DNA from: Candidatus Obscuribacterales bacterium
Lineage (GTDB): Bacteria > Cyanobacteriota > Vampirovibrionia > Obscuribacterales > Obscuribacteraceae
Direction of reading: 5' to 3'
DNA: 64,000 nt
Assembly: GCA_965228855.1 (NCBI GenBank)
Contig: CBDDIJ010000002.1
Span: 736,001-800,000, forward strand
Shown here: positions 1-64,000 of the stretch, piece after piece
Numbering within the stretch: position 1 is the first letter of the stretch
How the letters are laid out: every line of letters begins with the position of its first letter
The notes under the pieces: generated by a model
What the model saw: the letters and a program-made list of their open reading frames with translations, nothing else
Database searches by the model: none
What the model was told of the DNA's origin: nothing
Position numbers and translations under genes: made by a program

Positions 1-29
1 CGAACCTGACCGGTCGTGTGCGGCTTATC

Positions 30-2066
30 TCAACCGACCGTGCCGCCTCGACAACCGGTGTCCTTCTGACCCGGCTGGCAGGGCGGTGGCAGGGTGTCAC
101 CTGCAGCCGGAGCCGCAGAACCCTGCCCGTCATCCGCGGAACCCGTGGACGGCTCGGAAGCCGCCTCGGAGCCGTCGGTCAGCTCGACCTGGGCTTCCGG
201 GTCCACGCTGTCGATGTTCTCGAAGCGCAGCCGGACGGCGTCCAGCATGGCCAGCGAATTCGCCTCCACGAAGCGAGCCGCCTTCATGGCGGGCACACCC
301 GACTTCACCAGCCCCCAGTACGCCAGCGACGCAGCCGCAGCCACATACGTGGCATGGATGTCGCCGAGGTCGTCGGGCAGCGCGGCCGAGCCGTTCATCA
401 GATTGTCGACCAGGCGGTCGACCTTCAGCTGACGGCGTTCGGTCCAGTTGATGATGTCGACCGTGGCGAGCCCACCGAGCGCCGCGAGCGGCGAACGGAT
501 GAGAGCCTTTGCCACCACAGGAGCCACCGCCTTCAGGTCCTCGACCGGGATGCGGATCGCGACCTTCGACTTGGGGTTGTCGCTGCGCCAGGTGATGAAC
601 TTGGGAACTTCGCCCACCGCCTGGTCGGCGAGCAGCCGGCACTGGGTCGCTTCGGCCGGGAAGCCGATTTCGTCGAGCGCCGCCGCCACGATGTACGCGC
701 GGATGTAATCCGGCGGATGCGGCCAGAACTGGATCGTCTTCTGGTCGTTCTCCAGCTTGTTGATGCTGAAGTACGAGCCGGCGCGCAGAAGGCGCGGCGT
801 CTTGAACACACCGTCACCCTTCGAGTTGAACGCCGAGAACGTCGAGATCATGTTGTACAGGTACGCCGGACCGGACAGCAGGATGCCGCCCGAGATGTCG
901 GCGTCGACCTCACCGATGGTGTCTGCGAACAGTTTCACCATGATGTTGGAGGTCGGAACCTCCGTGCGATCGATGCGCACGGTGTCCTGCGAGAACTTGA
1001 TCTCCTGCTTTTCGCACGCCTCGGCAATCGCCTTGGCGACCACCATGGTGAGCTCGTCGCCGAGTCCCTCGACATCCGCGAAGATGTCGTGACGGAACTC
1101 GTGCATGTAGAGCACGAGCATCAGGGTGATAATCGAGCGCTCGTCATGCGGGACTTCGATGGCATGTGCGCCGACCGGACCACGCGTGCCAGGCAGGGTA
1201 GCCGGACCGTGCTCGCTGAAGCGGGCGACGAAAACGTTGCCGACATGGAACTTGGACGTCTTGAGCCGCTCCTTGACCTCGGCATCGAGCTTGATGCCGA
1301 AGTCCAGCCCTTCGAACAGGCGGAAGGCCTGCTCGACAGCGAAGACGACCGCTTCCAGCTGTTTGTAGTTGCCGGAGCGCAGCTGCCCGAAGGCGTCCGT
1401 CCAGATGCGCAGCACGCCAAGGATCTGCGCGAGCTGCTCGTCCAGCGACTGGATGGCATGCTGGAGCAGCTGACCCTCGGGAACGTTGGGGTTCTGGGCG
1501 ACGAGCACCGAGAACACACGCGGCAAGGTCTCGAGATAGAGCGTGCGCAGCTTCGTAAGCTGCTGCTCCAGGCTCTCGATCGCCGGCAGGTACCGCGGCT
1601 TGAGCGGCACAATTTCCGACTTGGCCCACGCCACTTTGTCGGCATGGTCGTCGAAGCGCTCCGCGACGATGGCGTCGTACTTGCCGGCATCCATCATGAG
1701 CCGAAGACCTTCGGCGGCGGAGAACAGGGTCGCATCCACGCCGGAGACACGGGCGCGGGGAAGTTGCGGGATCAGGCCTGCCGACTGCGACGAAATGCTT
1801 CCTTTATTCGGCAGACCCGGGATAAAACCCACATCGGTCACCTTCAGCGAGGCGTCCGTGGTGGGCTTGGCACCTTTGCCTTTGCCGCCTTTGTCAGCGG
1901 CAATCTTCTCGCCCAGGCGGGCGAGGGAACGGTTGACCGCCTCCTCGACCGTGGGGAAGTTGAAATTCTCATCCCCGTAGCCGGGGCAAATCACCATGTT
2001 GGGGCGGCAACCACCGGGCTTGTGCTCGTGCTTGTCGCGTTTGGTGATGTCGAGAACGATTGTCAT
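30..2066 (-). CDS. Putative zinc metallopeptidase-like protein (HExxH), function unknown
   Basis: Long codon-biased ORF, ATG 2066 behind GAAGGAG; HEFRH...EVDAD...HPPDYIR motifs (gluzincin-like arrangement). Confidence 0.6.
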   Translation of the reverse strand: MTIVLDITKRDKHEHKPGGCRPNMVICPGYGDENFNFPTVEEAVNRSLARLGEKIAADKGGKGKGAKPTTDASLKVTDVGFIPGLPNKGSISSQSAGLIPQLPRARVSGVDATLFSAAEGLRLMMDAGKYDAIVAERFDDHADKVAWAKSEIVPLKPRYLPAIESLEQQLTKLRTLYLETLPRVFSVLVAQNPNVPEGQLLQHAIQSLDEQLAQILGVLRIWTDAFGQLRSGNYKQLEAVVFAVEQAFRLFEGLDFGIKLDAEVKERLKTSKFHVGNVFVARFSEHGPATLPGTRGPVGAHAIEVPHDERSIITLMLVLYMHEFRHDIFADVEGLGDELTMVVAKAIAEACEKQEIKFSQDTVRIDRTEVPTSNIMVKLFADTIGEVDADISGGILLSGPAYLYNMISTFSAFNSKGDGVFKTPRLLRAGSYFSINKLENDQKTIQFWPHPPDYIRAYIVAAALDEIGFPAEATQCRLLADQAVGEVPKFITWRSDNPKSKVAIRIPVEDLKAVAPVVAKALIRSPLAALGGLATVDIINWTERRQLKVDRLVDNLMNGSAALPDDLGDIHATYVAAAASLAYWGLVKSGVPAMKAARFVEANSLAMLDAVRLRFENIDSVDPEAQVELTDGSEAASEPSTGSADDGQGSAAPAAGDTLPPPCQPGQKDTGCRGGTVG

Positions 2067-2166
2067 ACTTATCGCTCCTTCATTTAGGTTTGACGGCGCC
2101 CGCAAGCGGAGACCGGCTGACAAAGCCGGTCTCGCGAGCACCTGATGACTGATCTGGATGAAATAC

Positions 2167-3585
2167 CTACTGCTGCCCCAGGCTGCCGAGCACGCGCGCG
2201 AGCTTGGCGGCGAGCACGTTGACCGGCGGAACAGAGCGGTACTCGGGAATGTCGAGCCGCAAGTACGGACCGACGGCAGTGGGCGTCACAACCGTGTCGC
2301 CTTCCTGCAAAGCATGTTTGACCGCGGCAGCCGTCACTCCGTCCTGCTCGATTGCGAAGCAAACGATCGAGGACACAAGAGGACGAGACAAAGTCGATTC
2401 GAGCACCCGCACTCCGGCAATGCTCGAAAGCGCCTTCACGATCTTGGTGCGTTCCGCTTCCACCAGGGCGAGCTGGTTGCGACGCCGCTCTGCGAACGAA
2501 TCGCCCTTGCCGCGCTGATAGAAGTACATGAACGCCGCATTCATAGCCGCAATTTCGGGAAGCGAAACAGCACCGCGTTTCAAAATCCACTCGGGCAGAC
2601 GCTCTTCGAAGCGCGGCTCGAACTGGAAGTGAGCGAGTGCCGCCTCCCGAGGGAAATCCGCTTCCTGCGTCTTCTCGATGAAGATCTGGACGAGCTCTTC
2701 ACTCATCGCAAAGGCCGATGCCGTCAGCAGACCGCCCAGCGCCTTGGAGGCACTGAACAGATACGCGTCGCAGTACGACAACGGGTCAGCGGTGGCTTCG
2801 GCATCGCGACGAGCCATGCCCTGCTCATCATCGACTACGAAGAAGAGGTTGTGGCCCCGCTTGCGCAGGTCGCGAACCAGAGCGGCCACCTCTTTCACGG
2901 GCAGCAACCGACCGGTTTCGCTCACGGTCGGCAACACGATGCATCCGCAAGTGCCGGCTCCGGAGGAGGACTTGACGACGGCTTCTTCCAGCGCGCCAAC
3001 GAGCTGGTCGTTGTCGAGACTGGAGAGATTGATCGACTTTTCCTCGACTTCCTTACCAACCGGATAGGCGAGCGTGGAGCCGCTCTCGAAGAACACCTTC
3101 GTCACAGGAGCGAATGAAGCGTTCTTCGCTTCCACGGCGTCGCCACCATCTTCGGTGACACGCACGAGGAATACCTTGCGAAGATAGTTCGGCAGCCCGC
3201 CTGCGATCCCACGGAAGTCGGGATGACGTCCGACGTGGAACAACATGCGAGTAGCGAGCGTGACCGACGAGCGACCGGAGGCATCAAGGATGACCGGAAC
3301 GTCGTCGGAGAGCGAGAGAACCTTACGCGTCCAGTAGCGCGCGTAGTCGGTTTCTTGCTCGTAATAATCGTTGAGAGCATCGACGTCGCCGGCGCCGACA
3401 AAGCGCAAGACGGAAGCGATGCTGTTCTTCGCCGGCGCGAACATCTCGGTCGTCGGCGAGGCGATGTTGGTGCCGGCCCACCAGTTGCGCCACTTCTGTT
3501 TCCAGGCCACACCGTGGACTGGAACCGGGGAGAGACTGGCAGCCGGAGCCACCAGACCTTGTCCAATCGGGTCGAATCTCTTCAT
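2167..3585 (-). CDS. PLP-dependent fold-type-I enzyme (class V aminotransferase-like)
   Basis: FVVDDEQG (DxxQ) and FSASKALGG (SxxK) motifs; ATG 3585 behind GAGG. Confidence 0.6.
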   Translation of the reverse strand: MKRFDPIGQGLVAPAASLSPVPVHGVAWKQKWRNWWAGTNIASPTTEMFAPAKNSIASVLRFVGAGDVDALNDYYEQETDYARYWTRKVLSLSDDVPVILDASGRSSVTLATRMLFHVGRHPDFRGIAGGLPNYLRKVFLVRVTEDGGDAVEAKNASFAPVTKVFFESGSTLAYPVGKEVEEKSINLSSLDNDQLVGALEEAVVKSSSGAGTCGCIVLPTVSETGRLLPVKEVAALVRDLRKRGHNLFFVVDDEQGMARRDAEATADPLSYCDAYLFSASKALGGLLTASAFAMSEELVQIFIEKTQEADFPREAALAHFQFEPRFEERLPEWILKRGAVSLPEIAAMNAAFMYFYQRGKGDSFAERRRNQLALVEAERTKIVKALSSIAGVRVLESTLSRPLVSSIVCFAIEQDGVTAAAVKHALQEGDTVVTPTAVGPYLRLDIPEYRSVPPVNVLAAKLARVLGSLGQQ

Positions 3586-3921
3586 ATAGACCTCACTGAA
3601 GTAAGGGTTGAAACGCTTCCAGCCGGAAGCCTCCTCAAATCGGAAATTCGAACGTGGCCGTAAGCACGGTCGTTCGACCACTTCGCAGTCGCGAAGTTAG
3701 GCTCCGCAAACAAATCACGGAGCCCTGGCAAACGCTGCCGAATTCTCAGCGCTTTCCAGGACCCCGAGAAAAAAACGGAAGCTGGAGCTGCATCGGCCAG
3801 GCGACTCGGTTTTCAAACCGAATCGACCGACCTTTGCAGCCCCAGCCCCGTTCAAAACATCACAGCACCATTAGTGGTGCCCAAGAGCCGAAACCCTCAG
3901 GCACCACTTCCGGTATCAGAC

Positions 3922-6240
3922 TCAGTCGAGGTAATATTCGTCGTGGGTGTACACGTCGACCTCGATAGCCTTGATCTTGGCGGCATTCGCGACCGCGAGC
4001 CGGTCGGCTTCCGCCTTCGTGAGCACACCGATCTCGACCGCCTGAGCGGCGACCTCGGCGTTGATCGCGCCGCGCGGCAGCGTGCGCGCCTTCTGGGCAG
4101 CGATGACCTTGTCGACCAGCGGCTGGGTTTCGCTGGTGAGGCGGAAAGCCTCGATCAGCTGACCGAGCCCGAGCTCGTCGCCGGCAGGCACGAACACACC
4201 GTCGGTGAGACGGTTGAACTGCTCGCCGTAGGTCTGGACGGTAGCCGCCGCCTTGCGGGCGAGAGCGTCGGACGGAGCGCGACCGAGCGGGTTGAGCCGC
4301 AGGGTAGCCGCACCGACTGTGCGCATCAGGAAGCCGAGGACGGGCACGTCGAAGTTGGCATAGATGCCCTCGAACGCCGTCTGCACTTCGCTCAGCGCCT
4401 GCGTCAGCGCGTAGCGCACGAGCGGCAGGTCTTCCTTGCAACGACCTTCAGCCTCGAAGCGCCGCAGCGCCGAGAAGCCGAGCAGCATCCAGGCCACCGC
4501 GTCGGCGTACCGACCGGTGAGCATCTGGCGCGCCTTGAGCTTGCCGCCGACCGTGAACATCGCCAGGTCGGTGAGCGTGCCGAAGTGGGCAGCCGCCCAG
4601 CCCAGGCGCCGGTAGTAGGACCGCGTCTCCGGAGCGACCCGGGGAACGCTGGTGGTCCAGCCGCGCGTCAGGCTCCGCACGCCGGTGCGCACGAGGCCCA
4701 GACCGAAGTGCGTCATCCAGCCCAGCAGGTTCCAGCGGAAGGCCGGAACGTCGCTGTCGTCGACCGCATGCACCACCTTGAGCGCGTAGGGATGGCAGCG
4801 GGTGGCGCCCTGACCGAAGATCATCAGGGTACGCGTGAGGATGTTGGCACCCTCGACGGTGATGCCGACCGGAGCACCGGTGTAGCCCTTGGCCAGGACG
4901 TTGCGCGGGCCCTGCATGACGGCGGAACCGGCCATGATGTCCATGGCGTCGATGCCGTTCTTGCGCGCGATCTCGGTCGTGTACGCCTTCAGGACCGCGG
5001 AGGTCACCGGCGGCTGCACGCCCGAGTCGACGGCCGAGCACACGAAGATGCGCGCCGCGTCCAGCATGTAGGTCATGGCCGCGATCGAAGCGACCTTTTC
5101 CTCGATGCCTTCCATCTGACCGATCTGGCGGTTGAACTGCGAACGCACCATCGAATAGGCGCCGGCCGCAGCGGCCGAGATCTTCAGGTTGCCGACCGCA
5201 CCAGCGGGAAGCGAGACGCAGCGACCGCCGGCGAGCTGCTCCATGAGCATCTTCCAGCCGCCGCCAGCGTACGCCGGACCGCCGATGATGTTGTCGAGCG
5301 GAACGACCACGTCGTCACCCTTGAGCGTGCCGTTCTCGAACGGCTCGCCGATCGGGATGTGGTGCGGACCGTTGACGAACCCGGGGGTGCCCTTGTGGAT
5401 CAGCACGCAGGTGATGCCGATATCGCCCTTGTTCTCCGCGGTCGACTTGCCCAGCAGGTTGTCGGGATCCGACAGCTGGATGGCGACGGTGCAGAGGTTG
5501 GCGATCGGCGCCAGCGTGATGTAGCGCTTCTCGAAGTTCATCTTGATCTTGACCTGACCGTCGGTGTCGCGGAAGACGACGCCTTCGGACTTCATGCTGG
5601 CGGCATCGGAGCCGGCAGTCTTTTCGGTCAGACCGAAACACGGGACGTATTCGCCCGACGCCAGCTTCGGCAGGTAAGCCTGCTTCTGCTCGTCGGTGCC
5701 GTAGTGGATGAGGAGCTCACCGGCGCCCAGCGAGTTCGGGATCATGACCCGCACGCCGACGGTGAACGAGTACGGCGTCAGGGTGTGCAGGATGGTCGAG
5801 ACGGCCAGGCGGGAGAAGCCCTTGCCACCGAACTCCTTGGGGATGATCAGCCCCATGAAGCCCTGCGCCTTGATGAAGTCGAAGACGTGCTCGGGGACAC
5901 GGCGCGTCTTGCCGACCTGGTGATGGTCGAACATGCGACACAGCTCGACGAGCGGTCCGTCGATGAAAGCCTGCTCTTCGGCCGTCAGCCCACCGTAGGG
6001 CTTGTCGAGCATCGAGCGAAAGTTGGGCTTACCGGCGAAGATATCGCCATCGAGCCAGACATCCCCGGCCTCGAGCGCCTGGCGCTCGGTCTCGGAGATT
6101 TGCGGAAGAACCTTCATCTTCTTCATCGTGTTCATGATGAAACGGAAGACGGGGTCACCACGGCGTCCCTTGCCGGAGTTTCCGCTGATCGAACCTTCCG
6201 CGGCGTTGCCCCGCGGATTTTTATCGTTTTTCAGACTCAT
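3922..6240 (-). CDS. fadE: Acyl-CoA dehydrogenase, FadE type
   Basis: ISETERQALEAG, PNSLGAGELL, PCFGLTE..AGSDA, ITVEGANILTR..IFGQGA.RCHP. Confidence 0.9.
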   Translation of the reverse strand: MSLKNDKNPRGNAAEGSISGNSGKGRRGDPVFRFIMNTMKKMKVLPQISETERQALEAGDVWLDGDIFAGKPNFRSMLDKPYGGLTAEEQAFIDGPLVELCRMFDHHQVGKTRRVPEHVFDFIKAQGFMGLIIPKEFGGKGFSRLAVSTILHTLTPYSFTVGVRVMIPNSLGAGELLIHYGTDEQKQAYLPKLASGEYVPCFGLTEKTAGSDAASMKSEGVVFRDTDGQVKIKMNFEKRYITLAPIANLCTVAIQLSDPDNLLGKSTAENKGDIGITCVLIHKGTPGFVNGPHHIPIGEPFENGTLKGDDVVVPLDNIIGGPAYAGGGWKMLMEQLAGGRCVSLPAGAVGNLKISAAAAGAYSMVRSQFNRQIGQMEGIEEKVASIAAMTYMLDAARIFVCSAVDSGVQPPVTSAVLKAYTTEIARKNGIDAMDIMAGSAVMQGPRNVLAKGYTGAPVGITVEGANILTRTLMIFGQGATRCHPYALKVVHAVDDSDVPAFRWNLLGWMTHFGLGLVRTGVRSLTRGWTTSVPRVAPETRSYYRRLGWAAAHFGTLTDLAMFTVGGKLKARQMLTGRYADAVAWMLLGFSALRRFEAEGRCKEDLPLVRYALTQALSEVQTAFEGIYANFDVPVLGFLMRTVGAATLRLNPLGRAPSDALARKAAATVQTYGEQFNRLTDGVFVPAGDELGLGQLIEAFRLTSETQPLVDKVIAAQKARTLPRGAINAEVAAQAVEIGVLTKAEADRLAVANAAKIKAIEVDVYTHDEYYLD

Positions 6241-6398
6241 GATTATTGTCCTTGAACTCCAGTCCTCGCGGACCGAAGGGGAAGTGAATTGCAGCAAGAA
6301 GGGCTCAACGCGAGCCACGACAAAAACCGAATTCAGACGGATGCGGAGCGGGCGAGTGCCCGCTCCGCTCCGAGTAAACACTCAGCGGTGAGCCGAGA

Positions 6399-7415
6399 TT
6401 ACAGACCGACGGCGGCCCAGGCAGCCTTGAGGTCGGCTTCCAGGGTCGGGTGCAGCGCGCGGCAGTTCTCCAGCGACTTGGCGACGAACGCCTTGAAGTC
6501 GGCCTTCGAGGTGACGCGGTTGGCACCGCAGTTGGTGGCGTACCAGATCTCGAACGGACGCTCCCAGGCGTTGCCGCCGACGGCGCGCGCGAAGGTCGCG
6601 AACGCCTTGTTCGGGATGCCCGAGTTGATGTGCACGCCGCCGTTGTCGGACCAGCCGGTGTAGAGGTCCTTCATGTGGGCCGGCTGCGGGTCCTTGCCGG
6701 TCTTCGGGTCGTCGTACGCGGTGCCCGGGTTGAGCATGTCGCGCAGCGCGCGGCCGTTGACCTTCTTGGTCCACAGGCCCGGACCGACCAGCCAGCTGTC
6801 GTCGGCAGCGGAGAGCTTCGCGCGGTACTGACGGCAGAGCACGCCGACGACGTCGGAGAAGTGCTCGTTGAGCGCGCCGGACTGGCCCTGGTAGACGAGG
6901 GACGAGGTGTGCTCGGTGACGCCGTGCGCCATCTCGTGGCCGACGACGTCCTCGATGACGAACGTCTGGAACAGGTCGCCGTCACCGTCGCCGTACGTCA
7001 TCTGCGAACCGTTCCAGAACGCGTTGTTGTACTTGCGACCGTAGTGCACGGTGCCGACCAGCGCCATGCCGGCGTCGTCGATGGAGTTGCGCTTCACGAC
7101 CTGCGCCAGGAAGTCCTTGACGCCGCCGTGGAATTCGTAGGCGTTGTCGACGACCGCGTCGCCGGTGGCCTTGTCGCCTTCGAAGCGGGCCTTGGTGCCC
7201 GGCAGCGACTGACGGCCCTGGGCGTCGTAGATCTTGCGGTCGCCATTGCCGGCGCCGGCGAAGAGACCCGGGCGGCGAGCGACGAGCGACTGCCCCTTCT
7301 GGAACAGCTTCTGGGTCTCGACCAGGGTGAGAGCGTAGTTGAGGTTGTTCGGGTTACGGCGAGCGAGCTCGAGGAGCAGGTCCGCGTAGATGTACCCTTC
7401 GATGTGGTGACTCAT
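6399..7415 (-). CDS. M4 (thermolysin/protealysin-like) metallopeptidase
   Basis: NNAFWNG, HEMAHGV, GALNEHFSD, DNGGVHINSGIPN; short propeptide, no signal peptide. Confidence 0.92.
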   Translation of the reverse strand: MSHHIEGYIYADLLLELARRNPNNLNYALTLVETQKLFQKGQSLVARRPGLFAGAGNGDRKIYDAQGRQSLPGTKARFEGDKATGDAVVDNAYEFHGGVKDFLAQVVKRNSIDDAGMALVGTVHYGRKYNNAFWNGSQMTYGDGDGDLFQTFVIEDVVGHEMAHGVTEHTSSLVYQGQSGALNEHFSDVVGVLCRQYRAKLSAADDSWLVGPGLWTKKVNGRALRDMLNPGTAYDDPKTGKDPQPAHMKDLYTGWSDNGGVHINSGIPNKAFATFARAVGGNAWERPFEIWYATNCGANRVTSKADFKAFVAKSLENCRALHPTLEADLKAAWAAVGL

Positions 7416-8393
7416 TTGAATTACCTTTCAGGTTAGGAGAAGCACGACGGTGCTTCTGTCAGAGGTTGAATTTCGCAGGCGAAAACCCCGGTCATGCATT
7501 GACCCGGAGCCTGACTAAGAAAAGTCTCCCGAACCAAAACGTCAGTCAAGAAAACCTCGCGAAACACAAAACCTGCTCTTTCACCGAACTCAAAGACAGA
7601 GCCGGGAGAAGGGCGAGTTAGTTAAGTAATCGCGAAGTAGGAGGTTTTCTTCGACTAAACAATAAAGGTTAAGGATGCAGAAAGACCCTAGCTGTAAAGA
7701 CCGAAACTAAGCAACTCTCAGGCATTAGATGTGTATAAGCACTATATACATACTTGGCATTGCCGCGCCTCGTGAAAGACAGTTTATGAGAGGAGCCGGC
7801 TAACAGCTAGCAGAGCTAACGCCAATAGCGCGAGCCATGATCAGTCCAGCCAAAAGCCAACCCTGCGCCACCATATACAGTGCTTGACATTCAGGCTGCC
7901 AAGAACACGGTTTACGCGCGCGCGGAGCCAGAATTAGCTATGTCTGATTTGAATCTCAAGAGGAGTAGAAAGTACTGTTTACTCGCTATAACCTTTGCAT
8001 CTTTACGTGACAGGCCACTAAGAAACAGTTCCTCGATGTGCGCGAAAACCTGTTCTAGAGCTGATTTTAATCGGCGTGAACCTTAACGTGTTTCGTGACT
8101 AGTCAGTCATGATGCGCGTTTCGACAAAAGTGTTTTCCGGTCAGATGAGAGGAAGAACTGTTGTCGACTGGTTTTACAGGCAGACGCACTTCAACATGAG
8201 CGGCTCCTAATAACTGTCAAGACGAGAGTGAAGGTTAACAGTAGCTTACTTTCTTGCGACGAGAGAGAGACAATAAGTCTCGATCAGGATCAGTTCAGTA
8301 CGGCTGCTCGCTGCGGGCTCAACCTCGAAGCGCACCCCAGCCGGAAGAATGGATTACTGCAGACAAGAAAAAATATTCGGAGTAAGTAAGCAA

Positions 8394-11102
8394 ATGACTA
8401 AGCCTGACGATTCAATCGCAATTTCTCAGGCCGATTTCAGACTGCCCCGCCACGTCATCCCCAGCCGTTATGACATGACCCTGCGCCCCGACCTGAAGGA
8501 ATTCACCTTCACGGGCGACGAAGTCGTCGATATCGAGATTCTCGAAGCGACGAGTGAAATCAAGGTCAACGCCAAGAAGCTGGAGATCCCCAGCGCGTTC
8601 GTCGTCAAGGCTGACGGCACGCGCCTGAACGGCAAAGTCGAGATTGACGAGAAGACCGAGATCGCAACCATCACGTTCGCGGGCGTACTTGGGAAAGGCG
8701 CATGGAAACTCCATTGCACCTTCTCCGGTGTGCTCAACGACAAGCTCAAGGGTTTCTACCGCAGCTTCTGGACCGACGACCAGGGCGGCAAGCATGCAAT
8801 CGCTTGCACCCAGTTCGAAGCTACCGACGCGCGGCAGGCCTTCCCTTGCTTCGACGAACCCGAGTTCAAAGCCACTTTCAAGTGCGCGCTCGAGGTCGAT
8901 GAAAACCTGACCGCAATCTCCAACGGTCGCGTGCTCAAGGAAGAAGTGCTCGACGCCGGCATCCAGTATGTCAGCGTGCGCGCTTCGGACGCCAAGCCGG
9001 TCAGCAAGAAGCGCGTCGAATTCGCGGAAACGATGAAGATGTCCACGTACCTCGTGGCATTCATCGTCGGCGAGTTCAGAAGCTCCAAGCCGGTCAACGT
9101 CAACGGCAAGGAAGTCCGCATCTGGTGCGTTCCCGGCAAGGAACACCTGATGGACTTCGCTCTGAAAGCCGCGTCCTTCGGGCTCGACTGGTACGAGAAG
9201 TACTTCAACATCGCCTATCCGGGCGGCGACAAGGTCGACCACATCGCCATTCCCGACTTCGCGTCGGGCGCGATGGAAAACCTGGGCGCCATCACCTACC
9301 GCGAAACCGCGTTGCTCGTCGACGAGAAAACCGCTCCGCACTCCGCGCTCAAGCGCGTCGCCGAAGTCGTTCTCCACGAGCTCGCCCACATGTGGTTCGG
9401 CGACCTGGTCACGATGGGTTGGTGGAACGGACTGTGGTTGAACGAATCGTTCGCCACGTTCATGGAAAACCTCTGCCTGCATCACTGGAAGCCGGATTGG
9501 AACGTCTGGGAGGAATTCGCTCTCGGTCGCGCCGCCGCTGCCCGTCTCGATGCGCTCAAGTCCACCCACCCGATCGAGTGCCCCGTCCACCATCCGGACG
9601 AGATTGACGAACTGTTCGACCTGATCTCTTACGAGAAGGGCTGCTCAGTTCTCTATCAAATCCACCAGTTCATCGGCAAGGACGCGTTCCAGCACGGCAT
9701 CCGCGCTTACCTCAAGAAGCATTCGTTCGGCAACACCGAGACGCATGACCTCTGGGACGCGCTGGAATCCTCGTGCAAAGAGCTCGGTCTCAACCTGCCG
9801 GTCCGCGACATCATGGATGCCTGGGTGTTCACCCTCGGCCATCCGGTGATTGAAGTGAAGGAAGGCAGCGCCGAAGGCACCGTCGTCCTGCACCAGAAGC
9901 AGTTCACCTTCCTCCCCCGCGATGAAGAAGCCAAAGCCACGCTCTGGCCGATTCCCGTCACCATGCGAATCGCGAAGAAGGACGGTTCTTCCGAGGAAAA
10001 GAAACTCGTGCTCAAGGGCGAAGAGGAATCGGTTTATGTCGGCGAGAACTACGACCATGTCGTGGTCAATGCCGGCGGATCCGGTTTCTACCGTGTGGTC
10101 TACTCGCACGGGCTCAACGAGCGCCTGATCGGCGACGTACAAAGTTGCCTCTCGGTCGTGGAGCGCTTCAATCTCGTCAACGACAGCTGGGCTACGGTGC
10201 GCGCGCGCATCACGCCTGTCACCGACTACCTGGAAGTGGTCAAACTGTTCAGCGGTGAAGAAGACCCGAACGTCTGGTCCACCATCTGTGGTTCCATGTC
10301 GGCGCTCAACCGGCTCGTCTCCGGCTCGCACAGAACGGCTCTGCAAAAGGTCGTTCGCGAACTGATCGGACCTGCCGTCGAGAAGCTGGGCTGGGATCAG
10401 CGTCCAAGCGATTCGATCCAGACGCGCGAGCTGCGCGGCACTCTGATCAGCACGCTGGGCACCATCGGCGATGATGCCGCTGTGCAGAAGAAAGCGGCCG
10501 AATACTTCGACAAGTGGAAGAAGGACAAGGCATCCGTCGAAGCCAACGTCGTCCCGGCACTCGTGAGCATCCTGGCTTACACCGGCGACGAAAAGCGCTA
10601 CAACGAATTCGACCAGCTCTCCAAGGAAGCCACCACGCCACAGGACACGCTGCGCTTCATCAATGCGCTCGCGCGTTTCCGTGACGCCAAGCTCCTGGAG
10701 CGCACGATCGCCAAGTGCCTCTCCGACGAGGTCAAGACTCAGGACGCCCCGTATCTGTTCGCGAGCCTGCTCGCCAACGAAGATGCCGGTCCGGCGGCCT
10801 GGAAGTTCCTGACCGAGAAGTTCGACGACATGGTCGCCGCCTATCCGGAAAACGGAGTCGTGCGCATGTGCGGTGCCGCCGAGTACCTCGACAAAGAGGC
10901 GCTCGCCGACGAAGTCCGTACTTTCTTCTCGACGAAGAAGGTGAAATCGGGTGACATGGCTGTCGCTCAGATGCTCGAGCAGCTCGAAATCAACCTGCAA
11001 CTTCGCAAGGAGCAGGCCGCGCCTCTCGAGATGCACCTGGTGCCTGTCACCACTGACGGTGCCAAGCAGGAAGCAACCGCGGGCTCGAAGAAGTCCAAGT
11101 AA
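8394..11102 (+). CDS. pepN: M1 aminopeptidase N (puromycin-sensitive type), copy 1
   Basis: GAMENLG, HELAHMWFG..WLNESFA, ERAP1-like C-terminus. Confidence 0.92.
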   Translation: MTKPDDSIAISQADFRLPRHVIPSRYDMTLRPDLKEFTFTGDEVVDIEILEATSEIKVNAKKLEIPSAFVVKADGTRLNGKVEIDEKTEIATITFAGVLGKGAWKLHCTFSGVLNDKLKGFYRSFWTDDQGGKHAIACTQFEATDARQAFPCFDEPEFKATFKCALEVDENLTAISNGRVLKEEVLDAGIQYVSVRASDAKPVSKKRVEFAETMKMSTYLVAFIVGEFRSSKPVNVNGKEVRIWCVPGKEHLMDFALKAASFGLDWYEKYFNIAYPGGDKVDHIAIPDFASGAMENLGAITYRETALLVDEKTAPHSALKRVAEVVLHELAHMWFGDLVTMGWWNGLWLNESFATFMENLCLHHWKPDWNVWEEFALGRAAAARLDALKSTHPIECPVHHPDEIDELFDLISYEKGCSVLYQIHQFIGKDAFQHGIRAYLKKHSFGNTETHDLWDALESSCKELGLNLPVRDIMDAWVFTLGHPVIEVKEGSAEGTVVLHQKQFTFLPRDEEAKATLWPIPVTMRIAKKDGSSEEKKLVLKGEEESVYVGENYDHVVVNAGGSGFYRVVYSHGLNERLIGDVQSCLSVVERFNLVNDSWATVRARITPVTDYLEVVKLFSGEEDPNVWSTICGSMSALNRLVSGSHRTALQKVVRELIGPAVEKLGWDQRPSDSIQTRELRGTLISTLGTIGDDAAVQKKAAEYFDKWKKDKASVEANVVPALVSILAYTGDEKRYNEFDQLSKEATTPQDTLRFINALARFRDAKLLERTIAKCLSDEVKTQDAPYLFASLLANEDAGPAAWKFLTEKFDDMVAAYPENGVVRMCGAAEYLDKEALADEVRTFFSTKKVKSGDMAVAQMLEQLEINLQLRKEQAAPLEMHLVPVTTDGAKQEATAGSKKSK

Positions 11103-11180
11103 TTCGGTAGGTGGGGCGAGCACGGTCCCCGGACCGGCTCTCCTCACCTCAGCCGAAGAGCCTGAAATTGCACGCTTTTG

Positions 11181-11215
11181 GGAGGGCGGTCCACTCGGAT
11201 CGCCCTCCTTCTTTT
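11181..11215 (+). terminator. Intrinsic terminator
   Basis: GGAGGGCG...CGCCCTCC followed by TTCTTTT. Confidence 0.7.
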
Positions 11216-11292
11216 CCGGTCGAAAAACTTAGGTTAGGTCTGTTGCGACCTTGGCATAAGAGGTTTGGACCCCAATCCGTACCGAGGGTTTA

Positions 11293-13902
11293 ATGCCTGC
11301 CCAACTGCAAGAAGCACAAAAACCAGCCACGACCAGACAGAAGTCTTTCCGACTTCCGGACTGCGCAGTTCCGAAGAGATACGAAATCCATCTCGCCCCG
11401 AACTTGGAAACATTCGAATTCGCCGGCCGCGAAACAATCGAGATTTTTGTCAGGGAAGAAACCGACCGAGTCGTTTTAAACGCCGTCGACATCACGTTCA
11501 ATGAAGTCTTAGCCGAGTCGATTGACGGAACACGTCTATACGGCAAAGTCGAAGTCGACTCAGAAACCGAGCTTGCCGCCATCATATTCGACGGAGCGCT
11601 CGGACGCGGAATCTGGCATCTCAAAATAACGTTCAAAGGCGAACTCTCTGATAAGCTCAGGGGTTTCTACCGCAGTATCTGGATCGACGATGACGGCAAG
11701 AAGCATGTTATCGCATCCACGCACTTCGAACCGACCCATGCTCGTCGCGCTTTCCCCTGCTTCGACGAGCCGGAGTTCAAGGCAACCTTCAAGGTTTTCC
11801 TCGAGGTCGATGAACAGTTTACAGCATTGTCGAATGGGAAGGCTTTGCGTGAGACGAAACTCCAGAACGGTACGAAGATTGTCGAATTTGCTGAAACCAT
11901 GCTGCTTTCGACATACCTCGTCGCCTTCGCAGTCGGCGAATTCGTCGGTTCTCCCCCTCAACGGGTAAACGGAACCGAGATTCGCATCTTCTGTGTACCA
12001 GGCAAGGAGCACCTCACGGCTTTCGCCGCCGACTGTGCTGCATTCGCGGTCAACTTCTACGAGCGCTATTTTGAGATACCATATCCTGCTGAAAAGATAG
12101 ACCACATCGCCATCCCCGACTTCCCAATCGGTGCGATGGAAAATCTCGGTTTAATCACATTCCGGGAAACCGCTTTACTGGTCGACGAAGAACAGTCTTC
12201 CCATGCCGGTCTCGTGCGCGTTGCCGAGATCATCATGCACGAACTTGCCCATATGTGGTTCGGCGACCTGGTCACGATGAAATGGTGGAACGGGCTCTGG
12301 CTCAAGGAATCGTTCGCCACTTTCATGGCAAACGCGTGCGTCGATGCCTACCGTCCGCAATGGAAAGTGTGGAACGACTTTGCGCTTTCGCGCGCCGATG
12401 CGATGGAAACAGACGCGTTGAAAACCACGCACGCCATAGAAAACCCTGTCAATCACCCCGACGAAGCAACCGAAATGTTCGATGTGATTTCGTATCAGAA
12501 AGGTTGCTCGGTGTTGTATCAATTGCATGAATTCATAGGAGTGGAGCCGTTCCGCATGGGTTGTGCACGCTACTTGAAACAGCACAGTTTTGGCAACACC
12601 GAAACTCATCACCTCTGGGATTCACTAGAGGAGGCCTGTCGTGAAGCCGGTTTGCAGATACCAGTGCGTCACGTCATGGACACCTGGGTATTCAGTTCCG
12701 GACATCCGGTCCTCACTGTTTCACCTGATGAACAGCCAGGCTGCATTGTTTTGCGACAGCAAATGTTTCGATTGGAGGAACAAGACGCATCCGGGTTCAA
12801 CTGGCCAGTTCCAGTCTCTATACGCGTCACGAAAGAAAACGGTTCGATTGAGACCAAGAAGTTTCTGATGAACAACCGAGAGGAGACCGTCTTCCTCGGA
12901 GAAGATACGCGCAGCTTCATTGTAAACGCGATGGGCAGCGGCTTCTACCGGGTGGTTTACGACGGTCGAATGATCGAATCGATAACCGACGACGTTGGAA
13001 AGTTGTCGGTAGTTGAACGGTTCAACTTGATAAACGACGCCTGGTCTATGTTGAAAACGGGACAGCAACCCGTTTCACAATTCTTGAAACTGGTTCGGTT
13101 GTATGAGAACGAAGCAGACTCGTCAGTCTGGCAAGTTCTCTACAACGCGCTCGAACATCTAAACGAACTGCTCGAGCCAGAAGACAAGCCACTCATGGCA
13201 AGTCTTATAGGAAAACTTTGCGCGCCGAATATATCGGCACTCGGCTGGGAACCGAAATCCGGCGAGAGTGTCGCCACGCGAAAGCTGCGCGCCATCGTTC
13301 TGAGACTGGCCGGAGTAGTCGGAGAAGACGAGGCTGTCAAAACTCGCGGGCGGGAGTCCTACGAGAAGTGGCGCTTAGACAATGACTCGCTCGATGCCGA
13401 GATGGTGCCAACCGTGATACACATCGTCGCCCAGGACGGTGACGAGAAACTTTTCGCAGACTTCCTGCACCTGTCGGAGACCGCCAGGACTCCTCAGGAC
13501 ACGATCCGCTACCTGTACGCCCTGGCGCGTTTTCGCAGAAAGGACTTGCTCGCAGAGACTGCGTCGCTATGCCTGTCTCCGAAAGTGCGCTCACAGGATG
13601 CACCATTCTTGTTCGCCGCGCTCATCCGCAATCCAGCCGCAGCCTCGGAAGCCTGGGAGTTTTTCAAAGCCAATTTCGAAGAAATGAAAGCTCGCTACCC
13701 GGACCTGGCAATGCACAAGCTGGTCAATGCTCTCAGCGTACTCGACACTCGGCAACTGGAGAGCGATGTGCGTAAGTTCTTCGCGAATAATCGCATCAAC
13801 GCCGGCGAGACCGCAGTCCGTCAGATGCTGGAGCAGCAGCGCATCAACGTGCGAATGCGCCACAAAGAAAAAGCCGCTTTGTCAGCGGCTCTCAGAACAT
13901 AA
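11293..13902 (+). CDS. pepN: M1 aminopeptidase N, copy 2 (tandem paralog)
   Basis: GAMENLG, HELAHMWFG..WLKESFA; colinear with copy 1. Confidence 0.92.
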   Translation: MPAQLQEAQKPATTRQKSFRLPDCAVPKRYEIHLAPNLETFEFAGRETIEIFVREETDRVVLNAVDITFNEVLAESIDGTRLYGKVEVDSETELAAIIFDGALGRGIWHLKITFKGELSDKLRGFYRSIWIDDDGKKHVIASTHFEPTHARRAFPCFDEPEFKATFKVFLEVDEQFTALSNGKALRETKLQNGTKIVEFAETMLLSTYLVAFAVGEFVGSPPQRVNGTEIRIFCVPGKEHLTAFAADCAAFAVNFYERYFEIPYPAEKIDHIAIPDFPIGAMENLGLITFRETALLVDEEQSSHAGLVRVAEIIMHELAHMWFGDLVTMKWWNGLWLKESFATFMANACVDAYRPQWKVWNDFALSRADAMETDALKTTHAIENPVNHPDEATEMFDVISYQKGCSVLYQLHEFIGVEPFRMGCARYLKQHSFGNTETHHLWDSLEEACREAGLQIPVRHVMDTWVFSSGHPVLTVSPDEQPGCIVLRQQMFRLEEQDASGFNWPVPVSIRVTKENGSIETKKFLMNNREETVFLGEDTRSFIVNAMGSGFYRVVYDGRMIESITDDVGKLSVVERFNLINDAWSMLKTGQQPVSQFLKLVRLYENEADSSVWQVLYNALEHLNELLEPEDKPLMASLIGKLCAPNISALGWEPKSGESVATRKLRAIVLRLAGVVGEDEAVKTRGRESYEKWRLDNDSLDAEMVPTVIHIVAQDGDEKLFADFLHLSETARTPQDTIRYLYALARFRRKDLLAETASLCLSPKVRSQDAPFLFAALIRNPAAASEAWEFFKANFEEMKARYPDLAMHKLVNALSVLDTRQLESDVRKFFANNRINAGETAVRQMLEQQRINVRMRHKEKAALSAALRT

Positions 13903-13912
13903 TGGGGAAAAA

Positions 13913-13986
13913 CGGGACCGACGAGACTCGAACTCGCGACCTCCTACGTGACAGGCAGGCGCTCTAACCAACTGAGCTACGACCCC
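13913..13986 (-). tRNA. tRNA-Asp (GTC), CCA not encoded
   Basis: GGGGTCGTAGCTCAGTTGGTTAGAGCGCCTGCCT-GTC-ACGTAGG...TTCGAGT; cloverleaf; upstream TGcTATACT -10 at 14008-14016. Confidence 0.95.
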
Positions 13987-14399
13987 ATGCATGTGCTCGA
14001 GAACTGCAGTATAGCACAACAGTTCGGCGGAGCTTGAACGTGCTCTGCAATGCTTGTTAACAATTGCGCTCGAAATGCCCACACCGTCCGGATTTTGCAA
14101 AACGGAGGTCGGTTCAGTTTTAAACTTGAGAACTCAACCTTGAGAACCGAGTTTAAAACTAAACCGATTTCGACTTGACTGAAGTCGGTTTGGTTTCGAT
14201 TCGAAACTGTTAAATCTGAGAATCGTCTTCGGGTGTGAACCGGAGACCTGGTACGGTTTTGCTTTCGGATTGAAACCGCCGAGCGACTCGCTCGGTTTTT
14301 TTCTGTTGAGAGTTGGTCTGGTTTCCAACCGGCTCTCACTGTTTCGATAACCGGAGAACGGCACCGCAAGCCGTTCCCACCAACACAAGGAATATCACC

Positions 14400-14837
14400 A
14401 TGTTCCCATACGTCATGGCCGGTCTCGCTCTGCTCGCAGGCGGGATCATCTTCGTTGCTTTGCGCCGGGATCTCGGCAAGAAAACGGCGCCCAAGGGCAA
14501 GTGCGATCGCCCGGTGAAGGAGATCTCCGCGCTCGAATTGCGCGACCTCGTCACCAGCTCCGCCGACCCCGTCGTCGTCATGTTCCACTCGCCCAACTGC
14601 CCGGCCTGCCACACCCAGAAGCCCAACTTCCAGGAAGCGGCCGACGCGCACGAGGGCAACGCCCGTTTCGTCACCATCAACGTCCTGGACAACAAGTCCA
14701 CTGCGCGCCGCCTCGGCATCACGCGCATCCCGACCACGATGGTGTTCGTCAGGGACGACGTCAGCCCGCTGGCCAGCCGCGTCGGCGTGTTCGACCCGGC
14801 CGAAGTCAACGCGTTCATCAAGAACGCCGGCAAGTAG
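14400..14837 (+). CDS. Membrane-anchored thioredoxin-family protein
   Basis: N-terminal TM helix, CPAC motif, cis-Pro IPT; RBS AAGGA. Confidence 0.85.
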   Translation: MFPYVMAGLALLAGGIIFVALRRDLGKKTAPKGKCDRPVKEISALELRDLVTSSADPVVVMFHSPNCPACHTQKPNFQEAADAHEGNARFVTINVLDNKSTARRLGITRIPTTMVFVRDDVSPLASRVGVFDPAEVNAFIKNAGK

Positions 14838-15027
14838 TTTTCCAGGTCATGCCTCGTGTCGCGGCGGAAAAACTCGTTGAAAACGAGTGCCGCCGCGGCG
14901 CGAGCGCATGCTCCTGTCACCGCGTCCGAGCTGCGTGCAAATAGCTGACACCACATCCGGTGCAGCCGCGCAACTCATTTTCCGGAGCGAAGTGACGCTG
15001 CAGAGCAGCCGCTAGCCGCTCCCACTC

Positions 15028-17202
15028 ATGAAAAGGACATTAGCCATGTTTTGGTTCTGGACAGTCCTGACCCTGGCGACTGGCTTACTCGCCGGCCTCT
15101 TCGGCTGGCACATCGGAGGCCACGCCGCCGCCCTCGCCTTCACTCTGGGCGGAATTCTCGCCGTAATCGGCGCACATGATTTGAGAAAGCACCGTCACAC
15201 GCTCCTGGCGGGGACGGCTTTCTTCGCGGTTCTCGGCTGGTATTTCGGCGGCTTCGCCTTTGCCGTGCTAACCGCACTTCTCGTATTCCCCGTGCAGCTG
15301 GCTATCTGGGAGTTTTCTCTCAAGAAGTCTGTGGCATTGCCGATGCTCCTCCTGGGCTCCGGCACGGCATGGTGGCTGGGGTGGCACCTCGACGGTTCTA
15401 TGACTGGGCTCGTGGCAGCGGCGCTGACCTTCTTCGCGATGGTCGGCATCGAAGACTACTTCCTGCAACGCAAGCACTCCGTGCGCCGCAACTTCCCGAT
15501 TCTGGGATGGTGCCGCTACGGTTTCGAACTCATCGGTGATGAGCTCCGCCAGTATTGGTTCATGTCCGATATCGAGGAGAAGCCCTACAACCGTGAGACA
15601 CGGCGGTTTATCTACCGCAGCGCCAAGGGCATCAACAACAACCTCGGTTTCGGCTCGAGCCGCGACTACCGCGCCGTGGGCGAGATTCACATCATGCCCA
15701 CCAACTTCCCGGTGAGCGAACGTCGCAACCGCGGCAATCGCCTCGCGCCGCTCGTGATCGGCAAACGGCGCCGCGTCCCCTACGAGTGCCCGTGGCCGAT
15801 CAACATCGCCCACATGAGCTGGGGCGCCCTGTCGGAAGAGGCTGTGATGGCGCTCTCCTCGGGTGCCAAGCTCGCCAACATCCACATGGGCACTGGCGAA
15901 GGCGGACTCACGCCTTTCCACCTCGACGGCGTCGTCCGTCGAGTGCCGTTCAAGCAGATGGCTGCCTACCACTGGCGGTCATTCCTGCATTCCGCCAGTC
16001 TGAAGTTTCTGGCAAAACCGGATATGCCGCAGGGACAGGTTGTTGGCGGCGGCCGGCTGATTCTCGAAATCGGTCCGGCTAAGTTCGGTTTCCGCAAAGC
16101 GCTGAAGGACGCCTTCCGCGGCATCGGCATCGACTTTGCGCCCAACAAGATGCTGGAAGACGACCTGCGCCGGCTGGCGAAGGCGTATTACTTGAACGGT
16201 CTGGATATGGAACTTCTGCGCGAACTCGCCGAGAAAGACGAGCTCGTGGCGCTGGATCTCGACAAGGTCAAGCGCGTGATGGAGAATCCGCAGATCGTGG
16301 GCGGCATGTTGAAACTGGCTCAGGGTGCCAAACCCGGTCAGGGCGGCAAGCTGCCGAAAGAGAAGATCACGCCGACGATTGCGCAATGGCGCGGCGTTCC
16401 GATGGGCAAGGACTGCTACAGCCCCAATGCCTGGGACGAGTTCAACGATGCCGAGACGCTGTTCATCATGATCCGCATGTTGCAGGATTTGACGGGCAAG
16501 CCCTGGGGTATCAAGATCGTCGCCGGTCAGGAAGCGGAAGTGCACAAGATGGCCAAGCTCTACAAGGAGCACAAGGACGGTCCGGACTTCATCGTCATCG
16601 ACGGCGGTGAAGGCGGAACCGGCGCGGCACCTGTGGATCTTGCCGACCATGTCGGTCTGCCGATTCTGCATGCCATTCCTGACGTCGACAACATTTTGCG
16701 CGAGCACGGTGTTCGCGACGAGGTCGTGCTGATCGCTGCCGGTCAGATGGCGAAGGCTTCCGACGTGGCGATCGCGATCGCGCTCGGAGCTGACGCCGTC
16801 GAAATCGGGCGTGCCAACATGATCGCCGAAGGTTGCATCATGGCGAAGCGCTGCCACACCAACCACTGCCCGGTCGGTGTCGCGACCCAGGACCCGCGTC
16901 TGCGGCGAGGTCTCGACCCGGCGGACAAATACGTGAAGGTGGCCAACTACAACATGGTGCTGCAGCGCGGACTGCTCGTCATCCTCAAAGCCGCCGGCGT
17001 GTCGAATCCCTGGGAGCTCACCAGGCACCACCTCAAAGTGGTGACCGGTCCGATGCGCGAAGTCTACATGGATCAGATTCACCCCTATCCAGACGGCTCC
17101 GACGGCAAGCGCAACCCGGTGCTCGGCGCCATTCCCACGGACGATCCGGAGCACAACGACCGCTTCGGTCCCAAACTCATCCAGCTCGAAGTGAAGCACT
17201 AA
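15028..17202 (+). CDS. FMN-binding glutamate synthase family protein (YerD-like) with extended N-terminal TM region
   Basis: MSWGALS, TGEGG, KLAQGAKPGQGG, DGGEGGTGAAP, GCIMAKRCHTNHCPVG. Confidence 0.88.
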   Translation: MKRTLAMFWFWTVLTLATGLLAGLFGWHIGGHAAALAFTLGGILAVIGAHDLRKHRHTLLAGTAFFAVLGWYFGGFAFAVLTALLVFPVQLAIWEFSLKKSVALPMLLLGSGTAWWLGWHLDGSMTGLVAAALTFFAMVGIEDYFLQRKHSVRRNFPILGWCRYGFELIGDELRQYWFMSDIEEKPYNRETRRFIYRSAKGINNNLGFGSSRDYRAVGEIHIMPTNFPVSERRNRGNRLAPLVIGKRRRVPYECPWPINIAHMSWGALSEEAVMALSSGAKLANIHMGTGEGGLTPFHLDGVVRRVPFKQMAAYHWRSFLHSASLKFLAKPDMPQGQVVGGGRLILEIGPAKFGFRKALKDAFRGIGIDFAPNKMLEDDLRRLAKAYYLNGLDMELLRELAEKDELVALDLDKVKRVMENPQIVGGMLKLAQGAKPGQGGKLPKEKITPTIAQWRGVPMGKDCYSPNAWDEFNDAETLFIMIRMLQDLTGKPWGIKIVAGQEAEVHKMAKLYKEHKDGPDFIVIDGGEGGTGAAPVDLADHVGLPILHAIPDVDNILREHGVRDEVVLIAAGQMAKASDVAIAIALGADAVEIGRANMIAEGCIMAKRCHTNHCPVGVATQDPRLRRGLDPADKYVKVANYNMVLQRGLLVILKAAGVSNPWELTRHHLKVVTGPMREVYMDQIHPYPDGSDGKRNPVLGAIPTDDPEHNDRFGPKLIQLEVKH

Positions 17203-17444
17203 GAGCTGATGGTGGACGGAACAGATCGCACCGCGGGCGGTGCCGATTAAACGGTAACGACCGCTCAAGGTCAACGCGCAATCGTGCGCAATTCACAACA
17301 ACAAAGGCCAGGGACGGGAGTGCAGGTGATACCACTTGCCTCCCGCCCCTCGCGCCGCACAGCGTGACCGGTTTCAACCTAACGCTGCTGTAATTCTTCG
17401 GTTCGAGGGCTCACGCTCTCTCGCCTGAGATGGAAGGTAAATGT

Positions 17445-18137
17445 ATGAACTTCGACCTGAAACTCCTTCTCAAAGTCGGAGTCGGGCTCGCGCTGGCAAT
17501 CACCGCGTATCTCGTCGCCGGCTACTTTCTTAAGGGCATGATCAAACCGGAGGACTTGCTCAACTTCGTCAAGGACTCCGGTCCGTGGGCACCAGTGGTT
17601 TTTATCGGGCTGTTTATCTTCAGTCCCGGAATTCCCGCCTCGGCGCTCGCCATCGCCAGTGGTGCCATCTTCGGTCTGTGGACAGGCTATCTGTACACGA
17701 TGATCGGCGCTCTGCTCGCGATGATCCCGCCTTTCTGGTTCTCCCGCCTGCTCGGTCGAAAGCTGTTGAACAGACTGCTCTCGATGGTCGGCGGGTCAAT
17801 CGAAGGTAATGTCGAGAAGTTTCAACAGAATGTGGAAACGCACGGTTGGCGCTACATAGCGTTCACCCGGCTGATCCCGCTGTTTCCGTTCTCGCTGCTC
17901 AACCTCGTGTTCGGGCTCACGCGAATCGGCTTCTGGACTTATCTTGTCACAAGTTTCTTCTTCGTGATGCCGGCACTGTTCGCGTTCGTCTACATCGGCT
18001 ACGCCGGTGCAAACGCCGCAGACGGTGGCTCCGGATGGCTGTACGTCAAGGTCTTCGCGGCCCTGGGCAGCCTCATCTTGCTCGCGCTTCTGCCTCAGAT
18101 TGTCCGGTTCGTGAAAAACCGGAGAGGCCGAAAGTAA
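17445..18137 (+). CDS. TVP38/TMEM64 (DedA/VTT) membrane protein
   Basis: ASGAIFG, RLIPLFPFSLLNLVFG motifs. Confidence 0.85.
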   Translation: MNFDLKLLLKVGVGLALAITAYLVAGYFLKGMIKPEDLLNFVKDSGPWAPVVFIGLFIFSPGIPASALAIASGAIFGLWTGYLYTMIGALLAMIPPFWFSRLLGRKLLNRLLSMVGGSIEGNVEKFQQNVETHGWRYIAFTRLIPLFPFSLLNLVFGLTRIGFWTYLVTSFFFVMPALFAFVYIGYAGANAADGGSGWLYVKVFAALGSLILLALLPQIVRFVKNRRGRK

Positions 18138-18195
18138 GACCTTAAGCGACTCTCGCCTGGTCTAAAACAAGAATCGCAAACCAAGGACCAATTAG

Positions 18196-18720
18196 ATGAA
18201 CCTCAAAAACGCCTTCACAGGCAATCGCGTCGCGACCCATTACGGTCTCGTCGACGGCGACAAGTGGTCGGCTTCCGGCACGCTGGGACTTCTGTACCAG
18301 ACCCTGGCCGTACACTTCGCCGCGTTCGTCTGTCTGTTTACCGGCACCAACGCCATCACGGCGGCCGGACTTCCCGTGCAGGCGCTGCTCTCAGTTGCCT
18401 GCGTGCTCGGCTTCGTCGTGGGCGGCAAACTCCTCATCGGTCTCTGCGATGCTGGGTGCAAACGCCTGGTTGCAGCCATACCCTACAACTGGCTGCGCGG
18501 CGTCGCCACCCTGATCCTGATGCTGGCCTCGCTTGCCGTCGTCATGGCCTGGCCGGCGGCGTTCCTGTTCCTCCTCGCAAAAGCTGCCCCTTCCGTGGTC
18601 AGCTTTACCGGCTGGAACAGCGCTCTCATGGCAGGCTTCGGCGTTCTCTGCGCCGACGGCATCCTGGGCGGACTGACCGGAGTTTCGCTCCTGTCCGGCA
18701 AGCGTTCCAAGATCAACTAG
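18196..18720 (+). CDS. Multi-TM membrane protein, weak resemblance to YvlD/holin-IV family
   Basis: Hydrophobic ORF, RBS AAGGA, biased codons. Confidence 0.6.
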   Translation: MNLKNAFTGNRVATHYGLVDGDKWSASGTLGLLYQTLAVHFAAFVCLFTGTNAITAAGLPVQALLSVACVLGFVVGGKLLIGLCDAGCKRLVAAIPYNWLRGVATLILMLASLAVVMAWPAAFLFLLAKAAPSVVSFTGWNSALMAGFGVLCADGILGGLTGVSLLSGKRSKIN

Positions 18721-18812
18721 AGTTTCGCTGCCGACGCGGCGAAACGTGAAATAGAAACTGCCCGGCGCGTCTCGTGAAAACGTGTATCGCGCCGGGCTTC
18801 TCAAAAGCCAGC

Positions 18813-19047
18813 CTACTATATACCGAGGTAGTACACAGCCTCCCGAATACCAGTCACAGCAATGTTTTCAGGATTTCTTATTTATAGTCCGCCCTGAAAT
18901 CGGTTGCTTTGGCTATCGTACGATGACGGTTTTGCCGAAATGCGTCATTGTGGCGTAGACAAAATCACCAAGCGGTTTACGTCTGATACCCAAATCACCT
19001 CGCCTGAAACCATTTCGCGCAAAACGTATTCCTAAGTTCTATAGTAG
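18813..19047. repeat. Repeat element copy A (CTACTATA 18813; 50-bp palindrome 18911-18960; TATAGTAG 19040)
   Basis: GGCTA-TCGTACG-ATGAC-N16-GTCAT-TGTGGCG-TAGAC; gaps 90 and 79 bp. Confidence 0.9.
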
Positions 19048-19071
19048 ACAGATTTGGTATATACTCGAAGC

Positions 19072-21228
19072 ATGAGTGGACAACGAGAGCCTCGGAAACG
19101 CAAGACGGTTCACATTAGTGAACAGGTTGAGCTCGTTTGCGCCGAAGACCGCGACAAGCGTACGCCTTTGCTGTCCAGTTTAAACTCAGCCAGTCAACTC
19201 ACTGAAGAAGAGAAAAACGATCCGCTGGTCGGGACCGTTCTTGCGGCTAAATACGAGATCCACGCGCTCTGTGGGCGGGGCGGCATGGGCATCGTTTACA
19301 AGGCACAGCATTTCGATTTGAAGCGCTATGTCGCGGTGAAAGTTCTCCACAAGCACCTTTTGAGCCACCAGGGCATATCTGATCGTTTCCGACTCTCGGC
19401 TCAGGCGGCACACGCCCTGCGGCACCCCAACCTGGTTTCGGTGACCGACTTCGGCTATACGGAAGAGGGACAGTTCTTCCTCGCCATGGATTATGTGATG
19501 GGCGAAACCCTGACCAGGAAACTGAAACGGGAACAGGAGCTATCAATAGACTCCTTCTTCAAAATCTTTTCTCAAGTGCTCGCCGGTCTCAAGTTCTGCC
19601 ACCAGAAGGGAATTGTGCACCGCGACATCAAGCCAAGCAACATTCTGATCACAGACAAAGAGATTAAACCGGACAGCATAAAGCTAGTGGACTTCGGCAT
19701 CGCGAAAGTTCTTCCTGAAAGCGAATCTTCCATCGATCACCTGACTCAAACAGGCGAGTTGCTCGGAAGCCCGCTCTACATGAGCCCGGAGCAGTGCCGT
19801 GGCGCGGACATCGATGCGCGGACGGATCTCTACTCGCTCGGCTGCGTAATGTTCGAGTCGCTGAGCGGCAAACCACCGTTTCAAGGAAAAAGTGCGATTG
19901 AAACATTGATGATGCAATGTTCGCAACCAACCCCGACATTGTACGAAGCAACCGGCGATGCGCAGCTCACCGAGCAGCTCGACGCGTTTATCAAAAAAGC
20001 GATGAGCAAGGATCGCGAAGATCGCTTTCACAGCGCAGAGGAAATGGAAGCTGCGCTGATGAGCATACAGCGGTTTCTTCACCTGCCAAAAATTGCCCGA
20101 CAACGTTTGACTCAACCCCCCCAGACTGGTACTGGAACTCCCTCGATTCAAGCCGCTCCGAAACCGTCGAAGCAAAAGATCGGTTTGGTCAGCATTGCAT
20201 TCTTGACGCTCTTTGCTGGAACCGTTTTTGCTGTGGCAGGCAAAGACTCGATCGTGCGAACCTATCTGAGCGCGAACCATTCGGACAAGACCGAAGCCAG
20301 ACAACAAGCTCTGGATACAATCAAACTTGGTGTGGTGGAGCGAAAAGAAGGCAACTTGAGCGCATCGAGAAAGCGACTCGAACGGGCGGGTTTGGAAACG
20401 GCGAGGGTGTTCGGACCAAACAGCGTGGAGTATCTGAAAGCGCAAACGGAGCTCGCTGCCACGGACATCGCGCAGGTCGAAGCTAGTGGCAATCTGCTCG
20501 CCGACGGTAAGCCGAACCCACTGTACCGGTTGCCTGAAGCAATTCTTCAGCGGTCACTCGAAGGTCTGCAGCGCGTTCGAAAAACTTTGAAGGACGATGG
20601 CACGGACGCTAATGAGTTGGAAGCGCAAGCGACCTTCCACCTCGCTCACATTTACGTCCAGGAGGGTGCTTTCGACAAAGCGAGAAAGCTTTACGAAAAG
20701 GGCTTTGCCCTGGTTAACGCAAACGTCTCAATGGGCAAAACCAACGCCTCCGACTGGTTCTACCGTGACTATGCCGACTTCCTGTGGCGAACCGGGCGAG
20801 AGCGCGAAGCCGCGAAGCTGGAGATGACTTTTCATCTTGATCCATGGGAGGCAAAACTGGCTTCAGAAGCTCCTTTGACGACAACAGACTTGAACGGCTT
20901 CTGGTCTGAACATAACATAGTGGCTCAGTTTTACGAGAAAAACGGAAAGGTGTTTGGTTCACACTGTGTGGTAGCGAAAAATGGGACTCGCATTGATGGC
21001 ACCATTGACGACACCACTCCTACAATTGAGGGAACGATCGAGAATGGCATTTTCAGAGGCACGGTTAAAAGCACTTACGGCGCCCGGTTTCTCGTGAACA
21101 TAGTTCGCATCGACAAATATTTAGTTTGGAAATTGGTTAAAACCGAATCAGCGGGAGAGTCCTACTTGCCACCATCAGCGGTGATGACGGCAAGCCAAGC
21201 TCCCAGAAGCACAGGTGGTTCGAAGTAG
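19072..21228 (+). CDS. Hanks-type Ser/Thr kinase with TM helix and TPR-like region
   Basis: GRGGMG, VAVK, HRDIKPSN, DFG, GSPLYMSPE. Confidence 0.92.
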   Translation: MSGQREPRKRKTVHISEQVELVCAEDRDKRTPLLSSLNSASQLTEEEKNDPLVGTVLAAKYEIHALCGRGGMGIVYKAQHFDLKRYVAVKVLHKHLLSHQGISDRFRLSAQAAHALRHPNLVSVTDFGYTEEGQFFLAMDYVMGETLTRKLKREQELSIDSFFKIFSQVLAGLKFCHQKGIVHRDIKPSNILITDKEIKPDSIKLVDFGIAKVLPESESSIDHLTQTGELLGSPLYMSPEQCRGADIDARTDLYSLGCVMFESLSGKPPFQGKSAIETLMMQCSQPTPTLYEATGDAQLTEQLDAFIKKAMSKDREDRFHSAEEMEAALMSIQRFLHLPKIARQRLTQPPQTGTGTPSIQAAPKPSKQKIGLVSIAFLTLFAGTVFAVAGKDSIVRTYLSANHSDKTEARQQALDTIKLGVVERKEGNLSASRKRLERAGLETARVFGPNSVEYLKAQTELAATDIAQVEASGNLLADGKPNPLYRLPEAILQRSLEGLQRVRKTLKDDGTDANELEAQATFHLAHIYVQEGAFDKARKLYEKGFALVNANVSMGKTNASDWFYRDYADFLWRTGREREAAKLEMTFHLDPWEAKLASEAPLTTTDLNGFWSEHNIVAQFYEKNGKVFGSHCVVAKNGTRIDGTIDDTTPTIEGTIENGIFRGTVKSTYGARFLVNIVRIDKYLVWKLVKTESAGESYLPPSAVMTASQAPRSTGGSK

Positions 21229-21278
21229 ACGTTTCAAAGACATCAACAAGGCGATCCGGCGTCCTGAAAGGCAATTGA

Positions 21279-23984
21279 TTGAACGAGAGAAAAAACTTTT
21301 GCCTATTGGCTTCGCCGTCCGTCGGGCAACTTTGCCTGGCGATCGCGTGTCTGGTCGGCTTGATTGGCGCCTCTTTGTATTTTCACACGTCGGCTTGTTC
21401 GAAAAATCCAGCGGCGTTCACAGACCATGTTGTGACAATAGACCTTGACGGACTCAAGCCCAACGAGTTGGAGCAGGTCACGCTCGATTGGACCGGCTCA
21501 GAACAACCAGCGTCTGCAGTACTTGTGCATCGTCTCCCAGAGTCGAATTCCTTCGCGGGTCTGGTTCCACCTAATGGGAAATTGCGACTCACGCTTCCGG
21601 ATTCTGTAAGGTCCAAACTGAATTCGATTAAGGTGACTGAGCGGGGAAAACCAGCTATGCGCCTCGATCTAACGAAGCCAACCGACCATGTTTTAGAAAC
21701 TCACACCGGCAGACTAACACAACTCTGTCAGACCGAGACTATCTATCCGACCAGCGCAGTGGTTGCAAACCAGCTATGGCTGTGGTTTTCCCTTGCACTG
21801 CTTCTCGCCGCAGCCGCCCTGCTTCTCCGCCAAGACAAGCTCCGACGACTCGCTGCCGGAACACTGCTTAGTGAGGCAAGCCGCCCACCAAGCCACCGAA
21901 CGGGCTGGTTTATCCTTGGCTTTTCAATTACCGCAGTCGCGATCGCCACTCTAGAAATCAAACAGCCACTATTCTTCCTGCAAGATGATAACTACATCCA
22001 GTTTCTCCCAGTGATTCTCCAGGGCTGCAAAAGCGCATTCAGCGGCGACTTACCGTTGTACAATCCGCTGCAGCTCCTCGGTGCTCCAACCGCCAGCATC
22101 GGCACATATGCACTTACATATCCAGGCACTTACATCGCTTATTTTCTTGCCTGCCTAATAAAGGCGCCTGAAGCCACTCTCGACGCATTTGCGATCCTAC
22201 ATTTAGTTTCTGCATATGCCGTGATGTATCTACTCCTCATCGACTCACGAGTACGCGGTTCCTTGAGTGCGTGCGGAGCGTTTAGCTATGCGCTTTCCGG
22301 CTTTTTTCTTATCGCCGGACGTTCCTGGTACTACATGCTTCCCGTGGCAGCCTGGGCACCACTTATGGTGCTTATCACAAACCGGTTATTGCGTAAGCCC
22401 TGCGGTCTATCCTGGCTTATTATCACCGCTCTGGCCGTTGGCATGTTCTTCCATTCCGGCAATGCCCAGATGTGGTTTTACACCATAATGCTTTGTGCGA
22501 TAACGTTAATCGCAGGCTGCGGTTTAAAACTCATTGGAGTGAAACGATTAATAGCCGCTCTGCCTGCCGTGATCGCAGGACTTGGAATCGCGTTTCCACT
22601 TCTCTACTTCCAGTTTGTTGAAACCGAAAGCGTCTGGCGACATCACGATCCCGGCGATATCTCCGGTGTCTCGCTCCTCCACATGCTGCTTCCACTGGGA
22701 GAGATTTTTGCGCGAGAGGAAACATTTGCGCCCGGTCGAACGTTTCCAGCTGAGATGTGCCACTTCGGAATTATCTTCGGAGCCCCAGTTCTGACGGCAC
22801 TGTTCTTGCTAATTGCGCGCATCAGTTTCTTCAAAACCGATAAAGCGCTTTTGCAGCAGGTGTTTAAACGAAACATCTGGCTGATCGCGTTTCTAATAGC
22901 CTTGCTGCTCGCGTGGGGCAGCCAGGGCGTTCTCTGGGACGCTGTTTCCTGGCTCCCCGTACTCAACAAATTTACTCAATCCGGAAAGCTACTCGCGTTT
23001 GTCACCATATTCGGTGTCATCGTTTCTGCCGTTCTGCTGGAGCGCTTGTTTTTACTTACACGAGTCCGCAAACGCACAGAGCGATTCGTTTTCCTGTCGG
23101 CTATCCTCGCGCTCTTCGTTCATTTAAACAACTGCCAGCACAGCTTTTACGACTTTGCCGATGCGCCGGCTTATCCCGCGCTGCCCACAAGGCTCCGGGA
23201 GAGCTGTGTAATTAAAAACGATATCAACGAAGCTGGAAGAATTTTCGCAATTTCTCCGGAACGGTCGAGAGAAAGGGGCTTCACAAATTCGCTGGCGCAA
23301 AACTTTCCGACATACTACAACGTCATATCGTTGAGCGGAATGGATCTACTCGTGTCCACGAACGCTTTGACCCTGGGCGTTTTAAAACGCCTGTACCAGG
23401 ACGCTCCCGACGTCGCGAGCAACTATGGCGTCCGCTGGATCGTTGTGCACGACGGCATGGTTAGACCGTCTTACGGCAACTCACCATGGTTGTGGCGATA
23501 CGAACAAGCTGACTTTTTCCAGACTCGCATCGCAAACACTCTACTTTCGAAGTGCGTCAAAGTCGCTGAACTCGAGCATGTAACTTTGTACGAAAATCCT
23601 GATGCGACGCCGATTGTGTTCTCCAAAGAGAAACCGGGAGCGGGTCTGCCAACCAAAATTTCGACTCGCGGACTGACAGTCGACGTCAACACTCTACAAA
23701 GCGGAGAAACTGTTATCGCTGCATTCATCGCCCGTCCCTGGCTCGTTGCGCGTCTGGACGGAAAACCGATTCCAATCATCGCAGACGCCTACGAGCGAGT
23801 CTCGATCAAACTGCCAAACACAGGTGCCGAGTTGCGAGTTGAGTATGAGCCGCCTCTGCTTCCGGCACTGGCCAGCGGTTTAGCCCTATTACTAATCGGC
23901 TGTCTTAGTGCTTTTGGTACGCGAAAGTGGGCGAATGGGGATGTTCAAATCAGTCAAGCAAATAAACTTGATGCGCCTGCCTGA
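21279..23984 (+). CDS. Large polytopic membrane protein, YfhO/GT-C-like
   Basis: QDDNYIQF..PLYNPLQLLGAP, many TM helices, C-terminal PW...LDGK...YEPP. Confidence 0.6.
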   Translation: MNERKNFCLLASPSVGQLCLAIACLVGLIGASLYFHTSACSKNPAAFTDHVVTIDLDGLKPNELEQVTLDWTGSEQPASAVLVHRLPESNSFAGLVPPNGKLRLTLPDSVRSKLNSIKVTERGKPAMRLDLTKPTDHVLETHTGRLTQLCQTETIYPTSAVVANQLWLWFSLALLLAAAALLLRQDKLRRLAAGTLLSEASRPPSHRTGWFILGFSITAVAIATLEIKQPLFFLQDDNYIQFLPVILQGCKSAFSGDLPLYNPLQLLGAPTASIGTYALTYPGTYIAYFLACLIKAPEATLDAFAILHLVSAYAVMYLLLIDSRVRGSLSACGAFSYALSGFFLIAGRSWYYMLPVAAWAPLMVLITNRLLRKPCGLSWLIITALAVGMFFHSGNAQMWFYTIMLCAITLIAGCGLKLIGVKRLIAALPAVIAGLGIAFPLLYFQFVETESVWRHHDPGDISGVSLLHMLLPLGEIFAREETFAPGRTFPAEMCHFGIIFGAPVLTALFLLIARISFFKTDKALLQQVFKRNIWLIAFLIALLLAWGSQGVLWDAVSWLPVLNKFTQSGKLLAFVTIFGVIVSAVLLERLFLLTRVRKRTERFVFLSAILALFVHLNNCQHSFYDFADAPAYPALPTRLRESCVIKNDINEAGRIFAISPERSRERGFTNSLAQNFPTYYNVISLSGMDLLVSTNALTLGVLKRLYQDAPDVASNYGVRWIVVHDGMVRPSYGNSPWLWRYEQADFFQTRIANTLLSKCVKVAELEHVTLYENPDATPIVFSKEKPGAGLPTKISTRGLTVDVNTLQSGETVIAAFIARPWLVARLDGKPIPIIADAYERVSIKLPNTGAELRVEYEPPLLPALASGLALLLIGCLSAFGTRKWANGDVQISQANKLDAPA

Positions 23985-24023
23985 GCCGCTCAACGACGAC
24001 CATACCTGAGAGGCTAGACTGAC

Positions 24024-24824
24024 CTACTTGATCGGCTGCATAAAGAGATCTTCGATATCGTCTTTCTTGATGTTACCATCCACCGAGAAGTATAAACTGG
24101 CTCTGTCTTTGGAACGATGATAGCCTTTGGGAATATCGAACAGTTTTGCATCGAGTGGAACATCTTTGATCTGGCGCGGTTCGATGATGACCTTCATAGG
24201 GCGCACACGCCCTTCTGAAGCTCGATTTCGCATTCTTTTCCTTCGGTGAATTTGCTTAGCGCCAATCGGCAAACCACGCTTAGGTGAGTAATCAACGGTC
24301 ATAAAACGGCACCACATCTGGTGCACCGCAACGGGGAGTTTCGCGGTGATGCAGGTGAACTCACCACCCTTGACGTCTTTTCCCCCAGCATCCTTTTCGC
24401 CTGTGAAACAGTCGAACTTCTTTCCTTTGCGATTGTTGGGAAGACTAACATCGGCTCCAGCCGAAACTTTAGCGAGCGGCATGGGCTGCATTCCTTCGCG
24501 CAACTCCTCGATGTAATCTTCGACCGGCATCACCAGAAAAACTTTGTTCTCAGGATTCATGAGTGTGGCTTTCGTCGGATTACTCACTAGCCAGAATGAA
24601 CTGCCAATCTGAGACTTGATGCGAAATCCGAGACTGCTGTAGGTGACCTCGGCCTTGCTTAGCATCTCTCCGTCGGACCAAACAGTGACCATAGTTTCGC
24701 TCGCCGGCGTTTTACCAGAAACTGCCGGGGTACCCTCCGCACGCGCATCAAGCGGCGCCAGGCTGTTTCCAACCAGAAGCGCAGCCATTGCACCAAGAAA
24801 TCGAGAACGCGCGCCGAGTTTCAT
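24024..24824 (-). CDS. Secreted hypothetical protein
   Basis: Signal peptide (ARA/EG), 266-aa ORF. Confidence 0.7.
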   Translation of the reverse strand: MKLGARSRFLGAMAALLVGNSLAPLDARAEGTPAVSGKTPASETMVTVWSDGEMLSKAEVTYSSLGFRIKSQIGSSFWLVSNPTKATLMNPENKVFLVMPVEDYIEELREGMQPMPLAKVSAGADVSLPNNRKGKKFDCFTGEKDAGGKDVKGGEFTCITAKLPVAVHQMWCRFMTVDYSPKRGLPIGAKQIHRRKRMRNRASEGRVRPMKVIIEPRQIKDVPLDAKLFDIPKGYHRSKDRASLYFSVDGNIKKDDIEDLFMQPIK

Positions 24825-25382
24825 TTACCACCGCCTGGCTCTGAGCCACCCATTTTAACCTGTCTTCTCCAGGGGTTTGAACGCGCAATGATTAGCGAGC
24901 GGCTGAGATGCTCTTCGGATCGAACTCTCTGCCAAAGTTCCAAAGCTACGGGGCTTCACGAGAAGGCGAGAAGGTTTGCCCAAAGCAAAACTCCGAAGCC
25001 AGCTGATTATGTGCTTGCGCGTCTCCCTAGACTGTTCTGAAAATGAGCCTCGCGATCAAATCTCCGCTAACTGGGCCAAGCTTTAAATAGACAATTTAAT
25101 CGTGATATCCCCAATATCAACACTCATGAGCTATTGTGAGGCTCCTTAACTGAAACTAAGGTCGACTTATCTTCTACCTTCCAGTCATACAGGAAATCTC
25201 TCAAAACCCAAAAGTGTTCAGCCCCTAGCTTTCTTCTCCGATTCGGTTTCTCCGAACGGCTGAACACCTGTGTGACCACCGCGACTCCCCGGAGCCGCAT
25301 GCCCTCGTGTTTTCGACTCGACGGGCGTTTCAGAACGTCTGTTTAACCGTGATGCCTGAAGGCTCACAAACAAGGAGAATTC

Positions 25383-26222
25383 ATGAACGACAAAACACCG
25401 TTCGCCCAACGCTTCGGACAGATTCAAGCGAATCTGGAAGAGGCTATAGGCGACAAACAGACTGCGTGGCTCGCCGCGCTGTCGATCGTGAGCGGCATGC
25501 CGCTGCTCATCGATTCGAAGACGTCCCAGGAGAAGCTCGCACGCGCCGTCGCCAGCGTGATAAGCGGCAGCTGCGAATCGCTCGGTTTCGGCTTTCAGAC
25601 GCTGAACTCGAACGTTCTCTACATGGGCAACCTGGACAACTGCTACTGTCTGCCCGCTGGCTGTCTGCGACTCGCCAGTCAAGCCGTTGGCAAGCCTGCG
25701 AACAAGAATGACAGCATCGTCGTTCTCATCGGTCACATCAGCCCACCGCACTCGCGCAAGTCGATGGCGTCGGCTGGACTGATCGACCAGTTCGCCTGCT
25801 TCTCGTCCGTCGACTTCGATGGCGAGCGCGTCTCCAGGGCTCCGGCTGCTGTGACGCTCGATGATGTTGCGGACATGCGCAAGTATGTCCGTGACAACGT
25901 CGTCCTCGACGACGAGGCGGTGCAGTTCATCCTCCGCATCAACAAGGCGGCAACACCGAGTCCGTCGGACGAAATTCCCGACGAGCTCAACGAATACGTC
26001 GCCGACGGTCCTGCACCGCGAACCTGGGTTCACCTGGCGGAACTGTCCCGTGTGGTCGCTGCTTCGCAGGGTCGCACGGTCGTCAGTCGCTCGGATGTTC
26101 TCGCGTTCGTCGAACCGGTGCTGTCGCATCGGTACCGCAACGACACCGTCTCGCCGTACAACCGCTTCGACCTGGGACGCCGCATCGCCGGCGCCGTCGT
26201 CTCGAAGCTCAAGGCCGCCTAG
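25383..26222 (+). CDS. Degenerate MoxR-like AAA protein (no Walker A/B)
   Basis: AAA-lid GPAPR...A..QGR..V...DV..VEPVLSHR; RBS AAGGAG. Confidence 0.7.
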   Translation: MNDKTPFAQRFGQIQANLEEAIGDKQTAWLAALSIVSGMPLLIDSKTSQEKLARAVASVISGSCESLGFGFQTLNSNVLYMGNLDNCYCLPAGCLRLASQAVGKPANKNDSIVVLIGHISPPHSRKSMASAGLIDQFACFSSVDFDGERVSRAPAAVTLDDVADMRKYVRDNVVLDDEAVQFILRINKAATPSPSDEIPDELNEYVADGPAPRTWVHLAELSRVVAASQGRTVVSRSDVLAFVEPVLSHRYRNDTVSPYNRFDLGRRIAGAVVSKLKAA

Positions 26223-26258
26223 CCAGTTGGCGACGCGGCAAACAGAAAGGAGTTCATC

Positions 26259-26588
26259 ATGAACAGCGTTTCTTTCATGTACCTGCTGCTGGCCGTCGTC
26301 GCCATCGTCAACGTCGTCTCGGCGTTGCTCTGGATTCGTCTGCTGATGCTCGTTCGAGCCGCCGACCAGATCCTGAGCTTCACCACCGCGTCGATGTACA
26401 CTCGCTACCTGTTCGGGCAGGTCATGTCCGGCAAGTGGTTTCGCACGCCGACCTCGCTTGTGCTCGGCAATCCCAAGCGCGACCCGGTCATCCGCAAGGT
26501 CATCGGTTCCGCTCAGTACCAGACCGTGCAGTTCCTGGCGTCGTTCGTCAAGGACCTGCCTGTCAACGTCGTGCCGTACTTCGTCTAA
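26259..26588 (+). CDS. Small membrane protein
   Basis: RBS AAGGAG, N-terminal TM, biased codons. Confidence 0.7.
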   Translation: MNSVSFMYLLLAVVAIVNVVSALLWIRLLMLVRAADQILSFTTASMYTRYLFGQVMSGKWFRTPTSLVLGNPKRDPVIRKVIGSAQYQTVQFLASFVKDLPVNVVPYFV

Positions 26589-26675
26589 CAAGGCACGCGC
26601 CTCCAGGCTGAGGCAGCATCACCTGCTGCTTCGGCCGGAGCTCTGTTTTAACTCAGAACATCGAGGAGAAAGTAC

Positions 26676-26897
26676 ATGCTCACACTCGCATCACACAATC
26701 CCGGCGCCAGCCAGCCGTTCCGCACTGGTCGCGAACGCAGGGAACGCCGCGCCTCGCTCGGTCTCGTCTGCCACGATGGTGGTCGGGCGCCCGCGCGCGA
26801 GGAACTCTCGGTCGCCGAACAGTACCGTCTGGCTGCCGAGCGGCGCGCTAAAACCGCCAGCGACGAGTACGTCCAGGCACCCTGCGACGTCGAGTAA
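26676..26897 (+). CDS. Small hypothetical protein
   Basis: RBS GAGGAG, biased codons. Confidence 0.55.
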   Translation: MLTLASHNPGASQPFRTGRERRERRASLGLVCHDGGRAPAREELSVAEQYRLAAERRAKTASDEYVQAPCDVE

Positions 26898-26957
26898 TGC
26901 CGCGCTGAAAACGCGGACCATTCACCAACAACACCAGCTATCTCGAAGGTGATTACC

Positions 26958-27272
26958 ATGGCTACTCTCTCTGTCGTCTCGAACAACAGCGCCACCATGC
27001 CCGCTCCGCTCCTCACGCGCCGCGAGCTGCGCGACCGTCGCGAGCGCCTGGGCATCGTCGTGCACAGCGGCGGTCGCATGCTCCCCGTGCCGATGTCCGT
27101 GTTCGAACCGCAGCACACGGTCGACGCGCACGGGAAGCGGCATGCTGTCACCCCCGTCTCCGAGTTCGTCAGTCCCGGTCTCCGTCCCGTCGGCCCCGCC
27201 GGCAGCGCGGCTCCGCGCGTGCACGTCCCCATGACGGCGCACGACAACTACATCATCGACCGCGAAGAGTAA
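26958..27272 (+). CDS. Small hypothetical protein
   Basis: RBS AAGGTG, biased codons, hairpin terminator at 27303-27337. Confidence 0.6.
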   Translation: MATLSVVSNNSATMPAPLLTRRELRDRRERLGIVVHSGGRMLPVPMSVFEPQHTVDAHGKRHAVTPVSEFVSPGLRPVGPAGSAAPRVHVPMTAHDNYIIDREE

Positions 27273-27401
27273 TTCTCTTTCGCGCAAGAGTGAAACCGGC
27301 TACCGAGCCGTTTTGGCGGACGGCTCGGGTTCTTTTCTTCATCGCTGTTTCAACAGCTCAACTAGAACCACCGATGGTATCAGTCGGTGAGGAGGATTGA
27401 C

Positions 27402-28613
27402 ATGTTCACGAAAAACAAACTCGCCCTCGTGGCATTCATCGGCGTTGTGGTCCTGGCAATCGCCGCGGCCGCCGTCATCGCGTTCACCCCGAAGCCGGAC
27501 CTGACAAGCGACTTGTTTCCCGAGCGCTTCGGCAACGAACTCCAGCTTCCGCAGAAATCGGGAAGCATTCGCTCAGTCGAGATGTGGTCCGACCAGCGCA
27601 CTCCCAAGTTCGGTGTCGAGGACCACGCCGACGGCACTACCACCCACTACCGCTACCGTCCCGACGGCACGCTCGCGAGCGCGACGCTCTACGCCGCCGC
27701 CGATCAGTCCGGAAATCGCGCGGTGATTCGCGACTCGACGATGGCTGCCGACGGTTTCACATACGTCAAGGACATCACATACTTCGCGGACGGCTCGGTC
27801 TGGAAGGACTTCGTGCTTGCCGACGATGGAACGACGCATAGGATGTTCTACCATCCCAACGGCGTCCTCGCCAAGGATCAGGTGATGGAGTACGAGTGGC
27901 GAGTCTGGAAGCTCATGAGCGAAAAGGCTTTCTACGACGACGGCAAGAAAGCTCGCGTCTTCCTGATCACCCGCGGCAAATCGCTGGAAGACACCATATA
28001 CGGTGCCGGCGAAACACTGCAGGCTCATAAGAAGCACGACTACGTCGCGCGCACTTACACCGAAACCTGGTATCACGACGACGGCAAAACGCCTCTTCGC
28101 CTGGTCGAGCAAGACTCCGAAGGCACGAAGGCAACAGTGATGCGCATGGACGGCTCCGTGGCTGAAACCTACAGTTGGTGGGGCGAAGTGCAAAAGTCCG
28201 GAATCACGGTCAACATCTTCGACCGCGCCGGGAGCAAGCGCTACGAACAAACCTACTGGTGGGGCTACCAAACCAACAAGCTCGAGCTTCGCTCCGTCGA
28301 GGTCTTCGACCGCAACGGCAAACTGACGAACTTCGTCATGTACTACACCAGCGGTCCTGAAGCCGGCAAGGTTGAAGCAGACGCGACCTTCAGTTCCGAC
28401 CAGGGCTGGAGCGGTCCCCACATCCGGCGCGAATACCGCAAGGATGGAACGCTCGCAGTCGCGAAGCAAAACAAAAACACGAGCACCACGATTTCCGAGG
28501 AGAAGTTCACCGCGGAGCAGAACATACTCCCGACCATCAACTCGGAATGGGCGGTCTGGCATTCAGTCGAAACGCCACCGCAGATGGTGACCTACGTCCC
28601 ACCCAGAGACTGA
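27402..28613 (+). CDS. Exported YwqK/MORN-like beta-hairpin repeat protein
   Basis: N-terminal anchor; repeated Y-x-x-DG motifs; RBS GAGGAGG. Confidence 0.7.
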   Translation: MFTKNKLALVAFIGVVVLAIAAAAVIAFTPKPDLTSDLFPERFGNELQLPQKSGSIRSVEMWSDQRTPKFGVEDHADGTTTHYRYRPDGTLASATLYAAADQSGNRAVIRDSTMAADGFTYVKDITYFADGSVWKDFVLADDGTTHRMFYHPNGVLAKDQVMEYEWRVWKLMSEKAFYDDGKKARVFLITRGKSLEDTIYGAGETLQAHKKHDYVARTYTETWYHDDGKTPLRLVEQDSEGTKATVMRMDGSVAETYSWWGEVQKSGITVNIFDRAGSKRYEQTYWWGYQTNKLELRSVEVFDRNGKLTNFVMYYTSGPEAGKVEADATFSSDQGWSGPHIRREYRKDGTLAVAKQNKNTSTTISEEKFTAEQNILPTINSEWAVWHSVETPPQMVTYVPPRD

Positions 28614-28716
28614 AACGACGATGACCGAAAAGCGTCCCGCCAGCGCTTCTCCAAATCTTCGTGAACGTCTCCGCCTCCCGAGGACCTCCCCAGGTCCTCG
28701 CTTTTACAAGCCACTT

Positions 28717-28940
28717 CTACTATATTCTTTCGTTACTCCGATATCCCAAAAGGCTACGTGGAAGCGGCTTTAAGCCGATGCCTCCCCACTCCTCCCTTCT
28801 TTCCTACTATATTCTTTCGTTACTTCAACATCCCAAAAGACTACATGGAAGAGGCTTTGCGCCGATGTCTTCCATCAAGGTCGCGTGGTTGTCTATGAGG
28901 CGTTGACAGTTTTCACAAAAAGCGGCAATGCCTGATAGAC
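28717..28940. repeat. Repeat element copy B with duplicated left arm
   Basis: CTACTATA at 28717 and 28804; GTCTA-TGAGGCG-TTGAC-N16-GGCAA-TGCCTGA-TAGAC 28891-28940; gap 79. Confidence 0.9.
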
Positions 28941-29136
28941 AAACCCAGCACACCTTGGCGTCTCGGCGGCCTAACATCAGCCATTCCAACTCGTTAGATT
29001 GTTTCCCTCCACAAGGGAATTCCTCAAACAGCAACGCCTGCAATGGTTTGAACCGATTCGTTCACTTCTTGAAGGCTGAAATCGCAGCAAAACGGTTCCC
29101 CTGACAGCGGAACGGAATTAACGAGTTTCCGGCAAA

Positions 29137-29241
29137 CCCGTCATGCGTGGGGCGAGAGTTTCAAACTTGCGCGTCCCGTCATGTGTTGGGCGAGAGTTTC
29201 AAACTGCGCGTCCCATCATGCGGGGTTTCACACTTGCGCGT
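29137..29241. repeat. Degenerate tandem repeat (38, 37, 30 bp)
   Basis: CCCRTCATG...GTTTCAMAC(T)TGCGCGT x3. Confidence 0.85.
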
Positions 29242-29676
29242 CCCGCCTTGCGCAGCTCTCGCCAACCCGATTGACCTTAAAAGGCGCTAAAAAGCAAAGT
29301 CCGGTTATCTCGAAGGAAAGCCCGATATTCCAAGGCCGCAGTCCCGCGAGCAACTCTGGACTACACTGCAGTTTCTCTTATCTTGACAATACTGAACTGG
29401 TCTTAACTTGTGATCTTGCAGCCTGAACAAACTAAAGTGAACTCAGCTTCTGACATCAACTTCACCGGTTTCTCACACCCACAGTCTTCCGCATCAACCC
29501 CGAATTTCCGCAGCAGTCTGTGCTCCGGAGAAGACCGTCAGCAGCGAGCGAAGGGCATTCCTAACCCATAATCCAGCAGAACGGATCATGAACGGATTGC
29601 CCGGATGGAACACGCGAAGCGCCTGAGTACAAGCGCGTGTTCTGCAACCCAAACTCAGGCAGATTGGATACACCTA

Positions 29677-30714
29677 ATGAAAAACACCATCGCAACCATC
29701 GAAGCCTCGAACTTCGATGAAACTGTGAAGGCAGAGCTCAAGGCGCTCGTCGAGATCACCAAGCTGGCCAAGGACACCGACTCCTCCAGCCAGGCGGCGA
29801 TGCACAAGTACAAAGCCGGCACCAACGAACGCCAGTACGCACGCCGTATCGCGGAGAAGATGACGAGCGAAAAGCGCACCGAGATGCAAGTTCATCAGTT
29901 CGCCTATCGCAACGCCTTCGCCAACGCCGTCTTCAGCGTGCATCAGGCTCGCAAGACGCTCGTCAAGGTCGGCGCCGACATCCGTGCTCTGGTCGCACGT
30001 CTCGAACCCGAGGCCAAGGACCCGAGCAATCGCAACGCTCTGATCGCGGTCATGGGCATCGCGTACGAAACCGACGGCATCAACCCTGACGCAGTTCTCA
30101 GCGAGCTGGACAACGTCAGCGACATCTCGCGCGAGCGCCTGCTGGAAGCTGTTCGCACCATCTTCGCGCACAAGAAAGCCGAGTCCGGCATGATGGCGGC
30201 GACGTCCTTCAGCTCCTACGAATTGCTGATCACCGACCCGACGGCCGAGCAGCAGGCTGTGCAAGACGCTCTCCAGCCCGCAATCGCCGTGCGCCAGGAG
30301 TTCGAAGATCACTGGAACTTCTACAGCTTCGCCAAAGCACGCTTCAACGTGCCGCAGTTCACGCAGCGCATGGAGCAGGCCGTTGCCGAAGGCGACGAAG
30401 CCAAGATCGAGAGCATTCGCGCCAGCCGCCGTGACGCCGAGGGAGCGGTCTTCGTCGCCGCTTCCAACTGGGTCAACGCTTACCCGCGGATGGTGAAGAT
30501 TCGCGAGAATCTCAAAGCCGCCATCCATCGCGCGGCGGACACAATCACGGAAACCAATTCGCTCGAATCGACCATCGCCATGAGCCATCTGATCGGCTGC
30601 TGGAAGTGGCACAGCGAATTGACCGGCTACATCGAGGGCAAGTTCCGCAAGGCGGACCTTGCGAGCGTCCTCGCCGGCCTCGACTTTGACACGAAGGAAT
30701 ACCTGCGCGGTTGA
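29677..30714 (+). CDS. Alpha-helical hypothetical protein
   Basis: Long codon-biased ORF; start uncertain (29605 or 29677). Confidence 0.75.
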   Translation: MKNTIATIEASNFDETVKAELKALVEITKLAKDTDSSSQAAMHKYKAGTNERQYARRIAEKMTSEKRTEMQVHQFAYRNAFANAVFSVHQARKTLVKVGADIRALVARLEPEAKDPSNRNALIAVMGIAYETDGINPDAVLSELDNVSDISRERLLEAVRTIFAHKKAESGMMAATSFSSYELLITDPTAEQQAVQDALQPAIAVRQEFEDHWNFYSFAKARFNVPQFTQRMEQAVAEGDEAKIESIRASRRDAEGAVFVAASNWVNAYPRMVKIRENLKAAIHRAADTITETNSLESTIAMSHLIGCWKWHSELTGYIEGKFRKADLASVLAGLDFDTKEYLRG

Positions 30715-30795
30715 CGCATACGGTTTGCGGCGAGAGGGAGCATGCTCCTTCTCGCCTGCAGACTGCCTCTTCACACGAACGCATGAGCACATCCA

Positions 30796-31521
30796 ATGCG
30801 ATCAATAGTTCCCGAAACTGCTCGCAACATCGTTGCCATGGGCGGAGCCTTCGGCTACGACAACGATGCGGGTAAACGGTTTTTGAAACTGATGTTGCGG
30901 CTGACCGGCAAGCGCAAACCGCGCATTATGTTCGTCGGCACAGCATCAGGCGATCACGACTATGGGCGCGTCTGGTTCTACAGCCAGCTCGCCGGTCGAA
31001 ACTGCTACCCCTCGGTTCTGAAGCTCTTCGAGCCAGTTCCGAGCGACCTGACTTCACTCGTGCTTTCTCAGGATGCGATCTTTGTCGGCGGAGGCAACAG
31101 CACGGCGCTTCTCGGCGTCTGGCGCGCCTACGGCTTCGACAAAGCTCTCACCACCGCCTGGGAACATGGTGTCGTCTGTGGTGGCGCAAGCGCGGGTGGG
31201 ATTTGCTGGTTCGAACAAGGCATCTCTGCAAGTTCCTACACCGACAAGGTGGTGGCACTCCAGGGACTCGGTCTTGCGCACGGCAGTTTCAACCCTCACT
31301 ACGACACCGATCCGAAACGCCGTCCGGCTTACCACAAGCTCATCGAAACGGGCATCGCCCTCGATGGCATCGGCGTCGACGAAACCGCAGCCGTTCACAT
31401 CACCGGACGCGACAACGTTCGGGCTCTGAACGGCGACGGAAAATCGGCTTGCCATCGCGTTTTCCTCGATGGCGGCAAGGCAGTGGAAACGACGCTACCG
31501 GTCTCGGTCGTCCGTCGATGA
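30796..31521 (+). CDS. Peptidase E (S51) family
   Basis: GTASGD, FVGGGN, GASAGGICWF, NPHYD. Confidence 0.88.
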   Translation: MRSIVPETARNIVAMGGAFGYDNDAGKRFLKLMLRLTGKRKPRIMFVGTASGDHDYGRVWFYSQLAGRNCYPSVLKLFEPVPSDLTSLVLSQDAIFVGGGNSTALLGVWRAYGFDKALTTAWEHGVVCGGASAGGICWFEQGISASSYTDKVVALQGLGLAHGSFNPHYDTDPKRRPAYHKLIETGIALDGIGVDETAAVHITGRDNVRALNGDGKSACHRVFLDGGKAVETTLPVSVVRR

Positions 31522-31590
31522 AACAGAAGCGAGGCCAGCAAAGCGGTTTAAACCCGCCGAGCCGCCTCGCTTCCCCTTTTCCCAATATAC

Positions 31591-31737
31591 CTACTATATT
31601 CTTTCGTATACATCAAGCCCCAAAACAGCGCCCCTGTAACAGTCTTCGACACCAGCCGTTTCGCCAACCCGCACAATATACGGGTTTGGCTACGAGAGAA
31701 TGACAGAATTTGCCAAAAGCGTCATTCTCTCATAGAC
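31591..31737. repeat. Repeat element copy C
   Basis: CTACTATA 31591; GGCTA-CGAGAGA-ATGAC-N16-GTCAT-TCTCTCA-TAGAC 31688-31737; gap 89. Confidence 0.9.
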
Positions 31738-31813
31738 AACAGCTCAGACCTCGTCAATCGAGAATCCCACGATGACCGAGAAGCGCGCGCGTGTGCTCGG
31801 AAGGCAATTTCTG

Positions 31814-32593
31814 TCAGTCTTGTTTACCGGTGACCACCTCAATCTCTACTCCGGAAACCTCCTTTTTCAACCTGAAGTGCAACAACCACATGCCGGCAAA
31901 GAACACCGTCAGAAGCAGGCCAGCGCTTCCGGAATACTGCGCCGTGGTGTCCCACAATCCATGCAAGAAAGCCGTGAAAGCGAGCGCGAGAGTCGGGTAT
32001 CCAAAACGCGCCTTGCCATGCATGAAACGAGAAACAGCAAATGCCGCTCCCCATATCGACGAGTACAGACAATGCAGCGGAACGCGCACTAGAGCTCCAA
32101 GGAGGAAGAACTGAGAAGCCGTTCCGGCACTCTGCTGAAGCAGATAGATGTTGTGGAAGAAGTTTTCGTGCAGAGCAAAGCCCAATCCGGCTGCAGCACC
32201 CAAAACCATTCCATCTCCAGGATGGCGGATACCATCCGGCTTGACAAACTCGATGAGTAAGAAGACAGCGAAAAATTTCGCCAGTTCCTCAATCACGCCC
32301 GCGCGCAGGACGAACCATCCGAGCTGGTCACCGCTCACCAACCAGGCAATTGGTTTGCCCAGAAAGTCGCCGATTCCCACGAATAGTGGAGAAACAGCAT
32401 AGGCGATCGCCATGCAGATGGCGCTGTCAGTGACTAAAGAGGATGAAGCATCTTTCTTCCTCGCACAGAAGAAATAAAACCATGCTACCACCGGCAGTAT
32501 CGCAAGCAGCGCACTCAATGCACCTGTGCTATATGTGTCAAGCCCCAGGTTGAGCAGCGCGGAAGCCAGGACAAGAATGTAGAGTACTTTCAT
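31814..32593 (-). CDS. PrsW-family intramembrane protease
   Basis: AGVIEELAK, GLGFALHEN, PLH, HGLWD. Confidence 0.88.
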   Translation of the reverse strand: MKVLYILVLASALLNLGLDTYSTGALSALLAILPVVAWFYFFCARKKDASSSLVTDSAICMAIAYAVSPLFVGIGDFLGKPIAWLVSGDQLGWFVLRAGVIEELAKFFAVFLLIEFVKPDGIRHPGDGMVLGAAAGLGFALHENFFHNIYLLQQSAGTASQFFLLGALVRVPLHCLYSSIWGAAFAVSRFMHGKARFGYPTLALAFTAFLHGLWDTTAQYSGSAGLLLTVFFAGMWLLHFRLKKEVSGVEIEVVTGKQD

Positions 32594-32780
32594 TATTAGT
32601 ACCTCACTTACGTTTTGAATGTTCAGAGGAGCAAGCCGCAGCCTTTACGTGCCGCGACTTGCTGTTTTGATGCGCACAGTCCGCGTAATATTCCACAGCA
32701 ACCACATCACACCAGATATGGTGTCATGGCTTTGACTTTCACATCTCGTCAGTTTACGAAGAACTCCGCATCGCGCCAGT

Positions 32781-34886
32781 TCACACGGAAGTTGCAAGCA
32801 AACGCTGAGGAATGCGGATTTCCAGCTGGGGAAGCGCCTTCAGCAGCTCATCCTCAGACAGGGGCTCCAGTGATACTTCAGGCAGCCCCTCGCCAAAATG
32901 CCCATCCCAGAGTTGCGCGAACTTGACACGCAGCATGGTTTCGTCTTCGGTGAGCACCGGAGCCAACTCATGCATAAGCTCTGTCAGCGGCTTGAGAACA
33001 CGCTCCGCGCGCAACATACAATCGGCGAGAATCAAGAAGATCTCGTGATCGATCTGGTTGGAACTTTCCGGTCCGATACCGTAGCCTCCGCTCTGAGCCA
33101 TAGTCATGCCCAAATACGGATTGTCACTGGTTCGACCAACGGAGATGGTGCCGAGGTTGCTCATGCCGAAGCGAGTGACCATGTGCTTGGCGATGTCGTA
33201 CGCGCGATCGATGTCGTTTTGCGCGCCGGTCGAACGCGTGCCGAGGAACATCTGCTCCGCGCGGGTAGCCGCCAGCAGCGTGGTGATGCGACCGCGCAGC
33301 TGTTCCCTGGTCTGACAGAACGGCTCCTCGTCGCCCTGAAAGGCCGTGTAACCGCCGGCGCCACCAGCACCGATGATGGTGATCTTTTGAACCGGATCGT
33401 GCCAGAGCCCGCTCCAGTCGCGGCTCAAGCGATAGAGGTATTCACCGACGAGCGCATGACCGAGTTCGTGATAAGCGAGAAGCCGCTTCACATTCGCACT
33501 CAGACGCTTCGACTTGCCCTCAGTCGCCTGACCTCCCATGAAGATCTGAGAGATACCGACATCAAGGTCCTCGCGCGCGACAAACTCCGCTTTCCTGGTG
33601 CGACCGAAGAGCTTACGAGTCCTCTTAATAGCCGCAAGAGGAGCGTGTACCTTAATGACGTCAGCGATGTCCGACCCAACCATGCCGGCCATAGCACCAG
33701 CCAGCTCCCACAGATCGATGGCAGGGTCCAGCTTGACGTTGCGAGCATGAACTTTAATGATTCCGAGCCGACCCTGGCGATCAGGTTCTGACACTATAAT
33801 TTGCGTGCCGAAGCGACCGCCGCGTTTGATAGCCGGGTCGAGAACATCAGGTCGGTTGGTCATGCCGAAGGCAACGAGACCATCAGAGGTATCGAAGCCG
33901 TCGATTTCAGTCATCAACTGCATTAGCGTCTGTTGACGTTCGTCATTTCCGCCACCAACTCCGGTACCACGATGCTGACCGACGGCGTCGAGTTCGTCGA
34001 TAGCCAGGATGCAAGGCAGATTCTTGCGAATCTCAGAGAACAAGTCACGCACACGCGCAGCGCCGACTCCGACGAACATTTCGACGAATTCCGGGGCGTT
34101 GACGTAGAAAAACGGCACGTTTGCTTCGCCGGCAACGGCTTTGGCGAGCAGCGTCTTGCCGGTACCGGGCTTGCCGACCAGAAGAATACCTTTCGAGAGT
34201 TTGCCGCCCAGCTCACGCAATTCGGCAGGATCTTTCAGAAATTCCACGACCATTTGCAGCTGTTCTTTAGCCTCGTCCACGCCTTCGACATCAGCAAACG
34301 TCACCTTCGGACCGTTCTCCGGCTCGAACTTCCTGTGTTTTGACTTGGCGAATTCGCCCGCGCCACCGCCTTGCTGCATATTGCGCATCGAGCGGAACAT
34401 CCAGAAAAGACCTGCGATCGGCAGAGCAAACATAATGAAGGTCAGAAACGTGCCGAGGAGACGCTCGACGCCTGACGCATTGCCGCCTTCGGACGGTCCC
34501 TGAGTGTACTCCTGTTGCACGTCCTTGCCGGCCATCGGCAACGACTGTTTCTTCACACCGGCTTTCTCAGCTTCGCCTGTAATAATGTTGTAGTCGAACT
34601 CACCGGGTATGTCGGCAACAACATTGCTCGAATCGCCGACACCATCGACGATCACCTTGTCGGGAAACTGCCTCAGCCCTTTCACGAACACCAGCTTTTC
34701 GATAGATGCTGGCTCGTTCTTGACGCGCTCAAGCGCTACGCTGAAGTCGATGCGCTTGGCATATGCGTAGTCGGCGGCAGGAATATAAGGACGTTCCATT
34801 GATGAAGTACCGAGCCAAACTGCGACGAACAGCATGCCGAAGCCAGCCCAGAGCAACCATTTCGGGGGTTCTTTGAAAGAGTTCAT
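32781..34886 (-). CDS. ftsH: FtsH-family ATP-dependent zinc metalloprotease (divergent paralog)
   Basis: Two TMs, GKPGTGKT, IDELD, TNRPDVLDPA, HELGH, GAQND. Confidence 0.92.
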   Translation of the reverse strand: MNSFKEPPKWLLWAGFGMLFVAVWLGTSSMERPYIPAADYAYAKRIDFSVALERVKNEPASIEKLVFVKGLRQFPDKVIVDGVGDSSNVVADIPGEFDYNIITGEAEKAGVKKQSLPMAGKDVQQEYTQGPSEGGNASGVERLLGTFLTFIMFALPIAGLFWMFRSMRNMQQGGGAGEFAKSKHRKFEPENGPKVTFADVEGVDEAKEQLQMVVEFLKDPAELRELGGKLSKGILLVGKPGTGKTLLAKAVAGEANVPFFYVNAPEFVEMFVGVGAARVRDLFSEIRKNLPCILAIDELDAVGQHRGTGVGGGNDERQQTLMQLMTEIDGFDTSDGLVAFGMTNRPDVLDPAIKRGGRFGTQIIVSEPDRQGRLGIIKVHARNVKLDPAIDLWELAGAMAGMVGSDIADVIKVHAPLAAIKRTRKLFGRTRKAEFVAREDLDVGISQIFMGGQATEGKSKRLSANVKRLLAYHELGHALVGEYLYRLSRDWSGLWHDPVQKITIIGAGGAGGYTAFQGDEEPFCQTREQLRGRITTLLAATRAEQMFLGTRSTGAQNDIDRAYDIAKHMVTRFGMSNLGTISVGRTSDNPYLGMTMAQSGGYGIGPESSNQIDHEIFLILADCMLRAERVLKPLTELMHELAPVLTEDETMLRVKFAQLWDGHFGEGLPEVSLEPLSEDELLKALPQLEIRIPQRLLATSV

Positions 34887-35548
34887 TGTTACCCTCTTGT
34901 GTTTGTGCGCAGGTCTTTCCCTGCGCGGTGAATGACGGTGAGCAGCAGAAATCGTCTATGGAGCGAGCCGCGGCACCACAAACGAATTCATCTTCCAAAC
35001 CGTTCAGAATGACCTCACGCAGAGGTCGATTTTTCGTCGAGCGATCCCATGGAGCGAAAGTTTGAGGGTCGTGCTTGATTTGCAGATCAAATCTTCTGCT
35101 GCGAACCTCTCGATTTGACACACTTATAAATGCTGGCGGCTCATTCACTTCCGGAGGGGTATCGACGACGAATGTCTGCACCCTATCAACCGGCCGATCT
35201 GACCGCAACAATGAATTCAGCTTTGCCGCCGTCTGGAATTTTTGGCGGATAGCTCAAAAACGCCATTATTCGTGGCGCCGTGGCATAGTTCGCCATGTTT
35301 CACATGAGTCAAAACTGGCTGAGATGGGCCGTCCGTTTGCGAAAGTCACGGGCCACTATGACACTCGGAGGCTTCATCAGTAATGTTTTTTGACGCATCA
35401 ACATTGCTGGCACAGCTACTAGACGCGCTCGACTAGCCAATTTTATCTATGCGAGCGAGAAGTGTCTCGTCGGTTTCCGCCAAACTGGCCTATTGCCGAC
35501 ACATAACACCGACATGCATTAAAATAAAGCGTCTGCCTGGTCGGCAAA

Positions 35549-37021
35549 ATGAGCCTTGCAATCAACCTCGAGTATCAACCTTACGTTCCGCTCTACAGGA
35601 GGCTTTCGGATGCCTTGAGGAAGGCGATTTTGGACGGGCGGTTGCGACACGGAGACGTTTTACCATCGACACGCGAACTGTCGGCGACGATGAAAGTTTC
35701 GAGAGCCACTGTGCTCAAAGCTTTTGACGATCTCGAAACGCAGGGATTCATCAAATCAGTACCGGGAAAAGGTCTATTCGTTCGCTACGCGCCCACTGTT
35801 GAAAAGGTTGTAGCAGATCAGTTCTCCCTGCAAAAACAACTGATCCTATCCGATTACGCTCACCGAGTATTAGCACTAAGAAAGCACGAGTCAATCGTGC
35901 ACATTCCGGCAACAAACTTCGGCGGTCCAACAGCTGACCTGAGTCCACTTCATGAATGGCGCCAGCTCTTATTTCGTTACTGTCGACGATCGTTTTTGTC
36001 TGAGTCCAGCGAGTTGACGTGTATTTCCGACGAGCTGGAGCCGTTTGGGTACGAACCGCTAAGACAGGCTCTGGCTGCCTATCTTCATCGCTCCAGAGCG
36101 ATCCGGTCCGCAGCAGATCAAATCGCTCTCTTTTCGACAAAACAGGCACGGCTCGAGTTGATAGCACGGATGCTTCTTGATGCAGGAGATCTGATCGCTT
36201 TCGAAGATCCCGGATACCCAGAAGCACGTCACCTTTTCTTGTCGCATGGAGTCCGCGTTTTAAGCGTGCCGATCGAAGCTGATGGTATCAACGTTGATTG
36301 GCTCGCACAAAAACATCTGCCCATCAAATTCGTTTACGTGACACCCTCTCATCAAGATCCAACCGGCGTGACAATGTCGATGGAAAAACGTTTCAAACTT
36401 CTCGAATGGGCTCGAACCACAGGCGCTTATATAATCGAAGACGACTACGATTGCGAGTATAGTCACGGCAAAAAATCGCTGCCCTCTCTAATGGGGATGG
36501 ACCGAAATGACAACGTGATCTATCTTGCTTCATTGTGGAAGGTTTTGTTTCAGGTAAATCGATTCGGTATTGTCGTCTTACCGCGAACATTGATACCAGC
36601 TGCGGTGCAAACCAAGTTACACATGGAGAGACACTTGCCTCTGTTAGATCAGCTGGTAATGACCGATTTCATCAACGAAGGTTTACTCGAGCGACATATT
36701 CGAAGAACTCAGCAACGCCTTGCCCGAAAACGGCAAATAATGATCTACGGGCTTACAAAGAACATGCAATCCTTTCTCACTGTTCCAAAGGAAACTGCTG
36801 GAATGCATCTTGTCGTAAGATTTTTCGAGGAGATATCAGAGACCGACATTGAGAATTCGGCGCGCGAATGCGGAATCACTCTTACTGGAACATCCGCCTA
36901 TTATGCCGAAGAAAAGCGCTGTCAGGGCGAATACATCATCCCGTTTTCAGGTGTTGATGAGACTTCTACCGAAGAGCTCGTCGCGAACTGGGCATTGCAG
37001 CTCAAGAGGCTGCAGCAATGA
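35549..37021 (+). CDS. MocR/GabR-family regulator (GntR wHTH + PLP domain)
   Basis: LPSTRELS..VSRATV, EDPGY, YVTPSHQDPTG, IEDDYD. Confidence 0.9.
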   Translation: MSLAINLEYQPYVPLYRRLSDALRKAILDGRLRHGDVLPSTRELSATMKVSRATVLKAFDDLETQGFIKSVPGKGLFVRYAPTVEKVVADQFSLQKQLILSDYAHRVLALRKHESIVHIPATNFGGPTADLSPLHEWRQLLFRYCRRSFLSESSELTCISDELEPFGYEPLRQALAAYLHRSRAIRSAADQIALFSTKQARLELIARMLLDAGDLIAFEDPGYPEARHLFLSHGVRVLSVPIEADGINVDWLAQKHLPIKFVYVTPSHQDPTGVTMSMEKRFKLLEWARTTGAYIIEDDYDCEYSHGKKSLPSLMGMDRNDNVIYLASLWKVLFQVNRFGIVVLPRTLIPAAVQTKLHMERHLPLLDQLVMTDFINEGLLERHIRRTQQRLARKRQIMIYGLTKNMQSFLTVPKETAGMHLVVRFFEEISETDIENSARECGITLTGTSAYYAEEKRCQGEYIIPFSGVDETSTEELVANWALQLKRLQQ

Positions 37022-38520
37022 CGAAAAAATCCGATGCGCCCAGCATGATGAGGATTGGTCATTCTGTCGTCCTACTGGATAGAACCGGCGGAGCGACACG
37101 ACAGCGACAATTGACCGATCAGATACGACGGGCAATCATAGACGGGGCCATTGAGCCTGGCTCCAAATTACCGTCCGTGCGTGAATTTTCTGCCGGACTC
37201 GACGTTTCTCGCTCTACTGTAGTCCGCTGTTTCGAGGAGCTTGCCAGTCAGGGCTATATTGCCACTTCTATTGGTTTTGGAACTGTCGTGTGCAAAAGGC
37301 TTCCGGGCGAGCTATCAGCCCAAGAGATTGCACCACCTGTGGTGCCGAATCAAGAACCCGTCATAAACAAAGTCGGCCTTTCACGCTATGCCTCAAGAAT
37401 TCTCAACGTCAAAGAGGTCGGCTCGCCAAAAGCGGCCCGAGCCTTGAATCCCGGGGGACCGCCGTCCGATGCCGCACCGATTCGAAAATGGCGCGAACTT
37501 TTGGAAAGGCACTGCCGACATAACCTCAATCAGGCAGAATGCGGAACTGATCCTTTTGGGTTGCCACCATTGCGCGAAGCCTACGCGGCCTACTTGATGC
37601 GCAAGCGTGCGCTCCAATGCAGGGCTGAACAGATAATCGTATTCAGTGCTCGGGAGTTACGGCTCGATCTAATCGCACGCATTCTTCTTCAAGAGGGCGA
37701 TGCCGTTGCTGTCGAGAACCCGGGCTATCCAGCCGTCCGACAACGGCTGATTGCAAACGGAGCTCGCGTTGTGCCAATCCCCGTCGATCACCAGGGTCTT
37801 AAGGTCGACTGCCTGGAGATGATGCAAGAACGCGTAAAACTTGTCTATGTGACGCCATCGCACCACGAGCCGACCGGAGCTGTGATGCCCCTGTCACGCC
37901 GACGCAAACTGATTGAATGGGCGAAACAGAACTCCGCGTTTATTGTCGAAGACGATTACGACTCAGAGTTTCGATATGATGGACGTCCCATTCCCTCACT
38001 GCAGGGGCTGGACGACACTGATTCCGTGATTCATCTGTCATGCCTCTGGAAGATCCTCTCACCTGTTTCCAAAATAGGATTTCTGACGATTCCCAATTGT
38101 TTAATCGATGTGTTTCAAGCAGCTAAATCGCTGGTAGAGAGAGATATGCCATTAATCGACCAGTTCGTCCTCACAGATTTCATCAACGAGGGACATCTGG
38201 AACGTCAGATCGCCGCAAACCGAAAAGTCTATGCTACAAGACGCAAACTTCTGGTGGAGGCGCTAAGGAAGCATGTCGGCAGCCTCTCGATTGCCAGTGA
38301 AAGTGCCGGCATGGACTTATTTGTGAAATTTCAAGCCGGTGCGGATGATTCGTTGCTAGTCACGATGGCTGAACAAGCCGGTTTCAAGCTCATTCCCGCC
38401 GGTCCGTACTATTTCGCCGGCGGCGGACAGAACGAGTTTGTCATTCCGTTTTCTCATCTGGACGAGAAACACATCGAATCAATCATTCAAAAGTTCGGCG
38501 CCTCACTCAAAGCTATTTGA
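37018..38520 (+). CDS. MocR/GabR-family regulator, tandem paralog
   Basis: LPSVREFS..VSRSTV, ENPGY, YVTPSHHEPTG, VEDDYDSEF; ATGA overlap. Confidence 0.9.
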   Translation: MTKKSDAPSMMRIGHSVVLLDRTGGATRQRQLTDQIRRAIIDGAIEPGSKLPSVREFSAGLDVSRSTVVRCFEELASQGYIATSIGFGTVVCKRLPGELSAQEIAPPVVPNQEPVINKVGLSRYASRILNVKEVGSPKAARALNPGGPPSDAAPIRKWRELLERHCRHNLNQAECGTDPFGLPPLREAYAAYLMRKRALQCRAEQIIVFSARELRLDLIARILLQEGDAVAVENPGYPAVRQRLIANGARVVPIPVDHQGLKVDCLEMMQERVKLVYVTPSHHEPTGAVMPLSRRRKLIEWAKQNSAFIVEDDYDSEFRYDGRPIPSLQGLDDTDSVIHLSCLWKILSPVSKIGFLTIPNCLIDVFQAAKSLVERDMPLIDQFVLTDFINEGHLERQIAANRKVYATRRKLLVEALRKHVGSLSIASESAGMDLFVKFQAGADDSLLVTMAEQAGFKLIPAGPYYFAGGGQNEFVIPFSHLDEKHIESIIQKFGASLKAI

Positions 38521-38710
38521 GAGGAATTCTATTCTTTCTACTACATCCTTCGTATTTTTTCTACTATATTCTATCAAATACATTCCCAACGTAATAGTAG
38601 AACCTGTGGACGTTTCGACTACTTCCTCACTCAGTCAAATCTCGTTTGGCTACGGGAGAGCGACGGATTTTCGAAAATCCGGCATCGCACCGTAGATAGT
38701 GTGTTAGGTG

Positions 38711-39673
38711 TCAAGCCAGAGTGCTGTTAAACCTGGAATCGAATGGTTGTTTCGAGCGATATACAGCGACCATCATACGGAGAAGTTTGCGTGAGGCGGC
38801 ACAAACAATTACTTTTCTGTTTTTTCCCTTTGCTGCCAGTCGTTTAGCGAATTCAGCCACTGGCGGATTAAACCGAGTGGCGGTAAGGGCGGCCATGTAC
38901 AACATGCTGCGGATCACTGGATTTCCCATCTTCGAAATTCTGGAACGTCCTCGGACTGAAGAACCGGACTCACGGATCATGGGATTCAGACCACAGAATG
39001 CTTCGATCTGGCGCAAGCTCGTAAACGAGTCCATCATCGACAGTTCTGAGAGAAACGTGAATGCTGTTCTCCAGCCGACGCCCTTAATCGTCTGGAGTAA
39101 TTTAGCGTTGCTTTTCAAAGCAGGATTCTCGGAGACCAGCGTCTTCGCCAGCTTTTCCAGTGTTTGAATTTCGTTGGTAATGAACTTCAACATACGCATC
39201 TGAGAGTCTAAAGCGCGCTGGTCCAGGCGTCCCGATTTCATTCGATTTGTGACTTGGGTTTTGGTTTTCTTTAGCGCAGCGAGCTCTCTACAAATGTCTC
39301 TCAGGGAGCGAATGTCAGGATCCATCGGAGACCAAGGAAGGGGCTCCATTTTAAAACAAAAGTCGGCGATGATTTCCGCATCGATTGCGTCGGTTTTTGA
39401 ACGTCTAAATTGGCTCTTGCCGAAGGCGTGTATCAGCGCTGGATTTACCACGCTGACTCGATAGCCAAGTTTGTGTAGAAACTCCGCAAGGGGCTCCCAG
39501 AGCTTCCCCGTAGCTTCCATGCAAAAGTGAACATCCTTACCGGATGCTTGAATCCATTTGACTATTCTCTTGAACCCAGCTGGGTTATTGCTGACGTGCA
39601 GCTTCGAATTCTTCCTGTCCTGGCGATGGCAGTCTAACGTCTCCTTCGATACGTCGATTCCAACAAAGATCAT
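38711..39673 (-). CDS. IS110 recombinase/transposase
   Basis: DEDD: GIDVSK, MEATG, KTDAIDA; C-terminal IKGVG, RESGSS..RISKMG. Confidence 0.95.
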   Translation of the reverse strand: MIFVGIDVSKETLDCHRQDRKNSKLHVSNNPAGFKRIVKWIQASGKDVHFCMEATGKLWEPLAEFLHKLGYRVSVVNPALIHAFGKSQFRRSKTDAIDAEIIADFCFKMEPLPWSPMDPDIRSLRDICRELAALKKTKTQVTNRMKSGRLDQRALDSQMRMLKFITNEIQTLEKLAKTLVSENPALKSNAKLLQTIKGVGWRTAFTFLSELSMMDSFTSLRQIEAFCGLNPMIRESGSSVRGRSRISKMGNPVIRSMLYMAALTATRFNPPVAEFAKRLAAKGKNRKVIVCAASRKLLRMMVAVYRSKQPFDSRFNSTLA

Positions 39674-39714
39674 TGCTCCTACCTCCTGTTGCTGGTTCGC
39701 TTGGACGCGGATAG

Positions 39715-39937
39715 AATCTTGTCAGGGCGAGCCTTGTTTACACGTGCTAAATCGGTCAGGATTTGCTGTAGATAGTGTTCAGCCTTAGAGGACAAGACAG
39801 GAGCGGAAGTCCGAAATCTACGCCTCTGACTTTCTAGCCGGAGACAAAATACTGGTTTCTTCCGCTCCTCTATCCTCGCGTCCTCGGATAGCCTTGCCGA
39901 CTGCACGCTCCTGGTCAACAGCAACGTACCAGTCAAC
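39715..39937 (-). ncRNA. Predicted IS110 bridge RNA (ends approximate)
   Basis: 5' hairpin 39896-39937; target loop closed by 11-bp stem 39799-39809/39859-39869; guides match target and donor. Confidence 0.8.
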
Positions 39938-40104
39938 ATCTAACGTACAAGACAAAAACCAACCGTCAAAAAACGCAGATCCGCGAAACGCCCAACTATC
40001 GAATCTTTTCACCAAAGTGCATCTAGTACCCCATATAGTAGCAAGGGCTGAGAAAAGACGAGGGGGCGCATGGGTAGCGACTCCTCGTCCTAAAGTGAAG
40101 CGGT

Positions 40105-40719
40105 TTAGCGGACGACCTGCCAGCGGTTCGCTTGGTCACCTTCCCAGCGGAGGTGCTGCTTGCGCCCCTGCCAGATCTTCAAACCGTGGCTGCGAAGCAT
40201 CGCTTGTTCCAGTTCGGCCATCGCTTCCGCCTGCCTGCAGAGCGCATGGATCTGTTCCTGGCAGGCGCCGAAACGCCAGCTCATCGAATCCGAGAACTCG
40301 CGCAATTCCTTGTCGTCCGGGTTGGCTTTCGCCTTTTCCCGCAGCGCGACGTCGGCGCCGAGAACATGATTGATCTCCATGTCCCAGATCGCCTGCTCCG
40401 CCTTGCGGCGAGCGTCGAACCAGTTGGACAGCGCGACGCCGACGTTACCCTCGTGCATCACGTCGATAAACGCCTGGCTGCGATTGGCATCGTCCGCGGT
40501 GGCACTCTTCGGCAACGACTCGGCAAGCGCGAGCATCTCGAGGAAGGCCGCTCGCTGCTGTTTCGTCGCAGTGAAGAGCGTTTCGGCCTGGCGCAGGAAG
40601 TCGACCGCACAGAGCACGCTCTTGAACTCCGCGAGGATGTTCTCGAACGTGCGGTCGAACAGTGCAGCTTGCATGGTGTAGAGCGAACGCATGCGCTGCT
40701 GATGTTGTCTCGTGTTCAT
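40105..40719 (-). CDS. Alpha-helical hypothetical protein
   Basis: RBS GGAGGAG, biased codons, terminator hairpin near 40053-40089. Confidence 0.75.
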   Translation of the reverse strand: MNTRQHQQRMRSLYTMQAALFDRTFENILAEFKSVLCAVDFLRQAETLFTATKQQRAAFLEMLALAESLPKSATADDANRSQAFIDVMHEGNVGVALSNWFDARRKAEQAIWDMEINHVLGADVALREKAKANPDDKELREFSDSMSWRFGACQEQIHALCRQAEAMAELEQAMLRSHGLKIWQGRKQHLRWEGDQANRWQVVR

Positions 40720-40724
40720 GGCTG

Positions 40725-41519
40725 TTACTCCTCCTGCCCGGCAAAATGATAGCTGCCGTCGACATCGAACCAGCACTGGATCGAATTGGAGGCAAGGAGC
40801 GCGTCCAGCGTGTGGTCGAGCGCCTCAGCCTGACGCAACAGCGCCGTGAACTCGAACAGCATCGTCCGGTCGCGAATCGTGAGCACCGACGGCTGGTACG
40901 CCTCGACCTGGGCACGAACAACGGCGTGACCATCGTCCCACGACTCGATCGCTTGACCCAGTTTCTTGCGCATGTTTTCGCGCGTGCGCGCCAGGTCTTC
41001 ACCTTCCGGCGAGCCGAGGAACGCGATGAGTTGCGCGTCCTGAGCCTTGTCGGGATCGTTGCCGAGGCGGGCGCACATGGTTGTCACCGCCGATGATGCC
41101 GTTTCGACGGTCTCCAGTATCGTCGAAACCGCACCACTGGAGATGACCGGATGCACAGCTTTGTTCAGCTGCTTCTTGAGCGTTTCGGCGAGCGAGCGGA
41201 CGATCCGCATCGCGGCACGGTGTTCAGACTGAAGCTGTTTGATCCGCTTCTTGACCGAGATCACGGTCTCTTGCGGATAGAGCTTCTCCTTCGAGGAGAC
41301 GAGGACGCCGTCTTCCCAGGTGTAGGTCCCCTCACCGACTAGCGTCTCCACGCCGTCGACCTCGAGGAAAACCTTGGCGACGCCGGTTTTGTTCGGCGTG
41401 CCGAAACTGAAGCGAGGAGGGCTCCCCGCCAAAAATCCGTAACTGACCAGCTGCACGTCATTGTACGTGACGCGCACGTTGCCCGGTTTGTCACGGGGCT
41501 CGAATAGCTCAACGAGCAT
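40725..41519 (-). CDS. Hypothetical protein
   Basis: Codon-biased ORF, RBS AAGGA. Confidence 0.7.
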   Translation of the reverse strand: MLVELFEPRDKPGNVRVTYNDVQLVSYGFLAGSPPRFSFGTPNKTGVAKVFLEVDGVETLVGEGTYTWEDGVLVSSKEKLYPQETVISVKKRIKQLQSEHRAAMRIVRSLAETLKKQLNKAVHPVISSGAVSTILETVETASSAVTTMCARLGNDPDKAQDAQLIAFLGSPEGEDLARTRENMRKKLGQAIESWDDGHAVVRAQVEAYQPSVLTIRDRTMLFEFTALLRQAEALDHTLDALLASNSIQCWFDVDGSYHFAGQEE

Positions 41520-41671
41520 TCTTAAATTCCTTCTGCTTGTTTCAGATTCCAGCACCCGCACACGCGGGTACCAGCACGCAGTGGCTCTTGAAGAAGAGGG
41601 GGATAGGCGACCTCAGCCGCCTATCCCCGGTGTGCCCGAGCCAGGACACATCCAGCCTCAAGAAGCTGGAG

Positions 41672-42088
41672 TTAGCGCTTCGGCATCCGCACAGGCAGCC
41701 AGGTGCGGCCCTTCCAGGGCACTTCACCGACCAGCGTGGCGCCGCCAAAGGCGAGCGAGAACGTCACCAGAGCAGCACCGAACCCGCTCGTGACAGAGAG
41801 CGAGCCAATCAGCAGCGACGCCAGTCCGACGCCCAGCCACGAGCCCAGGATGAAGCACAGATACTGAACGACGCGTCCGGTCTGCATGAGTCCGAGAACC
41901 GCGCGCAGAGCGATCGTGACGCCGAGACCGAAGAACATGCCCGTGACGCCGATGATGGCGGCAGCCATGATACCGGTCAGCAGACTGCCGGCTGACACGC
42001 CGACGCCGAGCAGCAGCGTGATTGCGGCAGCCGCGATGAAGTAGCCGTTCATCAGGAGGAAGTGTCGGCTCTTGAATGCGTGACCCAT
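41672..42088 (-). CDS. Small multi-TM membrane protein
   Basis: Hydrophobic, Gly-rich; RBS AAGGA. Confidence 0.7.
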   Translation of the reverse strand: MGHAFKSRHFLLMNGYFIAAAAITLLLGVGVSAGSLLTGIMAAAIIGVTGMFFGLGVTIALRAVLGLMQTGRVVQYLCFILGSWLGVGLASLLIGSLSVTSGFGAALVTFSLAFGGATLVGEVPWKGRTWLPVRMPKR

Positions 42089-42115
42089 TGGGTTTCCTTA
42101 GTTGTTGAAGGTTGC

Positions 42116-42652
42116 TCAGGCTTGCGGAACCGTCAGATTGACTCCGTTGAGAGACACAGCCTTGGCAACAAATTCACCGATTCGCTGACGAATGGTATCG
42201 TCCGCGATGGCACCGCTCTGAAAAGCGGTCCTGTCCGCATAAACGAAACGTGGAATGACGAGGCAACGAAAGTCCAACATCAGACTGTTTGCGAGCCCCA
42301 TCACAGACATGTAACTAGACCGACCGCCGGCAGCGCAGAGAAAACCAACCGTCTTTTCCGTCCAGCCTTCGCCGGTCAGTTCGACAAGGTTTTTCGCCGC
42401 AGCGCCGACGTCGTAGTTATAAATCGGCACGGCAAGAAGGATGCACGAAGCTTCCCTGACTTTATCCGTGACCTTTTTGACGCTAGACCGACTGTAAGCA
42501 GCCGCACCGTCGCACAGGGGAAGTTTGACCTTTCGCAGGTCGAGAAACTCCACTACCTGACCGGCAGCCACCAGTTGCGCTTCGGTCTCACGAGCAAGCA
42601 GATAGCTTTTGCTATCGGGGTTGAGGCTGGTGCTTATTACCAGGTAGGACAT
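42116..42652 (-). CDS. NADPH-dependent FMN reductase family
   Basis: ISTSLNPDSKS, PIYNY..AKNLVE, AGG. Confidence 0.88.
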   Translation of the reverse strand: MSYLVISTSLNPDSKSYLLARETEAQLVAAGQVVEFLDLRKVKLPLCDGAAAYSRSSVKKVTDKVREASCILLAVPIYNYDVGAAAKNLVELTGEGWTEKTVGFLCAAGGRSSYMSVMGLANSLMLDFRCLVIPRFVYADRTAFQSGAIADDTIRQRIGEFVAKAVSLNGVNLTVPQA

Positions 42653-43518
42653 TCGTTTGTTTCCTTTCCGCTCTTAATCTGTGTCTTGAACGCGTCGAGG
42701 ACGGTCATCTCTCAGATTACCCGAAGGCAATCAAAGATTTGCAAAAACGAGATAGGCGGGGTTTAGAAGTCTTGAGACACAAAGATATAAGAGCGTAAGA
42801 ACTGTGCGACTTTAGAGCAACAGAGACCTCCGATTCCCACTTGAAAAGCCATTTGGTTCAAAACCGTTCACGCCGGCCGTCATGCCCGGAAACAAGGTCT
42901 TTGTTTCTGTTTCAGGCGCTCTGCGCGAATTAGCGCTAGGAATATTACGCGCGATTAACTCGGAAGCAACTAGCCTCGCTAGCGGACGTCTCCTCAAGGC
43001 TATGACACTTGCTAGATTAACCTGCGCTAACCTCGCAAAGCATTTCCGCGCGGAATTAATCTGTCCTTTGCTTGTTCAGGAACTAAATATTCAAAGGCTT
43101 AACCTCGAAAGCTTTCCTAAACGCTCAATGAGTAGGTGTTTCGGGCGCGTGGTTATTTTATTAAACGCATTTGATTTTTGATACATAAGACCCCTAGGTT
43201 GAAAAGTATCATCGCGTTTCAATTTCACTCAGGAATTTCCAAACCAACCCACACCCGCAACTGTAAGCCTGGTTTCGAGCTACTCGAATTGCGCATCTGC
43301 GTAAACCAGCATGTACGTCCGTGAGTTGCCTGGCTGTTTCTGCGTGAACGATGTTCGTTCGGTGGGATGGGTCCTGTCGCACGTCGCCTCTCGAAGTCGT
43401 TTCGATTGGCGGTTCTTACCCATGCGCGTGAAACCGGTTGCTTCAGCTTCCGGGAGATTCGCGTGCGTTTTTTAACCCGTGGACGCAATCGCGCCACACA
43501 AACACAAAGGTGATTACC

Positions 43519-44559
43519 ATGGCTATGACTCGCACTCTCGACGGTTTCGTTCCGGCTTACCTGCTCCAGCAGGCCGCCATCCTGAACCCCAACAACACCT
43601 CGCTGATCGACTCGATCGGCATCACCCAGCGCCTCTCCATCGCTGGTCGCACTCCCCTGCATCCGGCTCTGCGCCTGGCTGTTCTGGCTCCCGGCCAGGG
43701 CGACCGCCGCATCTTCGACTGCAAGGGCCTGGAGCGTCTCCCGGGCGACAAGGCTCGTCACGAGGGCGACGGCGAATACGCCGCTTTCCCGCTCGTCAAC
43801 GACGCCTACCAGTTCCACGGTGACGTTCGCCGCTTCCTGCTCGAGGTCCTCAAGCGCAACTCGCTCGACGGCAAGGGTCTCGACCTGATCGGCAGCTGCA
43901 ACTACGGCAAGGGCTACAACAACGCGTTCTTCAACCAGCGCCAGATGGTCTACGGCAACGGTGACGGCGTCATCTTCGCCAAGTTCATCATCCGCTCGGT
44001 CATCGGTCACGAGATGGCGCACGGCGTGACGCACCACACCTCCGGCCTGGAATACCAGGACGAGAGCGGTGCGCTCAACGAGCACTTCTCGGACGTCATC
44101 GGCGTTCTGGTCGACCAGTTCTGCGACAACGTCACCTCGGCCGCGCACCACTGGCTGGTCGGCCCGGGCCTCTTCACCGACCAGGTGAAGGGCAAGGCGC
44201 TGCGCAGCATGATCGAGCCGGGCACCGCCTACGACGATCCGAAGCTCGGCAAGGACCGTCAGCCGGCGCACATGAAGGACAAGTTCGAGGGCTGGGCCGA
44301 CAACGGCGGCGTGCACATCAACTCGGGCATCCCGAACCGCGCCTTCGCACTGTTCGCCAAGGCCGTCGGCGGCTACGCTTTCGAGCGCCCGCTCGCGATC
44401 TGGTACGCCACCAACTGCGGCGAAGACCGTGTCGGCGCCAACGCTTCCTTCCAGGACTTCGCGGACAAGACCATGGTGCACTGCGCCACGATCGCTCCCC
44501 GCCAGAAGAACAACCTGAAGGAAGCCTGGGGTGAAGTCGGCATCACCGTCGCCGGCTAA
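43519..44559 (+). CDS. M4 (protealysin-like) metallopeptidase, paralog of 6399-7415
   Basis: FVPAYLL propeptide, HEMAHGV, GALNEHFSD, DNGGVHINSGIPN. Confidence 0.92.
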   Translation: MAMTRTLDGFVPAYLLQQAAILNPNNTSLIDSIGITQRLSIAGRTPLHPALRLAVLAPGQGDRRIFDCKGLERLPGDKARHEGDGEYAAFPLVNDAYQFHGDVRRFLLEVLKRNSLDGKGLDLIGSCNYGKGYNNAFFNQRQMVYGNGDGVIFAKFIIRSVIGHEMAHGVTHHTSGLEYQDESGALNEHFSDVIGVLVDQFCDNVTSAAHHWLVGPGLFTDQVKGKALRSMIEPGTAYDDPKLGKDRQPAHMKDKFEGWADNGGVHINSGIPNRAFALFAKAVGGYAFERPLAIWYATNCGEDRVGANASFQDFADKTMVHCATIAPRQKNNLKEAWGEVGITVAG

Positions 44560-44577
44560 CGCTCGCGACTGACTGCG

Positions 44578-44617
44578 AGAGGGGCAAAGTCCAAACGGAC
44601 CTAGCCCCTCTCCTTTT
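44578..44617 (+). terminator. Intrinsic terminator
   Basis: GAGAGGGGC...GCCCCTCTC followed by CTTTT. Confidence 0.75.
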
Positions 44618-44628
44618 CCCGAATTAGT

Positions 44629-44777
44629 CTACTATAGAATACAGTCTAAGCATATCATCCAAAAGCCCCGCCCAGTGATGGTTTAAGCCCCTCCAGACCC
44701 AAGTACTCTGCGCCAAAAATCTGATTTGTCTATCCACCAATGACGCAATTGCGAAATTCCGTCGCTCTCCGATAGAC
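44629..44777. repeat. Repeat element copy E
   Basis: CTACTATA 44629; GTCTA-TCCACCA-ATGAC-N16-GTCGC-TCTCCGA-TAGAC 44728-44777; gap 91. Confidence 0.9.
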
Positions 44778-44946
44778 AGACTCAAAGGCATTGGATAAAG
44801 AGACTGAGGGGCAATAAGCGGTGCACCGGTTGTAAATTGGCGAATTATTTTTCCGCCCGACAACCAGCTAGCGAAACCAAGAAAACGGCACTAGGACACC
44901 AGTGAACTGCTTTCTTGAAGAGAGAATCTGGTTCGCCCACACCGAC

Positions 44947-45624
44947 TTACAAAAATTCCTTCGGCAGCGAATCAAACTGCCCCGACAGCGTGAAGCGATC
45001 ATCCTTCGGATGCTCACCAAGCGCATCGGACAACCTCTCATCCGGCAGCGGTTTGTACGTGACTCGAAAAGAATTTTTCTCAGCAGAGTCTTTCAGATAA
45101 GTGGCGTAGTCATCGCGAATTTGCTCGACTTCCGGATGCTCCAAACCCAATTTCGCGGATTTGATATACATCGCTTGCTGGTAGAAAACGCCCGCCTCAT
45201 CCACCTTCCGCCAGGCATGATAGAGCAACGCGGCGTTGTGCGTAATCGTTCCCGTATCCAAATGGTCCTGCCCAAGACGACGGCGATAGAGTTGCAAAAG
45301 CCTCATCATTACAGGCGCTCCATAATGATATCTGCGGCTACGATAGTAAATTTGCGAAAGAAGCTCCAGCGTAATGCCAACACGTTGGTCGTCTCGGTCA
45401 TACGATTCAGCAATCTCTAAAGCACGAAGACCCGCATGTTCAGCCTCGTCCAGCTTATCGTCCTTAATACACTGTTCAGTCTCAAGAACGTACTTCTGCC
45501 AACGAGCATTGCGCTGCTCCTCGGTTTCATCCACGAAAAAAGGGGCGGCGTCACCATCGCCTGGACGTGAGCCAGCAGGTGAAACACCTTTGTATTCGCC
45601 GGACTGACTTGTGACCTCACTCAT
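44947..45624 (-). CDS. TPR protein (kinesin-light-chain-like repeats)
   Basis: LGQDHLDTG...YQQAM..K..LGLEHPEV. Confidence 0.8.
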   Translation of the reverse strand: MSEVTSQSGEYKGVSPAGSRPGDGDAAPFFVDETEEQRNARWQKYVLETEQCIKDDKLDEAEHAGLRALEIAESYDRDDQRVGITLELLSQIYYRSRRYHYGAPVMMRLLQLYRRRLGQDHLDTGTITHNAALLYHAWRKVDEAGVFYQQAMYIKSAKLGLEHPEVEQIRDDYATYLKDSAEKNSFRVTYKPLPDERLSDALGEHPKDDRFTLSGQFDSLPKEFL

Positions 45625-46206
45625 TTATAGCCGCATTTCTTTGTTTGCCAAAACCGCACACACCGGATGAACAATCCGATTCCGCCCGAAGGCTCGGATA
45701 TTTTACAGCAACAATCGTCGCCAGTTCGTATTCGAAACACCAACAAAGAAATCCAGGAGTAAGATTCCAAGAGATGCATCAATCCCATCCTAACATCCGC
45801 CACATAGCGCGACACCTTGGCAAGTAAACCGATCGTGGCGTCCCGCTTGCCTTTCCAGCCTCTTAGACTCAAGACTCATATTTTTACGCGGTCTTGATTA
45901 CGATGGTCCCAAAGGCGCATTATCGAGAAATCGTTTGTCCCATGCTTGCTTTCACAGGATTGTCTTAGACCACCTATTCCAGCCTGTTTCCAAACTCGTG
46001 CACCTCAACAAGATTGTGAGCCGAGTCAAACCGCATGTGCAACGAAAACGAACCTGCGAAACAGCCAAGAACGTCGCTCCGTCCCGTTACTTGCTGGTTT
46101 TCGCCTGCCCGCCTCAAAGCACCGGTTCGCATTCCAAAGTCGGCAGACCTATCCGTCCGCCGCCCCGTGGCCCAAAAACCACGAGACTGAATCAAGGAGC
46201 CAAATC

Positions 46207-46584
46207 ATGTTCTGGACACTTGCTATTGTCCTCGTGCTCGCCGCCCTCGCAATCGTCGAAAACCGACGACTGAACAAGAAGGACGAGGCCGTGCTTCGAC
46301 ACACCATCGAAGTCAACCTCGGCATTCTGAAAGGCGAGCTCGAAAGATTGGCGCCGCTTGCGAAGTCTCTGCCCGCCGACGATCAAGCCGAAGCCGACAA
46401 ACTCCTGTCGCGCTCCCGCACAATCGTCTCCGACGTCGAACCCCGCATTGCGACTGCCCCTCGCCGCGAGCTAGGAAGAATCCTGCGCGACGTCTTTTCG
46501 GCAATGAATACATCCACCGAGCTGCACAAGCTGCTCGCGAAGTATTCACTCGTGCCGACAATCGAAGACATGCCTCTCGAGTAA
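46207..46584 (+). CDS. Small membrane-anchored helical protein
   Basis: RBS AAGGAG, N-terminal TM. Confidence 0.7.
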   Translation: MFWTLAIVLVLAALAIVENRRLNKKDEAVLRHTIEVNLGILKGELERLAPLAKSLPADDQAEADKLLSRSRTIVSDVEPRIATAPRRELGRILRDVFSAMNTSTELHKLLAKYSLVPTIEDMPLE

Positions 46585-46727
46585 CAGTCCGAGCCTGCCT
46601 TCGAGCCTGAGTCTTTGGTAGCTTGTCGTCAAACGATGACGCCTGGCAATCACTACTCTCAAACATCAACCAAAGACGGTAGCGGGGTGGGAAGCCATTC
46701 TCACCCTTGCTACTTTTCCTTCAACAT

Positions 46728-46965
46728 CTACTATACGCAGGCGTGATTCACCCTTCACCGAAAGGACGAAGTCAGCGGGGTTTCAACTGTTTTCGCTTCG
46801 TAGGTGGTCAGCAAAAACAAGGGTTTGGCTACGACAAAGCGACGGTTTCTTCGAATTTCGTCTACGTGTCGTAGACACGATGCGTCCTCTCCACTTCCAG
46901 AACAGACTAAAAGCTCGCTCCTGAAACCCTTTTGAGTAATTCAGTATCCCGATACTATCTAGTAG
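46728..46965. repeat. Repeat element copy F
   Basis: CTACTATA 46728; GGCTA-CGACAAA-GCGAC-N16-GTCTA-CGTGTCG-TAGAC 46827-46876; TCTAGTAG 46958; gaps 91 and 81. Confidence 0.9.
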
Positions 46966-47058
46966 ACATGTTCAGGGATCGTGACATAGTGGCGAAGCAA
47001 GGCTGCCCGACAAGTCTATTGAGATACAATACCGATCCCCAGCCATAAAGATATAACC

Positions 47059-48993
47059 ATGATCAAAACGGACTTCCTCACTGAATTTGACGTGCATCTC
47101 TTCTCCGAGGGCTCGCATTACCGCCTCTACGACAAGATGGGCGCTCATGTCATCGAGCAGGACGGTCAGGTCGGCACGCACTTCGCCGTCTGGGCGCCAA
47201 GCGCAGAGCGAATCTCCGTTGTCGGAGACTTCAATGAGTGGCGCGCAGGCGCCAATCCGATGACCCAGGTCGGTCAATCCGGACTCTGGACGACATTCAT
47301 TCCAGGCGTCAAAAGCGGTTTCGCTTACAAATATCATGTAACCCCAAACAACGGACAACCGCCCTCAGAGCGGTCCGACCCGTTTGGCTTCTACGCTGAG
47401 GTTCGACCAAAAACCGCCTCACTCGTTTGGAATCTAGACCAATACAAGTGGCAAGATAAGGCTTGGATGGAGAAGCGGAAAAACCGAAACGCGCTCGATG
47501 CGCCGATTTCCGTATACGAAGTCCATCTGGGCTCCTGGATGCGAGTTCCCGAGGAAGAAAATCGCTGGCTCACTTACAGAGAGCTCGCTGACAAACTCAC
47601 TGCTTACGTCAAAGAAATGGGTTTCACACACGTCGAATTCCTGCCCATCGGCGAGCATCCACTCGATATTTCATGGGGCTATCAGCCGATCGGCTATTTC
47701 TCACCAACCAGCCGTTTCGGCACACCGGACGACTTGATGTACCTGATCGATCAATTACACCAGAACGACATTGGGGTTCTCGTTGACTGGGTGCCCGCTC
47801 ACTTTCCCAAAGACGGGCATGGATTGGGCATGTTCGACGGCACGCATTTGTACGAACACGCCGACCCGCGCCAGGGCGAACACAAAGAATGGGGCACCTA
47901 CATTTTCAACTACGGTCGCTACGAAGTTGATGAATACTTGACCTCCAACGCATTCTTCTGGCTGGACAAATACCACATCGATGGTCTGCGCGTCGACGCC
48001 GTCGCCTCGATGATCTACCTGGACTACGGCCGCAAGGACGGCGAGTGGATCGCGAACCCATACGGTGGTCGCGAAAATATCGAAGCGTTGAATTTCTTGC
48101 GCAAACTGAACGAGCGCATCTATTCCAATTACCCGGACGTGATGACGATCGCAGAAGAATCAACAGCCTGGCCATTAGTGTCGAAACCGACATACATTGG
48201 CGGTCTCGGTTTTCATCAAAAATGGGATATGGGATGGATGCACGACGTGCTCGAGTACATGGCGCATGAACCGATTCACCGCAAATATCACCACGACAAA
48301 CTGACTTTCCGCGGTTTATATGCATTCTCGGAGAACTTCATTCTGCCTCTTTCTCACGATGAAGTTGTGTACGGAAAACGCTCACTTCTAAACAAAATGC
48401 CGGGCGACGAATGGCAGCAGTTCGCGAATTTGCGCCTGCTGTTTGGTTTCATGTACACCACACCCGCTAAAAAATTGCTGTTCATGGGCGGCGAGTTCGG
48501 ACAATGGAATGAATGGAACAGCGCAGTCAGCCTCGATTGGCATCTTTTGAACAACCATTTGAACAAGGGCGTTCAAAACTGGATGCGCGATCTAAACCAC
48601 CTCTATTCCGACGAACCCGCTATGCACGAACAAGATTGCGTCGGACACGGCTTCGAGTGGATTGATTGCAGCGACGTCGAACAAAGCATAATCTGTTTCT
48701 TGCGAATAGCGAAAGATCCGGAAGACGTTCTCATGGTTGTCTGCAACTTCACACCCGTGGTGCGCCACGACTACCAAGTTGGCGTTCCCTTTGGCGGCTA
48801 TTGGAAGGAAGTTCTAAACAGCGATAGCACCGTCTATGGTGGCAGCGGCGTCGGCAACTACGGCGGCAAAGATGCATATGACGGAAACGTCCACGGCAAA
48901 CCGCACGGTCTGTCGTTGACGTTACCGCCTCTCGGAATGCTCGTTTTCAAACCAGAAAGCAAACCGGCCAAAACGATCGAAAAGAAGAAATAA
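47059..48993 (+). CDS. glgB: 1,4-alpha-glucan branching enzyme
   Basis: YEVHLGSW, DWVPAHF, GLRVDAVASM, AEEST, LSHDEVV. Confidence 0.97.
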   Translation: MIKTDFLTEFDVHLFSEGSHYRLYDKMGAHVIEQDGQVGTHFAVWAPSAERISVVGDFNEWRAGANPMTQVGQSGLWTTFIPGVKSGFAYKYHVTPNNGQPPSERSDPFGFYAEVRPKTASLVWNLDQYKWQDKAWMEKRKNRNALDAPISVYEVHLGSWMRVPEEENRWLTYRELADKLTAYVKEMGFTHVEFLPIGEHPLDISWGYQPIGYFSPTSRFGTPDDLMYLIDQLHQNDIGVLVDWVPAHFPKDGHGLGMFDGTHLYEHADPRQGEHKEWGTYIFNYGRYEVDEYLTSNAFFWLDKYHIDGLRVDAVASMIYLDYGRKDGEWIANPYGGRENIEALNFLRKLNERIYSNYPDVMTIAEESTAWPLVSKPTYIGGLGFHQKWDMGWMHDVLEYMAHEPIHRKYHHDKLTFRGLYAFSENFILPLSHDEVVYGKRSLLNKMPGDEWQQFANLRLLFGFMYTTPAKKLLFMGGEFGQWNEWNSAVSLDWHLLNNHLNKGVQNWMRDLNHLYSDEPAMHEQDCVGHGFEWIDCSDVEQSIICFLRIAKDPEDVLMVVCNFTPVVRHDYQVGVPFGGYWKEVLNSDSTVYGGSGVGNYGGKDAYDGNVHGKPHGLSLTLPPLGMLVFKPESKPAKTIEKKK

Positions 48994-49052
48994 GCTCTTC
49001 ATTCGTTCATACACTTGCACTACAGCAGCGATGATGAAGTCGCGATGTCTTC

Positions 49053-49604
49053 CTATTTGACGAGTTGATATGCAGAGGAAAAAACCTTCGCCTTCCCGTC
49101 TCTAAGCACCGTCACGTCAGCTGTTAGCTTGTCGTCCGTTCTCTTGTAGTGAATGGTGACAGTGTCTTTGCTTCGATTTTGAAAAGTCGCCTCATTCTTC
49201 GCGACCTTGATCAAACTAAGATCACCTGGTTCAGCCTGCTCATCCCATGGAACAAAGCCGTTCTTAAAATGCTTGATCCGCATCACCAGCCCGTTTCCAC
49301 CCTTTAAAATCGCAATCAATTCATAGAGCGTAGATTTTGAACTTTGTACCGAATGGCAATGCCCGACAATACTGTCGCCCTCAACGCTGCCCCAGATTTC
49401 TTCGGTCGTTTCATCACCATCGGTAGCGCGCCACTTTCCAGTGAGAAAAGACATTTGTTCGATACTTGCCTTAGCGAACTCCGCCAAGTTCCCTTTAGCG
49501 CCGCCATGCGACCCGCTCGCCTTTTGAGCACTATCCGCTCGACACTCACCGCAATACAGAAGAAAAACGATTGCCGCCAAGAAAAAAGAAACTGATTTGT
49601 TCAT
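49053..49604 (-). CDS. Secreted protein, DUF6265-like
   Basis: Signal peptide; FLTGKW..EEIW..MRIKHF. Confidence 0.7.
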   Translation of the reverse strand: MNKSVSFFLAAIVFLLYCGECRADSAQKASGSHGGAKGNLAEFAKASIEQMSFLTGKWRATDGDETTEEIWGSVEGDSIVGHCHSVQSSKSTLYELIAILKGGNGLVMRIKHFKNGFVPWDEQAEPGDLSLIKVAKNEATFQNRSKDTVTIHYKRTDDKLTADVTVLRDGKAKVFSSAYQLVK

Positions 49605-49744
49605 GTCAATCCCATCCAACAAGAGACTGTCGAGCATCGCAGTACAGCACACACGCTCCGGAAAAGAGTACCACTCCACTCAGAAAAATGAGCGGCTTAA
49701 TACATAAGATCGTGCCTGCTTGAACCAGAATAAACTTTTGCCCT

Positions 49745-50029
49745 TTATGGGTCAGGCAAACAACATCCATACGCCCTGCCGTTAAATGCGCCGACTATAC
49801 CACCGGCACCGTTTCCACATCCGCCGTGACAGCTCAGCGCCTTCTGAGTACACGGACAATGCCGTCCCGCATCGCAGCAAGTACTGCGATCGATTTCGTA
49901 TTCAGCCGACTTCTCTGCAGCACCATAGAAATAGCCAGCACAAGCACACAGGCTAATGCTCGCCATTCCGATTACCAGCCAGCTGGAATTGACGCGCTTA
50001 GGAAACGATAAGAGGCGATTTCGGTGCAT
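49745..50029 (-). CDS. Possible small Cys-rich membrane-anchored protein
   Basis: TM stretch followed by CC..CPC..CHGGC..CC. Confidence 0.35.
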   Translation of the reverse strand: MHRNRLLSFPKRVNSSWLVIGMASISLCACAGYFYGAAEKSAEYEIDRSTCCDAGRHCPCTQKALSCHGGCGNGAGGIVGAFNGRAYGCCLPDP

Positions 50030-50220
50030 GCAACAAACCTCCGCGAAACTAGTTCGCAGCAGCAAAAGGTTGGTGGTGGTAGTCTAGTAAAAGAGCCGCG
50101 AAATGCTGCTCCGAACTAATTTAGTTCAACTTTTACGCTCGCAAAACAGGAAAAACCCTGACGCACTTCGGCACTCTCTCTTCGGTCTTAAGGTAGAAAG
50201 AAACTCATAACCATAACAGC

Positions 50221-50697
50221 ATGAACCTTCCCAAGATCATGACTCTATCAGCCCTCCCCGATTCGCTTCTCCAAAGGATGCTGGACCACTCGCGCTCCCA
50301 CGACCTCGTTCAAAACGGGAAGGATTCGACCCCACTGACACGACTGCCAGAGCGAAGTGTATTGGCGCGATTAACCGACTGGATCGAGATTTCAACTGAG
50401 GAACTCTGGTTTCTCCAGCATACACTGAACTTTCGTCAGGTGCTCCGAATGTCCGAGCTCAGTAAATTCATACTCTTACAGAGCAGAGACCACATCTTAG
50501 AGAAATTGGTATTCGCACAAAAACAAACCTGGAAACTTGAAGCGGAACTCCAAACGCTTCAACAGATAGAGGACGACTTCGATTTTACCCATCGCGAGCG
50601 GCTGAATGACGTCAAACTTGAGCTCGGCAAATTCCAGGCCCAAACAGTCGTTCTGCAAGAGGCCCTTGATGCAAAGAATTCTCCCCCTCATTTTTAG
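50221..50697 (+). CDS. Coiled-coil hypothetical protein
   Basis: 158-aa Leu/Gln-rich ORF. Confidence 0.6.
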   Translation: MNLPKIMTLSALPDSLLQRMLDHSRSHDLVQNGKDSTPLTRLPERSVLARLTDWIEISTEELWFLQHTLNFRQVLRMSELSKFILLQSRDHILEKLVFAQKQTWKLEAELQTLQQIEDDFDFTHRERLNDVKLELGKFQAQTVVLQEALDAKNSPPHF

Positions 50698-50709
50698 GAT
50701 GGTTGATGA

Positions 50710-51084
50710 ATGATAGCTGATTTTTCTACCGTCAGAAACGACTTTGAGGCTCGTCTGCGCTTTCGCTCTGCCACGGAAGGTGGTCGACAAACGTGTAGGT
50801 TAACTCAGGGGTATCGCTGCGATTTTTCTTACAAGGATAAGCTCGATGATATATTTATGATCTGGCCAGTCTTCCTGGATTCTTCTGGTGAACCCCTGTC
50901 AGAAGGAGCAGAGGTTTTTACAAACAAGGAAGTAAACGCTCGAATGGTTATCATCAACGATGATCTTCGAGTAACCTTGCATCGCGAGAGGATCAATGAG
51001 GGAGTCGAATTCGTGCTCCGCGAATGCAGTCGCATTGTCGCTGATGGCGTCGTAACCAAAATCGTCGAGCTTCCTAATGATTGA
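50710..51084 (+). CDS. Stand-alone EF-Tu domain III-like protein
   Basis: FEARL..EGGR..GYRCDF; F.LRE..RIVADGVVTKI. Confidence 0.7.
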   Translation: MIADFSTVRNDFEARLRFRSATEGGRQTCRLTQGYRCDFSYKDKLDDIFMIWPVFLDSSGEPLSEGAEVFTNKEVNARMVIINDDLRVTLHRERINEGVEFVLRECSRIVADGVVTKIVELPND

Positions 51085-51402
51085 GTCTTACAGGCAGGAG
51101 GTACTTAAACCGTCGACGCTAACGTACAGGCCGACAGTTTTCCGGCGACTCAACCTTATTTTGGCTGTGGCGCGTGGAAATTGATGGAAAACTCTTTTCG
51201 GAAACGGTATCGCCCTTTCAGGCTTCCGAGCCTCGCATTGAACGTTTCGGTTGCACAGATTGTGGTACCGCCGGAGATGGCACTGCTTCTAAACCGCAAA
51301 TTCCTGGCTAGATATCGGGATCCGCAATCGATCGGGCTTTCTCATCGATTTCCGAAACGTTACGACAACAAGGCGAAGGATCAACTGTCTCTCAGGAGCA
51401 AA

Positions 51403-53097
51403 TTAATTAAGCGGACAAGCGCGCTCCACGATTTCGGACATATTGACGCCCGGATGAAGCGTTCCATAGTTCATGCCATGGTCGTGATCGAGACGCGAAG
51501 AAACAAACGCATCCACAACGCTATCAGGAGAGAATCGCACGACAAGCGAACCTTGAAGCGCGAGCGCCATGCGTTCCACCAGACGGCGCGTAGTCCGTTC
51601 GACACCCAGGTCTTTATTCAAGATTGCGCGTTTCACCGCTTGAAGTTCATTGATGACTTCGTCTGCATATTTGTCGAAACGAATATCAGAGCCGCCTGCC
51701 TTGTTCAACTCCGCCTGAATCGACTCTACGACGCCCTCTTCTTTGGCTACGGCACGTAACACGTCTAAACCGATCACATTGCCGGAACCTTCCCAGATCG
51801 AGTTCAAAGGACTCTCGCGGAACAATCGTGGCATGACCGACTCTTCCACATAACCCGCACCACCCATGCATTCCATGGCTTCGTAAGCGTGTTGCGGAGC
51901 CCGTTTGCAAATCCAGAATTTCGATACAGCGCTTACAATTCTTCTAAACGCCTGCTCTTCATTTGAAGAAGCCGTATCGTAAGACTCGGCTAAACGAAGA
52001 ACCAGCAGCGCCGCCGCTTCCGACTCTACAGCCAGGTCGGCAAGCACGTTTTGCATCAATTCCTGTTCAATCAGTTTCTTTCCAAAAGCAGAACGCTGAC
52101 TGCAATGGTGCACCGCCTGTAGTGTCGCCTGCCTCATCACGCTCGCGCTTCCAACCGCACAATCCAGACGTGTGTGGTTTACCATCTCGATAATCGTCGG
52201 CACGCCACGCCCCTCGTTACCAACCAGATAACCGATGGTGTCGCGGAATTCCACTTCCGATGAAGCGTTCGACTTGTTACCTAGTTTGTCTTTCAAACGC
52301 TGAATGAAGAAATTGTTTTTCGTTCCATCTTCAAGAAAGCGCGGCACGAGGAAACAGGACAAGCCATCTTGCGCTTGCGCGAGAATTAAAAACGCGTCCG
52401 ACATCGGAGCCGAGCAGAACCACTTATGACCGGTGATTCGATAAGGTTGCGCAGGTCCACGCTGACTTATCGGCACTGCTCTAGTCGTATTCGCTCTAAC
52501 GTCAGAACCGCCTTGCTTCTCAGTCATGCCCATCCCGAAAATCACGCCGGATTTCTCACCAGCCGGTTTCAACTTACCATCGTATCCGTTTAAAACCAGC
52601 CTGGGCTCCCAGATCTTTGCGAGTTCGGGTTGCAAACGCAGCGCCGGGACCACCGAGTAAGTCATTGACATAGGGCAGCAATGCCCGGCTTCCGTTTGAT
52701 ATGCCAGGTACATGAGAGCAGCGCGAGCGACATGGCTACCTTCTTGCTGCTGCGCCCAAGGCAGATTGTGCAAGCCATATTCAGCGGACAATCCCATCAT
52801 CTTATGAAACGCCGGATGGAAATCGACCTCGTCGATGCGATTACCAAACCGATCGAAGGTTTTCAACACAGGCGTGTAGCGATTTGCCTGATCGGCCCAC
52901 TCGAGAACCTCCGCGCTTCCCATGCGTTGTCCATAATCGGAGATCCGCTCATAAGCCCAGGATCCGCGGTGCCGTTTCAATCCATCAACAAGAACGATGT
53001 CTGACAGAAACAAATTGAAGTCAATCAGCGGTGTCGGTTGATTGAAAACTTCGTGAGTGAAGACAGTTGTCTTAGGCTCATCCTGGCAGATAGTCAT
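51403..53097 (-). CDS. aidB: AidB-like acyl-CoA dehydrogenase
   Basis: THEVFNQ, CPMSMT, GMGMTEKQGGSDVRAN, NSIWEGSGNV. Confidence 0.88.
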   Translation of the reverse strand: MTICQDEPKTTVFTHEVFNQPTPLIDFNLFLSDIVLVDGLKRHRGSWAYERISDYGQRMGSAEVLEWADQANRYTPVLKTFDRFGNRIDEVDFHPAFHKMMGLSAEYGLHNLPWAQQQEGSHVARAALMYLAYQTEAGHCCPMSMTYSVVPALRLQPELAKIWEPRLVLNGYDGKLKPAGEKSGVIFGMGMTEKQGGSDVRANTTRAVPISQRGPAQPYRITGHKWFCSAPMSDAFLILAQAQDGLSCFLVPRFLEDGTKNNFFIQRLKDKLGNKSNASSEVEFRDTIGYLVGNEGRGVPTIIEMVNHTRLDCAVGSASVMRQATLQAVHHCSQRSAFGKKLIEQELMQNVLADLAVESEAAALLVLRLAESYDTASSNEEQAFRRIVSAVSKFWICKRAPQHAYEAMECMGGAGYVEESVMPRLFRESPLNSIWEGSGNVIGLDVLRAVAKEEGVVESIQAELNKAGGSDIRFDKYADEVINELQAVKRAILNKDLGVERTTRRLVERMALALQGSLVVRFSPDSVVDAFVSSRLDHDHGMNYGTLHPGVNMSEIVERACPLN

Positions 53098-53304
53098 GTG
53101 GAATTCTCAGCTCCGTAGCCGATTGAGTGGGAGAATGAAAGATCGTACAACAACGAAGCGCCTATAAGCAATTTTCAGCTCAATTTGGTAATTGAGACCA
53201 AGAAGCTGACCTAGCCTGACAACAGCGCACTGGAAGAAATTAGCACACCAGAAACCTAAATTGGGATATGCTTTCATGCGGCAATTTCACCCAGGGAACT
53301 CACC

Positions 53305-55128
53305 ATGTCGGATGACTTATACGGCTCTGAGCGCAGAGAGTTCATGATCTCAGTCATGAACTTCTTTAAGACAGAACTTGGTATTGCACAGGTTGATTAC
53401 AACGCTGAGAAATTCCAAATAAACATCAACGACGGCTGCATCTATCTCGGCAACGCATTTGACGAATTCAAAGCTTGTAAATCCGATGAAGCAAAACAAG
53501 AAGTGCTTCAGCGATTTTTGAGCGGCATGCTCTCTGCTACTAGAGTGTTTGCTTTTGAAGAAGTTCGAGAACTTCTGCTTCCAGTTGTTCGCGACAGAAT
53601 GTTGGCGGAGAACCAAGAAATCGCCGCTTCTGCAGCAACAACCGTTGAAGAGCTCAAGCAAATACACGCAAATCTAGCTGGCGAAATCGTAGGTGAACAC
53701 TACGTATCGATGCTTGCTGTAGATTCTGAAGATAGCATCTCATTCGTCCACCCTTCCGTAGCAAACGAGTGGAACACGCCGATTGAAGATCTCATGAAGA
53801 TAGCGGTAGAAAACTTGAGCAAGATCAGCTCCAAAGCTTTCGTCGAAGTATCAGATGGTGTCTTCGTCTCCGGATGGCAAGACACATACGACACATCCAG
53901 AATTCTCTTGACCGACAAAATTCGAGAAGAGTGCAAAGTCAAGGGCCATCATCTGGCATTTCTTCCAAATCGTGACTACGTGTTCATAACCGGCTCCGAT
54001 GATGCGCTCGGAATCGAAGTTGTACTGGACATGTGCAAAGACCTGGAAAACTCAGCGCGGCCACTATATATGGTGCCATTAGTTCTACAGGAAAACAGAT
54101 GGGAGGTCTTTTATCCTAACGAATATCATCCCTGCTACCACGAACTTCGCCTGGCTCGAATCAGAGGACTGAGCGGAATTTACGATCATAGTCAAATGAC
54201 TCTAGAAGAAAAGCTAGCGGAAGACGTTTTCCTCGCAAAGTTCACGGCGCTTGGTTCGGAGGAGTCACCGGAAGTCTTTACTATGTGCGTTTGGAGCTGT
54301 AAGTCTCTTCTACCGAAAACCGAATGGATAAACTTCATTGAAGTAGATAAAAACACAGAACGAGGTGAATCCCTCGGATTGGCTCGCTGGGAAGACGTAG
54401 AAACCCACCTAGGAAATAAATTCACGATCACCTTGCCGTACCCACCGCGAGTGCTTGTGAGCGACTTGAATAAGGGGCAGCTTCAAGGTATGAAGCTGCA
54501 AAAAGACTTCCCTCGCGTTGAGGCGCAACCCAAAATGGCACTACCTGTAGTTCCTTACATGGAAGCTCTAAATTCGGCGAGAGAACGATTTATGTTCACC
54601 TACGACAGCCTTCTGGAGGCGATGAAAGGTCAAGAAAAATCCGCTCCGGAAGTCATGTTTGAGGCACCTGGTGACGCCCCACTTCCTTTCAGAGTGAAAC
54701 GTGTTGACTATTTAGTCAACGAAAACGGTAGCCTGCAAACTACTTTAATTGAGGGCGCAAGCATTCCGATTGCGCCAAGAGAGTACAAAACGGCTGAAGG
54801 TCTGCGGTTAACTCTCAAGTCTATTTCCTGGCAGTTCGTGGAGTTTGCCTGCAATAAATTCGATAGCAGCAATTCGAAATTTATGGAGTGGTGCACGTAT
54901 TGGATGGATCTGGATGACAAATTTGCAAGCAACGAAGATGGACTATCGGGCGTTCTGCATTTCGTGTCCAATCCGGAGTGCGCAGATGAGGAGACCATTT
55001 TTTACGTAGACTTTGGTTCTGCACCACTAAAGTGCTTTTCGTCACTAATGGAAGTTTTGTCCGAAATTGGAGTCCGGCAAGTCACTGCGCGGACCCCCTG
55101 GAACACATTGCTCAGGTCAGGCGATTGA
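53305..55128 (+). CDS. Hypothetical protein (DUF1444-like region)
   Basis: 607-aa ORF; DTYDTSRIL..PNRD..ITG. Confidence 0.7.
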   Translation: MSDDLYGSERREFMISVMNFFKTELGIAQVDYNAEKFQININDGCIYLGNAFDEFKACKSDEAKQEVLQRFLSGMLSATRVFAFEEVRELLLPVVRDRMLAENQEIAASAATTVEELKQIHANLAGEIVGEHYVSMLAVDSEDSISFVHPSVANEWNTPIEDLMKIAVENLSKISSKAFVEVSDGVFVSGWQDTYDTSRILLTDKIREECKVKGHHLAFLPNRDYVFITGSDDALGIEVVLDMCKDLENSARPLYMVPLVLQENRWEVFYPNEYHPCYHELRLARIRGLSGIYDHSQMTLEEKLAEDVFLAKFTALGSEESPEVFTMCVWSCKSLLPKTEWINFIEVDKNTERGESLGLARWEDVETHLGNKFTITLPYPPRVLVSDLNKGQLQGMKLQKDFPRVEAQPKMALPVVPYMEALNSARERFMFTYDSLLEAMKGQEKSAPEVMFEAPGDAPLPFRVKRVDYLVNENGSLQTTLIEGASIPIAPREYKTAEGLRLTLKSISWQFVEFACNKFDSSNSKFMEWCTYWMDLDDKFASNEDGLSGVLHFVSNPECADEETIFYVDFGSAPLKCFSSLMEVLSEIGVRQVTARTPWNTLLRSGD

Positions 55129-55207
55129 GAAACAGCCATTGAAGTCAGTCTTAGCCTGCACTTGCTGCATCGCTCGTGGCGATCGAGTCAAGTTCGTTTC
55201 TTCCAAC

Positions 55208-56449
55208 CTACTTCGCTTGAACCGGCATCAGCAGATATTTGTATTGCTCGTCACCAACGCCCTTAAGAATGAGCGGCTTCAATGAACCGGTCATCTCCAG
55301 GCGAATCTCATTGACGCTCAATCTCTGAAGCACATCGAGAATGTAGCGCACGTTGACAGCGACATCAAGAGGCTGACCTTCGAACTTCACGGAAACCTCT
55401 TCCTGAGCGCGTCCTACGTCAGGAGTGTTGGCGGTGATTTGAAGGTTCTCGTCCTCGAAATGCATTTTCACAAGGTGAGTGCGATCGTCGGACATGACCG
55501 ATACACGCTCGATTGCGCGGACCAGCTCTTCACGATTGAAGTGTGCACAATGTTTGAATTCTGTAGGAAACAGTTCCTGATACCGCGGATATTCCCCTGA
55601 AATCAGGCGTGTCGAGAGGAAATGACTTTCGGTTTCGAACACGATTTGACCATCTGCCAAACCAATTCTCACTTCACCAGGAGTAAATTTGTCTGCGCTC
55701 TTCGGCTCATCGGAAGCCGATTTATCGTTCTTCGCGCTGGCGTCGGAACCATCCATCAACTTGACGATTTCGTTGCAAGCTTTAGCCGGAATGATGGCGC
55801 GGAGCATTCCACCTTTTTCAAGAGTCGCTGTTGCAGCCTTGCCTTCCGTTTCCTTATCGCCCTCGGTCTTCCCTGCTTGCGCAACGAGAGCGGTGAGTTC
55901 TTCTCTTCTGTGAGCCAAACGGCTGCCATCGGTCGCGGTGCACTCGAAATTGCCATCAGCGAGGAGAATGTACACACCACCGAGAATGCTGCTCGCATCA
56001 TATCCGGCAGCGGCGAAAGCGGTTTGAGCGATTGATTTTTTGAGAACCATCGCGGGCATGAGAACGGAGCTTTCCGGGCGGGCATCCGTCACTTTGGGAA
56101 ACTCGGCTGCCGGCAAACCGGTGATGTTGAATTTGGAGCGTTTGCAGGTGACCGCGACATCACTGTTTTCAACGTTCACTTGAAACGAAACCAATTCATT
56201 CGGAAGCTTGGAAACGATCTCAAGCAGTTTCTTACCGGGCAACGTGATTGCACCGGCTGTGTGAACGATGGCAGAAACCTTGGTCTCGATACATAGATCC
56301 AAATCAGTGGCTTGAAACTTGATTTGAGTTTCACCGTTCGATTCGATAAGCACATTGCTCAAGATTGGCTGAACAACTCTTGTTGCCAGAGCGCTTGTCA
56401 CGTCTCTCAATGCACGAACTAGAGTGTCCTTCTGGACTGAAAAGTGCAT
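55208..56449 (-). CDS. dnaN: DNA polymerase III beta clamp
   Basis: PILSNVLI, ATDL, ATDGSRLA, RLISGEYP, YLLMPV. Confidence 0.97.
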   Translation of the reverse strand: MHFSVQKDTLVRALRDVTSALATRVVQPILSNVLIESNGETQIKFQATDLDLCIETKVSAIVHTAGAITLPGKKLLEIVSKLPNELVSFQVNVENSDVAVTCKRSKFNITGLPAAEFPKVTDARPESSVLMPAMVLKKSIAQTAFAAAGYDASSILGGVYILLADGNFECTATDGSRLAHRREELTALVAQAGKTEGDKETEGKAATATLEKGGMLRAIIPAKACNEIVKLMDGSDASAKNDKSASDEPKSADKFTPGEVRIGLADGQIVFETESHFLSTRLISGEYPRYQELFPTEFKHCAHFNREELVRAIERVSVMSDDRTHLVKMHFEDENLQITANTPDVGRAQEEVSVKFEGQPLDVAVNVRYILDVLQRLSVNEIRLEMTGSLKPLILKGVGDEQYKYLLMPVQAK

Positions 56450-56752
56450 ATTGCCTACCTCGCCACTTCAACTTTTTGGAACAGCCTATATGGTACAGCC
56501 CTGAAGGCTCTCGATCTTTAGTGCGGACCAATAAAACTATGTACTCTGAATTAACAAAATTGATTGAATAAGGAGTAATAGGGGAGCCGATTTTCTGTAA
56601 GTAACGCTTGAAACGCCTGCTGGTACCGGATCTGCCATGTAGGAAACTTGTAGGCGGAAAATACAGGGGATGACAAAACTAACTCGAAATTGAAATTACT
56701 GACTTTCGGCCTACAAACCTGCAACAGGTTTTCTACAAGTTGCGCACAGGGG
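56450..56752. other. Probable oriC (dnaA-dnaN intergenic)
   Basis: AT-rich tract ~56530-56580; phased DnaA-box-like 9-mers including TTTTCTACA 56729-56737. Confidence 0.6.
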
Positions 56753-58474
56753 CTAATTGCCCAACTGGCGCTTGATTTGAGAAACAACTGCCGCCACTGC
56801 CGGATCTCCGACGAGTAGCTCCTTTACCTTATTGTCTGCATATATAGCGGATGTGTGTTTGCGATTTCCGAATGCCTGTCCGATTCTTGGAAAGCTCAAA
56901 CTCATCAAGTCATGCGCCAGGTGCATGGCGATGTGGCGAGGAGTCGTCAGGTCTCCGGCTCTACTCTTGCCTTTTAGATCAACCGGGTCGAGTTTGTAAT
57001 GCTCGGCAACCGCCTTGATAATCGTCTCGACCGTTAAGGATGGCTTGGAAACAGGCGTTCCGTGTGGAGTCAGCAAGGTGTGGAGAGAATGTTGATCGAC
57101 TTTTTGTCCGGTCAGGTTTGCATATGCGTTGACCCGTATAAGCGCACCTTCAAGTTCTCTAATATTGGTAGTGAATAAACTAGCGATGTGGTTTAGCGCC
57201 GAATCATCAATGACGATTCCGTCGAGGTCGCACTTCTTGCGAAGGATCGCCAGACGAGTTTCGTAATCCGGCGCTTGAATGTCGGATATCAGCCCCCATT
57301 CGAATCGGCTGCGTAAGCGCTCCTCCAGGCGTGAGAACGCCCTGGGAGGACGGTCTGAGGTCAGGATTATCTGCTTGCCCGCATCTCGCAGAGCATTGAA
57401 GGTGTGGAAGAACTCTTCCTGGGTCGATTCCTTGCCTTCGATAAACTGAATGTCGTCGATTAGCAGGACATCGTTGTATCTGTATCGCTTGCGGAACTCG
57501 CCCGTCGACTTGTCCTTAATAGAGTTGATCAGATCGTTGGTGAATCGCTCACAAGTCAAATATCGAATTTGAGCGTTTGGATTGTTCTCCAGAATCGCGT
57601 GACCGATCGCTTGCATCAAGTGTGTTTTGCCGAGTCCGACGCCGCCGTAAATGAACAGGGGGTTGTAGTTGTTGCCTGGATTTTGCGCTACCGCGAGAGC
57701 GGCTGAGTGGCAGAAACTGTTGTTTGAACCGACTACAAAGGTTGAAAACGTGTACTTGGGATTTAAACCTGAGCGCGTGAGATCGATCGGTCGTGATGGT
57801 CGTGGAACAGGATTCGCGGGCAATCTACCCATCTGCGGAGACGCGCCGGTTCTTGCCGCCTGCAAATCCTGTTGCTGAAACCCAGGCATAGAGCCGAAAC
57901 CGTTTTGACCGTGGTTGTTTTGCGGTATTGAAACGTTTCCACTTGCTTGTGCCTGCGGCACTGTATATGGTGTCGCTGGCACAGCAGTCGGTTTAAACAA
58001 CTCCTGCTGAGAATAGGCTTGAGAAGGGGTGTTTAAAGTGGGAGAGAACGCCGTCGGTGATTGCGCGAAAGTAGAATTATGCGATGTTGAAATCTTCGGT
58101 CCGGTCGAATAGGGTGATGCACCAGCCTGCGGGAGAGCGCTTGGCGCCGATGTTTCATTGGACAGATCCGCAAACGTTCCTGTGTAAACGGCCGGCGCGA
58201 CGGAAGAGTCCACTACGAAGTCGACCTTGACCGGAACTCCGGTAACTTTCTCAAGAGCTTCCTGGATCTGCTGTTTATGACGAAGAAGCAAAGTCTGATA
58301 GAACGAGTTCACGACTGCTACGACAGCCAAGCCGTTAGTGAACTTAGTCAAGTCCACCGCTGTCTGTAGAACCGCGAACACTCCCGGAGAAGCAGTTGAC
58401 GATAATTGTTTGAGGGCGTCAGCCCATATTTGCGGAACTGGTTTTAAATATCGGACATCGTCACTTGTGTGCAT
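56753..58474 (-). CDS. dnaA: Chromosomal replication initiator DnaA
   Basis: LNPKYTF, YNPLFIYGGVGLGKTHL, IDDIQF, RLRSRFEWGL, NIRELEGAL; start uncertain. Confidence 0.97.
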   Translation of the reverse strand: MHTSDDVRYLKPVPQIWADALKQLSSTASPGVFAVLQTAVDLTKFTNGLAVVAVVNSFYQTLLLRHKQQIQEALEKVTGVPVKVDFVVDSSVAPAVYTGTFADLSNETSAPSALPQAGASPYSTGPKISTSHNSTFAQSPTAFSPTLNTPSQAYSQQELFKPTAVPATPYTVPQAQASGNVSIPQNNHGQNGFGSMPGFQQQDLQAARTGASPQMGRLPANPVPRPSRPIDLTRSGLNPKYTFSTFVVGSNNSFCHSAALAVAQNPGNNYNPLFIYGGVGLGKTHLMQAIGHAILENNPNAQIRYLTCERFTNDLINSIKDKSTGEFRKRYRYNDVLLIDDIQFIEGKESTQEEFFHTFNALRDAGKQIILTSDRPPRAFSRLEERLRSRFEWGLISDIQAPDYETRLAILRKKCDLDGIVIDDSALNHIASLFTTNIRELEGALIRVNAYANLTGQKVDQHSLHTLLTPHGTPVSKPSLTVETIIKAVAEHYKLDPVDLKGKSRAGDLTTPRHIAMHLAHDLMSLSFPRIGQAFGNRKHTSAIYADNKVKELLVGDPAVAAVVSQIKRQLGN

Positions 58475-58914
58475 CTTCTTGAAAGACCTGGTTTCTGTGC
58501 TGCTTTTAACGCGATCCGTTTCAAAACGAATCAATAAAAACTGCTGGCGCTTCGGTGACCCGTCGATACTTCGAGAAAAATTACAGGACGGCTGATTGCC
58601 GATGATCACTTGATTGCCGATGATACGGAAATCAAATGTACCCTGAAAAATTTCTCAAAGAGTCGATCAACCGGAAGCGTGCCCGCAAGAAAATTCGCAA
58701 GCTTCAAGAGACGACGATCCTCATGCCGAGCTAGAAAACAATACCGACACAAAAGAATTCGTGCCGGCTCTAATTCAGCCTAAGGACTGTAAATTTTTCA
58801 TCGGTCGGGCTTGTGACCGACGCCAACTTTATTGCGAAAAATGATAGCATGACGTTTCATCAGAAGACATGCCAACATTTTTAACATTGGCGCTGTGCCA
58901 GGAGACTTTGGCTC

Positions 58915-59049
58915 ATGAAACGTACATTGCGTGGATCAAAACTGAAAGCGAAGAAAGACAGCGGTTTTCTCAGCCGCATGTCTTCCAAGTCCGGAAGAAA
59001 AGTACTCAAAAAACGTCGCCAGAAAGGGCGTTATCGTTTAGCCGTTTAG
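58915..59049 (+). CDS. rpmH: 50S ribosomal protein L34 (absent from ORF track)
   Basis: MKRTLRGSKLKAKKDSGFLSRMSSKSGRKVLKKRRQKGRYRLAV; synteny. Confidence 0.95.
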   Translation: MKRTLRGSKLKAKKDSGFLSRMSSKSGRKVLKKRRQKGRYRLAV

Positions 59050-59060
59050 GCTGACTGACG

Positions 59061-59483
59061 GTGTTACCGTCGGTTGAGAGACTTCGTCGGGCAGGCGTAT
59101 TCCAACGTGCATATAACCGGAGAATGGTTGTAAGCACGTCGGTTTTGTCTTTGTATGTATTACCGAAAGAAAAGAAGACCAGCGAAAGGGGTAAGAGTAC
59201 TTGGCGCCCGCTCGCTGGTTTTGTCGTAGCCAAGAAAGTATCGAAGAGTGCTTGCAAGCGAAACCGCGCCAAGCGTCAGATTCGCGAAGTCTACAGGCTT
59301 CTACGATCGGCTGTTTTTGACGGCGAGCGTGAGGATATCGCTCTTCAAGACTGGTACGCGATCGTCTTCGTGGCTCACGAGCGAGCCATCGAAGCTGATT
59401 TCAACGAGATCAAAGCATCAGTTACTGACGTTCTTGTTCGCGCCTCCGGCAAAACCCGCAAGGACAGGCGACCCGCCAAATGA
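59061..59483 (+). CDS. rnpA: RNase P protein component
   Basis: KKVSKSACKRNRAKRQIRE. Confidence 0.93.
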   Translation: MLPSVERLRRAGVFQRAYNRRMVVSTSVLSLYVLPKEKKTSERGKSTWRPLAGFVVAKKVSKSACKRNRAKRQIREVYRLLRSAVFDGEREDIALQDWYAIVFVAHERAIEADFNEIKASVTDVLVRASGKTRKDRRPAK

Positions 59484-59622
59484 TGATCAACTCGTTAATA
59501 AGTGAGCACTGTTGCCAATAGACGGCGATAATGTTTTAAACCGGTCGAACCAAACTTTTTCAACTTACAACCGGAATCACCGAACCGTCCATATTTAGCT
59601 CAATTGGAATTATACGTAACAA

Positions 59623-59901
59623 ATGAGATCTTCAAGTTTTAAGCGACTGCCTGGTTTTCTGGCGATCGGCTTGATTCGCCTGTATCAGAAAACCAGGATT
59701 TTGAGAGCGCCATCATGCAGGTTTTATCCATCCTGTTCAGAATATATGGCAAGAAGCATAGATGCCAACGGGCTGATGCAGGGTGTGATTGCTGGGGCAA
59801 TCAGAATTTGCAAATGCAATCCGTTCCATCCTGGTGGTGTTGACGAAGTCGCTGTACGAGCCGGTTCCGATGAGAGAGCCGCAAGCAAAACAAGAGGGTA
59901 A
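59623..59901 (+). CDS. yidD: Membrane protein insertion efficiency factor
   Basis: CRFYPSCSEY, CNPFHPGG. Confidence 0.93.
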   Translation: MRSSSFKRLPGFLAIGLIRLYQKTRILRAPSCRFYPSCSEYMARSIDANGLMQGVIAGAIRICKCNPFHPGGVDEVAVRAGSDERAASKTRG

Positions 59902-59904
59902 CCG

Positions 59905-61143
59905 GTGGATCTGACATATTCTTTCATGCTTCCTTTGCTGCAAGCGTTCCAAAAATGGAGCGGCAGCTACGGTTGGTCGCTTGTTCTGCTCACCCTGTTC
60001 GTGCGTTTGATTCTGTGGCCGCTGGTCGCTAAACAGACCGAGTCGATGCAACGCATGTCGATGCTGTCTCCGACCCTGAAGAAGTTGCAGAACAAGTACA
60101 AGGGCGAACCTGAGCTTATGCAGAAGAAGCTCATGGAGTTCTACGCCAAGAACAAGGTCAACCCCATGGGCGGCTGCTTGCCAATGCTTTTGCAACTGCC
60201 GATTTTCTTCGCTCTTTTCGCGACGTTCAGCGGTCCGCCTTTCGGCGACAAGCCGGTTCAAGTTCACGTCAAGGTTGTATCGGCAAAAGACGTCAATTCC
60301 ACGAAGAAGGAAACCTCCGGAGACAACATTCCCTACGTTTCCAAAGACGGCGCTCTCAGTAAAGTTACCGTTTTTCCCGGTGAAACCGAAATCAGCCCCG
60401 GCGGTAAGATTGATTTTGCCACTCGCGCGGTCGATGGCTCGCTGCCTGCCGACTTCAAAGTCGAGTGGCGCGTAGTCAAGGATAACCAGCCCGCCAAGGA
60501 GGACGCTGCCACTATCGACCAGGAAGGTCACGCTAGTTTCCTGAAAGAGGGCGATTATCAGGTCCAGGCGATGGTTCCAGGTATCGCGAAAAATGATTCG
60601 TTCGGTTTCGTCACCGGATTGGGTAAAGTCGCATCCGGTATGGCATTGCTGCAACCGCAAAACTTCGACGCACTCGGATTGATCATCGCATTCGGCATCA
60701 GCATGTGGATTTCGCAGAAATACACAATGTCTACAAGTCGTCCGAAAGATGAAGAGATGGATGAGCAGACAAGAGTGCAGCAAGACACAATGAAGATCTT
60801 GCCCCTTGTCACGACGGCGACGTTTTTCTTTATCCCGTTGCCGGTTGGTGTGCTAATCTACATAGTCTTATCTAACATGGTGCAATCATTCCAGACCTGG
60901 TTGCTCATGAAGAAGCCCGCTCAGCCATTGGTTGGAATCGACGAACTTGGTCTTGATGACCCACTACCACCTTCTGGTGGCGGCTCGGGCGGCAGCAAAA
61001 AGAAGAAGGGCCCGAAGACTGATGGCCCGGACGGCGATTCGGCGGCGGACGTGAATGTAGCCGATAAGCCCAAGGATGTGGAAGGCAGTGTCTCTCCGGA
61101 CGCGTTCGGCAGAGGCAAATCAAAGAAAAAGAAGAAGAAGTGA
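59905..61143 (+). CDS. yidC: Membrane insertase YidC
   Basis: NPMGGCLPMLLQLPIFFAL; cyanobacterial-style insert after GPPF. Confidence 0.95.
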   Translation: MDLTYSFMLPLLQAFQKWSGSYGWSLVLLTLFVRLILWPLVAKQTESMQRMSMLSPTLKKLQNKYKGEPELMQKKLMEFYAKNKVNPMGGCLPMLLQLPIFFALFATFSGPPFGDKPVQVHVKVVSAKDVNSTKKETSGDNIPYVSKDGALSKVTVFPGETEISPGGKIDFATRAVDGSLPADFKVEWRVVKDNQPAKEDAATIDQEGHASFLKEGDYQVQAMVPGIAKNDSFGFVTGLGKVASGMALLQPQNFDALGLIIAFGISMWISQKYTMSTSRPKDEEMDEQTRVQQDTMKILPLVTTATFFFIPLPVGVLIYIVLSNMVQSFQTWLLMKKPAQPLVGIDELGLDDPLPPSGGGSGGSKKKKGPKTDGPDGDSAADVNVADKPKDVEGSVSPDAFGRGKSKKKKKK

Positions 61144-61146
61144 GTC

Positions 61147-61770
61147 ATGAATCAATTCGCAGACACATTTGATGAAAACGCCCAGAGCTACTTGGAAAAG
61201 ATCCTGGCAATTCTAGACATCGAAGCCACGGTTATTCCTGAGGATCTCGACGACACGACAACCAGCTACCGGATCGAATGCAAGGCGGATGATGCCAGAA
61301 TGCTGATCGGTAGAAACGGCAAGACTCTTGAATCACTCCAGTTCGTCGTTCGACAAATGTGCCGCAGCAACATGATTACTCACAATCCGTTTGTGATCGA
61401 CGTTCTCGACTATCGTGCCCGTCGCCGGCGAACAATGGAAGAACAAGCGAAGAAGGGCGCCGTAGCTGTTTTGAACGGTGATGAGGAGCGCTTTGCGCTT
61501 GAGCCGATGAATCCCTACGATCGCCGTCTGGTTCACAATTACTTGCAAGACAACTTCCCCGAATTATCCTCTGACAGTGAAGGTGAGGGCGAAGAGCGTC
61601 ACATTGTTATCAGCTATCGCGGTTTGGACGAAGATGGTCAAGATAACAAGAAAGCCAAGCGCGTCGCCGCCGATGACAGTGAAGATGATTTCGACGGTGA
61701 TTTCGATAGCGACGAAGAAGACGAATTCGACGACAGCGAAGAAGAAAAGGCCGAAGCTGTAAAAGAGTAG
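61147..61770 (+). CDS. jag: Jag/KhpB (KH + R3H) RNA-binding protein with acidic tail
   Basis: LIGRNGKTLESLQ, PMNPYDRRLVH, SEGEG. Confidence 0.9.
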   Translation: MNQFADTFDENAQSYLEKILAILDIEATVIPEDLDDTTTSYRIECKADDARMLIGRNGKTLESLQFVVRQMCRSNMITHNPFVIDVLDYRARRRRTMEEQAKKGAVAVLNGDEERFALEPMNPYDRRLVHNYLQDNFPELSSDSEGEGEERHIVISYRGLDEDGQDNKKAKRVAADDSEDDFDGDFDSDEEDEFDDSEEEKAEAVKE

Positions 61771-61903
61771 TTTCTCGATCGGAACCTTCAATTTTAAAAC
61801 CGTTCCAGTTCAGCTCATGGGAAACTCCCCATTGTGTGTAATGGATGTCAGGGGTTATGGTTGCCTTAACGATACCCCGTTTCTATTTCACTCAAGCAAA
61901 AAT

Positions 61904-64000
61904 ATGGCTGGACCGTTTTCTTCCGAGGCAAATAGCGTCACCGACAAGTCAGGCGCGGACAACAAAGCCGGTGGCTTTGATGGCAGCAAGCTCAGCCTCG
62001 AGACACAAAACCAATTGTTAAACCAAGCAGCGCTCAAGCACCAGATCTCACAGGCTGAGCGAGCTAATCCAAACGTTACGGACCTGGTCGGAGAAGGTCT
62101 GTATTCCGCTGCTTATTCTGGCGTTCAGGAACCGGCTATCGGGCTTGCTCAGCTCTCGGACAAGGTCCACCTCACATCGGGGCTCGCCGAGAAAGTTGAA
62201 TTCATGAGTGCCCCCGCTCACGAGGAGTTTGGTACAGCACGATGGCATGCTCAGCAGATCGGCGGTGCCCTGGGTATGACCGCGCCGTTTCTGGCTACCA
62301 AAGGCGCTCTAGCCAAGTCTGGTTTGTCGCTGGTGGCTCGAACCGAAGCCACTGCAGCCACTTCCGGCAAGCTGTTGAGCCTGGTAAATGGCGCAGCCGT
62401 CGCGGATGGAGCGATAACCGGCTTTGCTTATGATTTCATTGCCCGACCGGTCGCGCCATCAGAAAGCAATTTCTGGGAAGCTCGTCTCAAGCACGGAGCC
62501 ACCGGAGCAGTAACGTTTGGCGCGCTCACCGCCGGCAGTGTCGGTCTGCGTCACGTCAGTGGCTCGCTGGCAAAAGAGCTGGTAGGAGTTAGAAAGCTCG
62601 CTTATGAAACTGGAATTGGTGCTGCTTCCGGTTTGCCGGCCGGGTCATTGAACGCGGACATGACGTCCCTGTTAAAGACCGGACATCTGGCATCAAATGA
62701 AGATCGACTGAAGGGCATGTACACAATGTCTATGGTGGGCGGCACCCTGAGCGCTTTACACAGACTGCCCGGACAAGAGAGAACCAGCTCCGAGAGAGCG
62801 CTTGAAACTCAAAAGCAAAGAGCCGGCGTGGATAACCTGCAGGCGATGCTGGGTGAACGGGCTCGCTCTGCCAAGCTTGGCGAGTTGAAGCTTGATGGGG
62901 CTAAAACAGAATCTTCTCGTGCCGCCTCGATAGGAGATGGTTTATTCAGCCGTTCTCGAAGTGGGTCAGCAACGGATGCCATGGTAAACGAAGGCCTCAT
63001 GCGTGGCCGAGCGCTCGCGAGCGGGGACCGTCAGGTCAAGACGAGCGTAACTCCGGAGCTTCAACCATTCCTTCAAAAAGGAGCGGAGATGGCTATGGGT
63101 GCGTCTGAAGCGACTGCATCGGCCAGAGAGGTTGCGGATTTCTTCAATTTTGCGCGCTCTCCGGAAGGGCAGCAGTTGCGCGATTCGATGCTGGATGTCG
63201 CCGAGCAGACTCGCGATCAGCGGATGATGACCATTGTCAGAGAAGCATATCTTCCTGTCGAAGGAATGCACCACCGCATCACGCCTGGCGAGATGAATAT
63301 CCTGCCGGACCGAGGTACCAAGCCGACCGAGGAGCAGATAAACCGCTGGTACGATTTTCTGGACATCGTGCAGAAGTCGAACCCTACGGACGTAGAAAGC
63401 TATGCTCTTTACCGAAATAACGTGTTCGACTGGCTCAACAAGAATCCCGATTTGCATAACTGGGCGAGGCAATTTGCGGAGCAGACCAGCATGAGTAATC
63501 AGGCTGCACCGATCGATTTTTACTTTGAAACCAACATTTTGAATCGGTTTATCAAAGTGCAAGATGGAACGTTCGATTCGAAGCCGGTGACAATGGGTGA
63601 GTTGGCGAGTTTGCGTCAGTTGTCCACTAAATTTGCTGACCAGGTAGGTGAATATCCGTACGACGCAAAGATCGTCGAGAATTTCACAAACCTGATGAAG
63701 GAGTCTGGCGACGTCCGTCTTCCGCTCCTGGTCGAGCATGTAAATTCGGTTCTGAGAGAGCAGGGTCTGAACACCACTACGTTCGCTCAGATGAAAGGCG
63801 AAAATCAGATTGTTCTCTACCGTCCGAAGACCATCGTGAAGACCGATTCGCGATTGGCGGTGGATTACAACGAGGGTGGTGCTGTAGAAGCAGGCGTTGC
63901 TAAACCTGATGCTGTCAGGGTTAACGAAATCGCCAACACATTTGCGCAAAATCTAGCCGGTGCAAAAACGATCCAGAATGCGCAGTACATGCTGACTGAG
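61904..64000 (+). CDS. Large hypothetical protein, runs off the window (absent from ORF track)
   Basis: MAGPFSSEANS...YSAAYSGVQEPAIGLAQL...AQQIGGALG; frame appears open to the window end. Confidence 0.75.
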   Translation, partial: MAGPFSSEANSVTDKSGADNKAGGFDGSKLSLETQNQLLNQAALKHQISQAERANPNVTDLVGEGLYSAAYSGVQEPAIGLAQLSDKVHLTSGLAEKVEFMSAPAHEEFGTARWHAQQIGGALGMTAPFLATKGALAKSGLSLVARTEATAATSGKLLSLVNGAAVADGAITGFAYDFIARPVAPSESNFWEARLKHGATGAVTFGALTAGSVGLRHVSGSLAKELVGVRKLAYETGIGAASGLPAGSLNADMTSLLKTGHLASNEDRLKGMYTMSMVGGTLSALHRLPGQERTSSERALETQKQRAGVDNLQAMLGERARSAKLGELKLDGAKTESSRAASIGDGLFSRSRSGSATDAMVNEGLMRGRALASGDRQVKTSVTPELQPFLQKGAEMAMGASEATASAREVADFFNFARSPEGQQLRDSMLDVAEQTRDQRMMTIVREAYLPVEGMHHRITPGEMNILPDRGTKPTEEQINRWYDFLDIVQKSNPTDVESYALYRNNVFDWLNKNPDLHNWARQFAEQTSMSNQAAPIDFYFETNILNRFIKVQDGTFDSKPVTMGELASLRQLSTKFADQVGEYPYDAKIVENFTNLMKESGDVRLPLLVEHVNSVLREQGLNTTTFAQMKGENQIVLYRPKTIVKTDSRLAVDYNEGGAVEAGVAKPDAVRVNEIANTFAQNLAGAKTIQNAQYMLTE

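Follow-up and report, generated by a model that had tools for sequence, protein, structure and literature searches.

A dispersed palindrome with outward-facing boxes and its candidate PLD-HTH nuclease partner in an Obscuribacterales genome

The window analysed here is the whole 64,000-nt stretch at 736,001-800,000 (forward strand) of contig CBDDIJ010000002.1 of Candidatus Obscuribacterales bacterium (GCA_965228855.1; genome G000), a non-photosynthetic relative of cyanobacteria from the family Obscuribacteraceae. It contains six copies (A-F) of a 52-bp double palindrome together with short boxes that are read outward from it (Table 1). The initial annotation had given palindrome-to-box gaps of 90 and 79 (A), 79 (B), 89 (C), 79 (D, left), 91 (E), and 91 and 81 (F); the boxes lie where it placed them, and the gaps equal the centre-to-box distances minus 25. 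Its gap of 80 to the right of D is correct once a 1.25-kb IS110 element splitting the palindrome is removed, and incorrect for the sequence as it stands. The palindrome of D is uninterrupted in the sister genome G007; the IS110 element is a parasite of the repeat, separate from the repeat itself. The left arm of element B is a box-bounded duplication of the typical sort described below, and corresponds to repeat family D4 (70 nt, 86%). At the locus of element A, G007 carries a triple tandem array with its junction 6-8 nt outside the left box. An Rfam scan of the window yielded one tRNA alone, and no RNA family at the repeat.

Table 1. Coordinates of the palindromes, boxes and associated genes (window positions unless a contig is named; distances in bp from palindrome centre to box)
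Feature	Position	Strand	Remarks
Element A left box	18813..18820	-	TATAGTAG read outward; class 116; distance 115
Element A palindrome	18910..18961	.	52-bp double palindrome, two ~17-bp palindromic half-sites 33 bp apart; centre 18935.5
Element A right box	19040..19047	+	class 104; distance 104
Element B left arm	28717..28873	-	87-bp-period tandem duplication; two boxes, 28717-28724 and 28804-28811; distance 104
Element B palindrome	28890..28941	.	right box absent; centre 28915.5
Element C left box	31591..31598	-	class 116; distance 114
Element C palindrome	31687..31738	.	right box absent; centre 31712.5
Element D left box	38561..38568	-	class 104; distance 104
Element D palindrome	38647..38696	.	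right foot cut by IS110; centre 38672.5
IS110-family element inside element D palindrome	38697..39949	-	transposase 38711-39673; IS110 Pfam matches
Element D right box	40034..40041	+	distance 105 with IS110 removed
Element E left box	44629..44636	-	class 116; distance 116
Element E palindrome	44727..44778	.	right box absent; centre 44752.5
Element F left box	46728..46735	-	class 116; distance 116
Element F palindrome	46826..46877	.	centre 46851.5
Element F right box	46958..46965	+	second base variant; class 104; distance 106
dnaN-dnaA	55208..58609	-	marks oriC at centre-right of the element-dense domain
PLD (HKD) nuclease-XRE HTH gene	G000:C2:103074-103847		257 aa; outside window

Genome-wide the palindrome has 211 matches, every one of them intergenic, and none in the reversed genome. 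Covariation between its arms is modest (2722 pairs vs 2540 +/- 29 when shuffled). An outward box is present on 241 of the 422 flanks, i.e. on both sides of 62 elements, on one side of 117 and on neither side of 32; two-sided units such as A, D and F, the boxes of which had been correctly located, represent a minority (62/211). In a GTCAAT subtype an outward TAGTA[GA] is found on 3/35 outer flanks.

Outward boxes concentrate at fixed distances from the palindrome and inward boxes do not. The genome-wide histogram that the initial annotation had proposed is not flat but peaks at discrete distances, and the "only two" gap classes seen in the window become four (93, 104, 116 and 127 bp), with means of 93.1 (n = 11), 104.4 (n = 111), 115.7 (n = 105) and 126.6 (n = 14) and a step of ~11.3 bp; among the periods tried the best is ~11.5 (phase coherence 0.81 vs 0.75 at 10.5). 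According to the tabulated part of PMC1919473 (Table 2), lac repressor loops in vivo show 11.1-11.6 bp per turn in wild-type, HU-lacking and H-NS-lacking cells, and 12.4 bp per turn in cells lacking IHF. The four-step ladder, close to this loop pitch, supports the earlier suggestion that proteins at palindrome and box contact each other on one face of the DNA. The accompanying statement that the intervening sequence is not conserved needs qualification, since weak motifs anchored on the box exist (AAA at -48..-46, TTT at -28..-25 and TAC(G/T) at -10..-7, numbered from the box) and 40 pairs of arms from loci far apart show homology.

The box is a breakpoint. Tandem duplications in which the second copy starts +4 to +26 from the first base of the box occur at 74/241 boxed flanks, vs 5/600 control intergenic midpoints, and duplication at the box edge is repeated in two further strains (peak bins +10 to +29), the ancestral events being partly shared. 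Identity between duplicates (n = 68 pairs) is ~90% before the box, 99-100% within it, 41-57% at +8 to +17 and ~30% beyond, with substitutions crowded into the ~10 nt that follow the box. The 40 homologous pairs mentioned above, each from loci far apart, have the whole palindrome and one arm in common; identity falls from 95% at the last base of the box to 22% at the next base, and the other arm is related in just 7/40. The copied unit, palindrome plus one arm plus box, is usually one-armed. Of the 74 duplicated tracts, 22 begin 21-40 bp past the centre, where the palindrome has its far foot. These duplication edges and the ending of homology at the box support a fallback reading of the initial annotation, that the boxes are element termini. 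Target-site duplications are absent at the 62 two-box units (k = 2-9; exact matches 2, 0, 1, 0, 0, 0 and 0 vs 3.65, 0.37, 0.16 and ~0 expected), and could have been erased by the hot spot beyond the box. Comparison of strains gave no clean pair of filled and empty sites, the best candidate resembling a deletion. As a side observation, a box-to-box joint occurs in none of the contigs of two sequencing runs, which proves nothing.

Outside the window the same repeat brackets a gene in the arrangement box-palindrome-gene-palindrome-box. Its product contains the HxK(x4)D(x6)GSxN motif of PLD-family nucleases with an intact HKD, and H107, K109, D114 and G121-S122-L123-N124 are invariant in 25/25 aligned family members. 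PLDc_2 is matched in 21 of these 25 (E <= 1e-4), the focal protein itself scoring 24.6 bits, below the Pfam cut-off of 27. An XRE HTH similar to those of HipB and C proteins follows a CxxC linker in the C-terminal part, and the predicted structure (pLDDT 87) consists of an alpha/beta N-domain and an all-helical C-domain. The gene differs from its G007 ortholog by 25 synonymous and 5 non-synonymous codons and is under purifying selection. A sequence search with the N-domain (PLD part) found no solved relative, the ESM Atlas gave only HTH look-alikes below 0.9, and PADLOC and NCBIfam gave no full-length match and domain-level ones only (MkoC over 109/1136 positions; HipB-like at 31 bits vs a cut-off of 71.65). 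Two other enzyme types considered as partners of the repeat, RAYT/IS200 and serine recombinase, were rejected because both are absent from G000 and G007: PF01797 (HUH Y1, TnpA-REP) occurs in G002, G005 and 6/14 control genomes, and PF00239 occurs seven times in G001 and in 12/14 controls. Tyrosine recombinases are present in 5/5 genomes searched.

The PLD-HTH family has at least 150 divergent members, at least 10 of which are paired here with their own operators. In relatives across this Obscuribacterales family the gene mostly has a different double palindrome of its own: one scoring >=14 flanks 11/17 family genes, vs 16/300 control genes (6/17 fall below 14). The sequence of the palindrome differs from genome to genome and from paralog to paralog, and in each its copies are dispersed. 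Three G000 paralogs thus have palindromes of their own, in 46, 15 and 10-13 copies, and the one G000 paralog that has lost its HKD is also without a flanking palindrome; elsewhere the cognate palindrome has 5 copies in G101, 4 in G211, 16 in G010, 5 in G005 and 5 in G165, vs 0 in reversed controls (the G165 pattern matched G136 once, at 3 mismatches). The box recurs as well: in G101, of another genus and with another palindrome, 4/4 gene-less copies have an outward TATAGTA at 79-91 bp. It is not universal: outward TAGTA[GA] was counted on 6/10 flanks in G101, 2/8 in G211, 2/10 in G005, 1/10 in G165 and 1/30 in G010; it is not evident beside the palindromes of the other G000 PLD-HTH families.

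On comparative evidence, a partnership of gene and repeat similar to that of REP/RAYT is probable, in which a phosphohistidine-forming PLD-HTH nuclease would loop from the palindrome and cut near the box. The palindrome-spacer-box units are gene-less copies of the repeat that brackets the PLD-HTH gene, and the protein would probably drive their copying. One HTH dimer would occupy each half-site, three turns (33 bp) from the other dimer, and looping or wrapping of the DNA by whole ~11.3-bp turns would bring the PLD dimer to the box. A nick no more than ~10 nt outside the box would be held as a 5'-phosphohistidine, as with BfiI, and followed by inward displacement copying that tends to halt on reaching the palindrome's far foot; the ends would then be rejoined, to create tandem arrays locally and copies of palindrome, one arm and box elsewhere. 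New copies would often land just beyond the terminator of a convergent gene, and the ~10 nt outside the box would be scrambled by repeated cutting and repair. PMC2475615 and PMC2094064 provide the precedents, respectively, that the BfiI phosphohistidine is resolved by a DNA 3'-OH and that an engineered fusion of a PLD domain with an HTH cuts near its own operator. Since a fixed breakpoint, a copied unit with one arm and a ladder of looping distances are all preserved in the genome, a single 257-aa protein and a 250-bp substrate suffice for a direct test of this mechanism.

It is unlikely that the PLD-HTH protein merely binds palindromes, for autoregulation or cassette marking, and that a host machine (RNA polymerase, primase, or a nuclease of recombination or repair) reads the box and causes the duplications by breaking or mis-patching the DNA. 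The recurrence of one box next to palindromes that are unrelated and belong to distant clades of PLD-HTH fits a host factor and a conserved PLD domain equally, there is tandem amplification in several PLD-HTH families lacking a box, and substitutions just past the box are such as a low-fidelity primer leaves. However, the nuclease motif is invariant throughout the aligned members, GC skew gives a single origin and no second, and the box is rare and not enriched elsewhere: its copies number 292 and 204 in the two repeat-bearing genomes vs 42-58 in each of six congeners. Nor is TATAGTAG enriched in host upstream regions (1.2 vs 2.6 per 100 kb).

The initial annotation had suggested that the boxes would fit activator-dependent promoters, a reading that was not borne out: as gene promoters of this sigma-70 type they were rejected on orientation, host promoter sequence and box conservation. 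It is quite improbable that they are -10 elements of outward, mostly antisense promoters switched by the palindrome protein, the duplications being a by-product of transcription start. The helical ladder of distances, a duplication edge (+9 to +26) just beyond the expected start site and 56 boxes aimed into gene starts would suit such promoters. Against them, element loci avoid divergent gene pairs (13/158 vs a regional background of 111/396), most boxes face gene 3' ends (boxed flanks make up 152/213 of those facing a gene 3' end vs 56/103 of those facing a gene start), and 75/241 boxes abut an oncoming terminator, vs 11/240 controls. Host upstream regions are enriched for TATAAT (26.5 vs 5.7 per 100 kb) but not for TATAGTAG. 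In the sigma-70 -10 element the first T and A (-12T, -11A) are the most conserved; in the box (n = 259) they are the least (231/259 and 220/259, vs 248-257/259 at the TAGTAG positions), which disfavours a sigma-70 -10 identity. Moreover, the product of the bracketed gene is a nuclease, and copies far apart cease to be homologous at the box.

Hardly likely either is a past mobility now domesticated into origin-region organising sites, wrapped or bridged by the protein in the logic of matS/MatP and SBS/SlmA: 175/211 copies do fall inside one 1.05-Mb domain that surrounds oriC (13% of the genome), in G101 all five copies and both genes are at most 400 kb from dnaA, copies are syntenic between strains ~92-94% alike and the gene is under purifying selection, but among eight genomes of the genus the exact palindrome occurs only in G000, G007 and two small G006 contigs, cassettes differ between ~94%-alike strains (three times the slot of the other strain holds an element), boxes mark rearrangement hot spots, and the clustering of all families and all five genes in the ori domain looks like insertion bias. 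Three further candidates were rejected. An intrinsic terminator does not fit a palindrome carrying T 5' and A 3', which lengthens the stem; a rise of GC3 via gene conversion by the elements does not fit the equal values of element-free congener orthologs (0.64 vs 0.65 in the domain, 0.55 vs 0.55 outside); and the relaxase and T4SS genes of an Hfr-like conjugative element sit on contig C4, an apparent contamination (141 of 216 listed proteins scanned).

The favoured partnership of repeat and PLD-HTH nuclease shares with REP/BIME/REPIN and TnpA-REP (REPtrons), as passages of PMC8266576 describe them, hundreds of intergenic palindromic repeats with frequent tandem arrays and a bias to gene 3' ends, a lone nuclease gene between its own repeats with gene-less intergenic copies elsewhere, a repeat sequence specific to the lineage of each enzyme, and IS110 elements inserting into the repeats. 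It differs in its partner, PLD plus HTH, with HUH/Y1 absent from G000 and G007. REP is a 20-50-nt single-stranded hairpin with a conserved tetranucleotide, mostly GTAG, at its 5' foot. The present repeat instead consists of two operator-like half-sites spanning 52 bp; GTAG belongs to a box at 93-127 bp from the centre and is followed by no conserved hairpin, and the breakpoint is at this separate box, 8-11 helical turns off. The rolling-circle transposons IS91/ISCR and Helitrons are named in the same passages of PMC8266576. Such transposons similarly have one fixed and one variable end, a favoured stop at a palindrome, and tandem and one-ended products; here, however, the candidate partner is a PLD-HTH protein in place of an HUH Y2/Rep enzyme, and a loop from an operator pair far away would define the fixed end. 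The MITEs of DDE insertion sequences are likewise non-autonomous units (~220-260 bp) with a longer gene-bearing unit that has the same ends; their inverted terminal motifs may have a counterpart in the 8-bp boxes, which stand on both sides in 62/211 elements only. The present units, however, show no target-site duplication, are usually copied one-armed and have a partner that is not a DDE transposase.

With BfiI, BmrI and Nuc the protein shares one HxK motif per chain, which implies a dimer with one active site, and a separate DNA-binding domain (parts of PMC2475615, PMC2853115 and PMC2094064); cutting outside the recognition site, without need of a metal, and a phosphohistidine resolvable by a DNA 3'-OH (PMC2475615, in part) would be further likenesses. 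Those enzymes, in the same excerpts, are restriction or non-specific nucleases that cut within a few bases of their site, whereas a distant box is proposed here; they also differ in that a CxxC linker leads into an XRE HTH in the present protein, its host has hundreds of sites, and its gene stands alone between its own palindromes at the loci viewed. HipB and restriction-modification controller (C) proteins have an XRE-type HTH and paired palindromic operators upstream of their own gene, but here the HTH is fused to a nuclease, the operators are scattered as a repeat family, and no HipA or restriction-modification genes are neighbours at the loci viewed.

More tentatively, the system may be a new class of mobile DNA with a "histidine transposase", i.e. 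a PLD nuclease with exchangeable HTH that might bind a pair of operators, reach over 8-11 turns, nick beside a shared TAGTAG box, rejoin by way of phosphohistidine and spread gene-less copies of palindrome, arm and box next to terminators around the origin; each of the 150 or more family members would apparently have an operator pair of its own. The chemistries known from transposition and site-specific recombination in prokaryotes are those of DDE/DEDD, tyrosine, serine and HUH enzymes. PLD nucleases are able to join DNA in vitro by way of phosphohistidine, as BfiI does (PMC2475615), but a literature search found no mobile element using a PLD nuclease, and no published description of the repeat/PLD-HTH system was found in the open-licence literature (supplements excluded). 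If true, DNA would here be spreading in a manner not described before, and the system would offer a second, unrelated solution to the open question of how REP-like repeats spread. With over 150 divergent HTHs joined to the same type of catalytic head, and at least 10 of them paired here with operators, the family would amount to a natural code. The palindrome has no matches in viral contigs and the focal protein none in the phage collection; one viral contig encodes the PLD part alone.

The elements consist of a 52-bp double palindrome with up to two spacer arms, each ending in an outward box with a TAGTAG core. Re-examination of the window sequence found boxes and palindromes where the initial annotation had located them, at centre-to-box distances of 115/104 (copy A), 104 (B), 114 (C), 104 (D), 116 (E) and 116/106 (F); the right box of D lies 105 from the centre once the IS110 that splits its palindrome is removed. 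A weight matrix built from these six copies finds 211 palindromes in the 8.2-Mb genome (G000) and none in the same genome reversed. Outward boxes (at most one mismatch, 88-132 bp away) occur on 241 of 422 flanks and fall into distance classes with means of 93.1, 104.4, 115.7 and 126.6, a step of ~11.3 bp that is close to the helical repeat reported for looping by lac repressor in wild-type cells, a fitted 11.6 bp/turn (PMC1919473). The phasing first claimed stands, with four classes genome-wide and not two; metagenome loci of a third strain display identical classes. Either half of the 52-mer tends to form a ~17-bp palindrome, with half-sites 33 bp apart, and since arm-to-arm complementarity at 158 loci is only modestly above that of shuffled pairs (2722 vs 2540 +/- 29), the palindrome is better read as a pair of operators than as a hairpin under selection.

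Local tandem duplications accompany 74 of the 241 boxed flanks, and 5 of 600 control midpoints by the same criterion. The second copy begins +4 to +26 from the first box base, with a peak at +13 to +20, and the other edge is variable (at the palindrome's far foot in 22/74). Identity in 68 duplicate pairs is ~90% before the box, 99-100% inside it, 41-57% over the next ten bases and ~30% farther on; in 40 flank pairs between G000 and its sister genome G007, some of them tandem paralogs, the spacers are ~82% identical, the boxes ~99% and the bases directly past them 50-75%. Forty homologous arm pairs at distant loci match over the entire palindrome, a single spacer and the box, agree in distance class, and fall from 95% to 22% identity at the base following the box; the second arm is related in 7/40. 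On these alignments the box is a breakpoint, and the duplications and distant pairs together show a copied unit, nearby or distant, of palindrome, one arm and box. The initial alternative that the boxes are element termini is supported by the distant copies, whose homology ends at the last box base. The 62 two-box units showed no target-site duplication and strain comparisons no clean empty site.

Sixteen G000 genes have an element on both sides, one of them an IS110; among the 15 scanned for domains, one, the focal gene, has a PLD-like domain (a second, longer PLD-like match is tabulated). Its locus reads box-palindrome-gene-palindrome-box, 1.27 kb from box to box, and related genes occupy two further element slots. 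The family layout is PLD domain, CxxC and XRE HTH; H107, K109, D114 and GSLN are invariant in 25/25 aligned members, and the closest solved HTHs are HipB and controller proteins. The focal protein has a confident two-domain predicted structure (pLDDT 87), no full-length match to a defence or NCBIfam model, and 25 synonymous and 5 non-synonymous codon differences from its G007 ortholog. G000 has five paralogs, each within the origin domain. In 200 other genomes of the class, matches occur in 26/47 of the same family and 0/153 elsewhere, 11 of the 26 being full-length and the rest the PLD part alone; nearly all of the best 150 representatives, clustered at 50%, align to the profile along its full length, and matches at E<=1e-30 number 357. 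Several PLD-HTH genes have in common an AT-rich motif just upstream, possibly a promoter or repressor site.

Of 17 full-length genes, 11 are flanked by a double palindrome that scores at least 14/18 (control genes 16/300). These palindromes differ in sequence and keep a constant half-site spacing of 32-33 bp. Every one is dispersed within its own genome: those of three G000 paralogs have 46, 15 and 10-13 copies, and own-genome copies number 5 (G101), 4 (G211), 16 (G010), 5 (G005) and 5 (G165) in compared genomes. The four or five further genomes covered by each search had no copy, bar one 3-mismatch match in G136. The paralog lacking the HKD also lacks the flanking double palindrome. As judged from sequence, pairing of PLD-HTH genes with double palindromes is general. 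In G101 each of four gene-less copies has an outward TATAGTA on one side, at 79, 82, 89 and 91 bp, and every copy and both genes lie no more than 400 kb from dnaA. Other families have fewer boxes (2/8, 2/10, 1/10 and 1/30 flanks in G211, G005, G165 and G010). Cassettes vary by strain, two being G000-only and one G007-only, the other strain having a plain element in each slot. The 46-copy second family forms tandem arrays (102-bp period, up to 13 units) that resemble CRISPRs in appearance but belong with a PLD-HTH paralog, some of them inside or beside first-family elements. A third half-site on one flank in G010 (loci L271-L285) and one G000 family indicates that an operator array may comprise three half-sites. 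A palindrome subtype (23/211 G000 copies) forms 72-73-bp arrays, with boxes on 3/35 outer flanks; its own gene (L259, 54% identical to the focal gene) is in G007 and absent from G000.

In the mechanism proposed, the variable HTH would read the operators, and looping or wrapping of the DNA by whole turns would carry the conserved PLD head, a putative dimer with one active site as described for Nuc and BfiI (PMC2853115), to the box, to nick just outside it. If the inward-reading strand were nicked, displacement synthesis ran toward the palindrome and rejoining took place at a position that varies, the result would be precisely one edge that is fixed and one that is not. BfiI is described as holding the 5' end as a phosphohistidine that is transferable to a DNA 3'-OH (PMC2475615); HUH enzymes use the same hold-and-transfer logic, but through tyrosine (PMC8266576). 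An engineered BmrI-PLD/C.BclI-HTH fusion is reported to cleave near its operator (PMC2094064). A host factor might make the break at the box in place of the PLD head, which we consider unlikely.

Contig C2 holds 179/211 copies, 175 of them within a 1.05-Mb domain round oriC that is 13% of the genome, and dnaA-dnaN lies inside the window, which spans C2:736001-800000. That the elements are origin-organising sites is improbable. By gene calls made within the analysis all 211 copies are intergenic; they occupy 158 gaps, of which 68 lie between convergent genes, 77 between tandem genes and 13 between divergent ones, against 77, 208 and 111 among domain gaps of at least 200 bp. The exact pattern occurs only in G000 and G007 among 41 genomes; when one mismatch is allowed, two small G006 contigs have it as well (8 genomes of the genus). 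Among matches listed, 55/57 palindrome loci are in records titled Candidatus Obscuribacterales; L022 and L023, which share a contig in a record under the name Acidobacteria, are probably mis-binned rather than transferred. Third-codon GC is raised around oriC, orthologs from three distant congeners have the same values, and the high-GC origin domain is genus-wide. Contig C4 looks like contamination: it opens with AT-rich sequence resembling that of eukaryotes and goes on with a conjugative element of alphaproteobacterial type, with mercury/arsenic resistance and housekeeping genes. The first ~65 kb of C2 may be foreign too.

The boxes had also been taken for activator-dependent promoters, a claim that fails on their preference for gene 3' ends (152/213 flanks facing a 3' end, 56/103 facing a start) and on a conservation pattern (259 boxes: TAGTAG core 248-257, leading T 231, leading A 220) that reverses the sigma-70 -10, whose first T and A are the least kept here. 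Terminators of oncoming genes, with tracts beginning mostly 5-11 nt beyond the box, are abutted by 75/241 boxes (controls 11/240), and host upstream regions are enriched in TATAAT and in neither TATAGTAG nor TAGTAG; with the 3'-end bias and conservation pattern, these lead us to reject gene promoters. Antisense promoters are unlikely.

REP/RAYT works alike, yet its hallmarks are absent: G000 and G007 have no Y1 enzyme, and the palindrome consensus no GTAG-footed hairpin. DDE MITEs differ in target-site duplication, and for a serine recombinase site neither genome has a serine recombinase. Searches of the open-licence literature (taxon, motifs, PLD/HKD-HTH repeat partner) yielded no description of the system. 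It is real, not a set of promoters, and very likely a partnership of gene and repeat of a type not described before, to which the PLD enzyme, phased distal box and mapped breakpoints are particular. Two IS110-family elements (3 + 4 identical copies; proteins 52% alike) lie in every copy within a palindrome, and the insertion point is constant for each element; such known targets make them useful for bridge-RNA work.

Coordinates of features in the window and in G000 contigs (C2, C3, C5) or single extracted loci (L)
Feature	Location	Remark
IS110 copies in palindromes	window 38697-39949; C2 ~198k, 859k, 988k, 1121k; C5 ~861k, 1462k	
Repeat in long gap right of element B	window 29137-29250	3-4 copies of ~26-31 bp, spacing 30-38 bp
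Tandem paralog pairs	window 8349-13902; 35549-38520	two M1 aminopeptidases; two MocR/GntR-aminotransferase regulators
Focal gene	C2:103074-103847	
Longer PLD-like match	C2:134903	
Paralog of second palindrome family	C2:1043k	
Second-family array	C2:1488793-1490018	and ten other clusters
Family with third half-site	C2:1002k	
AT-rich upstream motif	L230:1503-1530	also L224, L238, L242
Match of L022 and L023	C2:562-565k	93% identical
High third-codon GC	C2:50k-1.1M	0.60-0.79 over ~1 Mb; elsewhere 0.55
Start of C2	C2:1-65k	GC3 0.85
tRNA array	C3:724518-727973	21 genes in 3.5 kb, rare anticodons included

Follow-up and report, generated by a model that had tools for sequence, protein, structure and literature searches.

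Origin-clustered 50-bp double-dyad repeats of Candidatus Obscuribacterales as likely tandem sites of a PLD-nuclease/XRE-HTH protein

In E. coli, BIMEs form mosaic tandem arrays at gene 3' ends and in convergent gaps and are targets of IS110-family elements. The family described here lacks REP hairpin units, has arms that are phased though unconserved, and has a dedicated putative binding gene between two of its copies. The transposase chemistries we know of are DDE, HUH, serine, tyrosine and a few others, and our literature searches found no PLD-based transposase. REPIN-RAYT systems (10.1101/2021.07.10.451892; PMC3733652) comprise hundreds of short extragenic palindromic repeats mostly downstream of genes, a chromosomal gene for the enzyme set between repeats of its own type, paralogs with differing repeat populations, and slow turnover with vertical inheritance, all of which resembles the present family. 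The two differ in the enzyme (a PLD nuclease with an XRE-HTH here, a HUH tyrosine transposase there), in the DNA (here apparent double-stranded operators at a constant pitch of 33 bp with a distal box in phase, there tagged hairpins), and in the strong origin bias and multi-copy, patchy homologs found here.

HipB and the C-proteins are XRE-type dimers with a C-terminal dimer strand and tandem palindromic operators, to which our protein is likened by its HTH match and predicted dimer; here the HTH is fused to a nuclease and the putative operators are dispersed genome-wide. TrmBL2 is an archaeal chromatin protein with the opposite domain order and no HKD catalysis. Like our protein, it combines an HTH and a PLD-like fold within one DNA-binding protein (see PMC4877046). 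BfiI, Nuc and Mokosh share the single-HKD PLD domain, which in BfiI, a nuclease, is joined to DNA recognition and can transesterify via a proposed covalent intermediate (PMC2475615). Set against these three, our protein has a CxxC linker and an HTH and is not fused to a helicase; no methyltransferase was noticed, and literature searches linked none of the three to dispersed repeats.

The window is a stretch of 64,000 nucleotides (CBDDIJ010000002.1, 736,001-800,000) from Candidatus Obscuribacterales bacterium GCA_965228855.1 (G000; assembly 95% complete), a non-photosynthetic relative of cyanobacteria. A first-pass annotation had reported six intergenic copies of a 50-bp palindromic pattern in it. 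The pattern is exact at five of the six starts and off at the last base only in copy D, and all six copies do lie between genes, the left-hand neighbour presenting its 3' end. The 50-bp core, with ends GKCTA/TAGMC, is a pair of 17-bp dyads whose centres are 33 bp apart. Scanned for excess over background, as had been proposed, the genome holds 135 strict matches against 0 with the reversed pattern, and the family is bigger still: a PWM finds 207 cores at at least 18 bits and 213 at at least 5 bits, leaving a clean gap, and 0 sites at at least 5 bits in the reversed genome. The suggested look at oriC also bore fruit, with 171 of the 207 cores clustering around the origin, which itself lies inside the element-rich domain (dnaA at 56753..58609, minus strand). 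Elements occupy 53 of 74 convergent gaps and 10 of 107 divergent ones, 150 of 205 arms face gene 3' ends, and the genes flanking cores share no function, most being syntenic chromosomal genes. An Rfam search of the window returned a tRNA as its sole match, viral contigs gave 0 matches to the element (so a phage origin was rejected), and 5 of 93 metagenome pattern matches failed the PWM and resemble chance or unrelated repeats. Literature searches, covering main texts only and subscription journals thinly, retrieved no description of either the repeat family or the protein family.

The first-pass annotation had stopped at the core; arms, partner gene and the phased box at the end of the unit escaped it. 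The complete unit is core, arm and a 19-bp box ending in TAGTAG. Element A has a left box of the CTACTA-N7-TMGTAT type (18813..18831, plus strand) with a 90-nt arm to its core (18911..18960; cores carry no strand) and a right box (19029..19047, minus) with a 79-nt arm. Element B has a duplicated outer box (28717..28735, plus) and a terminal box (28804..28822, plus) with a 79-nt arm to the core at 28891..28940; in element C the box at 31591..31609 (plus) is followed by an 89-nt arm and the core at 31688..31737. In element D, a left box (38561..38579, plus; 79-nt arm) precedes 49 bp of core (38648..38696), base 50 lying at 39953 beyond an IS110-family element (38697..39952, minus; transposase ORF 38711-39673) that sits at the outer end of the core and has pushed the right box away to 40023..40041 (minus). 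That copy D regains the common geometry once the IS is removed holds true: G007 has the IS-free form and a public contig skips the 1256 nt. This IS is one of three identical copies, all inserted in cores, and all seven IS110 copies target elements of the family. Element E has its box right after the terminator of an M4 peptidase gene (44629..44647, plus; 91-nt arm; core 44728..44777), and element F has a left box (46728..46746, plus; 91-nt arm), a core (46827..46876) and a right box of the TCTAGTAG variant (46947..46965, minus; 81-nt arm). Cores A, B, C, E and F are matches to the pattern.

Genome-wide, the core-to-box distances of 68, 79, 91 and 102 bp are helically phased. The box, a quasi-palindrome of 6-7-6 geometry with exact N7 spacing, lies about 14 nt past the terminator, the stem-to-box distance being 12-18 nt in 65 of 123 cases. 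Only a single arm is present in 77 of 159 clusters. Divergence is 3.9% in cores, 1.2% in TATAGTAG, 11.4% in arms and 10.8% at third codon positions (53/79 mapped arms): core and box are under purifying selection, and the arms evolve neutrally. Left and right arms are no more alike than expected (17.7 of 55 against 17.3±0.5 in shuffles), and arms are mostly unrelated to one another (median 32%). Boxes also occur past terminators in congeners without a G000-type core, so that the box may be a host site. The complementarity of left and right spacers that the first pass had remarked on is real, in modest excess: 2356 complementary pairs against 2233±27 in half-shuffles (145 clusters), with direct-repeat identity also in excess (1337 against 1274±20). 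The folded hairpin or cruciform it had hinted at fared poorly, mean folding energy being -15.8 against -14.4 to -15.6 in shuffles. An RNA hairpin in the arms was likewise rejected, since they show no RNA covariation and fold no better than column shuffles.

Outside the window (G000 C2:103074-103847) lies a gene encoding a PLD (HKD) nuclease joined to a HipB-like HTH. Cores flank it on both sides, 173 bp before and 42 bp after it in G000 and 172 and 44 bp in G007. An enzyme gene between its cognate repeats, the mark of REPIN-RAYT systems, is thus found here with the PLD-HTH gene and not with a RAYT. Beside the G000 gene we noticed neither a toxin nor a restriction enzyme as partner. The stand-alone protein of 257 aa, with a CxxC linker and an HTH, carries the HxKxxxxD and GSxN motifs and the Nuc fold of the PLD superfamily; across 113 homologs H107, D114, N124, C156 and C159 are invariant and K109 is 99% conserved. 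Its predicted structure (pLDDT 95) matches Nuc, NucT and Zucchini, with TrmBL2 also among the fold matches; the HTH part matches HipB and C-proteins, ESM Atlas matches are all below 0.9 and count as leads, and the PADLOC MkoC model matches 112 of 113 members over the PLD domain. The protein is predicted to dimerise via its HTH: the homodimer model scored 0.57 (best control 0.00), a mark that 20 of 30 solved dimers reach, as does 1 of 23 monomers, and that may be explained by likeness to HipB-type dimers. Its interface is confined to the HTH part, at least 66% of contacts are shared between runs, pLDDT is at least 78, and the PLD domains show no confident pairing.

Homologs elsewhere in the Obscuribacteraceae, patchily distributed and multi-copy, adjoin dyad pairs of their own that differ from the G000 type and are spaced 31-34 bp. 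At a score of at least 9.5, a four-half-site dyad pair lies beside 21 of 50 homolog loci (which include near-duplicates from sister genomes and 20 loci hand-picked from the match list) against 3 of 300 control genes, and beside 19 of 48 once the two discovery loci are left out; the spacing is 33 bp at 11 of the 21 positive loci, and the other 29 loci have no strong dyad pair. In three of the four lineages tested, such dyads are also dispersed, with 17 matches against 1 in the control for G005 and 21 against 0 for G013; the G041 dyad is confined to its gene. A repeat of G079, first found via its box, begins 6 bp past the stop of one of six homologs, as the model below predicts; the other five homologs have no adjoining module. 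G007 has a 54%-identical paralog, not found in G000, which GTCAA-type arrays flank on both sides (109 and 41 bp).

The 209 arms include ten related pairs whose loci are separated by 10 kb to 1 Mb or lie on separate contigs; their similarity runs from the far core edge to TAGTAG, with background beyond, and such sharp-ended units at distant loci indicate that units were copied. No related pair has both arms in common and most arms are unrelated, and gene conversion may therefore be another source of these copies. At one site a paralog cassette lies between two boxes in G000, in place of the box-core-box seen in G007 and L174. We found neither a clean empty/filled site nor a target duplication; four candidates resembled replacements. 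Positions are stable: 58 of 75 G007 clusters are shared, 2 are specific to G007 and 15 are unmappable. The core is absent from five congeners that share the origin domain.

From these observations, we think it probable that the core is the tandem site of the PLD-nuclease/XRE-HTH protein and that this protein copies core-arm-box units beyond terminators near the origin. Our best model is a REPIN-RAYT-like two-part mobile system of a PLD enzyme and double-stranded operators, with binding and catalysis predicted. One dimer would bind each 17-bp dyad, and two dimers 33 bp apart would join their single-HKD domains into an active site. Phased A/T-tract bends in the arm would bring this site to the box 68-102 bp away, where DNA may be cut and rejoined through a phospho-histidine intermediate. 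Core and HTH would diverge in step, the box being kept unchanged throughout the family, and copying would be rare, sites then passing vertically under selection like REPINs. The non-autonomous mobile element core that the first pass had offered among three readings fits best, given units copied between distant loci and a candidate enzyme gene flanked by cores. We put at about even chances the larger proposal of a new transposase class: a PLD-fold enzyme with a fast-evolving HTH and tandem operators, switched on only with two dimers 33 bp apart, cutting and rejoining at a box whole turns away and driving lineage-specific repeats throughout the Obscuribacteraceae, an independently evolved analogue of REPIN-RAYT, built from a nuclease of defence type and an HTH of antitoxin type. 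If true, this would be an undescribed kind of mobile DNA and a second, independent origin of the REPIN-style life of enzyme and repeat population, and would inform the question of why such repeats are maintained in their hundreds in bacteria. It would also offer a ready-made specificity code, in the form of dozens of natural pairs of protein and operator in which the gene adjoins its own sites.

An unlikely but serious competitor is a domesticated architectural or termination factor. The protein would bind cores, and its tetramers, together with a protein bound to the box, would assemble into bent complexes at 3' ends, serving as roadblocks or origin-domain organisers; the copies would have spread by ordinary gene conversion and not by the nuclease. 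Selection on the sites (core 3.9%, arm 11.4%), the fixed stem-to-box distance, the convergent-gap occupancy, the TrmBL2 fold match and the fact that chromosomal ParB was not found in five genomes all suit it. The near-invariant HKD and GSxN residues, the patchy, multi-copy homologs each with their own sites, the five core-free congeners sharing the origin domain and the sharp ends of copied units count against it. Even so explained, the elements would be an undescribed origin-domain DNA-protein system in a lineage without a chromosomal ParB found. ParB_N occurs on contig C4 only and the parS consensus search gave one 1-mismatch match, so parS/ParB was rejected.

A quite improbable reading has an enhancer-like activator bind the core and makes the box the -10 element of promoters that point outward or antisense. 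Two dyads three turns apart presumably resemble NtrC enhancers, TATAGT resembles the genome's TATAAT-like -10, helical phasing would fit, and among five genomes an NtrC-like gene without the GAFTGA region was found only in G000 and G007. In G007 a 1.4-kb insertion interrupts that gene, the right partner by distribution; the box, a quasi-palindrome whose N7 spacing is exact, lacks GG-N10-GC and has its would-be -11 A altered in 25 of 209 copies, and a sigma54 enhancer was rejected. Of the activator reading in the first pass, the tandem protein sites survive; a regulon lacks support, since the arms point towards gene 3' ends and no common function links the flanking genes.

We consider it very improbable that core or box is an attC- or dif-like site for two degenerate Xer-like proteins. 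The origin domain does encode a conserved pair of Xer-like paralogs whose catalytic motifs are altered, the geometry of the box is 6-7-6, and YopR, whose recombinase function is lost (10.1101/2022.10.21.513154), and XerD, which unloads SMC (PMC12322038), are precedents. Such genes occur in 7 of 7 congeners, core-free ones included, and have no match at E<=1e-40 in box-bearing G092 and G073; these proteins could bind the box at most, leaving the core unexplained. The tyrosine-recombinase reading of the first pass finds no support either: no inversion occurs among the listed pairs of orthologous cores (an invertible element was rejected too), there are no cassette arrays, and the hairpin signal is weak.

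The same annotation had rightly seen no parS, REP or attC identity. The ends are not the RYYYAAC/GTTRRRY of integron attC sites, folding is weak and neighbours are mostly syntenic chromosomal genes; GTAG and CGTC are present in the consensus with no hairpin after either. RAYT was rejected as a partner, with 0 Y1_Tnp matches in G000 in a search positive in 6 of 14 genomes. That this is an ordinary REP/BIME or MITE family which has lost its transposase is extremely improbable, for although its 3'-end location, tandem arrays and IS110 targeting are features we take to parallel BIMEs and its CTA...TAG ends presumably recall IS630-type insertion at CTAG, neither RAYT nor (in five genomes) DDE_3 transposase was found, the hairpin signal is weak, and the two arms are unrelated, with one arm only in 77 of 159 clusters. 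MITEs of IS630/IS5 type were rejected for want of paired terminal inverted repeats and of a clean empty site with target duplication. A serine resolvase res site was rejected as PF00239 was not found in G000 or G007. An extra gyrase/topo IV subunit, HU, sigma factors and Lrp/AsnC are absent or not particular to core-bearing genomes, and a retron-like RT adjoining one element is truncated in G007.

The GTCAA subfamily is expanded in G007, the relative that retains its paralog: over the same span, and with array sizes possibly biased by assembly, GTCAA-type cores number 46 in 11 clusters in G007 and 8 in 7 in G000, against 105 in 67 and 80 in 63 for the main type, whose gene both genomes keep. 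As to gene gain or loss near cores, 11 of the 31 G007-specific segments lie at most 350 bp from a core, a raw count that carries no weight in the model.

The six copies noted in the window belong to a repeat family that is real and under selection. Five of them match the pattern given by the first-pass annotation exactly, and copy D falls short of it by its final base only, because an IS110 element inserted at that point. That annotation had proposed comparing the pattern with a control and with the position of oriC. A PWM scan of the whole source genome (G000) revealed 207 of these 50-bp double sites (henceforth cores) in 159 clusters, against none at ≥5 bits in the reversed genome, and 171 of the 207 lie within contig C2 between 77 kb and 1.2 Mb, on both sides of the GC-skew minimum at 789 kb; the window covers C2:736001-800000 of G000 and includes dnaA.

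Cores are joined by arms to an outward TATAGTAG, which lies 67-69, 77-83, 87-93 or 99-104 bp from the core ends and is present on both sides in 66 of the 159 clusters, on one side in 77 and on neither in 16. This sequence makes up the strong half of a quasi-palindrome 19 bp long, (C/A)TACTA-N7-T(C/A)GTAT (henceforth the box); strong boxes remote from cores are chiefly those of insertion-split cores. Within the arms, A- and T-tracts are phased with the box as anchor; beyond these tracts, arm sequences are unrelated (median identity 32%) and showed no pairing covariation. A gene 3' end is faced by 150 of 205 arms, in the origin domain elements occupy 53 of 74 convergent gaps versus 10 of 107 divergent ones, and the stem-to-box distance is 12-18 nt in 65 of 123 cases. 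The earlier suggestion of a folded hairpin is weak: complementarity of the left and right core halves does exceed that of shuffles, modestly, but direct identity is likewise in excess and folding energy is barely different. The halves of an analogous module in genome G079 are arranged either directly or as inverted copies. From these sequence patterns we infer that the core halves may serve as double-stranded binding sites for protein, kept alike by local conversion.

We compared G000 with 800 kb of a relative, G007 (~95% identical). Substitution rates, which rest on 53 of 79 mapped arms, were 3.9% in the core and 1.2% in TATAGTAG versus 11.4% in the arms and 10.8% at third codon positions. 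Fifty-eight of 75 G007 clusters are common to both genomes, 2 are not and 15 were unmappable, while the tandem copy number of cores differs. All seven IS110 copies (window 38697-39952; G000 C2:858552, 1120761, 197250 and 987926; C5:861234 and 1461455) are located inside elements. They are of two types, with 3 and 4 copies, each confined to elements and each with its own core position, and offer a natural test case for bridge-RNA target loops.

Comparison of 209 arms revealed 10 clearly related pairs, in 16 clusters, whose members are separated by 10 kb to 1 Mb or occupy different contigs. In these pairs identity extends over the complete core, a single arm and the box, dropping to background just past both ends, and none of the 10 pairs shares both arms. 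Tandem arrays repeat a core-arm-box unit plus a short linker. Together, these identity limits and the array unit thus define the copied unit as core-arm-box, ~137-160 bp. Two unrelated G007 genes, for a short-chain dehydrogenase and a membrane protein, each sit between a pair of cores (G007 C3:5952-7477 and 330554-331320) and are absent there in G000; they are possible cargo of composite units.

The core is restricted to a narrow clade: of 104 family genomes, 3 carry it, namely G000, G007 and, with one or two matches, G006. Small core-bearing contigs of G006 are 73-86% identical to G000, closer than a long contig of that bin (66-77%), so the G006 cores are possibly misbinned. Of the 48 loci from a species-wide scan, 45 were titled Obscuribacterales; the other 3 came from an Acidobacteria-labelled bin, all on one contig whose flanks resemble G000 by eye; the core-carrying contigs of this bin (L004-L006) and of G006 (L086-L087) look misbinned from the G000 clade. 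Of the metagenome loci, 88 of 93 exceeded the PWM threshold and the majority could be aligned to G000, and viral contigs yielded 0 core matches.

The box predates the core. It occurs with exact N7 spacing in core-free congeners, after terminators of orthologous genes (in G002, 14 at N7 versus 0-1 at other spacings), and in four other genera, in regions selected because they contain it. The window lies in a ~1-Mb origin-flanking domain (G000 C2:77000-1125000) in which GC3 is mostly 0.6-0.8 versus ~0.54 elsewhere, genes are less densely packed and terminators are stronger (mean fold -20 versus -16 kcal/mol); ribosomal protein genes are located outside the domain, and G002 displays the contrast too. 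Element-adjacent genes have higher GC3 still (0.74 versus 0.65). Since GC3 is equal in orthologs from core-free congeners (rho 0.90, 117 pairs), this high-GC3 gene class predates the core. Possible reasons for the origin bias are local spread from partner genes in the domain or the stronger terminators there. G000 C2:1-77000 has GC3 >0.8 and no cores; contig C4 shifts in GC3 from 0.25-0.3 to ~0.8 and carries the sole ParB match, and may therefore be foreign or chimeric.

Gene searches found no RAYT, IS630 transposase or resolvase. Instead, a G007-specific segment between two arrays codes for a PLD-like domain with an HTH. Two cores bracket its closest G000 relative (C2:103074-103847), one 173 bp before and the other 42 bp after it, each with a box, and the G007 ortholog shows the same layout. 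Five G000 paralogs all lie on C2 between 67 kb and 1.04 Mb. The site at C2:1002 kb reads box-core-box in G007 and in a metagenome contig; in G000 the two boxes enclose a paralog cassette instead. Conversely, an extra G007 paralog with arrays of a distinct GTCAA-type core occupies the site of a single G000 core; over the same span, GTCAA-type cores number 46 in G007 versus 8 in G000, main-type cores 105 versus 80. At E≤1e-15, matches were detected in 41 of 104 family genomes; a few of them comprise just the PLD domain of long proteins. None was found in a sample of 400 other genomes of the phylum from outside Obscuribacteraceae; 324 clusters of a 50% library match at E≤1e-10. A strong dyad pair lies within ~500 bp at 21 of 50 homolog loci (30 of the 50 from the automatic output, 20 picked from the match list) versus 3 of 300 control genes. 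These dyads are lineage-specific in sequence, with a pitch of 31-34 bp, and are dispersed in G005 and G013 and not in G041. The G079 module (L241-L247, L291-L296; 113 bp) has four dyads spaced 31/33/31 bp in all 13 copies fetched, includes a box and a core-like T-tract/A-tract central spacer, and abuts one of six G079 homologs; its 51 dyads are confined to that genome.

Sequence comparison of 113 homologs showed full or almost full conservation of the HxKxxxxD, GSxN and CxxC motifs and a variable HTH recognition region; of the 113, Pfam assigned PLDc_2 to 99 and HTH_3 to 106, and 112 had a PADLOC match to Mokosh MkoC, restricted to the PLD domain. The AlphaFold model (pLDDT 95, pTM 0.86) matches Nuc, NucT, Zucchini, FAM83 and TrmBL2, and its HTH part HipB and C-proteins. 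The prediction supports homodimerisation through the HTH part (0.57 versus 0.00 for the control, a mark attained by 20 of 30 dimers and 1 of 23 monomers), a score possibly due to resemblance to solved HipB-type dimers. BfiI is described as having a single active site at the subunit interface (PMC2853115) and as capable of transesterification (PMC2475615).

Element anatomy, selection, copied units and the gene-repeat association are established; building on the predicted fold and dimer, we propose that PLD-HTH dimers very probably bind the dyads. Neighbouring dyad-bound dimers would assemble the nuclease, which would cut and rejoin DNA at the box, placing units past terminators; from dimer binding to insertion, this scheme as a whole seems moderately probable. 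In its main rival the protein also binds cores, yet plays an architectural role or one in termination. The present system works in a manner similar to REPIN-RAYT (10.1101/2021.07.10.451892; PMC3733652) but is no member, lacking an HUH enzyme and a tagged hairpin. The repeat is neither a res site nor a sigma54 enhancer, belongs to no Rfam family and, as first annotated, is unlike parS and attC; the attC-like reading offered alongside is not supported. Most likely, the repeats are part of an undescribed enzyme-plus-repeat system; no account of repeat or protein family was found in literature whose coverage mostly excludes subscription papers.

Other genes were seen alongside. In two Xer-like paralogs (L226:3144-4055 and L234:9775-10713), conserved at 82-84% across the genus, the catalytic motifs are altered (Lys replaces Arg in box I, the catalytic Lys loop is missing and HxxR has become QxxR), and G078 and G079 carry a separately degenerate relative without the Tyr. 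A retron-type reverse transcriptase (L227:4459-5628) immediately upstream of an element is truncated in G007, and an NtrC-like regulator without the GAFTGA region (L239:9893-11209) is split in G007 by a 1.4-kb insertion. Contig C3 of G000 carries an array of ~20 tRNA genes (724500-727900) and a second RNA polymerase beta-like gene (2668579-2672370) with 43% identity to rpoB and no adjoining rpoC.

Follow-up and report, generated by a model that had tools for sequence, protein, structure and literature searches.

The window analysed here, a stretch of 64,000 nucleotides from a Candidatus Obscuribacterales bacterium, contains an IS110 element (element A) of 1,258 bp that runs from CT to CT on the minus strand (39951-38694). 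The first-pass annotation had drawn the element as 38694-39953, which takes in two bases of the target; the true end is 39951. The recombinase gene (38711-39673, minus strand) encodes 320 amino acids with the Pfam domains DEDD_Tnp_IS110 (PF01548, N-terminal DEDD RuvC, 98.9 bits) and Transposase_20 (PF02371, C-terminal serine, 84.5 bits), both above cut-offs. The protein matches IS621 over its whole length (40.6% identity, E 7e-63), as it does ISCro4 (E 2e-59), and the nearest named homologue among the 120 listed (85%) is labelled Candidatus Obscuribacterales. Residues D7, E53, D95, D98 and S236 align with IS621 D11, E60, D102, D105 and S241 (numbering from PMC11208158, with a presumed offset of 2 to the PDB chain) and are invariant in all 13 proteins that were aligned from the 120 homologues. 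The gene is preceded by 278 bp of non-coding left end and followed by 17 bp, in keeping with the long left end, short right end and recombinase of 315-330 aa taken from the available text of PMC11208160 and PMC11187229; the IS1111 group has the opposite arrangement, with a short left end and a long right end for the guide RNA.

Just left of element A lie two tandem GntR-aminotransferase regulators, which we take to be MocR-type. A cluster of protease genes occupies 6399-44559 (two M4 thermolysin-type, two tandem M1 aminopeptidases, S51, PrsW and FtsH-like), short direct repeats of 26-31 bp with a spacing of 30-38 bp lie at 29137-29250, and dnaN, dnaA, a yidC-like gene and a jag-like gene are found at 55208-61770. 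The replication origin probably lies in the window or next to it. On the contig to which it belongs, the first 1,100,000 bases (G000:C2:1-1,100,000) have a GC content of 0.54-0.63 against about 0.50 elsewhere and just 3 tRNA genes, despite dnaA-dnaN; 21 tRNA genes are arrayed in 3.5 kb on another contig (G000:C3:724518-727973).

The junctions of element A read TTTTTGT-CT-TGTAC (core 39951-39950) and ACACTAT-CT-ACGGT (core 38695-38694). Comparison of copies assigns TTTTTGT (39952-39958) to the left target, at the outer end of an interrupted repeat, CT (39950-39951) to the left core and TGTAC (39949-39945) to the right donor; at the other end, ACACTAT with the right core (38694-38702; ACAGTAT-CT in IS621) is the left donor, and ACGGT (38693-38689) is the right target within the larger part of the palindromic repeat (38645-38693), all on the minus strand. 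Both halves of the insertion target TTTTTGT-CT-ACGGT thus read as first annotated. The donor ACACTAT-CT-TGTAC, which had been called a circle junction, has both halves present at the ends, the circle itself following from joining them on paper. Removal of the element restores a repeat end, CGTAGACAAAA, that is found 21 times in the genome, again as had been claimed.

Element A is present in three copies that are 100% identical (C2:775951-774694, the window copy; 859812-858555; 1122021-1120764). All three interrupt the repeat at one and the same CT, close to its end, and carry an identical CT core at both junctions. The genome holds seven IS110 matches and no others, three of element A and four of a paralogue, element B, at a second site of the same repeat; the mapping of copies proposed in the first-pass annotation therefore places 3/3 at the same repeat base and, counting that second site, 7/7 in the repeat. 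Sequencing depth over element A reached 39 where the flanks had 11-12, and 55 where they had 21-22, in runs that may be the source sample, an excess in line with several copies. Neither the circle joint nor an empty allele was found in the contigs of 7 sequencing runs; contigs drop rare forms, and these blanks carry no weight as evidence. Run X4, in broken pieces, was excluded. None of the runs on record as containing the element is an RNA run. A search for related loci returned two distant matches in genome contigs and six in metagenomes, two of the latter close. Close relatives in runs X7 and X9 (activated sludge) have short flanks and changed target-guide bases, at positions equivalent to window 39823 (right) and 39849 (left).

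The left end of element A is predicted to fold into a bridge RNA (z = -3.44; 0/200 shuffles as stable) with a 5' stem-loop (39895-39938, from folding alone), a target-binding loop (39799-39869, from fold and covariation) and a donor loop, and with guides in the order left target, right target, left donor, right donor (all on the minus strand). The 11-bp stem noted at first pass is present in this fold and closes the target loop (39869-39859 with 39809-39799), and an outer stem is predicted around both loops (39703-39883; 39883-39870 with 39714-39703). The guide register was taken from PMC11208158, with a natural IS621 copy used for comparison of left ends. All four guide strings had been located correctly by eye: ATTTTGTCT at 39850-39842, GGCGTAGA at 39824-39817, ACACTATCT at 39778-39770 and ACAAG at 39737-39733. 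The left target guide ATTTTGTCT follows GT at the same position as ATCGGGCCT of IS621, and the left donor guide is ACACTATC(T), of which IS621 pairs 8 bases (PMC11208158). Both right guides needed their limits redrawn. The right target guide is GGCGTAG (39824-39818), the last A of the earlier string belonging to the handshake guide AT (39817-39816; IS621 counterpart TGCGTAG-AT), and the right donor guide is longer than ACAAG, reading GT-AA-ACAAG (39741-39733) with a two-base bulge and followed by the handshake GC (39732-39731; IS621 counterpart AT-TT-GCAAG-GT, with the same bulge). The description of the recombinase, RNA and target as a fully specified set holds after this correction, not as first stated.

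The donors of IS621 (ACAGTAT-CT-TGTAT) and element A (ACACTAT-CT-TGTAC) are equal at 12/14 bases, and both differences (positions 4 and 14) are mirrored in the donor guides of element A. Its target guides encode ATTTTGT-CT-ACGCC. The window site agrees at 6/7 left and 3/5 right positions, missing 3/14 bases, and the other two sites agree at 5/7 and 5/5. The handshake bases AT and GC would form three Watson-Crick pairs before the swap and five after it. Across relatives, stems of the bridge region contain 22 cells with double changes against 6.6 ± 1.9, in an alignment that is poor at helix 7 and in the outer part of helix 1; the closing stem of the target loop has 5/10 counted pairs changed on both sides among 11 sequences, and the outer stem has 76.5% of cells paired and 1/12 pairs with a double change, which is weak. 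An unconstrained consensus fold of alignment A1 was set aside because it missed the 5' stem-loop and mispaired the donor loop. Rfam at gathering thresholds returned a tRNA and nothing else for the whole window. When the ends are joined, TTGACA (38709-38714) comes to lie 17 bases before TACGTT (39942-39947), both on the minus strand, and TTGACA-17-TACGTT is a plausible junction promoter with a weak -10 hexamer (3/6 to consensus; TATGTT in most relatives). TTGAC lies upstream of the left donor in every right end found, and is itself part of the search pattern; a promoter and terminator scan of the linear locus returned none, the predicted -10 falling below the scan threshold.

The interrupted repeat is an imperfect dyad of 52-58 bp (about 55), TGKCTAYS-N6-TGMCGGAWTT-N4-AAWWBCGKC-N7-SRTAGMCA, in which each arm is itself a GKC-N11-GMC dyad. 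There are 223 copies in the IS-free genome (0.2% of it), and it also occurs as tandem units of about 145-170 bp. Copies in the window lie at 18907-18963, 28887-28928, 31684-31725, 38645-38693, 44725-44781 and 46823-46864. Among 104 genomes of the family, strand matches to the pattern number 329 in the host genome (G000) and 244 in G007, while G006 contributes a single copy and the remaining 101 genomes contribute none; G000 and G007, which belong to one genus, are the only two with abundant repeat and with element A or B. Of the ungapped copies, 178/194 fall outside ORFs of 120 aa or more, and 70 of these 178 intergenic copies lie between convergent genes, compared with 315/2,348 gaps. The distribution is uneven, with 176/220 copies (80%) in the first 1.1 Mb of contig C2, a higher-GC stretch around the skew flip and dnaA. 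A CTACTATA motif faces the repeat within 140 bp for 161/223 copies, and the partner of most copies is CTACTATA-N6-CRTAT at a distance of 75-100 bp; near the interrupted repeat the motif is found at 40034-40041 (minus strand) and, facing the repeat, at 38561-38568 (plus strand). The arms have 17.1 complementary positions of 26 against 16.4 ± 0.16 when shuffled, a weak covariation, no less compatible with a protein-binding array than with a hairpin. Such an array is one possibility for the repeat, another being a site of recombination flanked by accessory boxes. A mover for it was looked for in the genome and not found: Y1_Tnp (RAYT) gave 0 matches in a genome 95% complete, by a search that was positive in 6/14 controls, and at the ten tyrosine-recombinase places checked (17 matches) there was no repeat within 1.4 kb. 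The exact pattern had 0 matches in viral contigs, and a literature search for the repeat gave one unrelated listing. Readings of the repeat as attC or as a REP foot were dropped after comparison with the consensus sequences. The repeat works like REP as a landing site, but the RAYT that would make it a REP in the full sense is missing from the matches.

Element B is 1,267 bp long and encodes a protein 52% identical to that of element A. The two form a supported clade (100/100) inside a group of nine from the same family (95/91). Element B has the same donor and nearly the same scaffold as element A, with the target guides AAAAAGCGT (left) and GGCTATG-AG (right). All four copies in the host genome occupy the second site of the repeat, and a fifth, in G007, is also at this site, beside an intact tandem twin of its target. 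The four copies in G000 show three differences, one of which lies in the left guide and fits that copy's own site; between the G007 element and copy B2, 10/1,267 bases differ, and two adjacent ones are in the left guide, both matching its own site. The site of copy B4 misses its guides at three bases. Copy B3 (G000:C5:860950-862216, L018) has C at left donor position 7, as in its own target, where other B copies have T; in this one case heteroduplex repair may have left its mark, or a point mutation may have occurred.

The bridge region was matched in 11/104 genomes of the family and in 13/401 of the class, all within the same family. Guides in these relatives vary together with the insertion sites, an outcome in favour of the first-pass reading, which had named guide changes without effect on targeting as grounds for its refutation. 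Over 12 elements the left guide agrees with the left flank at 67/84 bases of positions 1-7 against 35.0 ± 6.0 after permutation, and at position 8 in 11/12 against 5.3 ± 1.3; over 8 elements the right guide agrees with positions 10-14 at 32/40 against 17.0 ± 3.7. These permutation tests overstate the case, since the 12 elements are kin in about three guide groups. Five of 19 elements, without a right end, were dropped; loci left out of the statistics were more distant (L001, L002, L006-L010, L013, L015, L041-L044) or partial (L030, L069-L071, L075, L076); and in G103b and G069 the left guide lines up only after a shift by one base, which was chosen to fit. Poor fits are the right guide of G014a (2/5) and the left guide of G069 (3/7). 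Individual cases point the same way as the counts. A metagenome relative (85%), inserted in the same repeat family, has the right guide CTCGT and the site ACGAG where element A has GGCGT and ACGCC, and an altered donor base in G106 is mirrored in its own donor guide. Because the guides spell both the ends of the element and the site shared by all three copies, we consider that element A is very probably an IS621-type bridge recombinase element with guides set for its own joined ends and for the repeat. The first-pass wording, that the RNA is programmed against the repeat, agrees with copies and covariation but was overstated for a case built from sequence comparison.

The opposite reading, that the left end is not a guide RNA and that the protein alone selects the repeat, with guide matches arising by chance or copied from the flank, draws on the finding that the two 5-base right guides mean little alone, because each arises in about a quarter of shuffled left ends (single guide matches occur in 0.9%, 24.6%, 0.08% and 27.9% of shuffles, in guide order). 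We regard it as highly implausible: when the 262 nt of the left end were base-shuffled 20,000 times, all four matches never occurred together, the guides sit in the structural register of IS621, the stems show compensatory changes, and near-identical proteins (99.4%) bear different left guides that fit their own sites. The guides also point to the repeat when searched against the genome. Sites within two mismatches of the element A 14-mer fall in repeats in 34/85 cases compared with 4/569 for 12 shuffled guides, and for the element B target in 16/47 compared with 0/486 for shuffled guides. At up to three mismatches the share in repeats is 105/564 (19%) for element A and 56/406 (14%) for element B, and because so few such sites lie in repeats, flat base pairing does not fully explain seven insertions out of seven. 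Position weighting, structure or selection adds to plain pairing. With weighting towards the core, 48/70 sites lie in repeats for element A (using the 10-mer shared by its sites) and 25/72 for element B.

An addition to the bridge-RNA reading would be a second gate, in which the guides give the address and the repeat hairpin, or a host protein bound to the repeat, concentrates insertions there. The excess of 7/7 over 19% and 14% would follow from such a gate, the window site without its insertion is predicted to form a DNA hairpin whose stem contains the target, and a stem-loop gate has been reported for ISPpu10 (10.64898/2026.03.19.712850). Against this, one of the two empty element B sites that were folded lacks a long hairpin, the arms of the repeat co-vary as weakly as described above, and the right junction of the close relative L040, CT-ACGAG, leads into sequence that does not match the repeat (its guide being assumed from L039); we hold a second gate to be possible but rather unlikely. 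Alternatively, insertion may be broader than seen, with selection sparing copies in a harmless intergenic repeat. That 178/194 ungapped repeats lie outside long ORFs would make them safe sites, and the insertions seen in the genome number just seven. Selection leaves unexplained, however, why each family uses one exact base and orientation and why guide and site change together, and we judge it improbable as the main cause. The bridge-RNA reading is thus retained, and the earlier statement that a CT-core IS621-type element parasitises a multicopy repeat other than REP is supported.

The cores of element B differ between its two ends, GT at the left and CT at the right in 5/5 copies, and five more distant elements have AT at the left and CT at the right. 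Among the 14 elements with both ends, the pairs (left/right) are 5 GT/CT, 5 AT/CT and 4 CT/CT. In the unequal-core elements left and right differ in 10/10, and therefore T alone is common to the two. The search for right junctions had at first forced CT; when rerun with a free dinucleotide on 29 loci it gave a match in 16, with CT in 16/16 (one element entering the count twice). Intact repeats carry G at position 8 of the element B target in 258/259 matches and C in none, indicating that the G of the left core belongs to the target, and intact sites resembling those of the AT group carry A at the core position in 21/23 matches. The left junction always shows the target base and the right junction always the donor base. 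The eighth base of the left guide equals the target base in 17/19 cases in a fixed register, and in 19/19 with a one-base shift, while in the right target guide AG is retained and, after exchange, pairs with the donor CT. Over the first core position and the handshake positions, six in all, a count of Watson-Crick pairs, as distinct from an assay, is higher after exchange in 14/14 elements. Element B likely recombines although, of the usual two core bases, it and its target have only one in common.

We lean slightly towards the interpretation that the core in this clade is a single base, with the left guide reading target base 8 and the G of the right guide serving as a third handshake base. 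The alternative, that unequal cores reflect a constraint of the protein, with this G fixed by protein contact and the mismatch tolerated and of no role in exchange, is quite conceivable, if somewhat short of our preference: the counterpart G of IS621 bonds to the main chain of A61 (PMC11208158), and position 8 taken alone is neutral, since the pair that the target loop gains is offset by one that the donor loop loses. It sits less easily with the observation that in 10/10 unequal-core elements the G that has been kept is complementary to the donor C arriving at exchange, a non-cognate pattern like that of a handshake. A point against the model comes from IS621, where a target core paired to both guides was strongly preferred (PMC11208160); in element B the right guide does not pair with the target core before the swap. 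The junction pattern fits top-strand-led transfer or repair, a point debated in preprints. IS621 top strands are cut after the T of the core, the bottom strands of the product are expected to be unligated and mismatched next to the core (PMC13626964), and top- or single-strand transfer has been reported (10.1101/2025.10.25.684509; 10.64898/2026.08.31.748434); either bottom-strand mismatch with repair or transfer of the top or a single strand would yield the pattern observed.

In published work, cores were defined as the sequence repeated at both ends, the first core base was described as the less conserved one, and changing target, donor and all four guide positions together gave working AT, GT and TT cores, with lost efficiency (PMC11208160). 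Designs for human cells pair sites by identical cores (10.1101/2025.05.14.653916), CT and GT cores have been used against each other to remove cross-reactions (10.64898/2026.04.29.721476), and the preference for CT has been called a constraint (PMC13396178). Natural unequal cores were not found described in the literature searched, of which subscription papers and supplements were largely outside, nor in the available text of 10.64898/2026.08.14.744561. In the relatives studied here, 10/10 non-C targets retained a CT donor. If the single-base interpretation is true, a fixed CT donor could enter any NT target, lifting the CT and matched-core limits of bridge editors; natural unequal cores could in this way widen the choice of targets, or expose a limit of core orthogonality. 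It would also mean that nature has directed one donor to two positions within a young repeat, and that relatives have turned it on the XerD arm of dif-like sites.

Many AT-core relatives (G004, G014, G069, G098, G103; L005, L024-L026, L028, L033, L077-L088) carry the left guide ATGAAACAT. This string is identical to 9 bases at the outer end of one arm of ATGAAACATAA-TATACA-TTATC(A/G)GAC, a site seen once each in G000, G004, G069, G098 and G103; the G000 copy is at C3:1314921, near the skew flip of C3. Reversed, the site has the spacer TGTATA and 9/11 XerD-arm bases of Acinetobacter dif (PMC10132070). AT-core IS110 relatives therefore likely target dif-like or pdif-like sites, judging from guide and site strings. 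The dif-like pattern is not commoner than its reversed control (23 against 30), and the weight lies solely with two observations, the bias towards A at the free base and the conservation of a single-copy site. None of these IS110s was seen inserted in the single-copy dif-like site itself. IS110 targeting of dif-like sites was not found in the literature searched.

According to the model, the left end of element A would give rise to a bridge RNA that pairs with the joined ends and with the outer end of the repeat, and the recombinase would insert new copies at that repeat CT. By analogy with IS621, a circular intermediate would join ACACTAT-CT-TGTAC and build the TTGACA-17-TACGTT promoter; the target loop would read ATTTTGT-CT-ACGCC with loose outer positions; and the top strands would be cut after T and then swapped, with the handshakes AT and GC favouring the swapped state. 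In element B the same donor and scaffold with new target guides would lead to the second repeat site with its GT core, the left guide following the target G and the right guide G pairing with donor C after the swap, such that base 8 would likely act as a third handshake position and T alone would be shared.

REP/BIME repeats, which have RAYT (TnpA-REP) transposases, are short imperfect palindromes, mostly intergenic. The target repeat resembles them in its more than 200 copies, its enrichment between convergent genes, its tandem clusters and its use as an IS110 target (REP strings in PMC11208160). It differs in occurring in a genome where Y1_Tnp was not matched, in its length of 52-58 bp with four GKC/GMC boxes and weak arm covariation, in its partner motif 75-100 bp away, and in having 80% of copies within 1.1 Mb around the origin.

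IS621 of E. coli (PMC11208160, PMC11208158, PDB 8WT6) shares with element A the five catalytic residues, CT at both junctions, a right target guide identical at 6/7 bases, the handshake AT and entry into a palindromic extragenic repeat. Element A differs in its left target guide, in a target repeat unrelated to E. coli REP, in a longer left end (278 bp to the start codon), in a predicted outer stem that is missing from the predicted IS621 fold, in its donor-loop handshake (GC, GT in IS621) and in its host, an Obscuribacterales bacterium. Targeting of REP by IS621, guide covariation, handshake guides and natural redirection are already in print (PMC11208160, PMC11208158, PMC11187229); Obscuribacter and the element A donor were not found in the part of the PMC11208160 supplement that was searched. 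ISCro4/IS622 (PDB 9T56; 10.1101/2025.05.14.653916) likewise has a 14-base target and donor with handshake guides, but its design rule is identical cores, whereas element B and the AT-core relatives have unequal ones. ISEc21/ISMch6 (PMC11187229) resembles the present case in that a relative with changed guide bases sits in a matching changed target; it belongs to another IS110 subgroup, is a single example and, in the available text, includes nothing on the particular guide that tracks each core base. According to the same source, IS110 elements do not characteristically duplicate their target.

ISPpu10 and ISPpu9 of Pseudomonas putida (10.64898/2026.03.19.712850, PMC12288879) are also IS110 elements in repetitive extragenic palindromes, and ISPpu10 combines a strict right guide with a left guide that is loose at its outer positions (10.64898/2026.03.19.712850), as in elements A and B. 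An IS621-type element aimed at a palindromic repeat is thus an established idea, from IS621 and ISPpu10, and element A is one further readable set of recombinase, RNA, donor and target, ordinary for a class described in 2024. Its value is as a natural experiment in which two sisters with one donor and scaffold have been retargeted within a repeat of two genomes. P. putida also carries two IS110 elements in its genome; elements A and B share a donor and occupy two sites of one repeat.

Follow-up and report, generated by a model that had tools for sequence, protein, structure and literature searches.

Antisense transcription start sites close to terminators occur naturally, with a normal -10 element and an atypical -35 region (Harden et al., 10.1101/663534). 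In the accessible part of that study, these starts lie near intrinsic terminators, have a sense-like -10 and lack a standard -35, and are both loosely placed (within 200-500 bp, at ~20% of terminators) and poorly conserved. In an engineered and constitutive counterpart, a synthetic one-way terminator combined with an antisense promoter at the 3' end lowers expression of the gene to a degree that scales with promoter strength (Brophy and Voigt, PMC4731013, as far as the accessible text goes). In an excludon, as described in the accessible text of Wurtzel et al. (PMC3377988), one long transcript both opposes one gene in antisense and serves as leader of a divergent gene.

The module described here shares with the natural starts its location near intrinsic terminators, a sense-like -10 and the lack of a standard -35, and with the engineered part its layout of terminator and backward promoter. 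It differs from the natural starts, as reported, in being one motif at a fixed 14-19 nt, conserved across the family, directed at one gene class and accompanied by a phased upstream palindrome, and from the engineered part in that it would be natural, repeated ~150 times and equipped with a candidate regulator site. We regard this backward-promoter layout as a variant of terminator-proximal antisense promoters, with a function that we infer.

The stretch of DNA analysed (hereafter the window; 64,000 nucleotides, positions 736001-800000 of contig C2 of genome G000) belongs to Candidatus Obscuribacterales, a non-photosynthetic sister group of cyanobacteria, and contains dnaA and other origin-region genes. 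Genes were called with a dicodon caller made for this analysis rather than taken from a standard annotation. Contigs of sequencing runs X3 and X5, which may be the source sample, matched 27700-47600 with zero differences, so that the module sequence is not an assembly artefact. Run X1 was probably DNA, and run X2 consisted of short pieces of other organisms' genes and left the module uncovered. Rfam (at gathering thresholds) and ARAGORN searches revealed only a tRNA-Asp in the window.

At the locus from which the analysis started, an M4 (thermolysin-family) peptidase gene with GC-rich codons (43519..44559, plus strand; Pfam PF01447/PF02868; GC3 0.89) is followed by a terminator-like stem with a pyrimidine tail (44577..44620, plus strand; stem 44577-44612), and the hairpin at 44570-44625 has a folding energy of -25.2 kcal/mol (z -4.8). 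The stem has no A-tract on its 5' side and is predicted to act one way. Facing the gene from beyond this stem is a box on the minus strand (44629..44647), made up of the core TATAGTAG at 44629-44636 and a weaker AC[GT] six bases upstream. With the -10 placed at 44631-44636, the predicted antisense start would lie at ~44624 (44622..44626, minus strand), 5 nt before the box. A spacer with phased A and T tracts (44648..44726) separates the box from a 52-bp palindrome (44727..44778), 98 bp from box 44629, which is predicted to be a protein-binding site. The interval singled out in the first-pass annotation (44578..44777) contains most of this palindrome, which that annotation did not name. On the boxless side of the palindrome lies the 3' end of a TPR-protein gene (44947..45624, minus strand; GC3 0.53). 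The window also carries a paralogous M4 peptidase gene (6399-7415), inverted with respect to that at 43519-44559 and 74% alike over 626 bp.

The same parts recur elsewhere in the window. A stem, a duplicated box (28717 and 28804, with the 87-bp repeat beginning at the box) and a palindrome (28890-28941) span 28679..28941, and behind the peptidase S51 gene a stem, box 31591 and a palindrome (31687-31738) span 31526..31738. Two-armed modules occur at 18760..19047 (stem 18760-18797, box 18813, palindrome 18910-18961 and a sense-facing box before a Ser/Thr kinase gene at 19072), at 46685..46965 (stem, box 46728, palindrome 46826-46877 and a box before glgB at 47059) and at 38561..40089 (boxes 38561 and 40034-40041, stem 40057-40089), the last being interrupted by an IS110 element (transposase 38711-39673) that sits in the outer box of palindrome 38647-38698. 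Exact copies of CTACTATA start at 18813, 28717, 28804, 31591, 38561, 44629 and 46728, and exact copies of the reversed box TATAGTAG at 19040 and 40034. The first-pass annotation had described seven backward and two sense-facing boxes, a tally that holds when the duplicated 28717/28804 box is counted once. The sense-facing boxes that it saw pointing toward the kinase and glgB were located at 19040-19047 and 46958-46965, the glgB box being the one-base variant TCTAGTAG. Likewise, the terminator hairpins that it had placed about 10-20 nt from a box at six loci are all present, with gaps to the backward box of 15 nt (18760-18797 and 40057-40089), 16 nt (28679-28700 and 44577-44612), 17 nt (31526-31573) and 21 nt (46685-46706); no terminator-like stem precedes box 38561. 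Separately, three to four imperfect direct repeats of 30-38 bp lie at 29137-29250, upstream of the 29677 gene.

Exact matches to the box CTACTATA (reversed: TATAGTAG) number 292 throughout the genome, where Markov models of order 1-6 predict 33-170, and 217 of the 292 lie in the first 1.2 Mb of C2. A symmetric profile search with a cut-off of 16 (best score in shuffled DNA: -11.7) revealed 210 copies of the palindrome genome-wide, clustered into 160 loci, with 174 of the 210 copies located between 77 kb and 1.12 Mb of C2, in a 1.06-Mb origin-proximal zone. The palindrome consists of four G[TG]C-NNN boxes that form two 17-bp dyads, 33 bp apart. Boxes were found on 239 of the 420 palindrome sides, yielding the profile CTACTA-TA-N6-[CA]GTA, and 232 of the 292 exact boxes lie at most 300 bp from a palindrome. 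The distance between the two elements falls into classes of 75, 86, 98 and 109 bp, corresponding to whole helical turns in ~11 bp steps: 236 of the 239 distances are within 74-76, 84-88, 94-100 or 106-111, and the phasing resultant is 0.79-0.81 at a period of 11-12 bp. The intervening spacers contain phased A and T tracts, and their sequence drifts at about the neutral rate while their length is held to whole helical turns.

Two dyads 33 bp apart, 100-150 bp upstream and in helical phase, have the spacing of a sigma-54-type enhancer. With the start as predicted, the dyads would lie at about -100/-133 or -112/-145, resembling the NtrC enhancer at glnAp2, whose two dyad sites are described as ~three turns apart, at -108 and -140 (accessible text of PMC5159524). 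Sigma-54 itself (PF04552) was found in none of five genomes (91-95% complete), in a search whose control was positive in 4/14. Sigma-54 promoters have a -24/-12 element consensus, and the box is unlike this element. An NtrC-like gene at C2:1713001-1714209 scores only in G000 and G007 among five genomes, with a match that skips profile positions 65-92; it sits in an unrelated operon, belongs to a family that is common in Melainabacteria and is a weak candidate for the palindrome activator. The analysis identified no cognate palindrome-binding protein. A MerR-type HTH protein of 405 aa is encoded at G000 C2:82811-84028 (L229), behind a sense-facing box also retained in G002.

The boxes have a strongly preferred direction. 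Box-bearing palindrome sides face the 3' end of a gene in 150 of 206 cases and a start in 56, whereas boxless sides face 59 3' ends and 55 starts (p 2e-4). The preference is tied to codon usage. GC3 exceeds 0.7 in 47% of the 807 genes between 62 kb and 1.12 Mb of C2 versus 2.7% of 5364 genes elsewhere. Within the zone, 109 of 288 GC-rich gene ends have a box facing them versus 1 of 289 GC-rich starts, the latter figure covering the 250 nt upstream that were scanned, in a class of genes that often have longer leaders. For the other genes of the zone the figures are 42 of 254 ends and 25 of 327 starts, and a reversed-motif control hit 1 GC-rich end, 0 GC-rich starts, 3 other ends and 1 other start. 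GC-rich genes account for 100 of the 150 genes faced from the 3' end versus 18 of the 56 faced from the start (p 1.4e-5). As to content, the GC-rich genes of the zone include peptidases, FtsH and Clp-like copies, MoxR/vWA-like genes and many small unknowns, with native-type genes interleaved; the class is likewise present in the G001, G002 and G005 stretches, and forms a small island near G000 C5:1591000-1607000. The very start of the contig (G000 C2:1-61400) holds transport and inositol-catabolism-like genes with a GC3 of 0.8-0.95 and no module; it is likely a chimeric join from another organism, and C1 and C4 look similar.

The position of the box relative to the terminator is also constrained. 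Among 105 strong stems, the gap to the box was 14-15 nt in 42, 13-19 nt in 80 and less than 13 nt in 4, versus 14% of stems at 13-19 nt in shifted controls. The end-to-end arrangement proposed in the first-pass annotation, with the predicted antisense start next to the sense 3' end, is supported, and backward promoter-like boxes set at a constant distance from terminators and combined with a shared candidate factor site extend genome-wide. Only 9% of box-facing hairpins have a far-side A-tract, so these hairpins are predicted not to stop RNA made in the backward direction.

If the box is a promoter, its polymerase, parked or running head-on at the hairpin, might serve mainly to stop or recycle polymerase, ending read-through from strongly transcribed GC-rich units, with little antisense RNA entering the gene. 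The start would then coincide with the pause site of the sense polymerase; moreover, only 29% of box-facing stems have at least 5 T in their tail, and head-on collision at a hairpin can terminate transcription in E. coli (accessible part of 10.1101/2022.10.23.513370). However, boxes are commoner at convergent GC-rich ends (61/83), where a head-on polymerase is already supplied, than at tandem ones (48/205), and the U-tracts at box ends are stronger, not weaker, than those at boxless GC-rich ends (p 0.002). We consider this role distinctly unlikely.

With its -10 at TATAGT, the box has an inferred start 5 nt outside it and ~9 nt past the stem, and intrinsic termination releases RNA ~9 nt past the stem. 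This -10-like TATAGT lies 14-19 nt past the stems on the antisense strand, and it falls in the TAnnnT class of the host, members of which are sense-biased upstream of native genes (TATAAT 162:78, TATAGT 123:84). The box profile has no -35 column, and neither a -35 hexamer nor a TG extension was found in it; a consensus promoter scan of 38-48 kb returned 2 promoter-like sites versus 4.7 in shuffles. In sigma-70 -10 elements, -12T, -11A and -7T are the most conserved positions, and the inner and downstream bases are free. The box has an odd profile that is the reverse of this, with CTACTA 95-99% fixed and the would-be -11A at 86% (TCTAGTAG in 19 of 239 boxes), which suggests an alternative sigma factor or an extra contact.

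G000 has 19 sigma-70-family genes. The only one in the zone (G000 C2:706807-707640; L272:3807-4640) is GC-rich and ends at a terminator and a triplicated variant box. With likely orthologues in G007, G002 and G005, this sigma factor is a lead as candidate for recognition of the box. Elsewhere in the genome, a second RNA polymerase beta-subunit gene (G000 C3:2668579-2672370; L228) is 43% identical to the main rpoB, and a motif search for a second beta-prime gene in G000 yielded none.

The first-pass annotation had gone further and proposed an excludon-like life-stage switch, in which one factor turns on the kinase and glycogen genes and shuts the neighbouring peptidase clusters. Both modules and excludons would set antisense transcription against one gene beside the expression of a neighbour, and 28 of 160 loci do combine one backward with one sense-facing box; furthermore, 38 of the 56 sense-faced genes are of the native codon class. 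However, the module system is not an excludon as described by Wurtzel et al., because sense and antisense transcription would come from separate, outward boxes rather than from a single dual RNA, and most boxes face gene ends (150 of 206). Sense-facing boxes are also scattered relative to the start codon (median 181 nt, 10-90% range 35-601), the variant box at glgB loses the would-be -11A, and in G001, G002 and G005 neither palindrome nor exact box occurs in front of the kinase and glgB. Of the earlier interpretation, the backward box layout and the end-to-end geometry stand; the excludon, the kinase/glycogen programme and the life-stage role are unsupported. We consider a life-stage switch of this kind highly improbable, and the links to kinase and glgB are lineage accidents.

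The distribution of the two elements among relatives differs. A strict palindrome pattern occurs 92 times in G000, 64 times in G007 and once in G006, and in none of 38 other relatives. The sole G006 copy lies on a 2.4-kb contig, in a genome that has two versions of one stretch (84%, ~71-79%), and may come from a second strain. A metagenome scan returned 110 palindrome loci, 103 of which match G000 (median identity 91.6%) and represent a third lineage with the same phasing; another hit (L160) fits the pattern and scores below the profile cut-off. A hit in an Acidobacteria-labelled record (L066-L068) is 82-95% identical to G000 C2 561-567 kb, pointing to a record that is likely mis-binned.

In the stretches fetched from G001, G002 and G005, gene order and the GC-rich class are kept and the palindrome is absent. 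Twenty sites from these three and from G012, which belongs to another genus, were chosen by box pattern from longer match lists, and 19 were scored: of these pattern-picked sites, 12 have a strong stem upstream of the box, in 5 of the 12 at 14-15 nt. Several of the relatives' box sites align to slots that hold modules in G000. At the slot of the M4 peptidase, the orthologous hairpin is followed in G005 by a box scoring 13.2 and in G002, by eye, by a weaker look-alike. Over 248 kb of relatives, the box profile gave 11 matches at a score of at least 14 versus 0 for the reversed profile, 18 versus 9 at a score of 12 (column-shuffled maximum 20), and 45 versus 46 at a score of 9, which is not above the control; a looser box pattern exceeded its reversed control in none of the genus's other genomes searched. 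Since the stem spacing of the box is shared by relatives that lack the palindrome, the box appears to be old and the palindrome a later, copied add-on, with moderate statistical support in the relatives.

Comparison of G000 and G007, which are collinear over 400 kb with 93 palindromes, revealed a divergence of 0.014 in the box, 0.042 in the palindrome and 0.10-0.17 in the spacer, relative to 0.147 and 0.093 at fourfold sites and 0.055 in other intergenic DNA (near the 0.042 of the palindrome). On either side of the box lie mutation hot spots, at -1 to -5 (0.16-0.34) and +19 to +23 (0.40). Tandem copies begin at the first C of the box, with no upstream identity in 38 of 72 G000 pairs, and the 10-nt linker before duplicated boxes is poorly copied (42-64% alike). 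Some arms at distant loci are 70-79% alike. At 8 of 52 orthologous slots in the third lineage, and at 2 of 64 in G007, a completely different spacer follows a flank that has stayed the same. A whole gene that G007, G002 and G005 retain is missing from G000 at window position 18813, the loss extending to the box. The palindrome arm is thus subject to copying and turnover, and its box end stays fixed. Two mechanisms were considered and ruled out: integron attC-like cassette shuffling at the palindrome, given the collinearity with G007, and DGR-like error-prone rewriting of the spacer, since changes affect the four bases equally, at a mean rate about that of fourfold sites.

These observations raise the alternative that the box is no promoter, and marks the fixed junction of a selfish, REP-like element (box, spacer and palindrome) for which a palindrome-bound protein nicks or primes at the box, with insertions and adjacent deletions stopping where selection protects the terminator. 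The start of duplications at the box and the poorly copied linker, the flanking hot spots, the likeness of distant arms and their replacement at orthologous slots, and the gene deleted up to 18813 all fit this alternative, as does a palindrome subtype that builds 73-bp arrays and inserts without a box (boxless in 18/19). As with REP/REPIN sequences (PMC3116915, in the part accessible), there are more than 200 extragenic palindromes, tandem arrays, turnover between strains and targeting by IS110. In contrast with them, however, the module is confined to one zone and keeps a fixed phase to a second motif. As regards a hairpin kept by compensatory change, its arms appear to pair poorly, with 0.659 identity to their own partner versus 0.620 to random partners (66% vs 62%), and folding energies lie between -15.7 and -18.4 kcal/mol, with z-scores of -1.8 to -4.8. 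No RAYT or Y1 transposase was found (PF01797: 0 matches in G000; control positive in 6/14), a search for IS91-type transposases gave no match, its control being silent as well, TnpB was absent from G000 and G007, and no reverse transcriptase, Ku, primase-like or XerC-like genes were confined to module-bearing genomes. Target-site duplications were not evident at the 24 two-armed modules inspected. What further argues against a selfish junction is that relatives without the palindrome have the box 14-15 nt behind terminators, that decayed palindromes are rare (score <35 in 6/210) and that gene order between modules is unshuffled over the 400 kb shared with G007. We regard this alternative as unlikely. 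Nevertheless, the duplications starting at the box and the wholesale spacer replacement resemble what a site of recombination or priming would produce; an open complex might render the box site fragile, and, as the gene lost up to 18813 indicates, boxes can also come to lie next to terminators through erosion and selection.

In the accessible description of the PeSL cassettes of T4-type phages (PMC2839356), a promoter plus hairpin is, as in our modules, repeated in a variable accessory-gene region. Those cassettes carry complete -35/-10 consensus promoters, are directed at downstream genes and undergo module shuffling, whereas the modules described here face 3' ends, are chromosomal (two scans gave 0 palindrome matches in viral contigs) and leave gene order intact.

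IS110 elements of two kinds insert in the palindrome (window 38696-39960; C2:858552, 1120761 and 987682): three identical copies occupy its outer box, and of four related copies, one was observed within a palindrome. The non-coding end of the IS110 should encode a bridge RNA aimed at the palindrome. A retron-like reverse transcriptase gene (G000 C2:944459-945628) ends directly at a box, and related genes adjoin Ku in G001, G003 and G004. The XerC-like proteins encoded at G000 C2:923144-924056 and 369776-370714 are close copies, with 18-25 matches in G001, G003 and G004 (L230-L249), two of them flanking glgB; their catalytic Arg and His motifs are changed.

Given the zone in which the modules lie, they might also act as conditional DNA-unwinding or priming sites (initiator sites, phased spacer and a TAG-TAG repeat) that restart or amplify the origin-proximal region. 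The 1.06 Mb that hold 174 of the 210 palindromes also hold dnaA, duplications start at the box, and TAGTAG is its invariant core, a repeat that we take to resemble DnaA trios. However, the zone extends unequally to the two sides of the origin (~-730/+330 kb), the observed link with terminators and gene direction is unexpected of origins, and contig depth, although weak data, has no peak at modules apart from the IS. This explanation, too, is very improbable.

The antisense-promoter reading is favoured by the stem gap, the preferred direction, the agreement with the -10 class of the host and the persistence of the box without the palindrome. We give about an even chance to the reading that box, stem and palindrome together form a terminator/antisense-promoter module with a shared upstream protein site, lowering the expression of GC-rich units. 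RNA polymerase would initiate at the box, perhaps being the same enzyme after termination and turning round, and the backward RNA would read through the one-way hairpin into the gene, where transcriptional interference or RNA pairing would reduce expression of the GC-rich unit. The palindrome, 75-109 bases from the box, would be the docking site of one shared tuning protein, a dimer of dimers on the two 17-bp dyads that might touch polymerase across the bent spacer in either direction, which would explain the two-armed modules. Repeated in this way, the module would allow a single protein to damp a whole gene set through antisense transcription. In the G000 lineage, the spread of the palindrome arm would have come about through events whose fixed end is the box.

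Whether antisense transcription in bacteria is noise or selected is debated, partly since antisense promoters are poorly conserved. Here, one motif lies at a fixed distance behind more than 100 terminators, across genera, aimed at one codon-defined gene class, and the modules provide ~150 base-exact predictions of antisense starts. In the accessible Obscuribacterales/Melainabacteria literature we found nothing on this element or on a two-codon-class zone, and supplements of genome papers could list such repeats. A palindrome that spreads by docking in helical phase on an existing signal would be a route for quick regulon wiring. More tentatively, and as a doubtful proposition for now, Obscuribacterales might possess a second gene programme, comprising several hundred GC-rich genes for peptidases, chaperones and membrane proteins together with a sigma factor that shares their codon class, within a 1-Mb origin-proximal zone, and hard-wired antisense promoters at transcript ends might hold this programme down; in the lineage studied here, a self-copying two-way enhancer docked on nearly all of these promoters might have turned them into a master switch operated by one protein.
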